A DNA stretch of 64,000 nt from Clostridium sp. CAG:354_28_25 (lineage in GTDB: Bacteria > Bacillota > Clostridia > TANB77 > CAG-508). Location: NCBI GenBank assembly GCA_001915925.1, contig MNRL01000017.1, positions 2,780-66,779 of the forward strand, in the 5' to 3' direction. Made by a program: the position numbers and the translations under genes. This document shows, piece by piece, positions 1 through 64,000 of this stretch (position 1 is the first letter of the stretch; each line of letters starts with the position of its first letter). A model generated the notes under the pieces. The model made no database searches and was not told the DNA's origin. It saw nothing but the letters and a program-made list of their open reading frames with translations.

Positions 1-8777: not shown

Positions 8778-9458
8778 TTATATATGTACGTCTTTTAAAA
8801 TATTCCATACTCCTTTTTGAGCAGGTAAATATTTAAACTCTAATTCTTCTTTTGTTGTTGGGTGATAAAATTTTAATCTATATGACCACAACGCTAATTG
8901 TTTACTCCTACTCCTTGTACCATATTTAGTATCTCCACAAAGGCTATGTCTTCTACTAGAAAATTGCACTCTTATTTGATGGTGCCTTCCCGTTTTTAAA
9001 TCTATTTTTACTAAACTCATATGTGTTACTTCATCATATTTTAAGACTTCATATTCCAATTCTGAGAATTTAGCATTTTTCGTGTCTTTATTTGCAACAA
9101 AAGATTTATTTTTTCTTTCATCTTTTACTAAATAATCTTGCATAACTCCATTCGAATTTTCCATTTTTCCTTTTACTACAGCAATATAATTTTTATTAAC
9201 CTGTTTATTTCTAACTTGTTCACTTAGTCTAGATGCAGCTTTAGAAGTTTTAGCAAATACCATAACTCCACCAACAGACCTATCTAGTCTATGGACTAAT
9301 CCTAAATAAACATTTCCTGGCTTATTATATTTTTCTTTTAAATATGCCTTTATAATTGTAAGCATATCGTCATCTCTTGTTTTATCTGCTTGTGATGGAA
9401 TTCCTGGTTCTTTAACAACTACTATAATATGATTATCTTCATATAATATATTAAGCAT
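8778..9458 (-). CDS. RluA-family pseudouridine synthase
   Basis: Catalytic motif HRLDRSVGGVMVFAKT. The start was chosen at ATG 9458 (MLNILYEDNHIIVV), which has a strong RBS GGGAGGAAGATA. The track start at 9500 would overlap the upstream gene. Confidence 0.85.
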   Translation of the reverse strand: MLNILYEDNHIIVVVKEPGIPSQADKTRDDDMLTIIKAYLKEKYNKPGNVYLGLVHRLDRSVGGVMVFAKTSKAASRLSEQVRNKQVNKNYIAVVKGKMENSNGVMQDYLVKDERKNKSFVANKDTKNAKFSELEYEVLKYDEVTHMSLVKIDLKTGRHHQIRVQFSSRRHSLCGDTKYGTRSRSKQLALWSYRLKFYHPTTKEELEFKYLPAQKGVWNILKDVHI

Positions 9459-10317
9459 TATCTTCCTCCCATCTACCATATATTCCACAAGGAAGCACAA
9501 GTTTTGAACCTGTCATTGGTAATCCAATTTCTCCGGACTCAAAGTTTCCACTATTTTTTATATTAAGTCTTAATATATTTTCTAATACTTTTGCAGAAAT
9601 TCCTGTAGTATATGAATTTATTAGAAAGAACAACGGTTCATCTGAAAGTACTTTAGTACATAAATTTACTAAATCTGCTATGTCTTCTTCAAAACGCCAG
9701 ACTTCTCCTTTAGTTCCTCTACCATATGATGGTGGATCCATTATAATCGCATCATACTTATTTCCTCTTCTTATTTCTCTATTTACGAATTTCTCTACAT
9801 CATCTACTATATAACGAACTGGTTTTTCTTTTAGCCCTGATGAATTAACATTTTCTTTTGACCAGCTTACCATTCCTTTTGAACTATCTACATGGCATAC
9901 TGAAGCTCCTGCAGAAAGGCAAGCAACAGTAGCTCCTCCTGTATAAGCAAATAAATTTAATACTTTTATTTCTCTTTTACTATTTTTTATTTTATTAATC
10001 ATCCAATCCCAGTTAACAGCTTGTTCAGGAAAAAGACCAGTATGTTTAAATCCCATTGGCTTTATATTAAAAGTTAAGTTTTTATATTTTATTTGCCAAC
10101 TTTCTGGAACTTTCTTTTTAAAATTCCAACTTCCGCCACCTGTTTTGCTTCTATTGTATATTCCGTGTACATTTTTCCATTTTTCTTTAAAACTTTTCTC
10201 TACCCATATTATTTGTGGGTCTGGTCTAACTAAAAATATATTTCCCCATCTTTCTAGTTTTTCTCCATTTGCCATATCTAATATTTCATAATCTTTCCAA
10301 TCATTTGCTACCTTCAT
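9451..10317 (-). CDS. class I SAM-dependent rRNA methyltransferase (RlmI/RlmK-like)
   Basis: 288 aa with a Rossmann SAM-binding motif (VLNLFAYTGGATVA) and acidic DPPS-type motif (IIMDPPSYGRG) typical of rRNA m5C/m2G methyltransferases. Confidence 0.75.
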   Translation of the reverse strand: MKVANDWKDYEILDMANGEKLERWGNIFLVRPDPQIIWVEKSFKEKWKNVHGIYNRSKTGGGSWNFKKKVPESWQIKYKNLTFNIKPMGFKHTGLFPEQAVNWDWMINKIKNSKREIKVLNLFAYTGGATVACLSAGASVCHVDSSKGMVSWSKENVNSSGLKEKPVRYIVDDVEKFVNREIRRGNKYDAIIMDPPSYGRGTKGEVWRFEEDIADLVNLCTKVLSDEPLFFLINSYTTGISAKVLENILRLNIKNSGNFESGEIGLPMTGSKLVLPCGIYGRWEEDNA

Positions 10318-10330
10318 ACTACATCTCCAC

Positions 10331-10498
10331 TTATAAATTTGATAAAATTTTAAAAAAGTTATATATAGCTATACTATTCGCTATACAAAATATTCCTCCT
10401 ATAGAAAATAACAAACCTAAAATATTATTTCTACTAATTCTTTTAGGCTTCTGCTTACTATATTCTATAGTAAATATTTCATCTTTTGCATATTCCAT
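10331..10498 (-). CDS. possible small membrane protein (55 aa: MEYAKDEIFTIEYSKQKPKRISRNNILGLLFSIGGIFCIANSIAIYNFFKILSNL)
   Basis: Unannotated ORF ending 13 nt upstream of the methyltransferase start. It has one predicted TM and an upstream AAAGGGG motif. The call is weak because the region is AT-rich. Confidence 0.25.
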   Translation of the reverse strand: MEYAKDEIFTIEYSKQKPKRISRNNILGLLFSIGGIFCIANSIAIYNFFKILSNL

Positions 10499-10627
10499 GT
10501 CCTCAACCCCTTTATTTATTTATATGCTAAAATACATAGAATATGCCTTATTTACGCTATATTTTACCATAACTATTATACCTTTTTCAATATAATCGCC
10601 TAAAACCTTACTTCTTCCGTTATAAAA

Positions 10628-10672
10628 TAAAAAAATATACACTAAATTGATCTTATTTAATGTATATTTTTT
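10628..10672. terminator. AT-rich hairpin terminator downstream of greA
   Basis: AAAAATATACA ... TGTATATTTTT inverted repeat with flanking A/T tracts. Confidence 0.45.
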
Positions 10673-10678
10673 ATATTA

Positions 10679-11164
10679 TTAAGCTTTTGTTATTGATAAA
10701 ATTTTATATTTACTTACACCTGCTGGTACTTGAACTTCTACTACTTGATTTTTCTTTGCTCCTAATAAAGCTGAACCTATTGGAGATTCATTTGAGATTT
10801 TATTTTGTGTAATATCTGCCTCTGTTGTTCCAACTATTGTATATTCGACCTCTTCATCAAATTCCATATCTAAAACTTTTACAGTATTTCCTACTTGTAC
10901 TTTCTTTGTATCTATTTCTGAATCATCTATAATTTTAGCAAATCTTAATTTTGCTTCTAATTCTGCTATTTTATCTTCATTTTCTGCTTGCGCATTTTTA
11001 GCTTCATCATATTCTGAATTTTCTGAAAGGTCTCCAAATCCTAAAGCAACTTTTATTCTTTCTGCTATTTCTGCTCTAGTTTCTGTTTTTAACTTTTCTA
11101 GTTCAGCTTCCATTTTTTTATATCCTTCTTCGGTTAGTAGAATTTCTTTGTTGTTATCACCCAT
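10679..11164 (-). CDS. greA: transcription elongation factor GreA
   Basis: 161 aa with an N-terminal coiled coil ([17 protein letters not shown]) and a C-terminal FKBP-like domain. Carries the GreA signature [10 protein letters not shown]. Confidence 0.9.
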
Positions 11165-11248
11165 TCTGTCATCCCTCCTGAATAATTTTATTACTGCATT
11201 ATCTTAAGTCAATATTTTTCTTTTGTCAAGTATTGTTTTTCAATTTTT

Positions 11249-12067
11249 TTATTTATATTCATTAATATCTATAATACCTCTTTTTCCTATAAAATTACTA
11301 ATTTTCACCCCATCGTCAAGTATTTTTCTTCGTATATCTTTTATTTGCTTTCCTATAATATATGATTCGTATATCTCGTTTTTTTCAAATTCACTATCAG
11401 TACTTTCCATGTTTATTTCATAATTACTTATATTTATACCAGCAAATGATTTGTTTATATTTGTAATATCATTTTCTATATTTATTAAAATCGCTTTCCT
11501 ATTAATTTTATACTTCTTTAATTGTTCTTCTGTAAAATCAATGTTTATTATGATTTTTTTGTTTATTAAGCTTTTATTTCTATTATTCATTACAGGTACT
11601 GTAATTGCATCTTCTTCATACAATCTATCTGCAAACACTTTAAATTTTCTTATATTATTAGTAATAATATTTATCCTTTTTATATTAGATATTAATTCAT
11701 TTATATAATATAGGTTTATTTGTGAATAATCGTTTACTAATATCGTTACTTCTATATCCTCTTTATTAGTTTCCAATATTTTTGATAAATATTCTATAAT
11801 TTCTGGTATTAAATGTTTAAACAAAATCCTTCCATTTAATATATTCATATTGCTTGAATATATATTGTTAATAAATTCTATATTATGTTTGTCTTTTTTT
11901 GCAATTACTATATTCTTTATATTATCTTTTTTTAATTTTTCTATTACTTTTTGATTAAGTTTAGGAATAATATATTTTTTTCCATTTTCATATTCTTCAA
12001 TATCTAATTTATTAAAAATCTTTTTAAAGAAATTTTTTTCTTGTTTAGAAATAACATATCCAATCAT
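11249..12067 (-). CDS. hypothetical protein (N/I/K-rich)
   Basis: 272-aa ORF with no recognisable motif. Confidence 0.4.
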   Translation of the reverse strand: MIGYVISKQEKNFFKKIFNKLDIEEYENGKKYIIPKLNQKVIEKLKKDNIKNIVIAKKDKHNIEFINNIYSSNMNILNGRILFKHLIPEIIEYLSKILETNKEDIEVTILVNDYSQINLYYINELISNIKRINIITNNIRKFKVFADRLYEEDAITVPVMNNRNKSLINKKIIINIDFTEEQLKKYKINRKAILINIENDITNINKSFAGINISNYEINMESTDSEFEKNEIYESYIIGKQIKDIRRKILDDGVKISNFIGKRGIIDINEYK

Positions 12068-12108
12068 AAAATCACCTTACTCATTTATATGACTAAGGTG
12101 ATTTTATA

Positions 12109-13806
12109 TTACTTATTTAATTGTTCTTTCACAAATGTCCAAAATTCATCATTTGTTTCTCTATCTTTTTCCCAAAATGCTATTCCTGCTAAATTATATT
12201 GATTTGCTAAATTTATTTTTTCGCCTACTGATTTTTCATTTTCAATCCACATTTTATATTTTTTTCCATCTTCTTCATATTCCACATAGTATTGTTTTAG
12301 CTCTTCATCCCATGTTGCTACCTGATTTTCTGGAAGTACATCAAACATATTCCTCATATTAACTACTTCTGGCTTAGCTGTTCCGTCTTCCTCTTCTTCC
12401 CATAATCTCATATATAGTGGTATTCCTAATATTATTTTTTCTGGATCTACATCTTCTTGCCCTAAGAATTTCTTTACATTTGCTTCTACCCAATTATATC
12501 CTGCTGTTGTTCCAGCTTTATTAGAACTTGTACCATATTGATCATATGCCATGAAAACTATATAATCTGCAACATTTGCAATTGTATTTCTATCAAAACA
12601 CAAAGACCAAGTTTCTGAGCCATCTGGAGCAGTTACATCTACAGATAGTGTTTTTCCAATCTTTTTTAATCTTGGAGCTAATTCTATTAAGAATCTTGAA
12701 TATACATCTTTATCTGATTCATTCATATTTTCGAAATCCACATTTACTCCATCCAAATTATATTCTTCTACTAAATCCATTAGATTCTCTATCATAGTCT
12801 CTCTTTTTTCATAGTCATTTAATATTTGAGAAGTTGTATCTTTTAATGAATTATTAGAAAACATTGCCCAGACTTGGTAATTATTATTGTGTGCCCATTC
12901 AATATATTCTGCTCCGTCATCTTTAGCATTATCATATATTTCGCCATTGCTTCCTCTTTCTAAAGAGAAAAATGATGGTGATACTACATTAACTCCATCC
13001 ATAGTCTCTCCAGTTCTGTCTGGAGCTTTTGCATATTCAGAATAGTAATCCCAAACTAAATTAACTTTTCCTTCTACTTTATCTATATACTCTTTAGCTT
13101 CTCTTGCTACTTCTACATTACCTAAATCTTCTTTCTTTATATAACCTATTGTTCCATCTTTTGATCTTACTTCTGCCCAATTATTTGTTTCTTCTATATA
13201 AACTACTTGTTCATTAGCATCTAACTTTTCTAATGTTCCTGACAAAGTTTGAGGCTTATATTTTAATTTTGTTTCTTTAGTTGTATTTGCTACTTCTTGT
13301 TTTCTATCTAATGAATCTATAATAATAGTATTTGTATCTTTTATATATTCTAGGTCAACATCATACACTTTTTCACTTATTTCTGAAAAAGGTAAATATA
13401 TTGTTTCATTTTTTTCTATTGCAGAAGAATTTAATTCCTCTTCTTGCCCATTTATAGTTATTTTGTTATCTTTTGTACTCATTTTTGCTATATTTATCTC
13501 TGATGTAGTTACAATAGAACCATTTTCTTTGTCATACTCTATATATTTATCAAAATAATTTCTTACATCAGCTAAAGAAAGAAATACATTATTGTTTTCA
13601 TCTATATATACATCATTTTTCATTTTTAATGTAACATTATTGTTATTTATTAAAACTTTAGTTTTTCCATCATAATCTTCCCTTATATAATTAGGAGATA
13701 GATAAAATACCCCACCTAATAATGCAAGAAATACAAGTACTATAAATATATTAAAAATTAATTTTGAACTATTTCTTTCGTTTTTTTCTTTCATTCTTTT
13801 TGCCAT
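12109..13806 (-). CDS. glycoside hydrolase family 18 protein (YdhD/SleL-like spore peptidoglycan hydrolase), membrane-anchored
   Basis: 565 aa with an N-terminal TM and the GH18 catalytic motif LDGVNVDFENM (DxxDxDxE). Confidence 0.7.
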   Translation of the reverse strand: MAKRMKEKNERNSSKLIFNIFIVLVFLALLGGVFYLSPNYIREDYDGKTKVLINNNNVTLKMKNDVYIDENNNVFLSLADVRNYFDKYIEYDKENGSIVTTSEINIAKMSTKDNKITINGQEEELNSSAIEKNETIYLPFSEISEKVYDVDLEYIKDTNTIIIDSLDRKQEVANTTKETKLKYKPQTLSGTLEKLDANEQVVYIEETNNWAEVRSKDGTIGYIKKEDLGNVEVAREAKEYIDKVEGKVNLVWDYYSEYAKAPDRTGETMDGVNVVSPSFFSLERGSNGEIYDNAKDDGAEYIEWAHNNNYQVWAMFSNNSLKDTTSQILNDYEKRETMIENLMDLVEEYNLDGVNVDFENMNESDKDVYSRFLIELAPRLKKIGKTLSVDVTAPDGSETWSLCFDRNTIANVADYIVFMAYDQYGTSSNKAGTTAGYNWVEANVKKFLGQEDVDPEKIILGIPLYMRLWEEEEDGTAKPEVVNMRNMFDVLPENQVATWDEELKQYYVEYEEDGKKYKMWIENEKSVGEKINLANQYNLAGIAFWEKDRETNDEFWTFVKEQLNK

Positions 13807-13972
13807 TTGTACTCTCCTTATTTCATAAATTCTTTCTTATATTATCATAAAATAATAAATTAGTGAATAAAATTTTAAAAAATATTCGTACTTAACATAA
13901 ATGTTTGTTTTTTCTTTACTTTTATGGGGATTTATGGTATAATTTTAATGAATTGTGTAAGGGGGAATCTTT

Positions 13973-14431
13973 ATGTGGTTAGTTTGGTTAGTAATAGCTG
14001 GAGTGCTGTTTGTAGGCGAAATCTTAACAGCAGGTTTTTTACTATTGTGGTTTGCAATAGCAGCGGTTGTAGCTATGTTAGTTAGTTTTTTAACAACCAA
14101 TTTATTTATTCAAATTTTAGTTTTTGTAGTAATATCAATTTTACTTCTTATATTTACAAGGCCATTACTATCAAAATACACCAAAAGTGATAATACTGTA
14201 ACAAACTCTAATGCAATTATTGGTAAAACCGCGTTAGTTACAGAAGAAATCTCTTTACTAAATTCTACAGGTCAAATTAATGTAGATGGAGAAATTTGGT
14301 CTGCTAAAACAATGGATCCTAACTTAACTATTCCAAAAGGTTCTAAAGTAGAAATTATTGGTATAGATGGTGTAAAAGCTTGTGTTGCAAGTAATTATCA
14401 AATGCCATCTAATAATATAGAAAATAAATAA
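13973..14431 (+). CDS. NfeD-family membrane protein
   Basis: 152 aa with N-terminal TM helices and a C-terminal OB-fold beta domain. Located upstream of an SPFH gene, matching the conserved NfeD-stomatin pairing. RBS AAGGGGGAA. Confidence 0.75.
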   Translation: MWLVWLVIAGVLFVGEILTAGFLLLWFAIAAVVAMLVSFLTTNLFIQILVFVVISILLLIFTRPLLSKYTKSDNTVTNSNAIIGKTALVTEEISLLNSTGQINVDGEIWSAKTMDPNLTIPKGSKVEIIGIDGVKACVASNYQMPSNNIENK

Positions 14432-14438
14432 AAGGAGA

Positions 14439-15398
14439 ATGAAAATGGGCGGAATTATATTTTTAGTAATTTTAATACTTTTTATTGCTATAATAGCTTA
14501 TAAATCAATAAAAGTAGTTAAACAATCTGAAGTTTATATAATTGAAAGATTAGGTAAATTTCATAAAGTTGCAGATGCTGGTCTTACAATAATATTACCT
14601 TTCGTAGATCATGTACGTAGTGTAGTTAGTTTAAAACAACAAACAATGGATATACCACCTCAAGGTGTTATTACTCAAGATAACGTTACAATTACAATAG
14701 ATACTGTTGTGTTCTACCAAATAACAGATCCTGCAAAAGCTGTTTATGAAATTCAATCTTTAAAGAAAGGTATTGAATATTTAGCAATTACAACAATTCG
14801 TGATATTGTTGGTAAAATGTCTTTAGATGAAACATTCAGTTCAAGAGATTTAATAAACCAAAAGTTAAGATCTATCTTAGACGAAGCAACAGATAAATGG
14901 GGTTGTAAAATAGATAGAGTTGAAATTAAAGATATTAACCCACCAGAAGATATTAGAGATGCAATGGAAAAACAAATGAACGCAGAAAGAAATAAAAGAG
15001 CTTTAATTCTACAATCTGAAGGTGAAAGGCAATCTGCAATTACACTTGCTGAAGGTAAAAAAGCTGCAGCTATCCTAGAGGCAGAAGCTGATAAAGAAGC
15101 TCAAATTAGAAGAGCTGCCGGTGAAGCTGAAGCAATCAGAAAAGTAGCCGAAGCTAAAGCAGAAGAAGTAAGAATGGTTTATGCAGCAATCAAAAAAGCT
15201 GATCCAGACGAAAAACTTATTCAAATTAAATCCTTAGAAGCTCTTGAAGAAGTTGCTAAAGGTGATGCTAACAAAGTATTTATTCCTTTCGAAGCAACAG
15301 CTGCATTAAGTGGCTTAGGAGCTGCTACAGAAGTTATTAAAGATGGCGAAAAAAAAGCAGTAGATAAAAAATTAAAAGATATTGCAAAAGACCAATAA
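14439..15398 (+). CDS. SPFH/band-7 (stomatin/prohibitin-like) protein
   Basis: 319 aa with an N-terminal TM, an SPFH domain and a C-terminal Ala/Glu-rich coiled coil. Confidence 0.85.
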   Translation: MKMGGIIFLVILILFIAIIAYKSIKVVKQSEVYIIERLGKFHKVADAGLTIILPFVDHVRSVVSLKQQTMDIPPQGVITQDNVTITIDTVVFYQITDPAKAVYEIQSLKKGIEYLAITTIRDIVGKMSLDETFSSRDLINQKLRSILDEATDKWGCKIDRVEIKDINPPEDIRDAMEKQMNAERNKRALILQSEGERQSAITLAEGKKAAAILEAEADKEAQIRRAAGEAEAIRKVAEAKAEEVRMVYAAIKKADPDEKLIQIKSLEALEEVAKGDANKVFIPFEATAALSGLGAATEVIKDGEKKAVDKKLKDIAKDQ

Positions 15399-15410
15399 AT
15401 TTAATTAATC

Positions 15411-15438
15411 GGGATTTTGGAGACATTCCTAGAATCCC
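15411..15438. repeat. GGGATTT-palindromic terminator-associated repeat, copy 1 (gggattttggagacattcctagaatccc)
   Basis: Inverted-repeat ends GGGATT/AATCCC. Followed by a T(10) tract. Confidence 0.7.
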
Positions 15439-15456
15439 TATTTTTTTTTCGCAGTC

Positions 15457-15483
15457 GGGATTTGGGGACGTTCCTAGAATCCC
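15457..15483. repeat. GGGATTT-palindromic repeat, copy 2 (gggatttggggacgttcctagaatccc)
   Basis: Near-identical to copy 1 and followed by a T tract. Lies between the convergent SPFH and nifS genes. Confidence 0.7.
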
Positions 15484-15543
15484 ATTTTTTATATATTAAA
15501 AGAGAAAGTACAAAACTACTTTCTCTTTTTTCTGATATATTTT

Positions 15544-16692
15544 TTAATACCTTTCTGTTCTTAGGTTTACAACTATTTTTTCTAATTCATCTACAAAATA
15601 ATCTATATCTTCTTTTGTGTTTTCCTTGCCTAATGTTATTCTTAATGCACTACTTGCGATGTCTTCGCTTAGCCCCATTGCAAGCAATACATGTGATGGT
15701 TGTGACAGTCCACTACTACAAGCAGAACCGCTAGAAGTACAAATCCCTTTCTTCGCTAATAGTTTTACTAAATCTTTACCATTTACATACAAAAAAGAAA
15801 TATTTATATTCCCTAGTAATCTACTATTTAAATCACCATTTATTCTTATATATGGTATTCTATTTTTTATTTGTTCTATACAATAATTTCGTAAATTTAA
15901 TAACTTTTCGTTATTTTGCATAACATTGTCATTAGCTATCTCAATTGCCTTACCTAGTCCAACAATACCTGCTACATTTTCAGTTCCTGCTCTTTTATCG
16001 TTTTCTTGATGTCCGCCATTTTGTAATTGTATAAAATCTATACTATCTCTTACATATAAAGCTCCTACCCCTTTTGGCCCATAGAACTTATGAGCAGACA
16101 TTGATAATAAATCTATCCCCATTTCTTTCACATCTATTTTTATATTTCCCACTGCTTGAACTGCATCTGTATGAAATATTGCATTGTTACTGTGGACAAT
16201 TCTAGAAATTTCTTTTATAGGTTCTATAGTTCCTACTTCGTTGTTTGCAAACATAATTGATACTAAAATAGTTTTTGAATTAATACTATTTTTTAATTCT
16301 TCTAAATCTATGAATCCATTTTTATCAACATTTAAATAGGTTACCCTAAATCCCTCTTTTTCTAGTTGCCTACAAGTATTTAAAACTGCTGGATGCTCTA
16401 TTCTGCTTGTAATAATGTGATTTCCATTTTGTCTGTGTGCTCTTACAACACCCTTAATTGCTAAATTATCACTTTCGCTACCACAAGAGGTAAAATATAT
16501 CTCGTTTGGTTTGGCATTTATTGCTTTTGCTACATTTACCCTTGCTATATTTATTGCTTCCTTGGATTTATACCCAAGCTCATATAATGATGAAGCATTA
16601 CCATAATTTTCACAAAAATATGGTTCCATTGCCTCTTTTACTTCTGGTGCGACTGCAGTTGTAGCTGCATGGTCAAAATATATTGTTTTCAT
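15544..16692 (-). CDS. nifS: cysteine desulfurase (NifS/IscS family, PLP-dependent)
   Basis: 382 aa with the PLP lysine region SMSAHKFYGPKGVGALYV and active-site Cys region SSGSACSS. Confidence 0.85.
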   Translation of the reverse strand: MKTIYFDHAATTAVAPEVKEAMEPYFCENYGNASSLYELGYKSKEAINIARVNVAKAINAKPNEIYFTSCGSESDNLAIKGVVRAHRQNGNHIITSRIEHPAVLNTCRQLEKEGFRVTYLNVDKNGFIDLEELKNSINSKTILVSIMFANNEVGTIEPIKEISRIVHSNNAIFHTDAVQAVGNIKIDVKEMGIDLLSMSAHKFYGPKGVGALYVRDSIDFIQLQNGGHQENDKRAGTENVAGIVGLGKAIEIANDNVMQNNEKLLNLRNYCIEQIKNRIPYIRINGDLNSRLLGNINISFLYVNGKDLVKLLAKKGICTSSGSACSSGLSQPSHVLLAMGLSEDIASSALRITLGKENTKEDIDYFVDELEKIVVNLRTERY

Positions 16693-16785
16693 ATAACATT
16701 ACCTCTCTTATATAATATTATATGAAATATTTTCTTTTTATTTGATAAAAATTTTTCATTAAGCAAATTTTTTTATACTTAAAAA

Positions 16786-16812
16786 GGGATTTAAAGAACG
16801 TCCCTAAATCCC
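16786..16812. repeat. GGGATTT-palindromic repeat, copy 3 (gggatttaaagaacgtccctaaatccc)
   Basis: Same family, flanked by an A tract. Confidence 0.65.
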
Positions 16813-16823
16813 GAATCAAAAAA

Positions 16824-16874
16824 GGGATTCTAGAAATGTCCCTAAATCCATCCTAGGAACATCCCCAAAATCCC
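16824..16874. repeat. GGGATTT-palindromic repeat, copies 4-5 (gggattctagaaatgtccctaaatcca tcctaggaacatccccaaaatccc)
   Basis: One copy in each orientation, followed by a T(7) tract. Positioned just downstream of the PPIase gene. Confidence 0.6.
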
Positions 16875-16879
16875 TTTTT

Positions 16880-17644
16880 TTAATTACTCATTCCGCCATA
16901 TAATTGTTGAATATAAGAATTATAATCAAATGGTGTTACTGTTTCTGGTACTCCATAGTCTACTCCAAAAGTATCTACTCTTACACTCTTTATTACTGGT
17001 GGATTAACTGGTGTACTTGCTTCTGAATCTGATGAGTCTTCTGATGTTGTTACTTCTGTTTCATTTAATTTATCTAGTACATCCATTCCCTCTATAACTT
17101 TTCCAAATGCTGCATAATAACCATTTAAGCTTGCATTATCGCCTGTCATTATAAAGAACTGTGAACCTGCAGAGTTATAACCTTCTTCATATAATCCCAT
17201 TTGGCTATAATCTGATCTTGCCATAGATATTACACCTTTTTCATGTCTTAAAGTATTTTTATTAAATCCGTTTTGTACAAATTCACCTTTTATAGCATAA
17301 GTCTCAGTAGTTGAACCATCATCTTTTATGGCTGATAATGTTGGAGCTCCTGAACCTGTTCCATCTTTATCTCCACCTTGTACCATAAAGTCTTTTACTA
17401 TTCTATGGAATGTTAATCCATCATAAAATCCTCTATTAGCTAAAGTAATAAAGTTAGCTACTGTATTTGGAGCTTGATCTGGGTATAATTCTATTTTCAT
17501 TGTACCTATACCTTCTATTTCCATTGTTGCAACTGGATTTTGCTTTGTAAAAGTCGCCTTTTGATATATTGTATAACCTACTAATCCTATTAATACAATT
17601 ACTAATATAATTGCTATAATCATAATTATTCTTTTTGTTTTCAT
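16880..17644 (-). CDS. peptidyl-prolyl cis-trans isomerase, cyclophilin type, membrane-anchored
   Basis: 254 aa with an N-terminal TM and cyclophilin motifs FHRIVKDFMVQGGD and SQFFIMTGD. Confidence 0.85.
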   Translation of the reverse strand: MKTKRIIMIIAIILVIVLIGLVGYTIYQKATFTKQNPVATMEIEGIGTMKIELYPDQAPNTVANFITLANRGFYDGLTFHRIVKDFMVQGGDKDGTGSGAPTLSAIKDDGSTTETYAIKGEFVQNGFNKNTLRHEKGVISMARSDYSQMGLYEEGYNSAGSQFFIMTGDNASLNGYYAAFGKVIEGMDVLDKLNETEVTTSEDSSDSEASTPVNPPVIKSVRVDTFGVDYGVPETVTPFDYNSYIQQLYGGMSN

Positions 17645-17659
17645 TCGTTATCCTCCTAC

Positions 17660-18736
17660 TTAAATTAAAGCATTATCAAAAACAAATTGTTCTTGCATTC
17701 TCTTTAATGATTGTTTTATTGTTTTGGCTCTTACTTCTCCTATTCCTTCTACCTCGTCAAGCTCTGGAATATCTGCTGCCAAAATGTGTTGAAAAGATTT
17801 AAAAGATTTTACTAAATTTTCTACTATGTTATTAGGTACTCTTGGGATTTTGGTTAATATCCTATATCCTCTTGTATAAACTCCCACTTCGTCATAATTA
17901 TCAAAATTTTCGTACCCTAAAATTTTTGCTATTGAAGATGCTTTTAAAAGCTCTTCGTAAGGTAATGCAATTATTTCTTCTAATGCTTCATCTTCTGTTT
18001 TATTTGTTCCTTTTCCTAGATAATCTTTTATAATTAAAAGTTCTTCTCGTTCTAAGCCACCAACTAATTCCTCTAATTGCATACTTATAAGTCTACCATC
18101 TTGTCCTAATTCTGAAATTCCTCTTTGTACTTCATCTACAATTTTCATAACCATTTCTGCTCTTTGTATTGCATTTATTACATTATCTAAAGTAACGATA
18201 TCATTAAATTCGTATTCATTTAGTACATTTAATTTGCTATCGAATACTTTTTTGTATTTTTCTAATGTTTGCAATGCTTGATTTGTTCTATTTAAAATTG
18301 TTGACGAATCTTGTATTGTATACCTTAGATTTCCTTTAAATACAGTAATTATATTTCTTCTTTGCGAAATACTAATTACTAAAGCTCCTGTTTGTTTTGC
18401 TGTTCTTTCAGCTGTTCTATGACGTGTTCCAGTTTCTTTAGTTGGAATCTCTGGTGATGGAATTAGCTGTGCATTTGCATATAATATTCTTTTTAAGTCT
18501 GTACTTAAAACTATTGCACCATCCATTTTAGCAAGTTCATATAATTTAGATGATGTATATTCTTCATCTATAAAAAAACCTCCATCTACTATGTCTAAAA
18601 CTTCCTTAGTATCAGAAAATACTAGTAATGCTCCAGTTTTTGCTTTTAAAATATTATCTAGTCCTTCTCTTATTGGTGTTCCAGGTGAAATTAACTTTAG
18701 TATGTCTGTAACTTCATCTTTTTTGCTGATTCTCAC
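17660..18736 (-). CDS. disA: DNA integrity scanning protein DisA (diadenylate cyclase)
   Basis: 358 aa with an N-terminal DAC domain (DGAIVLS, RHRTAERTAKQTGALVISISQ), a linker and a C-terminal HhH domain. Adjacent to radA as in other Firmicutes. Confidence 0.9.
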   Translation of the reverse strand: MRISKKDEVTDILKLISPGTPIREGLDNILKAKTGALLVFSDTKEVLDIVDGGFFIDEEYTSSKLYELAKMDGAIVLSTDLKRILYANAQLIPSPEIPTKETGTRHRTAERTAKQTGALVISISQRRNIITVFKGNLRYTIQDSSTILNRTNQALQTLEKYKKVFDSKLNVLNEYEFNDIVTLDNVINAIQRAEMVMKIVDEVQRGISELGQDGRLISMQLEELVGGLEREELLIIKDYLGKGTNKTEDEALEEIIALPYEELLKASSIAKILGYENFDNYDEVGVYTRGYRILTKIPRVPNNIVENLVKSFKSFQHILAADIPELDEVEGIGEVRAKTIKQSLKRMQEQFVFDNALI

Positions 18737-18771
18737 TTGTTACCAACCCTTTCTGCCTTCCACCCTATGAA

Positions 18772-20130
18772 CTATCGTAGTCCAATCGCTTTCATGGCTT
18801 CGTTAATATTTTTCACACCAATTATATCCAATTTATATGATTCTTTCAATAGTTTTTTGTTATTTTCTGGAATTATACATTTTTTAAATCCTAATCTTTC
18901 TGCCTCTTTTAGTCTTTTTTCCATCATATTAATTGTACGTACTTCTCCAGTTAGACCTACCTCTCCTAATGCAATTACTCCTTTAGGAATACTTACATTC
19001 TTAAAGCTTGATGCAGTAGCTAAAATTATTCCTAAGTCTAGGGCAGGCTCGTTTACCTTAAGACCCCCTACAACATTTAAATAAACGTCTTGATTTCCTA
19101 ACATAAATCCTGCTTTTTTCTCCATTACTGCTACTAGCAATGTCAACCTGTTATAATCTATTCCATTTGCAGTTCTTCTTGGCAAGCCAAATACACTTTG
19201 AGTAACTAGCGCTTGTAATTCTACTAATAATGGTCTCGTTCCTTCTACTGTTGCAACAACAACTGAGCCAGATGGATTATCTTCTCTTTCAGAAATTAAA
19301 ATTGATGATGGATTTGTTATTTCTACCATTCCTTTTTCTTGCATCTCGAACATTCCAACTTCATTAGTAGAACCAAACCTATTTTTTACTCCTCTTATCA
19401 TTCTATAAGAAAAATATCTTTCACCTTCTATGTATAGAACTGTATCTACCATATGCTCCAAAACTCTTGGACCTGCTATATTACCATCTTTTGTAACATG
19501 TCCGATAATTATAGTTGTAATCTTTCTAGATTTACAAATTTTCATTATTCTACTTGTTATCTCTCGTACTTGGCTTACACTTCCTGGAGCAGAAGATATA
19601 TCTTCTGAATACATAGTTTGCATAGAATCTATTATTACTAATTTTGGATTTAATTCTTCTATGTTTTGGTCGATAATATCTATATCTGTCTCTCCTAAAA
19701 ACAGAATATCATCATTTTTGATATTTAATCTATCTGCTCTTAATTTTATTTGTTCTGCAGACTCCTCCCCAGAAACATATAAAACTTTTCCTTCCCCTTT
19801 AACCTTATCACACAGTTGTAAAATTAAAGTAGATTTTCCTATTCCAGGCTCTCCACCTACTAATACTAAAGAACCTTTAACTAATCCTCCACCTAACACT
19901 CTATCTAGTTCTGCATACCCTGTAGAAGTTCTTTGCGCATCTTGCCCAACAAAACTATTTAATGGCTTTGGTGCTTCTTGAATTTTCTTTTCTCTTTTTC
20001 CACTTTCTACTTTTGTAGAAAGTTTTTCCTCAAAAAATGTATTCCATGAATTACAAGCTGGACATTTTCCCATCCATTTTGCAGATTCATAACCACATTC
20101 ATTACATACAAAAATTGTTTTTGCTTTCAT
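18772..20130 (-). CDS. radA: DNA repair protein RadA/Sms
   Basis: 452 aa with an N-terminal C4 zinc finger (CNECGYESAKWMGKCPAC), Walker A GEPGIGKST, the KNRFG motif and a Lon-like C-terminal domain. Confidence 0.92.
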   Translation of the reverse strand: MKAKTIFVCNECGYESAKWMGKCPACNSWNTFFEEKLSTKVESGKREKKIQEAPKPLNSFVGQDAQRTSTGYAELDRVLGGGLVKGSLVLVGGEPGIGKSTLILQLCDKVKGEGKVLYVSGEESAEQIKLRADRLNIKNDDILFLGETDIDIIDQNIEELNPKLVIIDSMQTMYSEDISSAPGSVSQVREITSRIMKICKSRKITTIIIGHVTKDGNIAGPRVLEHMVDTVLYIEGERYFSYRMIRGVKNRFGSTNEVGMFEMQEKGMVEITNPSSILISEREDNPSGSVVVATVEGTRPLLVELQALVTQSVFGLPRRTANGIDYNRLTLLVAVMEKKAGFMLGNQDVYLNVVGGLKVNEPALDLGIILATASSFKNVSIPKGVIALGEVGLTGEVRTINMMEKRLKEAERLGFKKCIIPENNKKLLKESYKLDIIGVKNINEAMKAIGLR

Positions 20131-20172
20131 ATTGTCCCTTCTTTATAAACTCTTGCACTGTATTTCTTATCT

Positions 20173-22137
20173 TTAGTTTTTGTTTAACAATTCATCTAGT
20201 CCTAATGATAATACAAACATTGCATGTGACCAACCTAAACCAATCACCCATTTAGATTTCATTTGTTCATTATCTATTTGTTCTGCTAACAAGCCTAAAG
20301 GTGTAGCTGTGTCTATTACGAATTTTAAACATTCATTAGCTTCGTTTATAGCTCCTATTTTTTTATAATATATATACATCCACAAAGTTGCTATTGGCCA
20401 TGGATTTTTTCCACCCATATAACCATCATTTTCAAATCTTAAATATCCACCTGTATATGTTCTTAATGTCAAATTAATTTTTTGCACTGTATTTTGTATT
20501 ATTTTATCATTTGGATCAAATACATTAAATGGTGTAATTGCTCCCATTATACTAATATCCACATTACTATCTTTTGTATTTCTTACTAATATATTCTGAT
20601 TTTTATCGCACAGATTTTCTAATATATATTTTTTAATTAATTCTTTATATTCTGCTAATTCCTTAAAATCTTCTGGTAGTTTAAATTTTTTATTATCTTT
20701 TTGTAATTCCTTATATATTAACTCCATTGCTCCAAATGCAGCATATATTGCTGATAATGAATATAAATGAACTCCTTCATTCATTTCCCACAAATCATAA
20801 CTTACATGTTTATATATCTGGCTTCTATCTAAATAGCTGTACTTAGTATCTATTTCAGCTTCTTTTTCTTCGCCTCTGCTTAGCAAGTGATCCATATATT
20901 TTTTTAAGAACTCAATTGCATTTTCACACATAGTTAAATTATCTTTTAATAAATTTATATCTCTTTCTTTAAGTCTAAATTCTTTTATTTTAAAGTGTTG
21001 GTATAATCCTGCCACTACACTTCCTGTTTCATCAATTTGGTATCCCCAACAAGGAGCAAGTCTTCCATCTGTATAAAAACGTTGTTCCCACATTCCGTTT
21101 TGACTTTGGGTTTTCCTTAAGAAAATATTATAGAAATTATCTGCATCTTTATACATGCCTACCATATCTAATGCTTGGGAAATAGTAACAGCATCTCTTG
21201 GCCAACAATATGCATATCTACCACATAAATCTTTTTCCTCGTCTACTTCTAATGCTGCAATTATTCCTCCGGTTTCTTCATTTACTAGCAAAGGAAATAA
21301 CAGAATCGTTCTTCTTAAAATCTTTTGTATCTTTGCATTATATATTTCTCCATAATCTTTTACTTTAAGTACATCATGTTTTTTTACATACTTGCGCCAA
21401 TATGCTTTAGTATCCATCATTAATTTTAATGTATCATATTGTTTAATTTGGTCTATTTCTTTTATTAAATCATCTAATACATCAACTTTATAATTTTTAT
21501 TTATATATATGTATACATTAAACTCTTTGGTTTCTCCTGGTCTTAATACTCCAATATCATATGCTATTGCAGAATGATTAGACATTGCTATATAATCTTT
21601 ATCACTTATTATTCCAGAAGAAATACTTTCTTCTACATTATTTAATTGATAACTATATATTGGCATATTAGAAAATGTTGTCATTGCAAAATCATGACTA
21701 TATTGAATCATAGCATTGTCACATATTCTAACTCCAACCATATTATTTAAATTTGAAAACAATTTTGAATCTATTAAAAATTTAACATTCAAATCTATTT
21801 TATTATAATTTGTAAATGTATATCTTCTTATTACTACATCCTTCTTCATTGGAATAAAATCTTCTTGTTTCATATTAAGTTTAAAATATGTATTTTCTAT
21901 TTCCGTGTTTAATACATTTGTATCTGTAGAATAGTATTGGTTATATACATTATTTATATCATCATGAAGTCTAATTAGCGCAGAATCATTTATTTTTACA
22001 CCAGTTTCATAATAATCTATAAACTGCCTATAATCTGCTGTTGGATAGCTTAATCTTAATAGCTCTCCTTTTTCTGATACACTAGCAATCATTTTTCTAT
22101 TTCCTATGAAAGCATCATTTAAGTATTTTCTTTTCAT
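20173..22137 (-). CDS. glycoside hydrolase family 15-like protein (glucoamylase/trehalase-like (alpha/alpha)6 barrel)
   Basis: 654 aa. The N-terminus AFIGNRKMIASVSEKGELLRLSYP resembles the bacterial GH15 N-domain start (xIGNGRxAALVxxDGSIDWLC). The C-terminal half is a helical barrel. Confidence 0.5.
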   Translation of the reverse strand: MKRKYLNDAFIGNRKMIASVSEKGELLRLSYPTADYRQFIDYYETGVKINDSALIRLHDDINNVYNQYYSTDTNVLNTEIENTYFKLNMKQEDFIPMKKDVVIRRYTFTNYNKIDLNVKFLIDSKLFSNLNNMVGVRICDNAMIQYSHDFAMTTFSNMPIYSYQLNNVEESISSGIISDKDYIAMSNHSAIAYDIGVLRPGETKEFNVYIYINKNYKVDVLDDLIKEIDQIKQYDTLKLMMDTKAYWRKYVKKHDVLKVKDYGEIYNAKIQKILRRTILLFPLLVNEETGGIIAALEVDEEKDLCGRYAYCWPRDAVTISQALDMVGMYKDADNFYNIFLRKTQSQNGMWEQRFYTDGRLAPCWGYQIDETGSVVAGLYQHFKIKEFRLKERDINLLKDNLTMCENAIEFLKKYMDHLLSRGEEKEAEIDTKYSYLDRSQIYKHVSYDLWEMNEGVHLYSLSAIYAAFGAMELIYKELQKDNKKFKLPEDFKELAEYKELIKKYILENLCDKNQNILVRNTKDSNVDISIMGAITPFNVFDPNDKIIQNTVQKINLTLRTYTGGYLRFENDGYMGGKNPWPIATLWMYIYYKKIGAINEANECLKFVIDTATPLGLLAEQIDNEQMKSKWVIGLGWSHAMFVLSLGLDELLNKN

Positions 22138-22149
22138 TTGTATTCTCCT

Positions 22150-23805
22150 TTATTTATTAACAATTCTATTAATTTGTCTTTGTAAGTCCTTAATTTTCTC
22201 ACTTAGACTATCTAATCTTCCCTCTTGTATATCTTGATCTGTTAATTCATCATTTACTATATCTTCCATATCATTAATTTTCTCTTTTAATGCATTTAAT
22301 CTGTCTATAATTGCAAGTTTTGTAAATTTATTATATTCTTTTTCTGGTCTTCTATATCTTCCTATTAGTCTTACATCTGTATCTGTAAGCTCATATGTTT
22401 CTCCAAAACTTGGAATAGAAACTGGTAAATTTGTAGTCTCTAATATTTTATTTTTTAATACCTCTTGTCCTTCTGGTTCTCCATGTAATAAGAAGATATG
22501 TTTTGGTTTCTTTAAGAATGAATATATAAAGTTTAGTAAACCTTCTTGGTCTGCGTGTCCAGAATATCCTTCTATATATTCTATTCTTGCATTTACCGCA
22601 ACTTCCTCACCAAATAGTTTTATCTTTTTAGCTCCATTAACAATACTATATCCTAATGTACCTGGAGCTTGATACCCTACAAATAAAATAGTATTTTTAG
22701 GATTCCAAATATTATGTTTTAAATGATGTTTTATTCTACCCACATCACACATTCCACTAGCAGAAATTATAATACATGATTCATCACTTTCATTTAAAGC
22801 TTTTGATTCTTCTACTGTACGTGTAAATTTTAACCCTGGGAACTCTAATGGATTATTTCCTTTTTGAATATATGCTTTTGTTTCTTCGTCAAACAAGTCC
22901 ATATTTTCTTCAAATACTTCTGTTGCAGATATTGCAAGCGGACTATCTACATATACTGGCACTCTCATTAATTCTTCATATTTTTTCCTAAATTCTTCAT
23001 CATCTCTTTTGTCTTTTAACTTATTTATTTCAAACAATATTTCTTGAGTTCTACCAACTGCAAATGATGGTATAACAACCGTTCCACCTTGTTCTAAAGT
23101 TTCAGAAACTATGTCTAAGAATAATTCTGCTTTATCATCATTTCTCATATGTAATCTACTACCATATGTTGATTCCATAACTAAATAATCTGTGTCTTCT
23201 ATCATTGTAGGTTCACTTAATAATGGAATATCATTGTTTCCTAAATCCCCAGAAAATACAACTTTTTCTTCTTTGCCATTTTCATTTATCCATACTTCAA
23301 TTGTTGAAGAACCAAGCATATGACCAGCATCATTAAATCTTATGTGTATATTTTCATCTATTTCTATTATTTCATCATATTTTACAGGCTTAAATAATTC
23401 TAATGATCTTGCTGCTTCCTCTGCGGTATAAAGAGGCTCTAATTCCTCTTCGCCTTTTCTTATTCTTTTTTTATTTTGCCAGGTAATTTCCATTTCTTGT
23501 ATGTGACCACTATCAGGTAACATTATAGAGCATAAGTCACAAGTAGCTTTTGTTGCAATAATATCGTTTCTATATCCTTCTTTATATAATTTTGGTATTC
23601 TTCCTGAGTGATCAATATGTGCATGTGTTAATAACATAAAATCTATACTATTAATATCAAATTCGAATGGCTCTTCATTTTCTAACTCTTCTGTTGCTTT
23701 ACCTTGAAATAAACCACAATCAACTAAGAATTTTTTTCCTGCACCTTCTACTAAAAAATTAGAACCTGTTACAGTTTTAGTAGCACCTAAAAAAGTTATT
23801 TTCAT
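22150..23805 (-). CDS. MBL-fold beta-CASP ribonuclease (TTHA0252/RNase J-like family)
   Basis: 551 aa with motifs LVDCGLFQG, LLTHAHIDHSGRIPKL, HHLKHN and YSGHADQEGLL matching beta-CASP RNA-metabolising metallo-beta-lactamases. Has a C-terminal coiled coil. Confidence 0.75.
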   Translation of the reverse strand: MKITFLGATKTVTGSNFLVEGAGKKFLVDCGLFQGKATEELENEEPFEFDINSIDFMLLTHAHIDHSGRIPKLYKEGYRNDIIATKATCDLCSIMLPDSGHIQEMEITWQNKKRIRKGEEELEPLYTAEEAARSLELFKPVKYDEIIEIDENIHIRFNDAGHMLGSSTIEVWINENGKEEKVVFSGDLGNNDIPLLSEPTMIEDTDYLVMESTYGSRLHMRNDDKAELFLDIVSETLEQGGTVVIPSFAVGRTQEILFEINKLKDKRDDEEFRKKYEELMRVPVYVDSPLAISATEVFEENMDLFDEETKAYIQKGNNPLEFPGLKFTRTVEESKALNESDESCIIISASGMCDVGRIKHHLKHNIWNPKNTILFVGYQAPGTLGYSIVNGAKKIKLFGEEVAVNARIEYIEGYSGHADQEGLLNFIYSFLKKPKHIFLLHGEPEGQEVLKNKILETTNLPVSIPSFGETYELTDTDVRLIGRYRRPEKEYNKFTKLAIIDRLNALKEKINDMEDIVNDELTDQDIQEGRLDSLSEKIKDLQRQINRIVNK

Positions 23806-23816
23806 GCTTTTCCTCC

Positions 23817-25367
23817 TTATGAAAATATTTTTATTTTTTTCTTTTCCTTTATTTTATACTTTCCTATGTCTTTTGAAATAATAATGTCTTTTGAAGTTTC
23901 TTCGACATCTCCATCTAAATAATTCACCCTTATTCCTTCTGGAATTTTTTGTACATTTACTTCTGCATTTTCTAAATTAATTATCCTTAAAGAAAATATA
24001 TTTTTTAAAATTTCGTTGTTTATATATTTATTAGAATTAACTGAATTTATTATTTTTTCTTCTATTGCTTTATCTATTAAAAATACTCTCATATTTTCTA
24101 TATCTTCTTTTAAGTCTTCATTATCTTTTAACAATTCTTCTGAAGTAATTGGAATTAAATTGTAATATCTAAATTCATAAAGCAACTCTAATACATCTTT
24201 TTTTCCTACTAATTTTTCGGCTAATATTTTGTATCCCTTTAAAAACATTTTCTGCAAATTAACTAATTCTTCTAAAGCTGTAGTTCTACTTTCGGCAATC
24301 TCTTGATAATCTAGAAGTTGTACTTTTGTAGTTGTACTTTTTTTAGTTTTCTTTAGCAATTGTCTTGGATCTATATTCTTATTATATGCCATTATTTTAT
24401 TCATACAATTTTGTCTTTCGGCAATTAAAAGTTCTTTTAACTGTAGCTTATCTTTTAAGCTCTCACCAGCTTCTTTTCTTGCTACTAATTCTTCTTCTAA
24501 TTTTTCTGAATCATTTATAATTCTATCTAAATTTTCTACCTTTTTTAATATTTTTTTCTTATCCTTAGATATTTCTTCAATATATCTTCTGATATCTTGT
24601 GGTTCTTCTTCCTTTGCCTTTAATTCTTTTTTTGTTTCAGGATGTCTTTCAAAATATATCTTTAATATAGTTATTATTATTTGATTAAATAAAGGTTCTG
24701 CTATTTCTTTATCATATCTTCTATTTAATTCTTTTTTTAATTCTTCTATGTAATCTTTATCACTATCTTTGTTATATACCCAAGCTTTCAATAAGTCATT
24801 TCCTGCAATTATTCTTATATCTTGAAAAATTAAATTAGCATAAGCATCTTCAAATTCATTTTTGGCAACATACCATGCAAATCCATTAAAATCTCTTAAA
24901 AGCTCAATATTATTGCTAGAATTTCCATGTACAAAAATTTCCATAATAGCATCTTTTAGTATGCCATACTTGTCATTTACCATGGCATTATTATTATATA
25001 AGCTATAAAGACCTTCTAAAATATATTTTTCATTTGGAAATACCTCTAATTCTTTTTTATCTAAATTTGCAATATATTTAGATTCAGTATTACTTAGCAA
25101 TGAACTTCTTTTACTTTCTGGTTTTATAACAATTAAACTATTACAATAATCTCTTACAAGATTTATAAAATCAGTTAAAATTTCTTCTTTAGCTGTAATA
25201 TCTCTTTTAACTGTTCTATAATCATTATAATTTGTTTCCATCTTATATAAGACGCTTAATATCAAGTTTTTACCAGTGCTAGAAAAATCTTTTTTCTCTA
25301 AAACCTGCTCTAACAAATTATTATAGTCCTTATATTTTAGCTTAGAAAAAATCTTTTCTTTCGGCAT
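23817..25367 (-). CDS. hypothetical coiled-coil protein
   Basis: 516-aa ORF that appears to be in an operon between ftsK and the beta-CASP RNase. No recognisable motif. Confidence 0.4.
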   Translation of the reverse strand: MPKEKIFSKLKYKDYNNLLEQVLEKKDFSSTGKNLILSVLYKMETNYNDYRTVKRDITAKEEILTDFINLVRDYCNSLIVIKPESKRSSLLSNTESKYIANLDKKELEVFPNEKYILEGLYSLYNNNAMVNDKYGILKDAIMEIFVHGNSSNNIELLRDFNGFAWYVAKNEFEDAYANLIFQDIRIIAGNDLLKAWVYNKDSDKDYIEELKKELNRRYDKEIAEPLFNQIIITILKIYFERHPETKKELKAKEEEPQDIRRYIEEISKDKKKILKKVENLDRIINDSEKLEEELVARKEAGESLKDKLQLKELLIAERQNCMNKIMAYNKNIDPRQLLKKTKKSTTTKVQLLDYQEIAESRTTALEELVNLQKMFLKGYKILAEKLVGKKDVLELLYEFRYYNLIPITSEELLKDNEDLKEDIENMRVFLIDKAIEEKIINSVNSNKYINNEILKNIFSLRIINLENAEVNVQKIPEGIRVNYLDGDVEETSKDIIISKDIGKYKIKEKKKIKIFS

Positions 25368-25382
25368 ATTTTTCCACCTTTC

Positions 25383-27821
25383 TTAAGTATTTTCATCTGG
25401 CGTAGTTCCCATTTTTAATTCGTCTAATCTTTCTTTTGTAATTAAAACTTCTCTTGGCTTACTTCCTTGGTATCCAGAAATAATTCCTCGTTCTTCCATT
25501 TGGTCTATTATTCTACCAGCTCTTGCATATCCGACCTTAAATCTTCTTTGAATAAAAGATGTTGAGGCTTGTCCGGTTTCTACAACAGTGTCTATTGCTT
25601 CCATTAATAATGGGTCTGTATCATCTTCCTCTTCCATTCTATCTAATTCTTGGTCTGTACTATTTGCTTTTTCTATACTTTCAATTATATCTTCATTATA
25701 TTTTGCTTCTCCACCATTAAATTTCAAGAAATCTACTATTTTCTCTACTTCGCTATCAGATACAAATGAACCTTGGACTCTTGTTGGTTTTGACGCACCA
25801 GATGGATAAAATAGCATATCTCCTTTTCCTAATAGTTTTTCTGCTCCTACTGCATCTAATATTGTTCTAGAGTCTACTTGTGATGAAACAGCAAATGCTA
25901 TTCTTGATGGAATATTTGCTTTTATTATACCTGTAATAACATCAACAGATGGTCTTTGAGTTGCTATTACTAAATGCATTCCTGCAGCTCTTGCCATTTG
26001 TGCTAATCTACAAATTGCATCTTCTACATCTTTTGCTGCAACCATCATTAAATCTGCAAGCTCATCTATTATTATTACTATTTGTGGTAATTTACCTGTT
26101 CCACCTTCTTTTTCTATTGCTGCATTATATCCTTTAATATCTCTTACACCTTTGTTTGCAAAAAGACTATATCTATTTACCATCTCTTGAACAGCCCATG
26201 CTAATGCTCCTGCAGCCTTTTTTGGATCTGTTACTACTGGAATTAATAAATGTGGAATTCCATTATATACAGATAATTCAACAACTTTAGGGTCTACCAT
26301 TAATAGTTTTACTTCATTTGGTTTTGCTTTATACAATATACTTGTAATTAATGTATTTATACAAACACTCTTTCCAGAACCTGTACTTCCAGCTATTAAA
26401 ACATGTGGCATTTTTGCAACATCTGCAATAACAGCCTCTCCACCAACATTCTTTCCTAATGCTAATGCTAATTTTGATTTATGATTTACAAATTCTTCTG
26501 TTTCTATAATATCTCGTAAATGTACTACTTCATTTTCCTTATTTGGAATTTCTATTCCAACAGCTTGTTTACCAGGAATTGGAGCTTCTATTCTTATGCT
26601 CTCTGCTGCTAAACTTAATGCAATATCATCTGCAAGATTTGCAATTTTGTTTACTCTAACACCTTCTGCTGGTTTTACTTCATATCTTGTTATAGCAGGT
26701 CCAACAGAAACATTTTCTACTTTTGCAGATACTCCAAAGCTATATAAAGTTTTTTGTAGTTTCGCTGCAGTATCTGTTAATGCCTTTTTTCCACCTTTAA
26801 ATACTCTTCCTTCGCCTTCACTAAGTAATTCGATTGGTGGGAATTCATAGTTTTCTTCTTCTTCTGTTAATCCATGTTCTAATACTAATACCTCTTTTGT
26901 CTTTTCTTCTTTCTTTTCTTGTTCTTGTTTAAATAAATTTGCTTCTATTTGATTTGGTTTATTTTCCTTTGTTCCTGTATTACTTTCTTCCTTACCATGA
27001 TTTAATTTTTTCTTCTTTGGTTCTGTTTCATTTAAATTAATCGTTATTTGCTCTTCTATTGGAATTTCTTCTTTTTCTTCCTTCTCTTCTGCTTTTTCTT
27101 TCTTATTTTTCTTATTCTTTGCTTTATCCTTCTTCTTTTCTATTAATACACTTTTTTGGTCTTCTAGCTCTTCTTCGTCCTCATCCTCTTCATCATCTTC
27201 TTCATACTCTCTTCTTTCTTTCATTCTTTCGAAGAAGTCTCTAATTATTTCTGCTGGTTTTATTTCAAATAAATTAATTAATGTGATAAGTGCAATTCCT
27301 ACTAATAGTATAATTCCTCCGATTGTTCCTATCAATTTACATACTGGCATTGCAATTATAGCTCCAATAACTCCACCTGCAACATTTTGTGTTCCTAAGT
27401 CATAAGCTTCTTCTAAGAAAGTAGAGAAATCCAGATTTATCGATAAAACTCCTTTGTTTATTTCGACAATTACCATAGTTGCTGCAATACACACTAAAAA
27501 TATAATATAATTTACTATTTTTTTGCTTAAATATTCTTTGTCATCAATAGCAATCTTAATCGCCATTGCTAATGTTCCAACAGGTATAATATATTTTATC
27601 CAGCCCATTATGCCTCCAAGCACAGGGCTTAAATGTTCACCAATCCATCCTGACTGTGCATATATTAAAACACAAAGTAATAAACTTGTTATTATCATTA
27701 CAACAACTACTAAATTTTTATCTATATTATTTTTCTTCTTTCTTGTTCTTGTAGTACTTCTAGAATTAGTTCTACTAGTTGATGTTCTTCTAGTACTTTT
27801 TGCTCTTCTTGCTTTTGCCAT
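25383..27821 (-). CDS. ftsK: DNA translocase FtsK/SpoIIIE
   Basis: N-terminal TM segments, an acidic low-complexity linker and a C-terminal motor with Walker A GSTGSGKS plus a gamma domain. The start was chosen at ATG 27821 (MAKARRAK) with RBS GGAGGGAATGTA, rather than the track start at 27863. Confidence 0.9.
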   Translation of the reverse strand: MAKARRAKSTRRTSTSRTNSRSTTRTRKKKNNIDKNLVVVVMIITSLLLCVLIYAQSGWIGEHLSPVLGGIMGWIKYIIPVGTLAMAIKIAIDDKEYLSKKIVNYIIFLVCIAATMVIVEINKGVLSINLDFSTFLEEAYDLGTQNVAGGVIGAIIAMPVCKLIGTIGGIILLVGIALITLINLFEIKPAEIIRDFFERMKERREYEEDDEEDEDEEELEDQKSVLIEKKKDKAKNKKNKKEKAEEKEEKEEIPIEEQITINLNETEPKKKKLNHGKEESNTGTKENKPNQIEANLFKQEQEKKEEKTKEVLVLEHGLTEEEENYEFPPIELLSEGEGRVFKGGKKALTDTAAKLQKTLYSFGVSAKVENVSVGPAITRYEVKPAEGVRVNKIANLADDIALSLAAESIRIEAPIPGKQAVGIEIPNKENEVVHLRDIIETEEFVNHKSKLALALGKNVGGEAVIADVAKMPHVLIAGSTGSGKSVCINTLITSILYKAKPNEVKLLMVDPKVVELSVYNGIPHLLIPVVTDPKKAAGALAWAVQEMVNRYSLFANKGVRDIKGYNAAIEKEGGTGKLPQIVIIIDELADLMMVAAKDVEDAICRLAQMARAAGMHLVIATQRPSVDVITGIIKANIPSRIAFAVSSQVDSRTILDAVGAEKLLGKGDMLFYPSGASKPTRVQGSFVSDSEVEKIVDFLKFNGGEAKYNEDIIESIEKANSTDQELDRMEEEDDTDPLLMEAIDTVVETGQASTSFIQRRFKVGYARAGRIIDQMEERGIISGYQGSKPREVLITKERLDELKMGTTPDENT

Positions 27822-27853
27822 TACATTCCCTCCGATTTCTACTATATACAAAA

Positions 27854-27951
27854 GCGGATGCAAGATTTACTACGCATTGGAAAATGCTAGAAAATCTAGC
27901 ATCCGCCATAAGTCTCTAGTACAGCTAATTCTTCTACTAGAAGAATTAGCT
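27854..27951 (-). promoter_or_regulatory. structured ftsK leader: a perfect 14-bp-stem palindrome (27923-27951) plus a GCGGATGC...GCATCCGC hairpin (27854-27906) followed by UUUUG directly upstream of the ftsK RBS
   Basis: Inverted repeats read directly from the sequence. The second hairpin plus U tract resembles an intrinsic terminator or attenuator only about 30 nt before the ftsK ATG. Confidence 0.35.
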
Positions 27952-28024
27952 TACTATATACAAAAAAAGGTCAGATGTCTGTATCATATAGTAAAAAAAT
28001 ACATACCAACCTCTGACTTCCAAT

Positions 28025-28462
28025 TTATTTTAATTCTTTTCTATTATTTTGTATAACTTTTAATGCATCTTCTAATGCTGTTTGAATACTTCCTAAGACA
28101 TTATCAGCATATTCTTTTGTTCCTTGTGATATCTCCCTTGACATTTCATTTGCAGTTTCTATTATTTGTGCTTTTTGTTCATATGCTTTTTTAGTAATTT
28201 CATGTTCATCAATCATAGAAATAATTCTTGTTTCTGCCTCTTTTACAATGTCATTCGCTTCTTTTTGAGCTTCAGTTAATATTCTTTGTCTCTCTTCTTT
28301 AATCCATTTTGCTTGTTTTAATTCGTCTGGAAGTTTTAGTCTTATTTCTTTTATAACTTCTAATATAGCTTCCTTATCAACAACTGCTTTATCTGTAAAT
28401 GGAAGTTTCTTACTTTGTTCTAGTATTTCCTCTAGGGTCTCTAATAATGTGAAAATCTCCAT
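28025..28462 (-). CDS. hypothetical E/K-rich coiled-coil protein
   Basis: 145-aa ORF downstream of rsmD. No diagnostic motif. It is not CoaD, which usually follows rsmD. Confidence 0.4.
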   Translation of the reverse strand: MEIFTLLETLEEILEQSKKLPFTDKAVVDKEAILEVIKEIRLKLPDELKQAKWIKEERQRILTEAQKEANDIVKEAETRIISMIDEHEITKKAYEQKAQIIETANEMSREISQGTKEYADNVLGSIQTALEDALKVIQNNRKELK

Positions 28463-28466
28463 TTGT

Positions 28467-29021
28467 CTACTCCTTTCGCATAAATATTAACCTTGCTCTA
28501 CCATATTTTCTAGTATCATAAATATTTATACTTGTTTTCAATTTATCAATTTCGTCTTTTACTCGTTCTTCTTCATCTGTTTCTGCAATAATAATTCCCT
28601 CTTCTGCTAATAAATTTCTATCATTTATTAACTTAATACTATTGCTAATATAATCGGTATTATATGGTGGGTCTATATAAATAAAATCAAACTTTTCCTG
28701 TGTATTACTTAAGAAATTTTCGTAATCTATACACAGAATTTGTACTTTATCTTCTACTCTCATTTTTTGAGCATTTTTATTTATAATTTGAATAGCTTGT
28801 TTATTATTATCACATAATATAGCCTTTTTTGCTCCTCTACTTATGCTCTCTAACCCAACTGCTCCACTACCAGCGAACAAATCTAACACAACTGTATCTC
28901 TTATGTTATTTTGTAAAATATTAAATATCGCTTCTCTAACTTTATCCAAAGTTGGTCTAGTATTCAAACCCTCTAAAGTATATAATTTTGTTCCTCTTGC
29001 TAATCCGCCTATAATTCTCAT
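28467..29021 (-). CDS. rsmD: 16S rRNA (guanine966-N2)-methyltransferase RsmD
   Basis: 184 aa with the N-terminal IIGGxxRGxxL motif (MRIIGGLARGTKL) and SAM-binding motifs DLFAGSGAVGLE and DPPY. Confidence 0.85.
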   Translation of the reverse strand: MRIIGGLARGTKLYTLEGLNTRPTLDKVREAIFNILQNNIRDTVVLDLFAGSGAVGLESISRGAKKAILCDNNKQAIQIINKNAQKMRVEDKVQILCIDYENFLSNTQEKFDFIYIDPPYNTDYISNSIKLINDRNLLAEEGIIIAETDEEERVKDEIDKLKTSINIYDTRKYGRARLIFMRKE

Positions 29022-29122
29022 AATACCTCTTTACACCATATATTTTATTAAATATTAAAGATATGTCAATATTATTAATATAATTGTAACATACATTTAA
29101 TAGTTCTGTAATAAAGCCAATA

Positions 29123-29160
29123 AAAGACAAATTTTACAAATAATAGTAAAACTTGTCTTT
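29123..29160 (-). terminator. hairpin terminator downstream of divIVA
   Basis: AAAGACAA ... TTGTCTTT 8-bp stem. Confidence 0.4.
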
Positions 29161-29175
29161 AGCTGTGCTATAAAT

Positions 29176-29631
29176 TTATTCTTCTTCTTTATTTATATCT
29201 TTTAATAATTCTAATTGAGATATTAATAAAGCTTCCATTTTAGCTTTATATACATCAAATTGTTTTTTTAGATCGTCTAATTCTTTTTTCTTCATGTTTA
29301 TTTCTTGTACTAAACCATCAGCCTCTTTTTGTGCATTTCCTTTTGCATCTTTTACGATTTGTTCTGCTTGTTGTCTTGCTACATTTTTTACATCTTCTGC
29401 TGTTGATTGAGCCATAACTAAAGTACTTTGTATAGTTTCTTCTATATTTTTATAATGAGCTAAACTTTGTGTTAATTCATCTATTGTCTTTTTAGCTTCT
29501 GTACTTTCTTTATAAGCTTTTCCATAATCTTTAGTTAATTCATCTAAAAAGTCATCTACTTCTTCTACACTGTAACCATTAACCATTTGTTTAGAGAACT
29601 TTTTATTTTCTATATCTAATGGTGTAAGCAT
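29176..29631 (-). CDS. divIVA: cell division protein DivIVA
   Basis: 151 aa with N-terminal MLTPLDIENKKFSKQMVNGYSVEEVDDFLDEL, characteristic of the DivIVA lipid-binding domain, followed by a coiled coil. Confidence 0.85.
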   Translation of the reverse strand: MLTPLDIENKKFSKQMVNGYSVEEVDDFLDELTKDYGKAYKESTEAKKTIDELTQSLAHYKNIEETIQSTLVMAQSTAEDVKNVARQQAEQIVKDAKGNAQKEADGLVQEINMKKKELDDLKKQFDVYKAKMEALLISQLELLKDINKEEE

Positions 29632-29703
29632 ATTGCTACGCCTCCTTTTGTCTATTATTTATTTATTCAACCTTAATATAAGCACGATTATACGTGCTTA
29701 TAT

Positions 29704-30210
29704 TTAGTTCTTTGTATTATTTTTTAACCAAGATACTGATAATTTATTTGATATTTCTTCTCTTGCCATTTCATTTGTAATTTCATAATTGTAAGGTGCT
29801 ATTAAGAATATTGAATTTGAAACTTTTTGAATGTGTCCATCTAGAGCAAAAACTCCACCACTAATAAAGTCTACAATTCTTCTTGCAACATCTTTATTTA
29901 CATATTCTAAGTTTACAATTACTGATTTTTTCTCTTTTAAAAATTCACATATTTCTTCTGATTGATCAAATGTTGTAGGTTGTGAAATTACCATTTTTAT
30001 TTGTTGAGTTTGTGGCATAGAAACAACTTTTTCTTTGTTTCTCTTTCCAAAAATTCTTCTATCTTCTATTTCATCATTTTCTTCTTCATCATATCCATCA
30101 TATGTATCGTAATCATTGTTATCATATGTTTTTTCTTCTACTTCTTCTGCGTCTCTTTCTGTATCCATTCCAAATAAATCCCATACTTTGTTCATTATAG
30201 CTCCTGCCAT
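29704..30210 (-). CDS. sepF: cell division protein SepF
   Basis: 168 aa with an acidic linker and a C-terminal SepF domain (RRIVDFISGGVFALDGHIQKVSNSIFLIAP). Confidence 0.85.
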   Translation of the reverse strand: MAGAIMNKVWDLFGMDTERDAEEVEEKTYDNNDYDTYDGYDEEENDEIEDRRIFGKRNKEKVVSMPQTQQIKMVISQPTTFDQSEEICEFLKEKKSVIVNLEYVNKDVARRIVDFISGGVFALDGHIQKVSNSIFLIAPYNYEITNEMAREEISNKLSVSWLKNNTKN

Positions 30211-30337
30211 TAAAAAAACCTCCTAATATTTCTCCTTTGTTGGTATTTGCATATAGTATCTAACTTTTTTTAATTATTGTCAATAGTTTTTTATTTTTGT
30301 AATTCATTTTTAACATTATTGTAATATTATTGTAATA

Positions 30338-31594
30338 TTATTTTATTTCTGGATTTGCTATTGTTTGTATTTCATCATACATATTTATTTTTGTACTAAC
30401 ATTTAATTCTGATGAATTATATCCCATTTCCTTTAGTTCATCAGAACTATAGTTATCTATTATTGAATAGCTATCATTTTCTTTTTCTACTTTTACAAGA
30501 ACTCTTGTTAAATATCCTGCTCTATTTCTAACTACATATGCTAAATCATTTTCCTTTATAATAGCTGTGTTAGGTACTTTATATCCTGAATATTGCCAGA
30601 ATATAATATCAAACGAAATCTTTCTATTACTTATTAATTTTTCTACATCTTTGCTTATTTTAAAAACAACTAAAACATCATCATCTGTTTGTTCCATAGC
30701 ATATTCAACACTGCTAGATATTTCATCTCCATTTGATAGACGTAAATTTAATTTATCTCCTTGTTCTATGTCATGTAATTGCTCTTTTTTTATAATCGTC
30801 GCAATGTAACATTCATAATTATTTACAACTTTTCCACATTCAGTATTTGTAGCAACTGTTTGACCTGTTTTTAAATTTAAACCTTCGAAGAAAGATCTGT
30901 TATAACTACTAAAATCATCTGGTGTTAAAACATCTTCTAATCCATCTACTTTATATGATACTACTCCACTCATTGGAGCTTTTATATATTCACTACCAGA
31001 GTTTAATTGATTCTCATAATTCTTTCTTTCCTGTATCAAATTATTTAAATAAGAACCTGCCTTACTATTTTCTCCAACAATATTTGTTTTTTTAAGTATA
31101 TAGTTTTCTATCTCTTTTTTATATTCAGCAATTTTTTGAATATTATTATTTTTAGAAATTTCTTTCAATCTTAATTCTATTTCTTCATCCAATAATTTTA
31201 TATCACCAGGAAGTATTGATGTAGTATCACTTTTTTGTGCTTCATCTATCTTTTCATCTAGTTCTTGGATTTTTTGTATAAGTTCATCTTCTCCTGTTGA
31301 ATAATATCTAAAAATATTTTCGTCTTTTGCACACTTTTCTCCTTCTGCTTTTATCTGAACTATACCATTTTTATAGTTGTTACCTTGCACTTTGGTTTCA
31401 TCTCTTATTATATACCCTTCTGCTTTTATTTCTTCTGAAATAGAACCCTGTTCTACCAAAAATACATCTGTTGGATGTGCAAATAATTGCCAAGCTGTAT
31501 ACCCAGCATATATTAGCACTGCTACAACTAATATAACTATAAAAACAATTTTTATTTTATTTGTTTTTCTTTTGCCTTCTATTTTTTCTTTCAA
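30338..31594 (-). CDS. HlyD-like membrane fusion/secretion-adaptor family protein (N-terminal TM, coiled coil, beta domain)
   Basis: The TTG start at 31594 overlaps the miaA TGA (TTGA) and is preceded by RBS GGAGGAG. Topology is TM, then a long coiled coil, then a beta-barrel-like C-terminus. Confidence 0.5.
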   Translation of the reverse strand: MKEKIEGKRKTNKIKIVFIVILVVAVLIYAGYTAWQLFAHPTDVFLVEQGSISEEIKAEGYIIRDETKVQGNNYKNGIVQIKAEGEKCAKDENIFRYYSTGEDELIQKIQELDEKIDEAQKSDTTSILPGDIKLLDEEIELRLKEISKNNNIQKIAEYKKEIENYILKKTNIVGENSKAGSYLNNLIQERKNYENQLNSGSEYIKAPMSGVVSYKVDGLEDVLTPDDFSSYNRSFFEGLNLKTGQTVATNTECGKVVNNYECYIATIIKKEQLHDIEQGDKLNLRLSNGDEISSSVEYAMEQTDDDVLVVFKISKDVEKLISNRKISFDIIFWQYSGYKVPNTAIIKENDLAYVVRNRAGYLTRVLVKVEKENDSYSIIDNYSSDELKEMGYNSSELNVSTKINMYDEIQTIANPEIK

Positions 31595-32550
31595 TTTATC
31601 TCCTCCAAGATAATTTCTATGTTCTTTTCGATTCCATCTTCTGCATCTAACCAAATCAGTTCTTTTATTGCTTTAAACCATGTAATTTGCCTTTTAGCAT
31701 ATCTTCTACTTTCTTGTTTTATTTTTTCCACCATTTCTTCATATGTACATTTATTTTCTAAGTATTGGACAACTTCTTTATATCCTAGTCCCTGCATAGC
31801 TGTAGGGAATTCGTTATACTTTTCTTTTATATTTTTAACTTCTTGAATAAGTCCCTGTTCTATCATTTTATCTACTCTAAGGTTTATTCTATCATACAAT
31901 TTACTTCTATCATAATTTATTGCAAATACTTTATAATTATATTTTGGTGGTTCTGCTCTTGAAATTTTTTCAAGTTCTGTTTTAGTTTTTCCTGTTTGAT
32001 TATATATTTCTAATATCCTTAATATTCTCTTTCTATCATTTGGGCTAATTTTAGAAGTAGCTTCTTTGTCTATTTTTTCTGCTTGTTCATATAATTTTTC
32101 TAAACCTTCTGTTCTAGCTTTTTCTTCTAAAAATTCTCTGTATTCTTTATCGAATTCTAATTCTGGGTAATTAATATTATATATTAGACTATTTATATAT
32201 AATCCTGTTCCTCCTACTACTATAGGTGTATATCCATTTTTTATTATCTCTTCAATTGCATTTTCTGCATCTGCTTTGAAATCTGCAACCGAATATCTCT
32301 CATCTGGAGAAACAATATCAATCATATAATGTTTTACACCCTGCATTTCTTCTTTTGTAACTTTAGCTGTTCCAATATCCATATCTTTATATATTTGCAT
32401 AGAATCTGCAGATACAATTTGTCCATTTATTCTTTTTGCAAGTTCTATAGATAATCCAGTTTTTCCTGAAGCAGTTGGTCCTCCTATTACTATAACATCT
32501 TTTTTTGATATTGCCTCTTCCACGTTTTCCTCCATCTTATTTTCTTTCAA
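31591..32550 (-). CDS. miaA: tRNA dimethylallyltransferase MiaA
   Basis: P-loop GGPTASGKT and the characteristic SADSMQIYKDMDIGTAK motif. The start may be TTG 32550 or ATG 32535. Confidence 0.9.
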   Translation of the reverse strand: MKENKMEENVEEAISKKDVIVIGGPTASGKTGLSIELAKRINGQIVSADSMQIYKDMDIGTAKVTKEEMQGVKHYMIDIVSPDERYSVADFKADAENAIEEIIKNGYTPIVVGGTGLYINSLIYNINYPELEFDKEYREFLEEKARTEGLEKLYEQAEKIDKEATSKISPNDRKRILRILEIYNQTGKTKTELEKISRAEPPKYNYKVFAINYDRSKLYDRINLRVDKMIEQGLIQEVKNIKEKYNEFPTAMQGLGYKEVVQYLENKCTYEEMVEKIKQESRRYAKRQITWFKAIKELIWLDAEDGIEKNIEIILEEIN

Positions 32551-34699
32551 ATTTTCTTTCTATTTCATATTTAGACATCTTTATAACAGTTGGTCTACCA
32601 TGTGGACAAGTAAATGGATTTGTTAATTTTAATAATTCATCCATTAAACTTTCTACCTCTTCTTTTGTTAAAACCATATGCGCTTTTACAGCTGCTTTAC
32701 ATGCAATTGTTGCTAAAAATTTATTTTCAATTTCTTGTTTTGCAGTTCTAGAAACAGAATTTATTTCATCTAAAGTTTCTAAGAATAAATCTCTTGTATT
32801 AAGATCTAAACATATACTTGGTGTTCCAGAAATTTTTATAGTATTGTCTCCGAATTCTTCTATTATAAATCCTGCTTTTCTAAATAGTTCCATATTTTCT
32901 TTAGCAATGTCCATTTCTTTATGTGTTAAAGTTATTATGTCTGGCAAAATCATTAATTGTGAATCTTTTTCTTCTTCTGCATAGAAATTCTTTTTTACCT
33001 TTTCAAACATAATTCTTTCATGTGCAGCATGTTGATCCATTATATACATTTCATCATCCATCTCAAAGATAATGTATGTATTAAATACTATTCCTATAAA
33101 TTTATATTGTTGTTTATATTTATAGTCATCTTCTATATTATCAAATAAAGTTGTATTGTCTTCTTTGGTAATTGCTTGTGGTTCTTGTTTTTGATTATCA
33201 TCTTCTATTTTTGGTGGTTTTGTACCAAAAATTTTAAAATACATTTCGTCAAAACTTTCTTTTTTCTCTTCTTCTTTTATATTATTATTTGTTAAATTTT
33301 CAATTTGTTTGTCTATCTCTTTACTAGCTTCTTCTAATTCTTTTATGTCTAATTTTTTATCTTCTTTAGGCTCAGTTACCACTTCTTCTGTTTTAACACT
33401 ATTATTAGTATTTTCTACTTTTGGTTCTGTTTCTACATGTGTAGTTTCTTCTACTGGATTAGTTGTAACTATTGTTTTTGTTTCTTCTGTCTTATTAATT
33501 TCTTCTTTTTCCTCTTCTTCCATTTTAAATGGATTATAATTTATATCTTTCTTACTCTTTTCTAAATCTTCTTTTATTTTTCTTTGTAATTCTAATAAAC
33601 TATTAAACCTATTATTATTAATTTCTGCTCCTATTGTACTTCTGTTTCCAAATAATGAAGTAGTTCCTAAATTATTTTTTTCTTCTCCTCTATCTGAATT
33701 TTTTATTAAATCATTTTTTAATAGTGTATCATTTACTGCATGATATACAGACTTAAATATTTTTGACTCGTCAGAAAATCTAACTTCCAATTTTGCAGGA
33801 TGCACATTTACATCTACTTTTGAAGGATCCATTTCTATATTTAAAATCGAAAATGCATATTTTCCTATTGTAAGTAGTCCTTTAAATCCTTTTTCTATTG
33901 CTCCTGATAAAGTTTTGTCTTTTACATATCTATTGTTTACAAAGAATAATTGGTTTGACCTATTTGATCTTGCTATTTCTGGTTTTCCTATAACACCTGA
34001 AATATATATATCTTCGTATGTATAATCTACTTTTAACACATTTTCCGCAATATTTTTACCGTATATACCATATATAACTGCTTGGATATCTCCATTTCCA
34101 GCTGTTTGTATAATAGTTTTTCCTGTATTAATTAGTTTGAATGCAATGTTTGGATTTACTAATGCAAGTCTTGTAATAGCATCTTCTATATAACCTGATT
34201 CTGTAAAATCTTTCTTTAAAAATTTATATCTAACTGGTGTATTAAAGAATAAATTTCTTACTGTTATTGATGTTCCTGTTTTACATCCAATTTCTTCGTG
34301 TTCTAATACTTTTCCTGCTTCTACTACTAGTCTTGTTCCTATTTCATCATTTGCTGTCTTTGTTATTAGTTCTACATTTGCAACAGCTGCAATACTTGCT
34401 AAAGCCTCGCCTCTAAAACCCATAGAGTGGATTGTCTCTATATCGCTTGCTTGTCTTATTTTACTTGTTGCATGTCTTTCGAACGCAATTTCTGTATCAT
34501 CTTTTGCAATTCCTTTACCATTATCAGTTATTCGTATAAAAGATATTCCTCCATTTTTTATTTCTACAGTTATAGCTGTTGCACCTGCATCTATTGAGTT
34601 TTCCACCATTTCTTTTACTACAGATGCTGGTCTTTCTATAACTTCACCTGCTGCTATTTTATTTATTGTTAATTCATCTAATAAAACAATATTACCCAT
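32537..34699 (-). CDS. mutL: DNA mismatch repair protein MutL
   Basis: 720 aa with an N-terminal GHKL ATPase (AAGEVIERPASVVKEMVENSIDAGAT), a variable linker and a C-terminal dimerisation/endonuclease domain (DQHAAHERI). Confidence 0.92.
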   Translation of the reverse strand: MGNIVLLDELTINKIAAGEVIERPASVVKEMVENSIDAGATAITVEIKNGGISFIRITDNGKGIAKDDTEIAFERHATSKIRQASDIETIHSMGFRGEALASIAAVANVELITKTANDEIGTRLVVEAGKVLEHEEIGCKTGTSITVRNLFFNTPVRYKFLKKDFTESGYIEDAITRLALVNPNIAFKLINTGKTIIQTAGNGDIQAVIYGIYGKNIAENVLKVDYTYEDIYISGVIGKPEIARSNRSNQLFFVNNRYVKDKTLSGAIEKGFKGLLTIGKYAFSILNIEMDPSKVDVNVHPAKLEVRFSDESKIFKSVYHAVNDTLLKNDLIKNSDRGEEKNNLGTTSLFGNRSTIGAEINNNRFNSLLELQRKIKEDLEKSKKDINYNPFKMEEEEKEEINKTEETKTIVTTNPVEETTHVETEPKVENTNNSVKTEEVVTEPKEDKKLDIKELEEASKEIDKQIENLTNNNIKEEEKKESFDEMYFKIFGTKPPKIEDDNQKQEPQAITKEDNTTLFDNIEDDYKYKQQYKFIGIVFNTYIIFEMDDEMYIMDQHAAHERIMFEKVKKNFYAEEEKDSQLMILPDIITLTHKEMDIAKENMELFRKAGFIIEEFGDNTIKISGTPSICLDLNTRDLFLETLDEINSVSRTAKQEIENKFLATIACKAAVKAHMVLTKEEVESLMDELLKLTNPFTCPHGRPTVIKMSKYEIERKFERK

Positions 34700-34844
34700 A
34701 TATTTTTTCTCCTTTTCCTATATACACTACCATTCTGCCAGAAATTATATCATTATTTTTTTAGTAACACAATAGATATATTCCGAATAAGATATATCAT
34801 ACTAAGGAAAAACTTAAGGTTAAAAGAAAAGGGAGGTAATATTT

Positions 34845-34967
34845 ATGTGTTGTAATAATGATTTATTATGGTTCATCATTCTTTTCTTAATACTTTTCTG
34901 CGGTTGTGGAAATAGTAGAAATTCTGGATGTGGATGTGACACACCATGTGACCCATGCGGTTGCTAA
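34845..34967 (+). CDS. YjcZ-like small Cys/Gly-rich sporulation peptide (40 aa: MCCNNDLLWFIILFLILFCGCGNSRNSGCGCDTPCDPCGC)
   Basis: Not in the track. A strong RBS GGGAGG sits 8 nt upstream. Central hydrophobic stretch flanked by Cys/Gly-rich ends. It is a paralogue of the adjacent ORF. Confidence 0.5.
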   Translation: MCCNNDLLWFIILFLILFCGCGNSRNSGCGCDTPCDPCGC

Positions 34968-35030
34968 CAAGCTTGCTGTTTTAATATTTTTTAACAGTTA
35001 TACTTATGCAATTTGAAAGGAGGGATTGAT

Positions 35031-35153
35031 ATGCCAGAAAATAGAGGCTGTGGATGTGGTTTCGGTTTTGGAGATGATTGCTGCACATGGATAATACTAT
35101 TAATTATAATATTCTGCTTATGTGGTGGAAATAGAAGAAACGGATGTTGCTAG
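35031..35153 (+). CDS. YjcZ-like small Cys/Gly-rich sporulation peptide (40 aa: MPENRGCGCGFGFGDDCCTWIILLIIIFCLCGGNRRNGCC)
   Basis: RBS AAAGGAGGG sits 7 nt upstream. Same length and architecture as the upstream paralogue. Confidence 0.5.
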   Translation: MPENRGCGCGFGFGDDCCTWIILLIIIFCLCGGNRRNGCC

Positions 35154-35162
35154 TTTAAATAC

Positions 35163-35206
35163 GAAACAAAACAGGCTGAGAAATTATCCTCAGCCTGTTT
35201 TGTTTT
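35163..35206. terminator. strong bidirectional intrinsic terminator
   Basis: GAAACAAAACAGGCTGAG-AAATTATC-CTCAGCCTGTTTTGTTTT: an 18-bp perfect stem with flanking A and T runs. Confidence 0.8.
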
Positions 35207-35342
35207 GTGCGACCTCTCCTTTATGCCAATAACTGGTTCGAGCAGACTAGAAGTTCCTAGCCTACTCGAACACATGTTATTTAGAAATAATCCAACCTAA
35301 TGTAACTTTTTTCAATTATTTGGCTATTTTTAGCCTAAAAAA

Positions 35343-35370
35343 GGGATTTAAGGAACGTCCCCAAAATCCC
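35343..35370. repeat. GGGATTT-palindromic repeat, copy 6 (gggatttaaggaacgtccccaaaatccc) immediately downstream of groEL
   Basis: Flanked by A(6) and a T-rich tract. Acts as the groEL terminator hairpin. Confidence 0.7.
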
Positions 35371-35385
35371 TTTTCACTTTTTTTA

Positions 35386-37331
<1,946 letters not shown>

Positions 37332-37357
37332 TACACATTACCTCCTATATATGATTA

Positions 37358-37414
37358 TTAGCACTCTTTCTTTGTGACTGCTAATAATTTATACCTTTTT
37401 TTAGCACTTGTCAA
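37358..37414 (-). promoter_or_regulatory. groESL promoter region with CIRCE (HrcA operator) inverted repeat and -35 TTGACA
   Basis: TTAGCACTC-N9-GACTGCTAA at 37358-37384, with one mismatch to the consensus TTAGCACTC-N9-GAGTGCTAA. The minus strand carries TTGACA (37414-37409) upstream. Confidence 0.8.
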
Positions 37415-37596
37415 GTATGTTTGCTAATTTTCACATAAAATTCACATTTCTGTTTTTAAGCAAGTTTTCATTATTAATTTTATTAATAAGCTCACTTTTT
37501 TATAACCAATTTTTATATTTAATAAAGACTAGAATTTGCTCTAGCCTTTATCTTATTTTCTTTTACTTTACCTCATTTTCCAAACAGGAACGTCTT

Positions 37597-39198
37597 CTAA
37601 TCAATTTCTTTTGCTGCTTTTATTAGTCCGACAAATACTGGTGCTGGTCTATTTGGTCTTGATTTTAGTTCTGGATGGAATTGAACACCAATAAAAAATG
37701 GATGTTTCTTATATTCTACTATTTCTACTAATTCTCCATTTGGTGAAATTCCAGAACATATTAAGCCTGCATTTTCTAGCATTTCTTTATATTCATTGTT
37801 ATACTCAAAGCGATGTCTATGTCTTTCGAAAATATTTTCTTTCTCATATAATTCTTTTACTTTAGTATTTTCCTTTAATAAACAAGGATATTCACCAAGT
37901 CTCATTGTTCCACCTTTTTTCTTAACTTCCTTTTGTTCATCCATTATATGTATAACTTTATTTTTAGCATTTTCATTAAACTCTTCTGAATTCACATCTT
38001 CTAACTTTAATACATTTCTTGCAAATTCTACAACTGCCATCTGCATTCCCAAACAAATTCCTAAAAATGGAATATTGTTTTCTCTAACATATTCAATTGC
38101 TGTTATCATTCCTTCTATTCCTCTATTTCCAAATCCTCCCGGAACTACAATTCCGTCATATCCTTTTAATTTTTCTTCTACATTATCTTTATTTAATTTT
38201 TCTGAATCTATTAAATCTACTTTTACTTTTACATTATTTGCATAACCTGCATGTGTTAAACTTTCTATTACTGATATATATGAATCTTCTAATTTAGTAT
38301 ATTTTCCTACAATTGCAATTTTTACTGTTTTATCTTTTATATTTTCTATCTTATTTATCATTTCTTGCCATTCAGAATTGTCTGGAATATAGTTATCTAA
38401 TCTTAGTTGGTTGCAAACAGCCCTTCCTAATCCTTCTCTTTCTAGCATAAGTGGTACTTCATATAAACATTTTACTGTTTTATTTTGGATTACATTTTCT
38501 TTTCTTACATTACAGAACAACGCTAGTTTTTCTCTTATAGAATCTGGTATATCTATTTCACTTCTGCATACTAATATGTTCGGTTTTATTCCATAAGATT
38601 GTAATTCTTTAACCGAATGTTGAGTTGGTTTTGATTTTATCTCGTTAGAGCCACTTATATATGGAAGTAGTGTAACATGAATATATAGCACATCTTCTGG
38701 ATTTTTTTCTAAGCCCACTTGTCTTATTGCTTCTATTATAGAAAGACCCTCTATATCTCCAACAGTCCCTCCTATTTCTGTAATTACTATATCAGTATCT
38801 GTATTTTCGAAACTATATATCTTTTCCTTTATTTTATTTGTTACATGTGGGATAACTTGTACTGTTTTTCCCAAATATTCTCCTTCTCTTTCTTTCTCTA
38901 AAACTTCTAAATAAATTTTTCCCATAGTAATACTAGAATCTTTAGTTAAATTTTCATCTATAAATCTTTCATAATGTCCTAAATCCAAATCTGTTTCTGC
39001 TCCATCATCTGTAACAAATACTTCTCCATGTTCATATGGGCTCATTGTTCCCGGATCTACATTTAAATATGGGTCGAATTTCTGAATAGTTACCTTATAT
39101 CCTCTATTTTTCAAAAGCCTACCTAATGATGCTGCTGTTATACCTTTTCCAAGTCCAGAAACAACTCCTCCTGTTACAAAAATATACTTAGTATTCAT
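37597..39198 (-). CDS. pyrG: CTP synthase PyrG
   Basis: Start chosen at [19 protein letters not shown] with RBS AAAGGGG. Has a C-terminal glutamine amidotransferase domain (GICLGMQ). Confidence 0.95.
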
Positions 39199-39326
39199 AT
39201 ATATTAACCCCTTTCTAAAAAACAAAAGAGAGATTAAAAAATCGCCAAAATCGGTTTTTTTTTAATCTCTCATATTCTTAATTAATTTTCTTCATTCTAT
39301 CATACTAATTTTTATCATTCAAGTAT

Positions 39327-39716
39327 TTAAGAAATTTTATCTAATGTATATTGGAAAGTAGCTGCAAATAATGTTATTAATTTAAATAATACTGTGTATA
39401 AGATTTCTCCTATTAATGACATTATTAATGCTCCAATTAGTGCTGTAACAAATATAAATAATACTGGATGTAGCTCTGTCTTATATATTTCTTGCACTAT
39501 TATAATATACAATCTAGCAACACAAATCATTATTAATATGTAAATTATGAAACCTATAAAATTAAATTGTCCCATAATTACTGTTGATGATAAGAAATAT
39601 GCTACCTTTATAATAACAGCTGCAGCAAAAGCCTCAATTTTTTTATCTCTTTTAAAATATTCATACACTAAAATTGCTACTATTATATCAAAAACAAAAT
39701 TTAATGCTATTACCAT
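39327..39716 (-). CDS. hypothetical integral membrane protein (4 TM)
   Basis: 129-aa hydrophobic ORF. Confidence 0.4.
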   Translation of the reverse strand: MVIALNFVFDIIVAILVYEYFKRDKKIEAFAAAVIIKVAYFLSSTVIMGQFNFIGFIIYILIMICVARLYIIIVQEIYKTELHPVLFIFVTALIGALIMSLIGEILYTVLFKLITLFAATFQYTLDKIS

Positions 39717-39731
39717 GAAATTTACCTCCTT

Positions 39732-40415
39732 TTATAAATCCATTGTATTAATGATTTCTAATACTCTTTCTTCAAATTCTACTTCTTTGTCTTCGTTATT
39801 AATACTTGTCATAACAATTGTTTTCATTTGATTATCACTATTTACAATATAATATACTTTTCCTTTTTCTTCAGTTGCATCTTCTGAGTTTGTATATGTA
39901 TAATTATAAGTTACGTAGTAAATATCATCTGTAGATTTTATAAATTCTTTTGAATCTAAAGTAATTAAATAATCATCTGTAGCATTTAATTCTTCTTGAA
40001 TATCGATTTCCTGATAAGCAGCATCTGCTTCTTCTTTATTACTTAAATCAATTATGTCTTTTCCTGTTGAAATAGCATCATCTTTAACTGCTACTAAATT
40101 TCCTGTTTTTAAATCAACTAATTTTGTATAACCAGCTGTATAACTATCTACCATTGACATTTCTGTAGAATCATATGTCCAATAATCAGTTTTAGTATTT
40201 TCTGTAGTGTAGTCTATTTCACTATTTAAATCATCTATACATTGCATTGATGTTACACCTGTAACCAATGCCATTGAAATTACACAAAATAAGAATATAA
40301 CAATAACTTGATAAACTTTAATCTTTTTTTGACTTATTCCATATATAATTCCTAAAATAGCTATTATAATCATTATGATTACTACTATATGGCTTAAATA
40401 TAAACATGTCCACAT
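39732..40415 (-). CDS. hypothetical membrane-anchored protein
   Basis: 227 aa with an N-terminal TM followed by an acidic extracellular domain. Confidence 0.4.
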   Translation of the reverse strand: MWTCLYLSHIVVIIMIIIAILGIIYGISQKKIKVYQVIVIFLFCVISMALVTGVTSMQCIDDLNSEIDYTTENTKTDYWTYDSTEMSMVDSYTAGYTKLVDLKTGNLVAVKDDAISTGKDIIDLSNKEEADAAYQEIDIQEELNATDDYLITLDSKEFIKSTDDIYYVTYNYTYTNSEDATEEKGKVYYIVNSDNQMKTIVMTSINNEDKEVEFEERVLEIINTMDL

Positions 40416-40580
40416 ATTTATCTCTCCTTTTTTCGCTTTTTCTACAAATATTATACATTTTTTGCATTAATTTGTATATTTCCATAATATTACTTTTATG
40501 TTACATTTATATATCACAAGATTATAACTTTTTAATAATATGATATACTAATATAAAATTTAATTTTAGGAGGTTTATAT

Positions 40581-41300
40581 ATGACACCACATAATGAAGC
40601 TGAAATTGGCGACTTTGCAAAAACTGTTATTATGCCTGGAGATCCTTTACGTGCAAAATATATAGCAGAAAATTTTTTAGAAGATGCCAAATTAGTTAAT
40701 TCTGTTAGAAATATGTTAGCATATACAGGTTTATATAAAGGAAAAAGAATTTCTGTTATGGCACATGGTATGGGTATGCCAAGTGTTGGAATTTATTCAT
40801 ATGAATTATATAAATTTTATGATGTAGAAAATATTATAAGGATTGGTTCTTGCGGAGGATATATTAAAGAATTAGACCTATTTGATGTTGTTCTTGCAGA
40901 TGACGTCTATACAGAAGGAAATTATGCACTTACTTTTAATAATGACGATTGCCATATTTGTTCAGCAGATAAAAATCTTAATTCTATAATAAAACAAGTC
41001 GCTGACATTTCTGATATAAAAGTAACAGAAGGAAATACTGTTTGTACAGATGCTGTAGATTTTTATATGACAAACCCTAAAAAATTCTTTAATAGAATTC
41101 CCAAAAATATAAATCCTATAGCAGCAGAAATGGAAGCATTTGCATTATTCTACAATGCAAAACTTTTAAATAAAAAAGCTGCTTGTTTAATGACAGTTGT
41201 AGACTCACAATTTATAAACAAACAAGCAACACCAGAAGAACGCGAACAAGGATTAACAAAAATGATTAAAATTGCTCTAGAAGCTGGAATATTGTTATAG
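40581..41300 (+). CDS. deoD: purine nucleoside phosphorylase, DeoD type
   Basis: 239 aa. The N-terminus MTPHNEAEIGDFAKTVIMPGDPLRAKYIAE and the motif SVMAHGMGMPS match PNP/UDP family 1. Confidence 0.85.
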   Translation: MTPHNEAEIGDFAKTVIMPGDPLRAKYIAENFLEDAKLVNSVRNMLAYTGLYKGKRISVMAHGMGMPSVGIYSYELYKFYDVENIIRIGSCGGYIKELDLFDVVLADDVYTEGNYALTFNNDDCHICSADKNLNSIIKQVADISDIKVTEGNTVCTDAVDFYMTNPKKFFNRIPKNINPIAAEMEAFALFYNAKLLNKKAACLMTVVDSQFINKQATPEEREQGLTKMIKIALEAGILL

Positions 41301-41307
41301 ATTTATG

Positions 41308-41334
41308 GGGATTTGGGGACGGTCCTAAAATCCC
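41308..41334. repeat. GGGATTT-palindromic repeat, copy 7 (gggatttggggacggtcctaaaatccc) immediately after the deoD stop
   Basis: Followed by TTTTTG. Confidence 0.7.
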
Positions 41335-41402
41335 TTTTTGTATAATTTAATTAACAGCAACATTTTTGATTGCTTTTTAGATTTATAATTTTATCAAAAT
41401 TG

Positions 41403-41444
41403 AAAAAACAGCCATACCTAATCTAGGTTTATGACTGTTTTTTC
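41403..41444. terminator. bidirectional hairpin terminator
   Basis: AAAAAACAGCCATA ... TATGACTGTTTTTT. Confidence 0.5.
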
Positions 41445-41472
41445 ATTGCTTTTGCATCGAGCTTTTGAAAAG

Positions 41473-41832
41473 TTAGTGAAAGTAGAACCACCTTGCAACA
41501 TCTGTTTCTTCGCACTTTTTTAGATAGTTGAGACCAAACAAAACATTTTCAATTTGCTGTTCTGTTGGCTTCCTATATATCAGAAGCTCATTTATCTTGT
41601 TCAATATTTCTAGCAGCCTCTCATTTTTTATGGAGATAAAATAAATTACACATATAACTGCTTCCATCACAAATAGAACAATTATGTTGACATATGAAAC
41701 AAGTAATATAAACGGTGTGATAGCCACCGCCAAAAATATCTGTCTAATATTGTCAATATTCATTCTATCGTTAATCTCTTGAACAAATGGCTTAACCGTT
41801 ATATTTTTTATATTAGCTTTGTTTATTTCCAT
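41473..41832 (-). CDS. hypothetical small membrane protein (2 TM), with somewhat higher local GC
   Basis: The ATG at 41832 (MEINKANIKN...) follows the upstream stop in a TAAGGATGG arrangement. The track ORF instead uses a TTG at 41847. Confidence 0.35.
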   Translation of the reverse strand: MEINKANIKNITVKPFVQEINDRMNIDNIRQIFLAVAITPFILLVSYVNIIVLFVMEAVICVIYFISIKNERLLEILNKINELLIYRKPTEQQIENVLFGLNYLKKCEETDVARWFYFH

Positions 41833-41834
41833 CC

Positions 41835-42239
41835 TTAGCAATAACAAGTATCCACTTTTCTAAATATGCTTTCATATTGCACCATTTCCTTATACTTTAC
41901 TGCATAAATAATCTGTGGCAATAGAAAATATATTGCAGAAAAGGTCATTGCAATAAAATATAACGCCGCCACTAAACCAACTGCAACTCCGGAAGCCAAA
42001 ATAAATGCTCCAATTATTGCCAAATTAAAAAGTATCATCCCTGTTATCATTTTCTTTTTGGATGGCTTTTCATCTTCTTTATTGGCCTGCATCTCCTTCT
42101 CCATTACCTCAACCATATTCATAAGACTTGCCACAAGCGTTCCGTCTTTTTGGATTGCTACTTTCGCTGCGATTCCTGTTTCTGGTGATTTTACTACTAG
42201 TAAATCTCCCACTTTGTAACCTAACCGCTCTCTTCTCAT
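41835..42239 (-). CDS. hypothetical small membrane protein (N-terminal soluble beta-rich domain plus 2 TM)
   Basis: RBS GAAAGGAGAAAGAATA-ATG (MRRERLGYKVGDLLVVKSPE...). The track ORF starts further upstream at 42308. Confidence 0.35.
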   Translation of the reverse strand: MRRERLGYKVGDLLVVKSPETGIAAKVAIQKDGTLVASLMNMVEVMEKEMQANKEDEKPSKKKMITGMILFNLAIIGAFILASGVAVGLVAALYFIAMTFSAIYFLLPQIIYAVKYKEMVQYESIFRKVDTCYC

Positions 42240-42349
42240 TATTCTTTCTCCTTTCAACAGATTGTAAACATAATTATTATACCATTTTTTCCATATATTG
42301 TCTAACAAAAAACTGCTCTCTATACTTCACGAAAGCAGTTATTATTATA

Positions 42350-44149
42350 TTATTGTAATTCTTGTTTTATTTTTATTGCTAAATCTCTATTTATTCCTTT
42401 TACTGTCATTAATTCTTCAGGTGATGCATTTTTAATATTACTAACAGTTTTAAATCTTTTTAATAATAAATTTCGCTTTACCTCACCTATTCCAGAAATT
42501 TTATCTAAAGCCGATTCAGTCATTTCTTTCTCACGTAATTTTTTATGATAAGAAATTGCAGTATCATGAACTGTATCTTGGAATTTTGTAATTAAGTTTA
42601 ATAATTCCTCTGATATTTCTATTTCATTTCTATCTTCGTCCATTAAAGCTCTGGTTCTATGTTTATCATTTTTTACCATTCCAAAAATTTTTATATCTAC
42701 ATTTAGTTTATCAATTACTCTTCTTGCTGCTCTAATTTGGGTAATTCCCCCATCTACAAATATTACATCAGGTAAATTTCCAAATCCTGTACTAGTTCCA
42801 TTTAGTGAATGTTTTAATCTTCTTTCTATTACTTCTTCCATACATCTTGGATCATCTTGACCATATACTGTTTTTATCTTAAATCTTCTAGATAGATTCT
42901 TCTTTATAATACCATTCTGCATTACACACATTCCTGCAACCATATTTGTTCCTGAAATATTAGATATATCATAACATTCAATTTTTCTTGGTATTTTATC
43001 CATCTTTAATACATCTTTTAATTCTAACAATAGACTATTTTTATCTTCAAATTTATTTTTTAAAGTAACTTCTGCATTATTTTCTGCCATTTCCACAAAA
43101 CGTAGTTTTTCTCCTTTTTGCGGAGTTTTTATTTCTACCTTATGATTTGCAATATTAGAAAGCCATTCTTCTATCGTTTCTTTATCTTCTGGCTCATATC
43201 TCATCATAATTTTATTTGGTAAATTAGGATTATCCATATAATATTGTTTTATAAACCCTGATAAAATCTCGCTGTCTGACATATCAACTAAATCTTGGAA
43301 GAAATAATATTCTCTGCCAACCATTTTGCTTCCTCTTACAAAAAATATCTCTACACAAACTTCTAAATCATTTTTTGCAATTCCTATAACATCTATATTA
43401 TTTTCTGATATATTTGATACCCTTTGTTTTTCCGAAATTCTTTCGATTGCAACCATTTTATCTCTTAAATATGCCGCCTTTTCAAAATCTAGTTTTTTAG
43501 ATGCCTCTTCCATTTGCAATCCAAGTTCTTTTATTATTTTACTTGTCTTTCCATCTAATAAATCTATTATCTCATCAATCTGTTTTCTATAGTCTTCTTT
43601 AGAAATATATCCCACACATGGAGCAAAACATTTTTTTATATGATAATTTAGGCATGGTCTTTGTGTAGATTTAAAATTTCTACATTGTCTAATTTTATAC
43701 TTGCTTTTTATAAAATCAACCATTTCTTTTGCAGCACCTGGATTTGCATATGGACCAAAATATTTTGATCCATCATTTATTAATCTTCTTGTTATAATTA
43801 CATTTGGAAAATCTGATTTTATATCAATTTTTATATATGGATATGTTTTATCATCTTTTAGCAATACATTAAATTTAGGTCTATATTTTTTAATTAAATT
43901 GCATTCTAAAATTAATGCTTCTGCTTCATTATTTACAACTATATATTCAAAATAATCAACTAAAGACACCATCTTTTTTATACGTTCGGTTTTATTTGTT
44001 TTTCTAAAATATGATGTAACTCTTCTTTTTAGTGAAATAGCTTTACCAACATATATAATATTATTATTTTTATCATGCATAAGATATACACCTGGTTTAG
44101 ATGGCAACTTTTTAATCTCCTCTTCTATATTAAACTTATTATTCTGCAT
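42350..44149 (-). CDS. uvrC: excinuclease ABC subunit UvrC
   Basis: N-terminal GIY-YIG domain (PGVYLMHDKNNNIIYVGKA), RNase H-like endonuclease domain and C-terminal HhH. The start at 44149 (MQNNKF...) has RBS AGGAGAGG. The track start is 44182. Confidence 0.92.
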   Translation of the reverse strand: MQNNKFNIEEEIKKLPSKPGVYLMHDKNNNIIYVGKAISLKRRVTSYFRKTNKTERIKKMVSLVDYFEYIVVNNEAEALILECNLIKKYRPKFNVLLKDDKTYPYIKIDIKSDFPNVIITRRLINDGSKYFGPYANPGAAKEMVDFIKSKYKIRQCRNFKSTQRPCLNYHIKKCFAPCVGYISKEDYRKQIDEIIDLLDGKTSKIIKELGLQMEEASKKLDFEKAAYLRDKMVAIERISEKQRVSNISENNIDVIGIAKNDLEVCVEIFFVRGSKMVGREYYFFQDLVDMSDSEILSGFIKQYYMDNPNLPNKIMMRYEPEDKETIEEWLSNIANHKVEIKTPQKGEKLRFVEMAENNAEVTLKNKFEDKNSLLLELKDVLKMDKIPRKIECYDISNISGTNMVAGMCVMQNGIIKKNLSRRFKIKTVYGQDDPRCMEEVIERRLKHSLNGTSTGFGNLPDVIFVDGGITQIRAARRVIDKLNVDIKIFGMVKNDKHRTRALMDEDRNEIEISEELLNLITKFQDTVHDTAISYHKKLREKEMTESALDKISGIGEVKRNLLLKRFKTVSNIKNASPEELMTVKGINRDLAIKIKQELQ

Positions 44150-44299
44150 TTTAATACCTCTCCTATTTATTAACTTTTTCATATTTTGTTAATAAATGAT
44201 TATCATACAATATATTATACCATCGTTTAATTCTTGTTTCAATATTCATACAATGCAGAAATACACCTCATCACTGAGGTGCATCCCTACTAAATCCGG

Positions 44300-44755
44300 T
44301 CACATATTGTCATAGAAATCTGAGCAAATCCAAAAATCATCTTTGTTTTCACTAAGCTTTAAAAACAATCTATCTAACTCTTCATAAATCTGTTTGCCAT
44401 CCATGAAAAGTGCTGTTTCTGCTACCCTAATGCCATGCTCTGCCCTTATGTTGTTGGCGAAAAGACGGATTAATACACCTTTATTAAAATAAAAGGTAAT
44501 TTCCAATACATTTTTACCAAAAGTCTTGGCTATATGTCCCTTTCTTAATCCTTCTTTTAGGGCATTAAACAAAGCTGAGTAATAATCTTCATCAGATTCG
44601 TCTTTGGGTTTCAGAAACTCAACCATCAATTCCTGAACCTTTTCCTCGCTTCCTACGATACACATATGTGTGGACTCTTTAAGTTCTAAAACTTTAAAAT
44701 CAAACTCTCTTCCTTTGTAACTAATCCGGTAGAAATCATCCATCCTTACTATCAT
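44300..44755 (-). CDS. hypothetical cytoplasmic protein (151 aa), with local GC above the surrounding sequence
   Basis: RBS GGGAGGAAAAAGT-ATG (MIVRMDDFYRISYKG...). No recognisable motif. A hairpin at 44264-44281 lies downstream. Confidence 0.4.
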   Translation of the reverse strand: MIVRMDDFYRISYKGREFDFKVLELKESTHMCIVGSEEKVQELMVEFLKPKDESDEDYYSALFNALKEGLRKGHIAKTFGKNVLEITFYFNKGVLIRLFANNIRAEHGIRVAETALFMDGKQIYEELDRLFLKLSENKDDFWICSDFYDNM

Positions 44756-44961
44756 ACTTTTTCCTCCCATTCAGGATTGAATAACCTAAAACTATTTGTT
44801 ACACTTGTTTATTTTATACTCTTTTCTTAAATTTAGCAATACCTATAATTTTATTAAGGACTTGATACTTTTTCGATTTTATTATAATATAATACCGTAA
44901 GCCAAAAAGTTTACAAGATAAAAATATTTGAAAGGAGGAAATTTTATATTATATAAATGAC

Positions 44962-45125
44962 ATAAAAAAGCGCCAGGACACATTTTGTGTTGACGAGGTC
45001 AGAGCTAATCGAAATTTTCGGCGGGTACTCTGTGGTATGCTACTACCATAAATATTAGCAAAACCTACTAGTGATAGTAGAACAAATCTAATTGTGTAGC
45101 TATATTGTTACTTTTTGGCTATTTT
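44962..45125 (+). ncRNA. glmS ribozyme: glmS ribozyme (GlcN6P-responsive self-cleaving riboswitch) in the glmS 5' UTR
   Basis: Conserved core elements AGCGCCAGGAC and GUUGACGAGG, plus AUCGAAAUUUUCGGCGG, sit directly upstream of glmS (ATG 45148). Confidence 0.8.
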
Positions 45126-45147
45126 TTAATAGGAGGTACAATATATT

Positions 45148-46971
45148 ATGTGTGGAATTATTGGTTATATAGGAACCAAAAAAGCCAAACCAATTTTAAT
45201 TAATGGTTTACTTAGATTAGAATACAGAGGTTATGACTCTGCAGGAATTGCCACAGTAGAAAAAGATGGCATAAAAGTTATAAAAGAAAAAGGAAGAATT
45301 GCAAATTTAGATGCAATGGATGGAATAAATGATTTAGAAGGTACTATTGGTATTGGTCATACTAGATGGGCAACACATGGAAAACCTTCTGCTATTAATT
45401 CTCATCCACATTATGATAATGAGAAATTATTTGCGGTTGTGCATAATGGAATAATAGAAAATTATCATGACTTAAGAAAATTTTTGGAAGACAATGGATA
45501 CACATTCCTTTCTGATACTGATACAGAGGTTATTCCAAATTTAATTAATTTTTATTACAAAAAAGAAAATGATTTCTTAAAAGCTGTTAAACTAGCTTGT
45601 GATGAGTTAAAAGGTAGTTTTGCTTTAGAAATCTTATGCAAATATTATCCAGACAATATGATTGTCGTAAGACAAGATAGCCCTTTAGTTATTGGTAGAG
45701 GTTTAGATGAAAATTATATTTCTTCTGATATTCCTGCTATTTTATCATTTACTAAAGACTTCTATTTCCTAAATGATAGAGAATTTGCAGTACTATCAAG
45801 AGATAATATAGATTTTTATGATAATGAACTAAACAAAATTGATAAAGTTGTTAAGAGTATTGAATGGAATACTGCATCAGCAGAAAAAGACGGTTATGAT
45901 GACTTCATGTTGAAAGAAATCTATGAACAACCAAATGCGATAAGAGAAACAATTGGTTCAAAATTATCTGAAAGTAAAATCTCTTTTAATGATTTCGAAA
46001 TTAAAAAAGAATTTTTAGAAACTATTAATAGAATATATATTGTTGCATGTGGTACAGCAATGAATGCTGGGCTGGCTACAAAGGCTACTTTTGAAAATTT
46101 CTGTAAAATCCCAACTGAAGTTGATATAGCTTCAGAGTTTAGATACAGAAATCCATTAATAGATGAACATACATTATGTATTTATATTAGCCAATCTGGT
46201 GAGACTGCAGATACAATTGCAGCTTTAAAACTAGCCAAAAGCAAAGGTGCAAAAACTATAGCAGTAGCAAATGTTATTGGTAGCTCTATAACTCGTGAAG
46301 CAGATTACTGCATTTATACACATGCAGGTCCAGAAATTGCTGTTGCTTCTACCAAAGCATATACTTCACAAGTTGTTTTATTAAATATTTTAGCATTATA
46401 TTTTGCAGAAGTTTTAGATAGAATTCCTAGCTCAACAATTGATTCAATGAAAAAAGAGCTTTTGGAATTACCTAAAAAAGCAGAAATAACATTAGGAAAT
46501 GTTGCAGAAGTTAAAAACTTCGCTAATATTGTATATAAAGAAACAGATATGTTCTTTTTAGGTAGAGGTGTAGACTACTATGTAGCATCTGAAGGATCTT
46601 TAAAATTAAAAGAAATTTCATATATTCATTCTGAGAGCTATGCAGCAGGTGAATTAAAACATGGACCTATAGCTTTAATAGAAAATGATGTTACAGTAAT
46701 AGGAATTATTACAAATCCTAATTTGGTTGAAAAAACAATAAGTAATATACAAGAAGTTATTACAAGAGGAGCTAAAACTTTAGTAATTACAAATCAAAAG
46801 ATAAACGAATCACAGTTCTTTAAGGTAATAAACATTCCTGATACAGAACCTTGTTTATCACCAGTTTTATCTATAATACCTTTACAATTACTTGCATATT
46901 ATATTTCAAAAGAAAAAGGATTAGATGTTGATAAACCTAGAAATTTAGCAAAATCTGTAACAGTTGAATAG
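45148..46971 (+). CDS. glmS: glutamine--fructose-6-phosphate aminotransferase GlmS
   Basis: Starts MCGIIGY (Ntn Cys2) and has two SIS domains. 607 aa. Confidence 0.95.
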   Translation: MCGIIGYIGTKKAKPILINGLLRLEYRGYDSAGIATVEKDGIKVIKEKGRIANLDAMDGINDLEGTIGIGHTRWATHGKPSAINSHPHYDNEKLFAVVHNGIIENYHDLRKFLEDNGYTFLSDTDTEVIPNLINFYYKKENDFLKAVKLACDELKGSFALEILCKYYPDNMIVVRQDSPLVIGRGLDENYISSDIPAILSFTKDFYFLNDREFAVLSRDNIDFYDNELNKIDKVVKSIEWNTASAEKDGYDDFMLKEIYEQPNAIRETIGSKLSESKISFNDFEIKKEFLETINRIYIVACGTAMNAGLATKATFENFCKIPTEVDIASEFRYRNPLIDEHTLCIYISQSGETADTIAALKLAKSKGAKTIAVANVIGSSITREADYCIYTHAGPEIAVASTKAYTSQVVLLNILALYFAEVLDRIPSSTIDSMKKELLELPKKAEITLGNVAEVKNFANIVYKETDMFFLGRGVDYYVASEGSLKLKEISYIHSESYAAGELKHGPIALIENDVTVIGIITNPNLVEKTISNIQEVITRGAKTLVITNQKINESQFFKVINIPDTEPCLSPVLSIIPLQLLAYYISKEKGLDVDKPRNLAKSVTVE

Positions 46972-46997
46972 GGATTTGGGGACGTTCCTTTTTTCCC
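46971..46997. repeat. GGGATTT-palindromic repeat, copy 8 (gggatttggggacgttccttttttccc), with a degenerate 3' half, overlapping the glmS stop
   Basis: The same 19-nt 5' half as copies 2 and 7. Confidence 0.6.
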
Positions 46998-47005
46998 TAC
47001 ATCAT

Positions 47006-47067
47006 AAAAAGCGACTTTTAAAGTCGCTTTTTTGATTGTCTTTATAAGTGTAAAGACTTCTTTTTTC
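47006..47067. terminator. two tandem intrinsic terminators between glmS and bofA
   Basis: AAAAAGCGACTTTTAAAGTCGCTTTTTT, followed by GTCTTTATAAGTGTAAAGACTTCTTTTTTC. Confidence 0.7.
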
Positions 47068-47117
47068 TTTTAACATCCAATTTACACATTTTTTGTATTC
47101 AAAAGTATTTTTTTATC

Positions 47118-47390
47118 TCATATAATAAATAATTGCAATATTATTAACAGTACTGCACCTGGCAATCCCAATAATCCAACTAAAGCAGACGTAAAAATAT
47201 TTAGTCCTATATGAAAATTAAACCCTTGACCTATATAGTTTATTACTAATATTAATAAACCTCCTAGAACTGAATTTAGTGCTAATTTGCATACAAATTT
47301 AAGTGGTTTTACAAATATTCTTCCAAATAAAAATATAAAACATATTGATGCTGCAAAAACTAACATATTATTATAGTCCATATACATCAC
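47118..47390 (-). CDS. bofA: pro-sigma-K processing inhibitor BofA
   Basis: 90 aa with 2 TM. The C-terminal VGLLGLPGAVLLIILQLF matches the BofA family. The conserved yaaL-bofA neighbourhood supports the call. Confidence 0.75.
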   Translation of the reverse strand: MMYMDYNNMLVFAASICFIFLFGRIFVKPLKFVCKLALNSVLGGLLILVINYIGQGFNFHIGLNIFTSALVGLLGLPGAVLLIILQLFII

Positions 47391-47429
47391 TCCTACTAAT
47401 ATTTATGAAGTCATATGGACAAATATACA

Positions 47430-47717
47430 TTACATTGCTTCTTGTTTAGTTAAATTTCTAATATCTCTTTCTTGAATATTATCTATTATTAGTCCTCTTC
47501 TTTTTATCTTTTTTAATAAATAATTTATTTTGGCTTGATTAGCTTTTATCTGATATGCATAATAATCTACAAGCTCTCCATCAGCAAATTCAAAATTTTT
47601 ACTTGCCAATTCTAAATCCATTTTTGTCTTTATTAATGCCTTAACTAAATCAAGACTTTTCTCTTCATCTGTCTTGTCTATAATTTTACTTTCTTTAATA
47701 TATGTTTCATAAATCAT
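47430..47717 (-). CDS. yaaL: YaaL-family protein (DUF2508)
   Basis: 95-aa helical protein directly upstream of bofA, as in Bacillus (recR-yaaL-bofA). Confidence 0.6.
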   Translation of the reverse strand: MIYETYIKESKIIDKTDEEKSLDLVKALIKTKMDLELASKNFEFADGELVDYYAYQIKANQAKINYLLKKIKRRGLIIDNIQERDIRNLTKQEAM

Positions 47718-47765
47718 TTTATCACCTCAATCATCCTATAGTAAGTATATTCAAATTTTCTCAAA

Positions 47766-48587
47766 TTATTCCAAAAAATTTATTATTATGATTGATATTG
47801 ATTGAATTATAAATAGATTTAATGTATTAGATACCAAAAGATTATTACTAGCTTCTATTACACCTAATTCTTCGTTACTATTTTTATGAAATTTTTGACT
47901 TTCTATAAATGTAACAAATTCTGGTATACTTGTTGCAATTCCCAAAACTATACCTATAATAATTTCTGAAACATCAAAAATATAGCGTAAATTTTCTAGC
48001 GTGTCTCTTAACAAATTTCCTACTAAATATAATATAATTCCTATTAGCAAAATATATACAAAATAAATAGGTATCTTCTTTTTATTTGTTTTTACATGTG
48101 AAATCGTTTCTTTAGTTTCGATATTTAATTTTCCGTTATAATGCTTATTTATTTTATTGAAAACATAAAATAAGATAATATATATTACTGCTATTGCTAC
48201 ACTATCTCCTATATCTATTTTCCAGATAATTATTGGAATTATTATCGTTATCAATACTAATACAAGATTTATTTTTAATGCTTTATTTTTTAAAACTTTT
48301 AGATTATTATTTATTGCCATAGCCAATATATATTGAATACAATTAATAATATTAGAACTTAGTATATTAAAAAGCCCTGCATCTGCCATTCCACTAATAG
48401 AAGAAAATGTTACTGTTAAAAATTCAGGAATACTTGTCGCAATTCCCGAAATATTCCCTATAGTTTGTGGCTTTAATTCTAAAAGTTCTCCAACTTTTCT
48501 AAGTACTGGAACTAATAGATTCTTAGACACAAAGATTATGATTAATAATTCTATTATTAATTTTATAATTTCCAAAATAAAATTCAT
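47766..48587 (-). CDS. sodium/calcium exchanger (CaCA family) membrane protein
   Basis: Two alpha-repeat motifs, GNISGIATSIPEF and LGIATSIPEFVTF, within a polytopic membrane protein of 273 aa. Confidence 0.6.
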   Translation of the reverse strand: MNFILEIIKLIIELLIIIFVSKNLLVPVLRKVGELLELKPQTIGNISGIATSIPEFLTVTFSSISGMADAGLFNILSSNIINCIQYILAMAINNNLKVLKNKALKINLVLVLITIIIPIIIWKIDIGDSVAIAVIYIILFYVFNKINKHYNGKLNIETKETISHVKTNKKKIPIYFVYILLIGIILYLVGNLLRDTLENLRYIFDVSEIIIGIVLGIATSIPEFVTFIESQKFHKNSNEELGVIEASNNLLVSNTLNLFIIQSISIIIINFLE

Positions 48588-48735
48588 ATATCTCTCCTAT
48601 ATATGAATTATTTACATTATTTTATGAATTAAACAAGTTAATTTCAAATTTTCTTGTAATAATAAAGCTCTTTTGCAACAAAAAAACACTTAAATATTAA
48701 ATGAATTTTAATACTTAAGTGTTCTACTTTATTAA

Positions 48736-49278
48736 CTATTTTAATAATTCTAATATTGCCATTTCTGCAGCGTCACCTTTACGAGGTCCTACTTTAATTA
48801 TTCTTGTATATCCTCCAACTTTTCCAGCTGTATCATATCTTTCTGCTAATTCTCCAAATAATTTTGCTGGAATGTCTATGTTTCTTCCATCTGCATCTTT
48901 AACTTTGCAAACAGTATTCATTATTTTTCTTCTTGCATTTAATCTTGAAGGCATATCTTTTTGTCTTTTTTCTGTTACTTCTTCTTTAACAACTTTTAAA
49001 TATTCATTACCATTTTTGCTTTTTACTAATTCTGTAACTTTGTTTCCATTAGTATCTCTTTTTGCTCTTACTATTTTTTTGTCTTCTAATTCGAAATTAT
49101 CTTTTTCTTTAATAGCTAAAGCAATTAGACTATTAGCAATAGCTTGAGTTTCTTTAGCTCTAGCTAATGTTGTAGTTATTTTTTCGTTTACTAATAAATC
49201 AGTTACTTGTGTTCTTAGCATTGCTTTTCTTTGTGCAGTTGTTTTTCCAAGTTTTCTATTCTTTGCCACTTCTTTCAC
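48736..49278 (-). CDS. rplQ: 50S ribosomal protein L17 (with ~70-aa internal insertion)
   Basis: N-terminal RKLGKTTAQRKAMLR and C-terminal GGYTRIIKVGPRKGDAAEMAILELL are L17 signatures. 180 aa. Confidence 0.85.
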   Translation of the reverse strand: MKEVAKNRKLGKTTAQRKAMLRTQVTDLLVNEKITTTLARAKETQAIANSLIALAIKEKDNFELEDKKIVRAKRDTNGNKVTELVKSKNGNEYLKVVKEEVTEKRQKDMPSRLNARRKIMNTVCKVKDADGRNIDIPAKLFGELAERYDTAGKVGGYTRIIKVGPRKGDAAEMAILELLK

Positions 49279-49294
49279 ACCTTTCTAATTTATT

Positions 49295-50239
49295 TTAATC
49301 ATCATCTGGCGCAAAGTCTAATCCTAATGAATGTAATTTATTTGTTACTTCATCTAATGACTTTTTACCTAAATTCCTTACTTTCATCATTTCTGACTGA
49401 GTTTTATTTACTAAATCTTCTACTGTTACAATACCAGCTCTTTTTAAACAGTTAAATGAACGTACAGAAAGCTCTAAGTCTTCTATTGTCATTTCTAGTA
49501 CTTTTTCTTTCTTAGATTCTTCTTTTTCTACCATTACTTGAGTATTTTTTGCAGCTTCTGATAAATCTATAAATAGTTCTAAGTGTCCAGTCATTACTTT
49601 AGCAGCTAAGCTAAGAGCTTCATATGGTTTTAAACTTCCATCTGTCCAAACTTCTATTACTAATTTATCATAATCTACCATTTGTCCAACTCTAGTATTT
49701 TCTACAGAATAATTTACTTTCTTTACAGGTGTATAAATTGAATCTATTGGAAGTACTGATATATCTTGTCCTTCTTTTTTATTTTGTTCTGCAGTATTAT
49801 ATCCTCTTCCTGTATTAACTGTCATTTCAATAACTAAATGTCCACCTTCTGAAACTGTTGCAATATGTAAGTCTTTATTTAAAACTTCTACAACACCATC
49901 AGTTATTATATCTCCAGCTGTAACTTCTCCTTCTTTTGCATCAATTCTAATAACTCTCTCTTCATTTCCATCCATTTTTAGACGAACATCTTTTAAGTTA
50001 ACAATAAGTTCCGGCACGTCTTCCACTACATTTGGAATTGTAGAGAATTCATGTAAAACACCTTCTATTTTAATACTTGTAATTGCTGTTCCAGGTAAAG
50101 AAGAAAGTAATATTCTTCTTAATGAATTACCTATTGTTACACCATATCCACGTTCTAATGGTTCACAAACGAATTTAGAATAATTTCTTTTTTCATCAAC
50201 TTCCAAGCATTGTATGTCTGGCTTTTCAAATTCAATCAT
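49295..50239 (-). CDS. rpoA: DNA-directed RNA polymerase subunit alpha
   Basis: 314 aa with N-terminal dimerisation domain and C-terminal alpha-CTD ([15 protein letters not shown]). Confidence 0.95.
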
Positions 50240-50310
50240 ATTTACCTCCTAATAGAGTTGCATTGATATAGCAACCTTTAAAATATTTACCACTTTGCTA
50301 TGGTATACTA

Positions 50311-50937
50311 TTATTTTGAGTAAAGTTCTACTATTAAATGCTCTTCTACTGGTAAATCAATATCTTCTCTTGATGCTAATCTAACTACTTTACCTGTTAA
50401 ATTGTCTAGATCTCTTTCTAGCCAATCTGGAGTAGGTCTGCTAGCATTTTCTTCTACATTAGCTTTAATTGTAGCATTATCTTTCTTAATTTCTCTTACA
50501 GAAATTACATCTCCTGGTTTTACTAAATATGATGGTATATCACATTTCTTTCCATTTACATCGAATTGTGAATGATTTACAAATTGTCTAGCTTGTGCTC
50601 TTGAAGAAGCAAATCCTAATCTATATACAACGTTGTCTAATCTGCTTTCTAATATTGTTAATAATTCTTCACCAGTAATTCCTTTTTTGTTTGAAGCCAT
50701 TTCAAAATATTTTCTGAATTGTTTTTCTCCAACTCCATAATACATTTTTGTTTTTTGTTTTTCTCTTAATTGTGTACCATATTCAGAAAGTTTATTTCTT
50801 TTTTGACCATGTTCTCCTGGTCCATAATTTCTTCTAGCAATACTACATTTTTCTGAATAACATCTGCTACCTTTTAAGAATAATTTTTGACCTTCTCTAC
50901 GGCATATACGGCATTGTTCATCTTTATATCTTGCCAT
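50311..50937 (-). CDS. rpsD: 30S ribosomal protein S4
   Basis: [23 protein letters not shown]... Confidence 0.95.
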
Positions 50938-50978
50938 TTGTCTTTTACACCTCTTCTTTCAAATTTATTATTTCTTAA

Positions 50979-51377
50979 TTATACTCTTCTTCTTTTTGGT
51001 GGTCTACAACCATTGTGTGGTATTGGTGTTACATCTTTGATGCTGCTTATTTCTAGACCTGTTGTTTGAAGTGATCTTATTGCAGCTTCTCTACCAGAAC
51101 CTGGTCCTTTAACAAAAACATCAACTGTTTTTAATCCATGTTCCATAGCTTTTTTAGCTGCTGTTTCTGCAACTTCTCCTGCAGCAAATGGTGTGCTTTT
51201 TCTAGAACCTTTAAATCCTAATCCTCCAGCACTTGCCCAAGATATAACATTACCTTTAACGTCTGTAATTGTAACTATTGTATTGTTAAAACTAGAATGA
51301 ATATGAGCTGAACCTTTTTCTATATTTTTTCTATCTCTTCTTCTAGTTACTGTCTTTTTTGTTACATTTTTAGCCAT
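50979..51377 (-). CDS. rpsK: 30S ribosomal protein S11
   Basis: 132 aa, ...[25 protein letters not shown]... Confidence 0.95.
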
Positions 51378-51422
51378 CTTTCTAGCTTACCTCCCTTTTT
51401 TATACTCTTACGAGCCTAAAAA

Positions 51423-51791
51423 TTATTTCTTTTTGCTTACTAATTTTCTAGGACCTTTTCTTGTACGAGCATTAGTTTTTGTTCTTTGTCCTCTTACTGG
51501 AAGACCTCTTCTATGTCTTAATCCTCTATAGCATCCTATTTCTGTAAGTCTTTTAATATTTAATGCTACTTCTCTTCTTAAATCTCCTTCTAATAATAGG
51601 TGATTTGAATCGATTGCTTTTCTAATTGCTTGTACTTGATCTTCTGTTAAATCTTTTACTCTAGTATCTGGATTTACCTCTGCTTCTTTTAATAGTTTTT
51701 GTGATGTTGAAAGACCAATACCATAAATATATGTTAATCCAACTTCTACTCTTTTTTCTCTAGGTAAATCAATTCCTGATATACGAGCCAT
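51423..51791 (-). CDS. rpsM: 30S ribosomal protein S13
   Basis: [26 protein letters not shown]... Confidence 0.95.
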
Positions 51792-51958
51792 AATTGCACC
51801 TCCAAATTTTTTGTTTTTTAAGTATTAAGATTTATATATGAACACAAATTTGATAAAGAGATATTCTCTTCAGCCGCTACCATTTTTGTGCTTATACCAT
51901 AGGATTGTATAATTGTTTATACAATTATACTTGTATATGTACTAATCTTGCTGTCTAA

Positions 51959-52072
51959 TTATCCTTGTCTTTGTTTGTGTTTAGGGTTTTCACAAATAAC
52001 TCTAACAACACCTTTTCTTTTAATAACCTTGCACTTTGGGCATATAGGTTTTACTGATGCTCTAACTTTCAT
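51959..52072 (-). CDS. rpmJ: 50S ribosomal protein L36 (37 aa, zinc-ribbon)
   Basis: Not in the track. Translates to [37 protein letters not shown]. Confidence 0.9.
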
Positions 52073-52194
52073 TTGATACACCTCCTGTTATTACTCATTT
52101 TTATACATTTACTTGAGCAATTATGAAGCGTGAAATCAGATGTGTGGTTTAACTACACATCTCATCTCACACTTCATACCTAAGTTAATAGGAT

Positions 52195-52413
52195 TTATTT
52201 AGCTCTCCATGTTATTCTTCCTCTATTTAAATCATATGGTGATAATTCTACTTTTACTTTATCACCTGGTAATATTTTGATATAGTTCATTCTAAGTTTT
52301 CCTGAAATATGTGCCAATATTTGATGACCATTTTCAAGTTCTACTTTAAAATTAGTATTTGGTAGTGTTTCTACAACAACTCCTTCTACTTCGATTACAT
52401 CTTCTTTTGCCAA
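52195..52413 (-). CDS. infA: translation initiation factor IF-1
   Basis: 72 aa, [41 protein letters not shown]... Confidence 0.95.
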
Positions 52414-52481
52414 ATTTATTCCCTCCTGAATAATTTAAACATTATTTTAACTATAAATAGCTAATATAGTATACACCATTT

Positions 52482-53252
52482 TTACACTATAGTCAAGATT
52501 TTTGGCTCTTTTTCTGTAATTAAAATTGTATTTTCATAGTGTGCTGCTCTTGTTCCATCTTCTGTTATAATTCCCCAGCCATCATCTAGTTCTAAAATGT
52601 TTGGTTTTCCTGCAATTACCATAGGTTCAATTGCTAATGTCATTCCTGGTTCTAACCTAGGACCTCTACCTGCTTTCCCGTAATTTGGAATTCCTGGATC
52701 TTCGTGCATTTCTCTTCCTATACCATGTCCTTGAAACTCTCTTACTACTGAAAAACCATTTTTTTCTACATATTCACCTATTGCATGTGATATGTCACCT
52801 AGTCTATTACCTTTTTTAGCATATTTAATTCCCTCAAAGAAAGCTTGTTTTGTTACATCTATTAGTCTTTGGCTTGCTTTATCTATTTTGCCAACTGCAT
52901 ATGTTCTACAGCAATCTCCATTAAATCCGTCTTTATATGCTACTAAATCTACACTTACAATATCTCCTTCTTTTAGGACTTCTCTTTTAGAAGGGATTCC
53001 ATGAATTACTACATCATTTACAGAACTACAAATACTTGCTGGAAAATCTGGAACTCCATCTACTCCACTTGGATATCCTTTTTCTGCAGGGATTGCTCCG
53101 TACTTTCTCATTGTCTCTTCTGCAATCTTGTCTAATTCATAAGTTGTAATTCCTGGTTTTATTGCTGCTTCTATAGCTTTTTGTGCAAAAAATGCAACTC
53201 TACAAGCTTCTTTCATTTTTTCTATTTCTTTTGGAGATTTTATATATATCAT
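52482..53252 (-). CDS. map: type I methionine aminopeptidase
   Basis: 256 aa with metal-binding residues in a pita-bread fold (DIVSVD, HGIGREMHE). Confidence 0.92.
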   Translation of the reverse strand: MIYIKSPKEIEKMKEACRVAFFAQKAIEAAIKPGITTYELDKIAEETMRKYGAIPAEKGYPSGVDGVPDFPASICSSVNDVVIHGIPSKREVLKEGDIVSVDLVAYKDGFNGDCCRTYAVGKIDKASQRLIDVTKQAFFEGIKYAKKGNRLGDISHAIGEYVEKNGFSVVREFQGHGIGREMHEDPGIPNYGKAGRGPRLEPGMTLAIEPMVIAGKPNILELDDGWGIITEDGTRAAHYENTILITEKEPKILTIV

Positions 53253-53265
53253 TTATATTACTTCC

Positions 53266-53931
53266 TTACCTATTTTCATTATAGTTTTTTAACCATTCAC
53301 TTATCATTTCTTCTGTTATATTTACACTTGCATGTAATTTTACTTTATAAAGTAATCCTTTTTCTTCATAATATTCTATAAGTTCCCTTGATTGTTCATG
53401 ATATACTCTTAATCTTTCTGTTATAGTTTCTTCATTATCATCTTTTCTTTGAATTAATTTGCTTCCACAAATATCACATATTCCTTCTACTTTTGGTTTC
53501 TTATATTCTAGATTATATATTGCTCCACAATCTTTGTTTGAGCAAATTCTTCTCTTTACAGTTCTATATATTATATCTTCATCTGGAATATCTAAAAATA
53601 AAGCTAAATCTACTTTTTGATTTTGTTCTTCTAGCATTTCTTCTAGTGCTTCTGCTTGTTTTTTATTTCTTGGAAATCCATCAAATACTACACCATTTGA
53701 ATCTTTAAATTGATTTATCTTTCCTTTTAACATATTAATTGTTATTTCATCTGGTACTAAATTTCCTTTATCAATATATTCTTGTGCTTTTTTTCCTAAT
53801 TCTGTTGCATTTTTTATTTCTTCTCTAAACATATCTCCTGTTGCAATATGCCCCATATTTTGTGTCTGTTCAAATAAATTTGATACTGTTCCTTTACCAC
53901 TACCTGGTCCACCTAATAAAACAATATTCAT
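53266..53931 (-). CDS. adk: adenylate kinase (with Cys4 zinc lid)
   Basis: Starts MNIVLLGGPGSGKGT. The lid carries CSNKDC...CDICGS. ATG 53931 has a correctly spaced RBS GGAG, whereas the GTG at 53940 does not. Confidence 0.93.
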   Translation of the reverse strand: MNIVLLGGPGSGKGTVSNLFEQTQNMGHIATGDMFREEIKNATELGKKAQEYIDKGNLVPDEITINMLKGKINQFKDSNGVVFDGFPRNKKQAEALEEMLEEQNQKVDLALFLDIPDEDIIYRTVKRRICSNKDCGAIYNLEYKKPKVEGICDICGSKLIQRKDDNEETITERLRVYHEQSRELIEYYEEKGLLYKVKLHASVNITEEMISEWLKNYNENR

Positions 53932-54079
53932 TCTCTTCACTCCTATCTTTTCTTATGCAAATATTATTTTTTAAATATATATTTTGCAGTATATATTTAA
54001 AAAATAATATTCAACTAGTAAATTAATTGCATGGGCACGACCAAGGTTAGTCCAGAGTCGTACCCTGATACAATAAATT

Positions 54080-55402
54080 TTATTCTAAGAATCCCTTGTA
54101 ATGTCTCATTACTAATTGTGATTCTAATTGTTGAACTGTTTCTAATGCAACACCAACTATGATAAGTATAGATGTTCCTCCAAATGCTACATTTAGATTT
54201 GTAAATCTCATAAACATTGGAAGTATAGCTATAAGTGCTAAGAATAAACCACCAAACAATGTTAATTTTGTAAGCACTGATGATAGATATTCTGTAGTTG
54301 GTTTTCCAGCTCTTATTCCTGGAATGAATCCACCATTTTTCTTAATATTTGCAGAAACCTCTGCTGGGTTAAATGTTGCATATATATAGAAGAATGTGAA
54401 TCCTACTATTAATAGTAAATAAACTATCGCATTTGCTATTGTATACCCAAGAGCTACATTTGAACTAGAAGTAGCTAATGAGAAATTATATATTACATTC
54501 CAAAATCCTGTATGTGTTGCAATACTTGGATCAAATATTTGAATTATCATTGCTGGGAATGTCATAAATGATGATGCAAATATTATTGGCATAACTCCAG
54601 CCATTGCTATTTTTAATGGAATATATGTATTTTGCGCACCCATCATTTTTCTTCCAACAACTTTTTTAGCATATTGTACAGGTATTCTTCTTTCAGCTTG
54701 TTGTATAAATACAACTGCTGTAACTAAAATTAAAGCTCCTATTACAATAGCTAATGCTACTAATAATCCAGTTGTGCTAAATCCTGATTCTGTCATTATT
54801 AAAGACCAAATTGAACTTACTGCACTTGGTAATCTAGATACAATACCTATAAAGATAATCATAGAAACTCCATTACCAATTCCTTTATTAGTAATTTGGT
54901 CACCAAGCCACATAAGCAATGCTGTACCAGCCATAAGTCCTGTTACAACTAATACTCCTGATAATATTCCTGAATCTACGAATATTCCTTGTGCTTGATA
55001 AGACAAATATAATCCAATTCCTTCTATTAATGCAAGCACAATAGAAAGTGCTTTTGTATATTTATCTACTTTTTGCCTTCCAACTTCTCCACCTTCTTTT
55101 GCTAATCTCTCTAAAGAAGGTATAATCATTGTTAATAGTTGGATAACAATTGAAGCTGTAATATATGGTGTTACTGACATAGCAAATATTGAGAAATTAG
55201 AAAATGCTCCACCAGAGATTATATCTATTAATCCTACTAATCCATTAGTAGTTGAACCTCTCATAGCTTCTAATTGTACCATATCTACGCCAGGAACAGT
55301 TATAAAACATCCTAATCTAAACACTATAATCAATACTAATGTATATAATAATCTTTTTCTTACTTCAGGTGTCTTTAATGCATTTTTTATAGTTTTAAAC
55401 AA
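54080..55402 (-). CDS. secY: preprotein translocase subunit SecY
   Basis: 440 aa with 10 TM and conserved SecY motifs. Confidence 0.95.
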   Translation of the reverse strand: MFKTIKNALKTPEVRKRLLYTLVLIIVFRLGCFITVPGVDMVQLEAMRGSTTNGLVGLIDIISGGAFSNFSIFAMSVTPYITASIVIQLLTMIIPSLERLAKEGGEVGRQKVDKYTKALSIVLALIEGIGLYLSYQAQGIFVDSGILSGVLVVTGLMAGTALLMWLGDQITNKGIGNGVSMIIFIGIVSRLPSAVSSIWSLIMTESGFSTTGLLVALAIVIGALILVTAVVFIQQAERRIPVQYAKKVVGRKMMGAQNTYIPLKIAMAGVMPIIFASSFMTFPAMIIQIFDPSIATHTGFWNVIYNFSLATSSSNVALGYTIANAIVYLLLIVGFTFFYIYATFNPAEVSANIKKNGGFIPGIRAGKPTTEYLSSVLTKLTLFGGLFLALIAILPMFMRFTNLNVAFGGTSILIIVGVALETVQQLESQLVMRHYKGFLE

Positions 55403-55837
55403 CTAAATCACCTCAATCTTTCCTCCTGCTGCTTCTATTTTTTCTGCAGCTGCTTTTGTAAATCTCTTAGCTTTAACAGTTAATTTTTTCTCTAATTTTC
55501 CTGTAGCTATTACTACTATTCCATCATTAATTTTTCCGATAATTCCTTCTGCTAATAAGCTTTCTGCTGTAACTTCTGCAACTTGACTTTTATTTAACAT
55601 TGTTAAAGTTACTTCTGTATAGTTTTTAGCATGGATATTATTGAATCCTCTTTTTGGAAGTCTTCTATATAAAGGTGTTTGACCTCCTTCGAATCCTCTT
55701 CTTACTCCTCCGCCAGATCTAGCTTTTTGTCCTTTATGTCCTTTTCCAGATGTTTTTCCAAGACCTGAACCGATACCACGACCTAATCTTTTTCTCTTAA
55801 TTCTAACGTTTGATGGTCCTAATTCTCCTAATTGCAT
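55403..55837 (-). CDS. rplO: 50S ribosomal protein L15
   Basis: 144 aa, Gly/Arg-rich N-terminus. Confidence 0.93.
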
Positions 55838-55874
55838 TTCGTAAATTGCACCTCCTTAAAATTTGATATTATTA

Positions 55875-56366
55875 TTATAATATATCAGAAACTTTTTTTC
55901 CTCTTTTTTTAGCAATTTGTTCTACTGTTCTCATATTTTCTAATCCGTTCATTGTTGCATACACAACATTTCTTGGATTGTTTGTACCAAGAACTTTAGT
56001 TTTTATATCTTTGTATCCAGCTAATTCAAGTACTGCTCTTGCACTTCCTCCTGCAATAACTCCAGAACCTTCTACAGCTGGTTTTAACATTACTCTTGCA
56101 CTTCCGAATTTACCAATAAATTCGTGAGGGATTGTTGTTCCAACTACTGGTACTTCTTTTAAATTTTTTCTAGCATCATCTATTGCTTTCTTTATTGCAT
56201 CAGGTACTTCTGCTGCCTTTCCATTTCCAACACCAACGTGTCCGTTTCCATCACCAACAACTACTAAAGCACTAAATCTAAAAGTTCTACCACCTTTAAC
56301 AACTTTAGCAACTCTGTTTATTGCAACAACTTTCTCTTTTAATTCAACTGCATTCTCTTCTTGCAT
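55875..56366 (-). CDS. rpsE: 30S ribosomal protein S5
   Basis: 163 aa, ...[32 protein letters not shown]... Confidence 0.95.
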
Positions 56367-56427
56367 CGGTTTTCTTTCCTCCTTTTCTTTTTGAATATAA
56401 CTTAATATATTTAACAGTTTTTATTTA

Positions 56428-56787
56428 TTAGAAGTTTAATCCACCATTTCTTGCAGCCTCTGCTAATTCTTTAACAACTCCATGATAGATATATCCACCT
56501 CTATCAAAAACAACATCTTTAATATTTTTTTCTAATGCTCTTTTTGCTATAAGTGCTCCAACTTCTTTTGCTGCTTCTTTGTTTGCATATTTAGTTTTTA
56601 CTTCTTTATCTAATGTAGAAGCTGAAACTAAAGTTTTTCCTGCAACATCATCAATTACTTGTACATATAAATTTGTATTACTTCTATATACACATAATCT
56701 TGGACGTTCAGCTGTTCCACTTATTTTTCTACGAACACGAGCATGTCTTCTTGCTCTTTCCATTTTTCTGTTTGTTTTTGTAATCAC
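56428..56787 (-). CDS. rplR: 50S ribosomal protein L18
   Basis: 119 aa. Confidence 0.93.
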
Positions 56788-56816
56788 TTTGCTCTCTCCT
56801 TTCTATAAACTATAGT

Positions 56817-57356
56817 TTATTTTTTACCAGCTTTACCTTCTTTACGTCTGATAACTTCATAATCATATTTAATACCTTTTCCACCATAAACTTCAGGTGC
56901 TCTTTTAGATCTGATAACTGCTGCTGTTTGACCAACTAATTCTTTGTCGATTCCTTTTACGATAATTGTATTTGCATCTGGAACGTCAAATGTGATTCCT
57001 TCTGGAGCTTCGAATATTACTGGGTGTGAATAACCTAATGTTAAGTTTAAGTTATTTCCTTGTTTTTGTACTCTATATCCAACACCATTAATTTGTAATG
57101 TTCTTGTAAATTCGTGTTTTACTCCTTCTATCATGTTTTTAATTAAAGTTCTTGTTAAACCATGTAAACCTTTGTTAAAGTTTTCATCATCTGGTCTTGT
57201 AACTTTAACTTCATTATCTTCTATTGTAACAGTGATATTTTTATGAATATCTCTTTCTAATGTACCTTTTGGTCCTTTTACAGTTAAATGTTGTCCGTCT
57301 AGTTTTACTTCAACACCTTCTGGTATTGCAACAGGTGCATTTCCTATTCTTGACAT
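56817..57356 (-). CDS. rplF: 50S ribosomal protein L6
   Basis: 179 aa, MSRIGNAPVAIPEGVEV... Confidence 0.95.
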   Translation of the reverse strand: MSRIGNAPVAIPEGVEVKLDGQHLTVKGPKGTLERDIHKNITVTIEDNEVKVTRPDDENFNKGLHGLTRTLIKNMIEGVKHEFTRTLQINGVGYRVQKQGNNLNLTLGYSHPVIFEAPEGITFDVPDANTIIVKGIDKELVGQTAAVIRSKRAPEVYGGKGIKYDYEVIRRKEGKAGKK

Positions 57357-57455
57357 TTCGTTTTTCCCTCCTTCTTGTATTTATAGGATTACAATGCGCT
57401 TCTTCGCATTGTATACTGAATTTGTAACAGGCTAAAGCCTTAACAAGTTCAGCAA

Positions 57456-57854
57456 TTACCAAATATATGCTAAAACTTCTCCTCCAAGATTTTCTTTTCT
57501 TGCTTCTTTATCTGTTTTAATTCCTTTTGATGTAGAAATTAAAGCGATTCCTAAACCATTTAAAACTTTTGGTAATTTTTCTGCAGAAGCATATACTCTT
57601 AATCCTGGTTTACTTATTCTTTTAATTCCAGCTATTACTTTAGCTCCATTTTCATCATATTTTAAAGCTATTCTTAATATTCCTTGATTTTCGTTTGCTA
57701 TTTCTTCAACAGATTTAATATATCCTTCATTATATAATATATCTGCTATTGCTTTTTTCATCTTTGAAGCAGGAACGTCAACTGTTTTATGCTTTGCAGC
57801 ACTTGCATTTCTAATTCTTGTTAACATATCTGCTATTGGATCTGTAGTATTCAC
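57456..57854 (-). CDS. rpsH: 30S ribosomal protein S8
   Basis: 132 aa, [17 protein letters not shown]... Confidence 0.95.
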
Positions 57855-57878
57855 TTAAGTTTCCCTCCTTTTTATATT

Positions 57879-58064
57879 CTACCAGCTTGCTTTTTTAACA
57901 CCTGGGATTTCTCCTTTATGTGCTAAATTTCTAAAGCAAACACGGCAAATTCCATATTTTCTAATATATCCATGTGGTCTTCCACATATTTTACATCTAT
58001 TATATTCTCTAGTAGCATATTTTTGTGGTCTTTGTTGTTTTACTTTTAAAGATTTTTTAGCCAT
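57879..58064 (-). CDS. rpsZ: 30S ribosomal protein S14, type Z (zinc-binding)
   Basis: 61 aa with [22 protein letters not shown]. Confidence 0.93.
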
Positions 58065-58084
58065 ATTAATCTCCTTTCTTTGGA

Positions 58085-58624
58085 CTAATTTTTGAATGGC
58101 ATACCTAGAAGTTTTAATAATTCCTTTCCTTCTTCATCAGTTTTTGCTGTTGTAACAAAAATAATATCCATTCCTCTTAATTTATCTACTTTATCATATT
58201 CTATTTCTGGGAATATTAATTGTTCTTTAATACCCATAGAGAAATTTCCTCTACCATCAAAAGAATTTGCTGAAATTCCTCTGAAATCTCTTATTCTTGG
58301 CATAGCAACATTGAATAATTTGTATGCGAAATCATACATTTTTCCTCTTCTTAATGTTACTTTACATCCAACATTAACTCCCTCTCTTAATTTAAAAGCA
58401 GCTATTGATTTTCTTGCTTTTGTTACGATTGGTTTTTGTCCTGTTATTATAGCTAAATCATTCATTGCATTATCTAATGATTTTGGATTATCTTTAATAT
58501 CTCCAAGACCAATATTTATAACGATTTTATCTAATTTTGGAACTTCCATTATTGATTTATAATTGAATTTTTTCATCATTGCTGGAACTACTTCTTTTTC
58601 ATATTGTTCTCTTAATTTTTCCAT
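58085..58624 (-). CDS. rplE: 50S ribosomal protein L5
   Basis: 179 aa. Confidence 0.95.
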
Positions 58625-58652
58625 TAGGATACAAATCCTCCTTTCTTAAACA

Positions 58653-58961
58653 TTATTTTATTTCTGCATTACATTTTTTACATACACGAACTTTACTATC
58701 TTTTTCTACTTTGTATGCAATTCTTGTTACTTTTCCACATTTAGGGCAAACTACACCAACTTTACTACTATGTATTGGGTATTCAGCTGGTATAATTCCT
58801 CCTTCTTCACCTTGTCTTCTTGGTTTTACATGTTTTTTTCTGATATTAACTCCTTTAACAACTATTTTTTGTGTTTTTGGAATTACTTCTAATACTTCTC
58901 CTGTTTTACCTTTATCGTTTCCAGATAAAACTTTAACTGTATCACCTTTTTTTATTCTCAT
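58653..58961 (-). CDS. rplX: 50S ribosomal protein L24 (variant with CxxC...CxxC motif)
   Basis: MRIKKGDTVKVLSGNDKGKTGEVLEV... is the KOW domain. The C-terminal region contains CPKCGK and CKKC. Confidence 0.9.
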   Translation of the reverse strand: MRIKKGDTVKVLSGNDKGKTGEVLEVIPKTQKIVVKGVNIRKKHVKPRRQGEEGGIIPAEYPIHSSKVGVVCPKCGKVTRIAYKVEKDSKVRVCKKCNAEIK

Positions 58962-59144
58962 TATAGGATTCTCCTCCTTTTCTACAATTTTTGCTTTTAT
59001 CTCATTATGTTTAATAATTAGCTCAGTTTTATTAAAAGATTCTTAGTTATATTTTTTCTAAGGTTTACAAAAAATCACTATGTGATTTTTGCATCTTTAA
59101 GCTGTAACATTAAAAAATATCTTCGATATTTTTTAATTAACAAC

Positions 59145-59513
59145 TTAAAGAACTTCTGGAGCTAATGATAAAATTTTCATATAGCTTTTATCTCTTAATT
59201 CTCTTGCAACAGGCCCAAATATACGTGTTCCTCTTGGGTTTCCATCTTCTTTTATAAGTACTGCTGCATTTTCATCAAATCTTACATATGATCCGTCTGT
59301 TCTTTTTGTAGGTTTCTTTGTTCTAACTACAACTGCTTTAACAACATCACCTTTTTTTACTTGTCCTCCAGGTATTGCTGTCTTTACAGAAGCTACTATA
59401 ACATCACCTATTTTAGCATATTTTCTATATGAACCACCTAAACATCTAATACACATAATTTCTCTTGCACCAGTGTTATCAGCAACTTTTAATATAGTTT
59501 GTTGTTGTACCAT
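59145..59513 (-). CDS. rplN: 50S ribosomal protein L14
   Basis: 122 aa, [23 protein letters not shown]... Confidence 0.95.
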
Positions 59514-59547
59514 GTTAATTAGTACCTCCTTTTCCTTCTATAATAAG

Positions 59548-59811
59548 TTATTTTATAACTGCTTTTTCGATAACTTCAACTAATCTCCATCTTTTATCTT
59601 TAGAAAGTGGTCTAGTTTCCATTACTCTTACTCTATCTCCAATTTGACATTCGTTATTTTCATCATGTGCTTTTAATTTATATGTTTTCTTAACGAATTT
59701 TCCATATTTTTTATGTTTTTCACTAGTTTCAACTGCAACAACGATTGTTTTATCCATTTTATTAGATACAACTGTTCCAACTAAAACTTTACGAAGATTT
59801 CTTTCTTCCAT
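59548..59811 (-). CDS. rpsQ: 30S ribosomal protein S17
   Basis: 87 aa. Confidence 0.93.
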
Positions 59812-59826
59812 TAGAACTTCTCCTTT

Positions 59827-60033
59827 CTAAGCATTTTTGCTTTCAGCTATTTTTCTTTCTGTTAAAACTGTATTTATTCTTGCTATGTCTTTTCTTACTT
59901 CTTTTATTCTCATTGGATTATCTAATCCATGTGTAGCTAAACTAAATCTTAATTTGAATAATTCTGTTTTTAATTCAGATAATTCTTTTTCTAGTTCTGG
60001 TGAAGACATTTCCTTAATTTTACTAATCTTCAT
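59827..60033 (-). CDS. rpmC: 50S ribosomal protein L29
   Basis: ATG 60033 ([18 protein letters not shown]...) has RBS AAGGTGG. The track start at 60042 is a GTG with no spacing to the RBS. Confidence 0.9.
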
Positions 60034-60466
60034 TGCTATCACCCACCTTATCTTCAGATTCTCTTGCCACGAATTTACATTTTACTGATAATTTATTCAT
60101 AGCTAGTCTTAAAGCTTCTCTTGCTGTTGCTTCAGGAACTCCAGCTATTTCGAACATAACTCTTCCTGGTTTTACTGGAGCTACATAATATTCTACAGCA
60201 CCTTTACCTTTACCACCACGAGTTCCGGCTGGTTTACTTGTAATAGGTTTGTCTGGGAATATTTTTATCCAAACTTTTCCACCTCTTTTGATATAACGTG
60301 TCATAGCAATACGTGCTGCTTCTATTTGATTTCCTGTTATTAATCCAGCTTCTAATGTTTGAATTCCATATTCTCCGTTTGTTACTTTTGTTCCTCTTGT
60401 TGCTTTTCCTCTATTTCTACCTTTTTGTTGTTTTCTGTATTTTGTTCTTTTTGGCATTAATGGCAT
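60023..60466 (-). CDS. rplP: 50S ribosomal protein L16
   Basis: The start ATG overlaps the rpsC TAA (TAATG). RBS AGGAGGAG. Confidence 0.95.
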
Positions 60467-61125
60467 TATTGCTCTCCTCCTTCCACGTTTTTCTTAGTTG
60501 GAAGAACTTCTCCTTTATAAATCCAAACTTTTACACCAACTTTTCCATATGTTGTATCTGCTTCTGCAAATCCATAGTCAATGTCAGCTCTTAAAGTTTG
60601 AAGTGGTATAGTACCATCTTTGTAGAACTCTGTTCTAGCCATGTCAGCTCCACCTAATCTTCCAGAGCATGCTGTTTTGATTCCTTGAGCTCCTGCTCTC
60701 ATTGTTTTTTGCATACATTGTTTCATAGCTCTTCTGAATGAAATTCTTCTCTCTAATTGTCCTGCAATATTTTCTGCAACTAATTGCGCATCTAAATCTA
60801 CATTTTTAACTTCAACTATATTTAAGTTTACAGTTTTTCCTATCATTTTTTGTAATTCTTCTTTTAATGTTTCAACTAAATTTCCACCTTTACCGATAAC
60901 TAAACCTGGTTTAGCTGTGTAAACGCTTACTTTAACAAATTTAGCTGTTCTTTCTATTTCAATTTTAGAAATTCCACTTGCATATAATTTTTTCTTTAAT
61001 ACTTTACGAATGTTGTAATCTTCTACAAGGTAATCGCCAAAGTTTTTAGAATCAGCATACCATTTTGAATCCCAGTTTTTGATTACTCCAACTCTTACAC
61101 CATGTGGATTAACTTTTTGTCCCAT
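60466..61125 (-). CDS. rpsC: 30S ribosomal protein S3
   Basis: Start at [13 protein letters not shown] (the track ORF extends 10 codons further upstream). Contains a KH domain. Confidence 0.95.
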
Positions 61126-61144
61126 TTCTAAAATTCCTCCTCTC

Positions 61145-61504
61145 TTAATCTTCACATTCTCTTAATACTATTGTTATATGTGTTGTTCTTTTTCTAATTC
61201 TTACTGCTGAACCTTTTGCAGCTGGTCTAATTCTTTTTAGAGTTGGACCTTGGTTCGCATAGATTTCAGATATATATAATTTTTCATGACTCATATCATG
61301 ATTATTTTCTGCATTTGCAATTGCTGATTTTAATAACTTTTCTAGTATTGGTGATGATGCTTTAGGTGTAAATTTCATTATAGCTAATGCTTCATCAACA
61401 TTTTTACCTCTTACTAAATCTGCAACAATTTTAACTTTTCTAGCTGATATTCTAGCAAATTTTAATTGTGCTCTTGCTTCTTTAATTGCTTCTTGCTCTT
61501 GCAT
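61145..61504 (-). CDS. rplV: 50S ribosomal protein L22
   Basis: 119 aa. Confidence 0.93.
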
Positions 61505-61523
61505 TATTTTCCCTCCTTGTTAT

Positions 61524-61805
61524 TTATTTCTTAACTGTAGATTTCTTATCTCCAGCGTGACCTTTAAAAGTTCTTGTAGGAGCGAATTCTCCTAATTTAT
61601 GACCTATCATTTCTTCTGTTAAATAAACAGGTACATGTTTTCTACCATCATGAACTGCTATTGTATGTCCAACCATTTGAGGATATATAGTAGAAGCTCT
61701 TGACCATGTTTTTAATACTTCTTTTTTTCCTGTTTCATTCATTTCTTCTATTCTCTTTAGAAGTTTTTCTTGTACATAAGGTTTCTTTTTGCTTGATCTT
61801 GACAT
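61524..61805 (-). CDS. rpsS: 30S ribosomal protein S19
   Basis: 93 aa, [23 protein letters not shown]... Confidence 0.95.
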
Positions 61806-61828
61806 TTATTTATTTCCCTCCTTTAAGA

Positions 61829-62656
61829 CTATTTTCTTCTCTTAACTATGAATTTATTTGATAATTTCTTTTTATTTCTTGTCTTGTATCCAAGTGCTGG
61901 TTTACCCCAAGGTGTTAATGGTCCTGCGTGTCCTACTGGTGCTCTACCTTCACCACCACCATGTGGGTGATCTACTGGGTTCATAACAGATCCTCTAACT
62001 TGTGGTCTCCATCCCATGTGTCTCTTTCTACCAGCTTTACCAATTTTAATTGTATCATGTTCAGCATTTCCAACTGTTCCAATTGTAGCTCTACATCTTG
62101 TTAAGATTAATCTCATTTCTCCTGAAGGAAGTCTTACGTGTGCATATTTACCTTCTTTTGCCATAAGTTGTGCTTCTTGACCAGCACTTCTTACTAATTT
62201 TCCACCTTGTCCTGGATTTAATTCTATATTGTGAATCATTGTACCTACTGGTATAGATTCGATTGGCATACAGTTACCTGGTTTGATATCTACTTTAGCT
62301 CCAGATACAACTTTGTCTCCATCTTTTAATCCTAAAGGTGCTAAGATATATGCTTTTGTTCCATCTTCATATTGAATTAAAGCTATATTTGCACTTCTGT
62401 TTGGATCATATTCGATTCCTATAACTGTTGCTGTCATATCGTCTTTTATACGTTTAAAATCTATTATTCTATATTTTTGTCTGTTTCCTCCACCTTGATG
62501 TCTAACAGTAATTCTACCATATGAGTTTCTTCCTGCTTTTTCTTTTTTCTTTGCTAATAAAGATTTTTCTGGTGTCTTTTTTGTTATTTCATCAAATGCA
62601 GAAACTGTCATGTTTCTTCTTGATGGTGTATATGCTTTAAATCTTTTAACTGCCAT
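61829..62656 (-). CDS. rplB: 50S ribosomal protein L2
   Basis: 275 aa, ...[16 protein letters not shown]... Confidence 0.97.
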
Positions 62657-62846
62657 TTTAAATTTTCCTTTCTTAATTTATATTTGTAGATTTTTTCCTG
62701 CTCTACATACAGATATTCTTTATTATCCTGGTGCTTTCCAGATAGTTTTCTTTTGATTGTAATCTATATAACTTACTTGAACATACTCTCTCTTCGTTCG
62801 ATTATAAAGTTATCTGTAGCTCACTTCGTTTCGCACAGCTAACTTT

Positions 62847-63194
62847 TTAAGCTCCCATAAATTCATCAATAGAATCTTTATATTTCTTAGATATTTTTGC
62901 TTGTTTTCCACCTTTTGCTAAATATGTTTTTTGTTCTGGATTTGTATCTATTGTAACAATAGCTTTTTTCCAGTCAGATGTTTTTCCAACATATCTTCCC
63001 ATTCTTTTTTGTTTTCCACTTACATTCATAGTATTAACTTTTAATACTTTAACTTCGAAAAGTTTTTCAACAGCATTTTTAATATCTATTTTTGTAGCTT
63101 TTGGATTTACTTCAAAGGTATACTTTCCTTCATTTAGTCCATCATTACTTTTTTCAGTAATGATTGGAGCAATTATTATTTCTTCTGGTCTCAT
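62847..63194 (-). CDS. rplW: 50S ribosomal protein L23
   Basis: 115 aa. Confidence 0.9.
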
Positions 63195-63817
63195 TATGCG
63201 TACACCTCCTCTAATTTCTTAACAGCATCTAGAGTTACAACTAGTTTATTATATTTTAATAAATCATAAACATTTATTGTATTTACTAATGTTGTTTTTA
63301 CATTTTTGATGTTTCTTGCTGATTTTTGAACGTTTTCATTTCTTTCTGGTAATAAGATTAGTGTTTTTCCTTCTACTTTTAAGTTTGCTAAAGTTTTAAC
63401 CATAGCTTGTGTTTTTATTTCTTTCATTTCTGCTTTGTCTAAAACAACTAAATTGTTTTCTAAAACTTTTGAACTTAATACTGAACGTATTGCTAATCTT
63501 CTTTCTTTTTTATTAACAGTATATTTGTATGAACGAGGTCTTGGTCCTAATGCTATTCCACCTTTTACCCATTGTGGTGCTCTTATAGAACCTTGTCTTG
63601 CTCTACCTGTTCCTTTTTGTCTCCATGGTTTTCTACCACCACCAGATACTTCTGATCTTGTTTTTGTACTTTGTGTTCCTTGTCTTTGGTTAGCTAAGTA
63701 ATTGACTAATACACTATGTACTACTGCTTCATTTGGTTCAATTCCAAATACATTATCGTTTAATTCTACATCGCTAACTTTTTTACCTTCCATATTATAT
63801 ACATCTATTTTAGGCAT
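63194..63817 (-). CDS. rplD: 50S ribosomal protein L4
   Basis: 207 aa. RBS GGAAGGGAGGAAAAG precedes the ATG. Confidence 0.95.
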
Positions 63818-63845
63818 TGTACTTTTCCTCCCTTCCTATTTACAT

Positions 63846-64000: not shown

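Follow-up and report, generated by a model that had tools for sequence, protein, structure and literature searches.

A dispersed palindromic repeat at gene ends in AT-rich gut Clostridia is probably the REP family of a REP/RAYT system

A family of short palindromic repeats lies at the 3' ends of genes in a 64-kb stretch of DNA (64,000 nucleotides, hereafter the window) from Clostridium sp. CAG:354_28_25. We consider it to be the REP family of a REP/RAYT system (probability about 0.85) in its host clade of uncultured, AT-rich (~28% G+C) gut Clostridia. The repeats were observed as a family with a characteristic placement, orientation and array structure, and related genomes carry a RAYT gene for which the predicted fold of the product, the flanking copies and the synteny were likewise observed.

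To locate the copies, the window was searched for the pattern GGGATT-N13-21-AATCCC, which gave exact matches at 15411, 15457, 16786, 35343 and 41308. The same pattern had no match in 100 shuffles, so that the expectation by chance is nil. The entire window was also scanned with a covariance model of the hairpin, all filters being disabled; this recovered precisely the eight copies that had been listed in a sequence-only reading of this DNA, and nothing else rose above noise. As that reading had stated, all eight are intergenic and just 3' of stop codons; they occupy five sites, about 0-15 nt past the stops of the SPFH, PPIase, groEL, deoD and glmS genes. The copies are the following:

15411..15438, plus strand: REP copy, closed 'full' form GGGATTTTGGAGACATTCCTAGAATCCC; exact end-pattern match, model 34.1 bits (from 15412)
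15457..15483, plus strand: REP copy, full form GGGATTTGGGGACGTTCCTAGAATCCC, then ATTTTTT; exact end-pattern match, model 44.9 bits
16786..16812, minus strand: REP copy, full form GGGATTTAGGGACGTTCTTTAAATCCC followed by TTTTT; exact end-pattern match, model 43.3 bits
16824..16850, minus strand: degenerate REP copy GGATTTAGGGACATTTCTAGAATCCC followed by TTTTTT; model 19.5 bits
16851..16874, minus strand: truncated REP unit GGGATTTTGGGGATGTTCCTAGGAT; model 15.5 bits over 16851-16869
35343..35370, minus strand: REP copy, full form GGGATTTTGGGGACGTTCCTTAAATCCC followed by TTTTTT; exact end-pattern match, model 44.4 bits; 15 nt past the groEL stop
41308..41334, plus strand: REP copy, full form GGGATTTGGGGACGGTCCTAAAATCCC followed by TTTTT; exact end-pattern match, model 43.6 bits; 7 nt past the deoD-like stop
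46971..46997, plus strand: REP 'T-tail' variant GGGATTTGGGGACGTTCCTTTTTTCCC; model 23.9 bits

The first copy begins 12 nt past the SPFH stop, is followed by TATTTTTTTTT and was scored as terminator-like by terminator flagging; it forms a head-to-tail pair with 15457..15483, the second member, and is an additional copy, sister species having a single one at the site. Three copies lie 3' of the PPIase gene, 16786..16812 being the last of them. The 16851..16874 unit starts 5 nt past the PPIase stop with an A7 tract before it, and together with the adjoining copy (16824-16874) it could fold into one long hairpin of ~29 bp. The first G of the 46971..46997 copy completes the TAG stop of glmS, and a conventional terminator is present 3' of this copy, at 47006-47032. 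This copy was also considered as a decayed one, which was rejected: it is a recurrent variant (…GTTCCTTTTTTCCC), the same 27-mer being present 17 times in the related loci that were searched. A partial copy suggested at 35250-35285 was dropped from the family, as it gave no match to the model and is a separate hairpin sharing only the 8-mer GTTCCTAG. The copies had been described as mostly flanked by an A tract on one side and a T tract on the other. The T part is correct for seven of the eight copies (T5-T9 directly after the copy, the eighth, 46971-46997, holding its T run internally), but the A part is not, such a tract being found in the window only at 35343 and 16874.

The consensus is AATA-GGGATTT(T)GGGGACGTTCCTTAAATCCC-TATTTT, and the unit is the imperfect palindrome (AATA)GGGATTT-GGGGA-CGT-TCCTT-AAATCCC(TATTTT). 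Its core of 27-29 nt consists of a 12-bp stem and a 3-nt loop, with two G·T wobble pairs that make the two strands of the unit non-equivalent; the flanking AATA/TATT lengthens the palindrome to ~35 nt. These flanks covary as stem extensions (AATA/TATT, AATC/GATT, AACA/TGTT), and covariation within the element was tested and was not significant. No GTAG or CGTC tag was found at the end of the palindrome, ATAG being present in about half of the copies. From positions -3 to +1 the composition is A 60%, T 56%, A 65%, then G, with G at -3 in just 12%; as the flank is symmetric, there is no clear one-sided tag.

The strongest evidence for the nature of the element comes from related genomes; the 64-kb window itself contains no RAYT gene. 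In these genomes a gene encodes a protein of 256-261 aa, and the one at L046:273-1055 scored 40.1 bits on Pfam Y1_Tnp (cut-off 23). Its best NCBIfam match was 'REP-associated tyrosine transposase' (REP_Tyr_transpos), with 66.7 bits, below the equivalog cut-off of 80. Thirty homologues all retain the His-x-His motif and the YIHNNPVKAG tyrosine, and a profile of these 30 proteins matched a single PDB entry, 4er8 TnpA-REP. In a Foldseek search with the AlphaFold model (pLDDT 82.5), 4er8_A came first (E 3e-7, TM 0.73); the ISDra2 and IS608 TnpA proteins ranked behind it, with proteins of the IS200/IS605 type at ranks 2-30. In seven loci, representing six protein clusters, the repeat stands on both sides of the gene in inverted orientation:

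L046: 87-113 (plus) and 1074-1100 (minus)
L065: 5717-5778 (plus) and 6727-6751 (minus)
L111, L117 and L118: 2810-2836 (plus) and 3812-3838 (minus)
L115 and L113: same arrangement

A RAYT gene between two inverted copies is the defining signature of REP/RAYT systems and is decisive for the REP identity; this arrangement bears out the earlier suggestion that the repeat spreads by copying, like a REP or MITE. RAYT orthologues with 53-61% identity have retained their gene context, between holB-PSP1-ferredoxin and PFOR, and at most one RAYT per genome was present in ~800 kb of sampled loci. The gene thus appears to be single-copy and vertically inherited at one syntenic chromosomal site, unlike an insertion sequence. 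A second, divergent RAYT, bracketed by a different palindrome, was noticed in L050. We also noticed a conserved ORF of 104-108 aa 3' of the RAYT gene, with weak winged-HTH matches that all lie below the family cut-offs.

The distribution of the repeat was analyzed in the relatives. A 19-mer of the element was found again in 21 or more species-level MAGs of gut 'Clostridium/Clostridia', against two chance matches elsewhere, and single MAGs had dozens of exact matches among the matches listed. The density in the window, 8 copies in 64 kb (~1 per 8 kb), extrapolates to a few hundred copies per genome. The loci of 21 related genomes are 88% coding and contain 173 clusters, of which 158 are clearly outside ORFs, while the other 15 overlap with crudely called ORFs, either at their edges or where the ORF itself is short and doubtful; the copies are thus almost all extragenic. 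Orientation favours the gene that ends upstream (77 vs 28), about a third of the 173 clusters being reversed and either abutting the following gene's Shine-Dalgarno sequence or lying within operons such as groES-groEL. No replication-strand bias of orientation was seen at convergent sites (14 vs 14). Occupancy of a given site is kept between species at 85-97% identity, and the element keeps its sequence between species that share just 79% identity in groEL.

Copies have been gained locally. The window carries two and three copies at sites where sister species show one, and arrays differ between species by whole units. The groES-groEL spacer measures 26 nt in the window versus ~130-150 nt in L078 and L094, where it holds two units. 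The element also displaces an unrelated terminator that stands at the site elsewhere, for example in more distant species at the groEL 3' site (35343). Clusters are mostly direct repeats, inverted pairs accounting for 12 of 52 neighbouring pairs, and no head-to-head pair was seen among neighbouring copies; such head-to-tail arrays are unusual and differ from the alternating layout of BIMEs and REPINs. Nine occurrences of the window's species in metagenomes showed no change in copy number and thus no sign of current activity.

At the RNA level, all copies in the window face the gene ending upstream in the orientation that gives the stronger RNA hairpin, because of two G·U pairs. Folded individually in this orientation, single hairpins reach -15.7 to -18.8 kcal/mol; the 35343 copy gives -18.8 kcal/mol (-14.4 in reverse) and the 41308 copy -15.7 kcal/mol (-10.8 in reverse), and overall the favoured orientation is more stable by 4-22 kcal/mol. 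A T4 tract follows 57-62% of operon-end copies, compared to a 10% background and to 28% in tight gaps; copies in tight intercistronic gaps usually have no T tract. The sequence-only reading had proposed sequence-conserved bidirectional terminators. The gene-facing orientation and the T run hold in the window, but bidirectionality fails, since T tracts are one-sided: at convergent gene pairs a T4 tract on the second strand was found in 8%, about the 10% background. Two observations count against termination: copies in terminator orientation also occur in very tight intercistronic gaps, and an ordinary terminator is also present at two of the window sites. Combined, these results make termination likely for a subset of copies, as a secondary role and in one direction; the conservation of the sequence is not explained by it.

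It is very unlikely that the copies are ordinary intrinsic terminators kept uniform by gene conversion or by selection through a termination factor or RNA-binding protein, with no transposase involved. The hairpin with its T tract just past stop codons, the more stable orientation toward the gene and the site occupancy conserved between species at 85-97% identity would all fit such terminators. However, about a third of the clusters stand in the non-terminator orientation, inside operons or up against the Shine-Dalgarno sequence of a following gene, the half-unit arrays follow no terminator logic, and the element is also found where an ordinary terminator exists. Nor would such terminators predict a RAYT gene bracketed by inverted copies.

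It is hardly credible that an IS630/Tc1-mariner-type DDE transposase mobilises the element as a MITE, GGGATTT…AAATCCC being the terminal inverted repeats and TA the target duplication. The ends of the element are indeed inverted repeats, and the most frequent flank on either side is TA (22 of 118 copies), but a longer palindrome would also yield TA…TA, and the second commonest pair, TC…GA (likewise AATC…GATT), is inverted rather than direct and so is not a target duplication. At 27 nt the element is far below the size of known MITEs, its arrays grow by half-units, the Y1/RAYT gene is the only transposase found beside copies, and no insertion sequence with GGGATTT…AAATCCC termini was seen. A regulon of recognition sites for a DNA- or RNA-binding regulator, such as the small winged-helix-like protein encoded 3' of RAYT, in place of a mobile family, is likewise very unlikely: sequence conservation across species with groEL at 79% identity, the ~21-nt tandem spacing (two helical turns) and the conserved ORF behind RAYT would suit it, but the adjoining genes are functionally unrelated housekeeping genes, most copies stand at 3' ends, the number of copies at a site changes freely from one species to another and every HTH match is below its family cut-off.

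We infer that the RAYT of the REP/RAYT system acts on these hairpins and that some copies terminate transcription. The HUH/Y1 RAYT, single-copy at one site, would bind the hairpin in single-stranded DNA, cleave nearby and join strands, thereby seeding new copies into intergenic DNA. Local amplification would then generate polar head-to-tail arrays, in which open half-units are followed by a 'T-tail' unit and then by a closed unit. Copies would survive where they are harmless, nearly always outside genes and mostly just past a stop codon, some of them supplying the TAG. The gene-facing transcript is predicted to form a hairpin of 12 bp (about -15 to -19 kcal/mol), and with a U tract after it the element would probably work in one direction, as an intrinsic terminator or a stabiliser of 3' ends. 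In reverse, where the RNA hairpin contains two A·C mismatches and is not followed by a U tract, the element may be tolerated in 5' leaders and inside operons. More tentatively, the system might be a distinct, long-lived and domesticated REP/RAYT type, characterized by a C-terminal helical/HTH-like domain, a small partner ORF, an AT-rich GTAG-less REP and polar half-unit arrays, whose repeats the host has co-opted as portable orientation-dependent terminator or operon-punctuation modules; if so, a transposase helps write the 3' ends of housekeeping genes.

Compared with known systems, the element resembles intrinsic terminators in having, on the sense strand just 3' of the stop, a stem-loop and then a U tract, whereas terminators are sequence-diverse and not tied to a transposase and many members of the family have no U tract or face the wrong way. 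With the TnpA proteins of IS200/IS605 and their palindrome-associated derivatives, of which known members recognise subterminal imperfect hairpins in single-stranded DNA, the clostridial RAYT shares the HUH/Y1 fold; it differs in scoring 17 bits on the IS200 equivalog model (L046:273-1055), in occupying one chromosomal site instead of being multi-copy, and in that the orientation of its element at convergent sites has no replication-strand bias. Pneumococcal BOX elements are also intergenic and modular, a terminal module being combined with an internal or 5' module that is repeated, and may form RNA hairpins, but their modules are longer (45-60 nt); BOX has no known cognate transposase, nor any known sequence similarity to the clostridial element. 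Similar, too, are the REPINs of Pseudomonas with Group 2/3 RAYTs (Bertels & Rainey 2011, PMC3116915; Bertels 2017, PMC5581495), where the RAYT is likewise single-copy, vertically inherited and syntenic and is flanked by an abundant repeat; these REPINs are inverted doublets, whereas inverted pairs are a minority here. Clostridial RAYTs were assigned to Group 1, with only low-abundance flanking 16-mers (Bertels 2017, PMC5581495), while the flanking repeat described here occurs about once per 8 kb in the window.

A close counterpart is the REP/BIME family of E. coli, likewise a short, imperfect and extragenic palindrome, often within ~15 nt of a stop, with non-Watson-Crick stem positions that give the hairpin polarity and with local tandem amplification. 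In E. coli a single-copy HUH/Y1 transposase, RayT (YafM, TnpA-REP), is bracketed by inverted REPs (Nunvar 2010, PMC2817692; Ton-Hoang 2012, PMC3333891), and binding and cleavage of the single-stranded hairpin were assayed with purified protein and oligonucleotides (Ton-Hoang 2012, PMC3333891). This protein (4ER8) is the best match of the clostridial RAYT in sequence and in fold. The host is a Clostridia lineage instead of a gammaproteobacterium, and the clostridial element is AT-rich, with just 5 G-C pairs, and lacks the GTAG tag of most described REPs, about half of the copies having ATAG. Its clusters are head-to-tail half-units, whereas BIMEs alternate Y and Z units with linkers, and a T tract belongs to its consensus. 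Finally, the clostridial RAYT is longer, owing to an additional helical domain of ~110 aa at its C-terminus (256-261 aa vs 165 aa for the 4ER8 chain).

The repeat is a repetitive extragenic palindrome (REP) with its REP-associated transposase (RAYT), the latter found outside the window, in relatives not proven to be of the same species. The pattern GGGATT-N13-21-AATCCC gave five matches in the window and 0 in 100 shuffles, and three further, less perfect copies were confirmed by reading the sequence where a sequence-only reading had placed them. R1, a covariance model of 27 positions with 12 base pairs built from 46 distinct copies, was applied to the entire window with filters switched off and recovered exactly the eight copies of that reading, with noise only below them.

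Copies of the repeat matched by R1 in the window
15412, plus strand
15457, plus strand
41308, plus strand
46971, plus strand
16786, minus strand
16824, minus strand
16851, minus strand
35343, minus strand

All eight were indeed found to be intergenic and right behind stop codons, starting 0-15 nt past them; the genes ending upstream are those for SPFH, a cyclophilin-type PPIase, groEL, a purine-nucleoside-phosphorylase-like protein and glmS. A run of T5-T9 lies directly 3' of seven copies, and in the copy at 46971 the T run is internal. This copy completes the stop codon of glmS (45148-46971), a gene preceded by a glmS ribozyme (RF00234, window 44958-45103, plus strand, 85.8 bits). Rfam, searched at the gathering threshold on the window and at an E-value threshold on two sub-regions, returned this ribozyme and sub-threshold hairpin noise only; the REP family is without an Rfam model. 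The degenerate partial copy suspected at 35250-35285 is unmatched by R1 and was ruled out as a member: it is a different, imperfect hairpin (35235-35270, TTCGAGCAGACTAGAAGTTCCTAGCCTACTCGAA) that has only GTTCCTAG in common with the REP. The ~690-nt mutL-groEL gap also holds two ORFs of 40 aa, cysteine-rich and hydrophobic in their middle part (34845-34967, plus strand, MCCNNDLLWFIILFLILFCGCGNSRNSGCGCDTPCDPCGC; 35031-35153, plus strand, MPENRGCGCGFGFGDDCCTWIILLIIIFCLCGGNRRNGCC), followed by a hairpin terminator at ~35165-35205. Small genes are predicted in this gap by metagenome gene callers as well, and neither ORF has a match in NCBIfam.

Put in a common orientation, the copies have the sequence GGGATTT(T)-GGGGA-CGT-TCCTT-AAATCCC. 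On one strand (A) the stem has 12 contiguous pairs including two G·T (G·U in RNA), and on the complementary strand (B) the two wobble positions become A·C mismatches. All window copies show the A strand to the gene ending just upstream, and RNA folding found the A orientation more stable at each of the four sites folded.

Folding energies of the A and B orientations
groEL site: A -18.8 vs B -14.4 kcal/mol
deoD site: A -15.7 vs B -10.8 kcal/mol
PPIase triple: A -50.9 vs B -28.7 kcal/mol
SPFH pair: A -30.9 vs B -22.4 kcal/mol

The family consensus runs into the flanks (AATA before and TATTTT after the element, with T at position +3 in 91%), which covary as an extension of the stem (AATA/TATT, AATC/GATT, AACA/TGTT); pairing at -1/+1 was 0.69 observed vs 0.54±0.04 expected. 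Covariation inside the element was not above that of shuffles; the copies are too similar and the alignment is indel-prone. A TA target duplication was rejected, the flanking TA being accounted for by the palindromic extension of the stem. The basic module is a half-unit of ~20 nt, GGGATTTGGGGACGTTCC(TC), and the 27-mer is just one form. Half-units, joined as …GTTCC-TC-GGGATTT, form polar head-to-tail arrays that finish with a T-tail unit of the kind found at 46971 (…TTTTTTCCC), a closed unit or both; neighbouring pairs are tandem in 40 cases, tail-to-tail in 12 and head-to-head in 0. A promoter reading of the T-tail form was discarded, as inspection of the flanks by eye showed no -10/-35 at a constant distance and flank logos show the T run only.

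A 19-mer of the element, searched in species-representative genomes, gave at least 106 stretches and, among the matches listed, all except two chance ones came from uncultured gut 'Clostridium sp./Clostridia bacterium' MAGs (n at least 21). Picking the related loci with this 19-mer biases the per-genome consensus toward it, though not gene context. The census of these loci, which combined a seed-based scan with the covariance model and used crude longest-ORF gene calls, identified 173 REP clusters in DNA ~88% coding. Copies in relatives lie almost entirely outside genes: 158 clusters are clear of ORFs, and the 15 that run into one of these ORF calls do so at its ends or involve short reading frames of doubtful standing. 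Phage origin was dismissed, the 19-mer being found on only one IMG/VR viral contig.

The transposase was identified by screening ORFs for REP copies on both sides. The screen yielded a 261-aa protein (locus L046, 273-1055) that matches Pfam Y1_Tnp at 40.1 bits (cut-off 23); its best NCBIfam family is 'REP-associated tyrosine transposase' (66.7 bits, under the equivalog cut-off of 80), and it scores 17 bits only on the IS200 model. None of 30 homologues departs from the His-x-His or the Tyr of YIHNNPVKAG, and their profile matched one PDB sequence, 4er8 TnpA-REP. Foldseek with the AlphaFold model (pLDDT 82.5) also ranked 4er8_A first (E 3e-7, TM 0.73), followed by ISDra2, IS608 and IS200 transposases. 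Inverted copies bracket the gene in seven related loci, which bears out the REP-like alternative raised by the sequence-only reading.

Inverted copies bracketing the RAYT gene
L046: upstream 87-113 (plus strand), downstream 1074-1100 (minus strand)
L065: upstream 5717-5778 (plus strand), downstream 6727-6751 (minus strand)
L111, L117, L118: upstream 2810-2836 (plus strand), downstream 3812-3838 (minus strand)
L115: upstream 2870-2896 (plus strand), downstream 4341-4367 (minus strand)
L113: upstream 2460-2486 (plus strand), downstream 4754-4815 (minus strand)

Orthologues at only 53-61% identity keep the same neighbours (holB-PSP1-ferredoxin upstream, a small ORF then PFOR genes downstream); the behaviour of the gene is therefore that of a single-copy resident passed on by vertical descent, unlike that of an insertion sequence. 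Directly 3' of it lies a conserved ORF of 104-108 aa (L111 3855-4181, L115 3963-4277, L046 1124-1420), the ribosome-binding site of which touches the downstream REP copy. This ORF is 91% identical between two species with RAYTs ~59% identical, and its winged-HTH matches are weak and sub-threshold (PadR, AraR_C, cas_HTH). In the lineage of the RAYT protein cluster P0013, the REP variant is GGGATTGAGGGACGGTCCT(T/C)AAAATCCC, with G·T changed to A-T in 4/4 copies and T-A to G-C in one. Locus L050 (1700-2900) carries a second RAYT (1966-2721, minus strand), 35% identical to the first and bracketed by a different palindrome, GTCCCCACTGGTTCCGGGTTTnnnTGGGGAC, tandem on one side; this motif also adjoins a GGGATTT-type REP in L033. 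L050 may hold a second REP/RAYT pair within the same clade, and RAYT-palindrome pairing would therefore be general in that clade.

REP arrays differ between species by whole units. The SPFH/nifS site has two copies and the PPIase/nifS site three in the window, each vs one in sister species (93.6% and 90.5% identity), and other species pairs differ likewise. No strain-level insertion polymorphism was seen at either of the two nifS-flanking clusters, where spacing is identical in nine metagenome occurrences of the window's species. Turnover thus shows up in comparisons of species but not in those of strains. Clean empty sites are very few among species at 85-97% identity, most sites being occupied in both and differing in unit number only. 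Tandem amplification via cleavage and strand transfer has been proposed for E. coli BIMEs, where a stem mismatch was shown to be required for RAYT binding (Ton-Hoang et al. 2012, PMC3333891); the two wobble positions of the clostridial REP could serve the same purpose. A replication-strand bias as in IS200/IS605 was ruled out (orientation 14:14 at convergent and 6:6 at divergent sites). Some metagenome contigs of the window's species, among them L127 (1-124) and several short ones, stop within or beside nifS-flanking clusters, which suggests that the repeats fragment short-read assemblies. For another same-species metagenome contig, L004, the window span to which it aligns (33386-39161) exceeds the contig's own length by ~138 nt, and pyrG yields a shorter called protein (307 aa), probably through an indel or truncation in that strain.

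The copies had also been read as bidirectional terminators at gene 3' ends. Family-wide, 77 full clusters lie behind a co-oriented gene (median 16 nt past the stop, some supplying the TAG), and 28 adjoin a divergent gene at its Shine-Dalgarno sequence. Between co-directional genes, A outnumbers B orientation by 48 to 21.

How often the A strand is followed by a T4 tract
At convergent sites: 62%
With over 80 nt to the next gene: 57%
With at most 80 nt to the next gene: 28%
Background: 10%

At convergent sites the B strand is followed by a T4 tract in 8%, against this background of 10%, so that bidirectionality does not hold. The 3'-end role stands in part: the A strand faces the gene and T tracts are enriched, but A copies without T tracts occur inside tight operons. 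No selection against the 'terminator' orientation was seen there (8 A vs 4 B at a remaining spacer of at most 40 nt), and the A-oriented copies are mostly without T tracts. Judged by these T4 frequencies, the REP hairpin with a T tract resembles, where context permits, a one-way terminator or a stabiliser of the 3' end. Ordinary terminators are also present at two window REP sites (15500-15533 and 47006-47032). In two more distant species (L078, L094), groEL ends in unrelated, ordinary terminators, and at another site the position held by a REP in one species is taken by an unrelated terminator in a second. The groES-groEL spacer of these two species (~130-150 nt vs 26 nt in the window) contains two B-oriented units (L078 2810-2940, L094 5915-6060), the second lying directly against the groEL ribosome-binding site in L078 and a few bases upstream in L094; these units are a natural setting in which to examine orientation-dependent read-through, and the family as a whole is one for whether REPs turn into functional terminators.

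What is known of REP/RAYT systems comes almost entirely from Gammaproteobacteria, which the founding paper proposed as their place of origin (PMC2817692). Group 1 RAYTs were recorded in Clostridia by Bertels et al. 2017 (PMC5581495), who found abundant flanking repeats only with the gammaproteobacterial Groups 2 and 3; Di Nocera 2013 (PMC3733652) makes no mention of Firmicutes. No description of the present family was found in the literature searched, the core 11-mer returning irrelevant matches only. The repeats break MAG assemblies, one metagenome contig ending inside a cluster, and in microbiome screens they can pass for structured RNAs or terminators. By structural, positional and genetic criteria the clostridial system is a REP/RAYT system, in which an abundant REP (copies per genome extrapolated) is tied to a syntenic RAYT in at least 20 uncultured gut species. 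In contrast to most described REP families, it lacks their typical GTAG or CGTC tag (Di Nocera 2013, PMC3733652), and its clusters are direct arrays whereas theirs alternate. The idea of a domesticated transposase plus resident repeat is thereby extended to AT-rich Firmicutes-type genomes.

Follow-up and report, generated by a model that had tools for sequence, protein, structure and literature searches.

Two small genes, ORF1 and ORF2, were found between mutL and groEL in the 64-kb stretch of DNA analysed here (the window), each encoding a Cys-rich peptide of 40 aa. These peptides form a distinct and so far unannotated family that is absent from both Pfam and NCBIfam, and the genes are preceded by a promoter of the σK type that recurs upstream of related genes in other genomes. 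On balance, we favour a two-gene σK operon whose products are tiny spore-envelope peptides with a single helix and Cys clusters, the envelope function being proposed from the features described below. The coordinates of the locus and of the neighbouring genes discussed in the text are given in Table 1.

Table 1. Features of the peptide locus and neighbouring genes (positions in the window)
Feature	Position	Strand	Description
yqfD	3152-4339		encodes YqfD
pdaA	4636-5445		encodes PdaA (delta-lactam de-N-acetylase)
HlyD-family gene	30338-31654		3 kb from the peptide genes
mutL	32537-34699	-	flanks the peptide genes
Putative -35 element	34764-34769	+	GTAACA; AC determining σK specificity at 34767-34768; equal spacing in 23/23 loci
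Putative -10 element	34786-34794	+	AATAAGATA; consensus [C/A]ATAnnATA; 17 nt after AC
Conserved block	34795-34804	+	TATCATACTA; consensus TATA[A/T]CATAC; holds the predicted start and CATACTA (34798-34804)
RBS of ORF1	34831-34836	+	GGGAGG; 8 nt before ATG; read from the sequence
ORF1	34845-34967	+	exactly 40 codons; 40-aa peptide MCCNNDLLWFIILFLILFCGCGNSRNSGCGCDTPCDPCGC; short N-terminus, long Cys-rich C-tail
RBS of ORF2	35018-35023	+	AGGAGG; 7 nt before ATG; read from the sequence
ORF2	35031-35153	+	exactly 40 codons; 40-aa peptide MPENRGCGCGFGFGDDCCTWIILLIIIFCLCGGNRRNGCC; widespread 'MPENRGCGCG' type
Terminator hairpin	35160-35209	+	perfect 21-bp stem (35160-35180 / 35189-35209), 8-nt loop
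groEL	35386-37023	-	flanks the peptide genes

Both 40-codon ORFs and their near-consensus ribosome binding sites (RBS) were present on the forward strand as described in the initial annotation, and among the most Cys-rich small ORFs of the 64 kb, ORF1 and ORF2 alone are intergenic, with the rest overlapping long ORFs. The encoded peptides contain 8-9 Cys per 40 residues and have the core D-x-x-x-W-[IF]-I-I-L-x-[IL]-I-[LF]-F-C-x-C-G-x-x-R-N-x-G-C in common. The common architecture that had been proposed for them is real for the hydrophobic and Cys-containing core, but does not extend to the N-terminus, where ORF2 has a long Cys/Gly-rich stretch without counterpart in ORF1, whose Cys-rich C-tail is longer instead. 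For ORF2, a single helix was predicted at residues 16-34, flanked by disordered ends (AlphaFold on the family alignment, with a moderate mean pLDDT of 63), and the hydrophobic core of the peptides is short for a membrane span.

Comparison of distinct orthologous DNA sequences from related loci gave a pN/pS of 0.08 for ORF1 (10 sequences) and 0.05 for ORF2 (14 sequences), with third codon positions accounting for 16/21 of the variable sites in ORF1 and 17/23 in ORF2. ORF1 and ORF2 are real genes under strongly purifying selection, and this selection signature excludes chance ORFs; the strong RBSs and the presence of homologues in many metagenome-assembled genomes (MAGs) likewise support the earlier view of the ORFs as genuine genes. 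The ORFs were also considered as a Cys-sensing leader peptide or attenuator, and this was rejected since the terminator is reached before any further gene on the same strand.

Among 1.84 billion representative proteins, 74 members of the family were identified by a profile search at E<=1e-3, with the family consensus MPENRGCGCG-x-FG-x-D-C-x-W-IIILLII-x-F-CCC-G-NN-x-x-GCC. Homologues of ORF2 reach down to ~63% identity and the set of ORF1 homologues is smaller, with no homologue named as anything other than 'hypothetical protein'. When ORF1, ORF2 and 46 family members were scanned against Pfam and NCBIfam, only noise was returned (such as LptM, WBP-1 and signal peptidase, E>0.002), in line with the earlier description of the ORFs as unannotated, and no published description of the family was found in the literature searches made here. 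Several members (P0072, P0097, P0104, P0105 and P0109) have two repeats fused in a single polypeptide, which together with the tandem gene pair suggests that the paired repeats work together.

The 23 loci obtained from species-representative genomes all derive from uncultured MAGs carrying Clostridia, Clostridium sp. or Lachnospiraceae labels, with a genomic GC content of 25-39% and, where the source was recorded, an origin in the animal gut (sheep rectum, rabbit). In most loci, mutL-miaA and the peptide gene are divergently oriented, with the latter located upstream of groEL, and this mutL/peptide/groEL synteny persists to identities as low as 65% for the MutL N-terminus and 75% for GroEL. 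The ORF1 paralogue, and hence the tandem pair, is limited to the close relatives of the window and the more distant locus L021, with the remaining loci containing the ORF2 type alone, and a few family members are located in unrelated contexts, beside TerC, rubrerythrin/SpoIID or a transposase. The initial annotation had placed the peptide genes in a slot expected to be occupied by mutS, which is indeed missing from the window (FtsK is the sole ORF of at least 800 aa). Since the gene order is ancestral in this lineage, this slot has no bearing on the peptides, and the absence of mutS is an ancestral feature of gene order and not a position taken over by the peptide genes.

Apart from one bipartite element, (G)T[A/C]AC[A/C]-N16/17-[C/A]ATAnnATA, the upstream regions of 22-23 non-redundant loci could not be aligned. 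This conserved element is followed by TATA[A/T]CATAC and precedes the first peptide gene of all syntenic loci. A strict form of this pattern (TAAC-N16/17-MATANNATA) was found at the promoter in 30/32 loci, always 74-99 nt ahead of the first peptide gene, with a second match within one locus only; across the whole window there were 3 matches, with 1.14 expected by chance. The element was also detected for 4 of the 5 members from unrelated contexts (L033, L034, L037 and L038), in a test where the background of the loose motif was ~0.15 per 170 nt, and the fused-repeat member L036 has no clear promoter motif. Comparison of the loci further showed that the CATACTA sequence, previously thought to be a possible -10 box for a sporulation sigma factor, is located at the predicted +1, with the -10 element AATAAGATA positioned 12 nt upstream. 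In the C. difficile σK set, the transcription start site (TSS) follows the first base of xATA at a median distance of 13 nt (PMC7438776), which would put the start in the window near 34799, inside CATACTA.

Promoters experimentally assigned to sporulation sigma factors in C. difficile (PMC7438776, Tables S5 and S6) were used as reference for the class of the conserved element. The test pattern AC-N16/17-[AC]ATAnnnT fits all 23 family promoters, and matches 22/27 C. difficile σK promoters, 0/54 σE promoters and 0/50 σF/G promoters. The -35 sequence GTAACA is also that of many mapped C. difficile σK promoters, such as those of cotA, cotE and CD1067 (PMC7438776), and AC at the -35 position sets σK apart from σE, which has ATA (PMC3789822), in agreement with what is stated for B. 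subtilis (PMC517825). The features that define the σK class ('AC' at -35, 'CATA---TA' at -10, a spacing of 16-17 nt and conservation in orthologues) were found in 23/23 promoters, with the -10 element starting with A instead of the canonical C in about half of the loci, the window included, as is also seen in the mapped C. difficile σK promoters of cotA, cotE and CD1891 (PMC7438776). Assignment to σE was rejected on the pattern counts and the lack of ATA in the -35 element, and assignment to σF/G on the pattern counts and a spacing of just 8 nt between GAATA and CATACTA. The motif thus fits a promoter of the σK type, from which we infer σK dependence, and the earlier suggestion of a sporulation sigma factor is upheld in this form; the forespore, which had been named as a possible site of expression, is disfavoured because the σK promoter type is that of the mother cell.

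The loose pattern would also be matched by a σA promoter with a 17-nt spacer that ends in [AC]A. The glmS gene of C. difficile is controlled by σK, and the upstream region of glmS in the window was tried as a positive control; it contains a σA-like TTGATA-N17-TATAAT sequence only, without an AC/CATA motif. The glmS ribozyme is the only RNA family that was detected by Rfam over the whole window.

The hairpin downstream of ORF2 has a ΔG of -32.6 kcal/mol (z = -10 against shuffles), with a GC-rich core and with the 3′ arm rich in U and the 5′ arm rich in A, as in terminators of the bidirectional type. The initial annotation had described a perfect 18-bp terminator, and the hairpin is indeed perfect, but has the longer stem listed in Table 1. 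It was missed by a simple consensus terminator scan because the run of U residues is contained in the 3′ arm, and an Rfam search of positions 34000-36000 gave sub-threshold miRNA-type hairpin noise on the terminator only, with no family at the gathering threshold. There is no separate promoter motif between ORF1 and ORF2, which suggests that the two genes are probably co-transcribed as a single transcript ending at this hairpin.

The similarity of the peptides to the YjcZ family of Bacillaceae (PF09680 Tiny_TM_bacill, TIGR01732), to which the initial annotation had likened them, has a clear basis in their layout of ~30-50 aa with a Gly-rich N-terminus and a single hydrophobic segment. YjcZ proteins are similarly small (28-60 aa), the Gly(/Cys/Tyr)-rich N-terminus and the one I/L/V/F-rich core are common to both groups, and both come from endospore formers, probable ones in the case of the peptides; B. 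subtilis yjcZ has been assigned to the σK regulon (PMC517825), and the promoter motif of the peptides described here fits the σK type. We nevertheless consider it quite unlikely that the peptides are true, highly diverged YjcZ homologues, since searches with PF09680 and TIGR01732, the latter being the type of model proposed earlier for checking this relationship, gave no match at E<=10 for ORF1, ORF2 or any of the 46 members. As HMMER filters can hide such matches, an HMM was built from 45 aligned genuine YjcZ proteins, all with PF09680 and named 'YjcZ family sporulation protein', and used with the filters off, next to controls made by shuffling the N-terminus, core and C-terminus separately. 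The YjcZ proteins themselves scored ~62 bits with this HMM, and the peptide family (median -1.1 bits, maximum 7.5) did not rank higher than the block-shuffled controls (95th percentile 4.6 bits, maximum 13.6). The reverse test was somewhat more favourable to homology, with the peptide-family HMM giving a median of 11.1 bits for real YjcZ proteins versus 4.9 bits for block-shuffled ones, and hhalign reported a probability of 75%, although over 13 Gly-rich columns only and with the hydrophobic core outside the alignment. It is in this core that the two families differ most visibly, as W-IIILLIILF-CCC-GGN in the peptides stands against F-A-L-I-V-V-L-F-I-L-L-I-I-V-G in YjcZ. The residues F, V, L, F, I, L, L, I and I, which are invariant within F-A-L-x-V-V-L-F-I-L-L-I-I-(V)-G of the YjcZ alignment, belong to a core that is missing from the peptide family, where W, I, C, C and G are nearly invariant in W-I-I-I-L-L-I-I-x-F-C-C-C-G, and the hallmark W-IIILLI-F-CCC-GG is conversely missing from YjcZ. 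Cys is also far more abundant than in YjcZ, the helix being flanked on either side by CGCG and CC(C) clusters, and the conserved position beside mutL and the fused two-repeat forms are likewise unlike YjcZ. The likeness is one of architecture and composition, with family membership failing in all sequence tests and remote homology of low probability; in function, the peptides may correspond in Clostridia to the tiny YjcZ-type sporulation peptides of Bacillus, with no membership of that family detected by sequence.

Two further explanations place the peptides outside sporulation. Expression of small vegetative membrane proteins, such as type I toxins or micro-proteins with a membrane-stress or regulatory role, from a σA-like promoter is unlikely; the -10 region does hold TAnnAT, and GTAACA equals TTGACA at 4/6 positions with a spacing of 17-18 nt, but TTG is present in 0/23 promoters, the position of the G in the σA sequence TTGACA is never G, and every promoter has AC and the [C/A]A that precedes TA, all of which disfavours σA, as does the specificity of the pattern for σK among the mapped C. 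difficile sporulation promoters. In contrast, the promoter of groES in the window has the canonical TTGACA and is accompanied by a CIRCE operator. Type I toxins of Clostridia (PMC6563280) resemble the peptides in being 30-50 aa in length with a hydrophobic helix, intergenic and often unannotated, whereas the peptides described here differ in having no evident antisense RNA, a sporulation-type promoter, a Cys content that is extreme and foreign to type I toxins, and a chromosomal synteny that is stable across genera and accompanied by strong purifying selection, as opposed to the patchy distribution of mobile toxin-antitoxin loci. A σ70-like hexamer pair antisense inside ORF2 could be taken to favour a toxin, but such hexamers arise because of the AT-rich Ile/Phe codons, and promoter-like sites are not enriched in the region (6 versus 4.1 expected). 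A role as RiPP or bacteriocin precursors, with the Cys residues modified by a radical-SAM enzyme, lanthipeptide synthetase or thiazole-forming enzyme encoded elsewhere, would suit the length of ~40 aa, the richness in Cys and the tandem arrangement, and a HlyD-family gene is located nearby (Table 1). This role is highly improbable, as the maturases that the initial annotation had proposed to look for were adjacent neither in the window nor in 38 loci, with a maturase, protease or ABC exporter next to the peptide gene in 0/38 loci, where the neighbours are mutL, miaA, groEL, an ECF sigma factor, TerC and rubrerythrin. In addition, the HlyD-like gene belongs to the opposite-strand mutL-miaA-sepF gene string, no precursor family of RiPPs such as SCIFF/ranthipeptides or lanthipeptides was matched in NCBIfam or Pfam, and the peptides have no recognisable division into leader and core and no cleavage motif, with the hydrophobic helix being their best conserved part.

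In the σK operon that we favour, transcription would run from the GTAACA/AATAAGATA promoter, starting at ~34799, to the terminator hairpin. As the promoter is of the σK type, the peptides would be products of the mother cell made late in sporulation. The helix of ~15-19 residues (C-x-W-IIILLIIIF-CCC) may then enter the outer forespore membrane, the mother-cell membrane or a hydrophobic coat matrix, after which the thiol clusters CGCG, CCC and GCC could connect the peptides with one another or with coat proteins, by either disulfide or metal-thiolate bonds, with the paralogous ORF1 and ORF2 products probably acting jointly as a hetero-oligomer. Both the insertion into membrane or coat and the disulfide or metal cross-linking are suggested by the composition of the peptides and by the known behaviour of Cys-rich coat proteins.

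Very small mother-cell proteins acting at the forespore surface in envelope assembly, as proposed here, are known from B. subtilis in the form of SpoVM and CmpA (PMC10730256). SpoVM is a 26-aa amphipathic helix that is σE-dependent and not Cys-rich, in contrast to the σK-type promoter and Cys clusters found here, and has no sequence similarity to the peptide family. The Cys-rich proteins CotY/CotZ of B. subtilis and CdeC/CdeM of C. difficile are produced late in the mother cell and cross-link in the outer spore layers, which is the chemistry proposed here for the peptides. They are much larger soluble proteins of about 160-400 aa without a hydrophobic helix, and no homology of the peptides to CotY/CotZ or CdeC/CdeM was detected in any search. 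A further and very doubtful extension of the σK operon model is that the peptides represent an undescribed class of membrane-embedded Cys-cluster micro-proteins of strictly anaerobic spore formers, in which paired helices, from a gene pair or a fused protein, would reside in the outer forespore membrane with thiols that are reduced in the gut and become cross-linked via disulfides or metal-thiolates on meeting oxygen, thus providing a self-hardening or redox-sensing element of the envelope that has no equivalent in Bacillus.

Tiny proteins are routinely overlooked by annotation, and the family described here, for which there is no Pfam or NCBIfam model, provides a compact and easily recognised marker of a probable late mother-cell (σK) gene in uncultured low-GC gut Clostridia, where the ability to sporulate is relevant to transmission from host to host. 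The promoter found across the family may aid the prediction of σK regulons in the MAGs that carry it, and if a role in the spore envelope is confirmed, the peptides would represent a further, membrane-type component with Cys clusters for the clostridial coat, about which little is known. As tiny hydrophobic peptides controlled by σK are already known from Bacillus (YjcZ), the advance is incremental and not field-changing.

Sporulation genes are present elsewhere in the window, as YqfD was identified with TIGR02876 (314.5 bits, with a cutoff of 256.7) and PdaA with TIGR02884 (310, with a cutoff of 298), both models being sporulation-specific equivalogs, and an ORF of the size of yqfC is located between the yqfD and pdaA genes. 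A second match to the strict promoter motif is found 147 nt upstream of pdaA-yqfC-yqfD, which is ambiguous as it overlaps the start codon of a divergent LytTR regulator. Next to one of the distant family members, the adjoining gene is spoIID.

The sequence TATA[A/T]CATAC directly 3′ of the -10 box of the peptide operon promoter (34795–34804 in the window) was almost as conserved as the promoter boxes themselves at all loci, probably covers the +1 position, and may resemble a SpoIIID-type site (WWRRACAR-Y). A small hairpin is located near the start of the predicted 5′ untranslated regions (5′ UTRs), both in the window (34800–34825) and at the related locus L001 (5958–5985), with arms CTAAG...CTTAG in the window clade versus GCGATT...AATCGC in L001. 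Since its position is shared while the sequences differ, this hairpin may function as a 5′ mRNA stabiliser.

In some relatives, two peptide repeats were also found fused in single proteins of 63–106 aa (P0072, P0097, P0104, P0105 and P0109; loci L036 and L037), which are the fused counterpart of the tandem ORF1/ORF2 gene pair. The sigma-K-type motif is present at L037 and was not clearly visible at L036, where the neighbourhood contains rubrerythrin, Cu/Zn-SOD and spoIID genes. Within ORF2 itself, codon 30 (35118–35120) is TTA in the window versus TGT in nearly all other ORF2-type members (two base changes), giving F-C-L-C-G-G as opposed to their F-C-C-C-G-G, with one Cys fewer in the conserved CCC cluster. 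Because the Leu residue is also kept in P0001 and P0002, two near-identical metagenome proteins, Leu30 is a real population variant.

The interval between the peptide operon and groEL (35210–35385) looks like an indel hot spot. Close relatives have a gene of 238–268 aa there on the minus strand (e.g. 6460–7266 in L005), for which no Pfam match was found, whereas the window lacks this gene and has hairpins instead (see table); P0008 represents a variant form of ORF2, derived by deletion or fusion, which extends into this interval. Elsewhere in the window, a gene for an HlyD_2/RND-related periplasmic adaptor-like protein (30338–31654) lies between miaA and sepF, and is conserved in every syntenic relative. 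In Firmicutes, hfq is commonly located after miaA; it was not seen between miaA and sepF in the window or the syntenic loci.

Coordinates of regulatory and neighbouring features in the window
Feature	Position	Strand	Remarks
LytTR-type response regulator	about 5612–6370		by eye
Membrane histidine kinase	6312–7136 and 7108–7683		apparently split into two overlapping ORFs; by eye
AgrB-like membrane protein	7925–8530	-	by eye
Strong, unique hairpin	about 35228–35278		part of fold with z = -6.7
groEL terminator hairpin	about 35340–35377
groES promoter	37355–37420	-	canonical TTGACA / TATAAA-type, then CIRCE operator
glmS ribozyme	44958–45103		upstream of glmS (45148–46971); Rfam RF00234, 85.8 bits

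A second exact match to the sigma-K-type motif (TAAC-N16-AATAATATA) was found on the minus strand at 5592–5620. It precedes the pdaA-yqfC-yqfD sporulation cluster (minus strand, from 5445 to 3152) by 147 nt and overlaps the start codon of the LytTR regulator gene, which is oriented divergently; this match may be a promoter used in the mother cell, or may have arisen by chance. By eye, the region 5501–8530 is a candidate agr-like quorum-sensing locus, in which the split of the histidine kinase possibly reflects a frameshift. The glmS ribozyme is preceded by a sigma-A-like promoter (TTGATA-N17-TATAAT) and no sigma-K motif was found upstream of it in the window, unlike C. difficile glmS. The CIRCE operator at the groES promoter reads TTAGCAGTC-N9-GAGTGCTAA.
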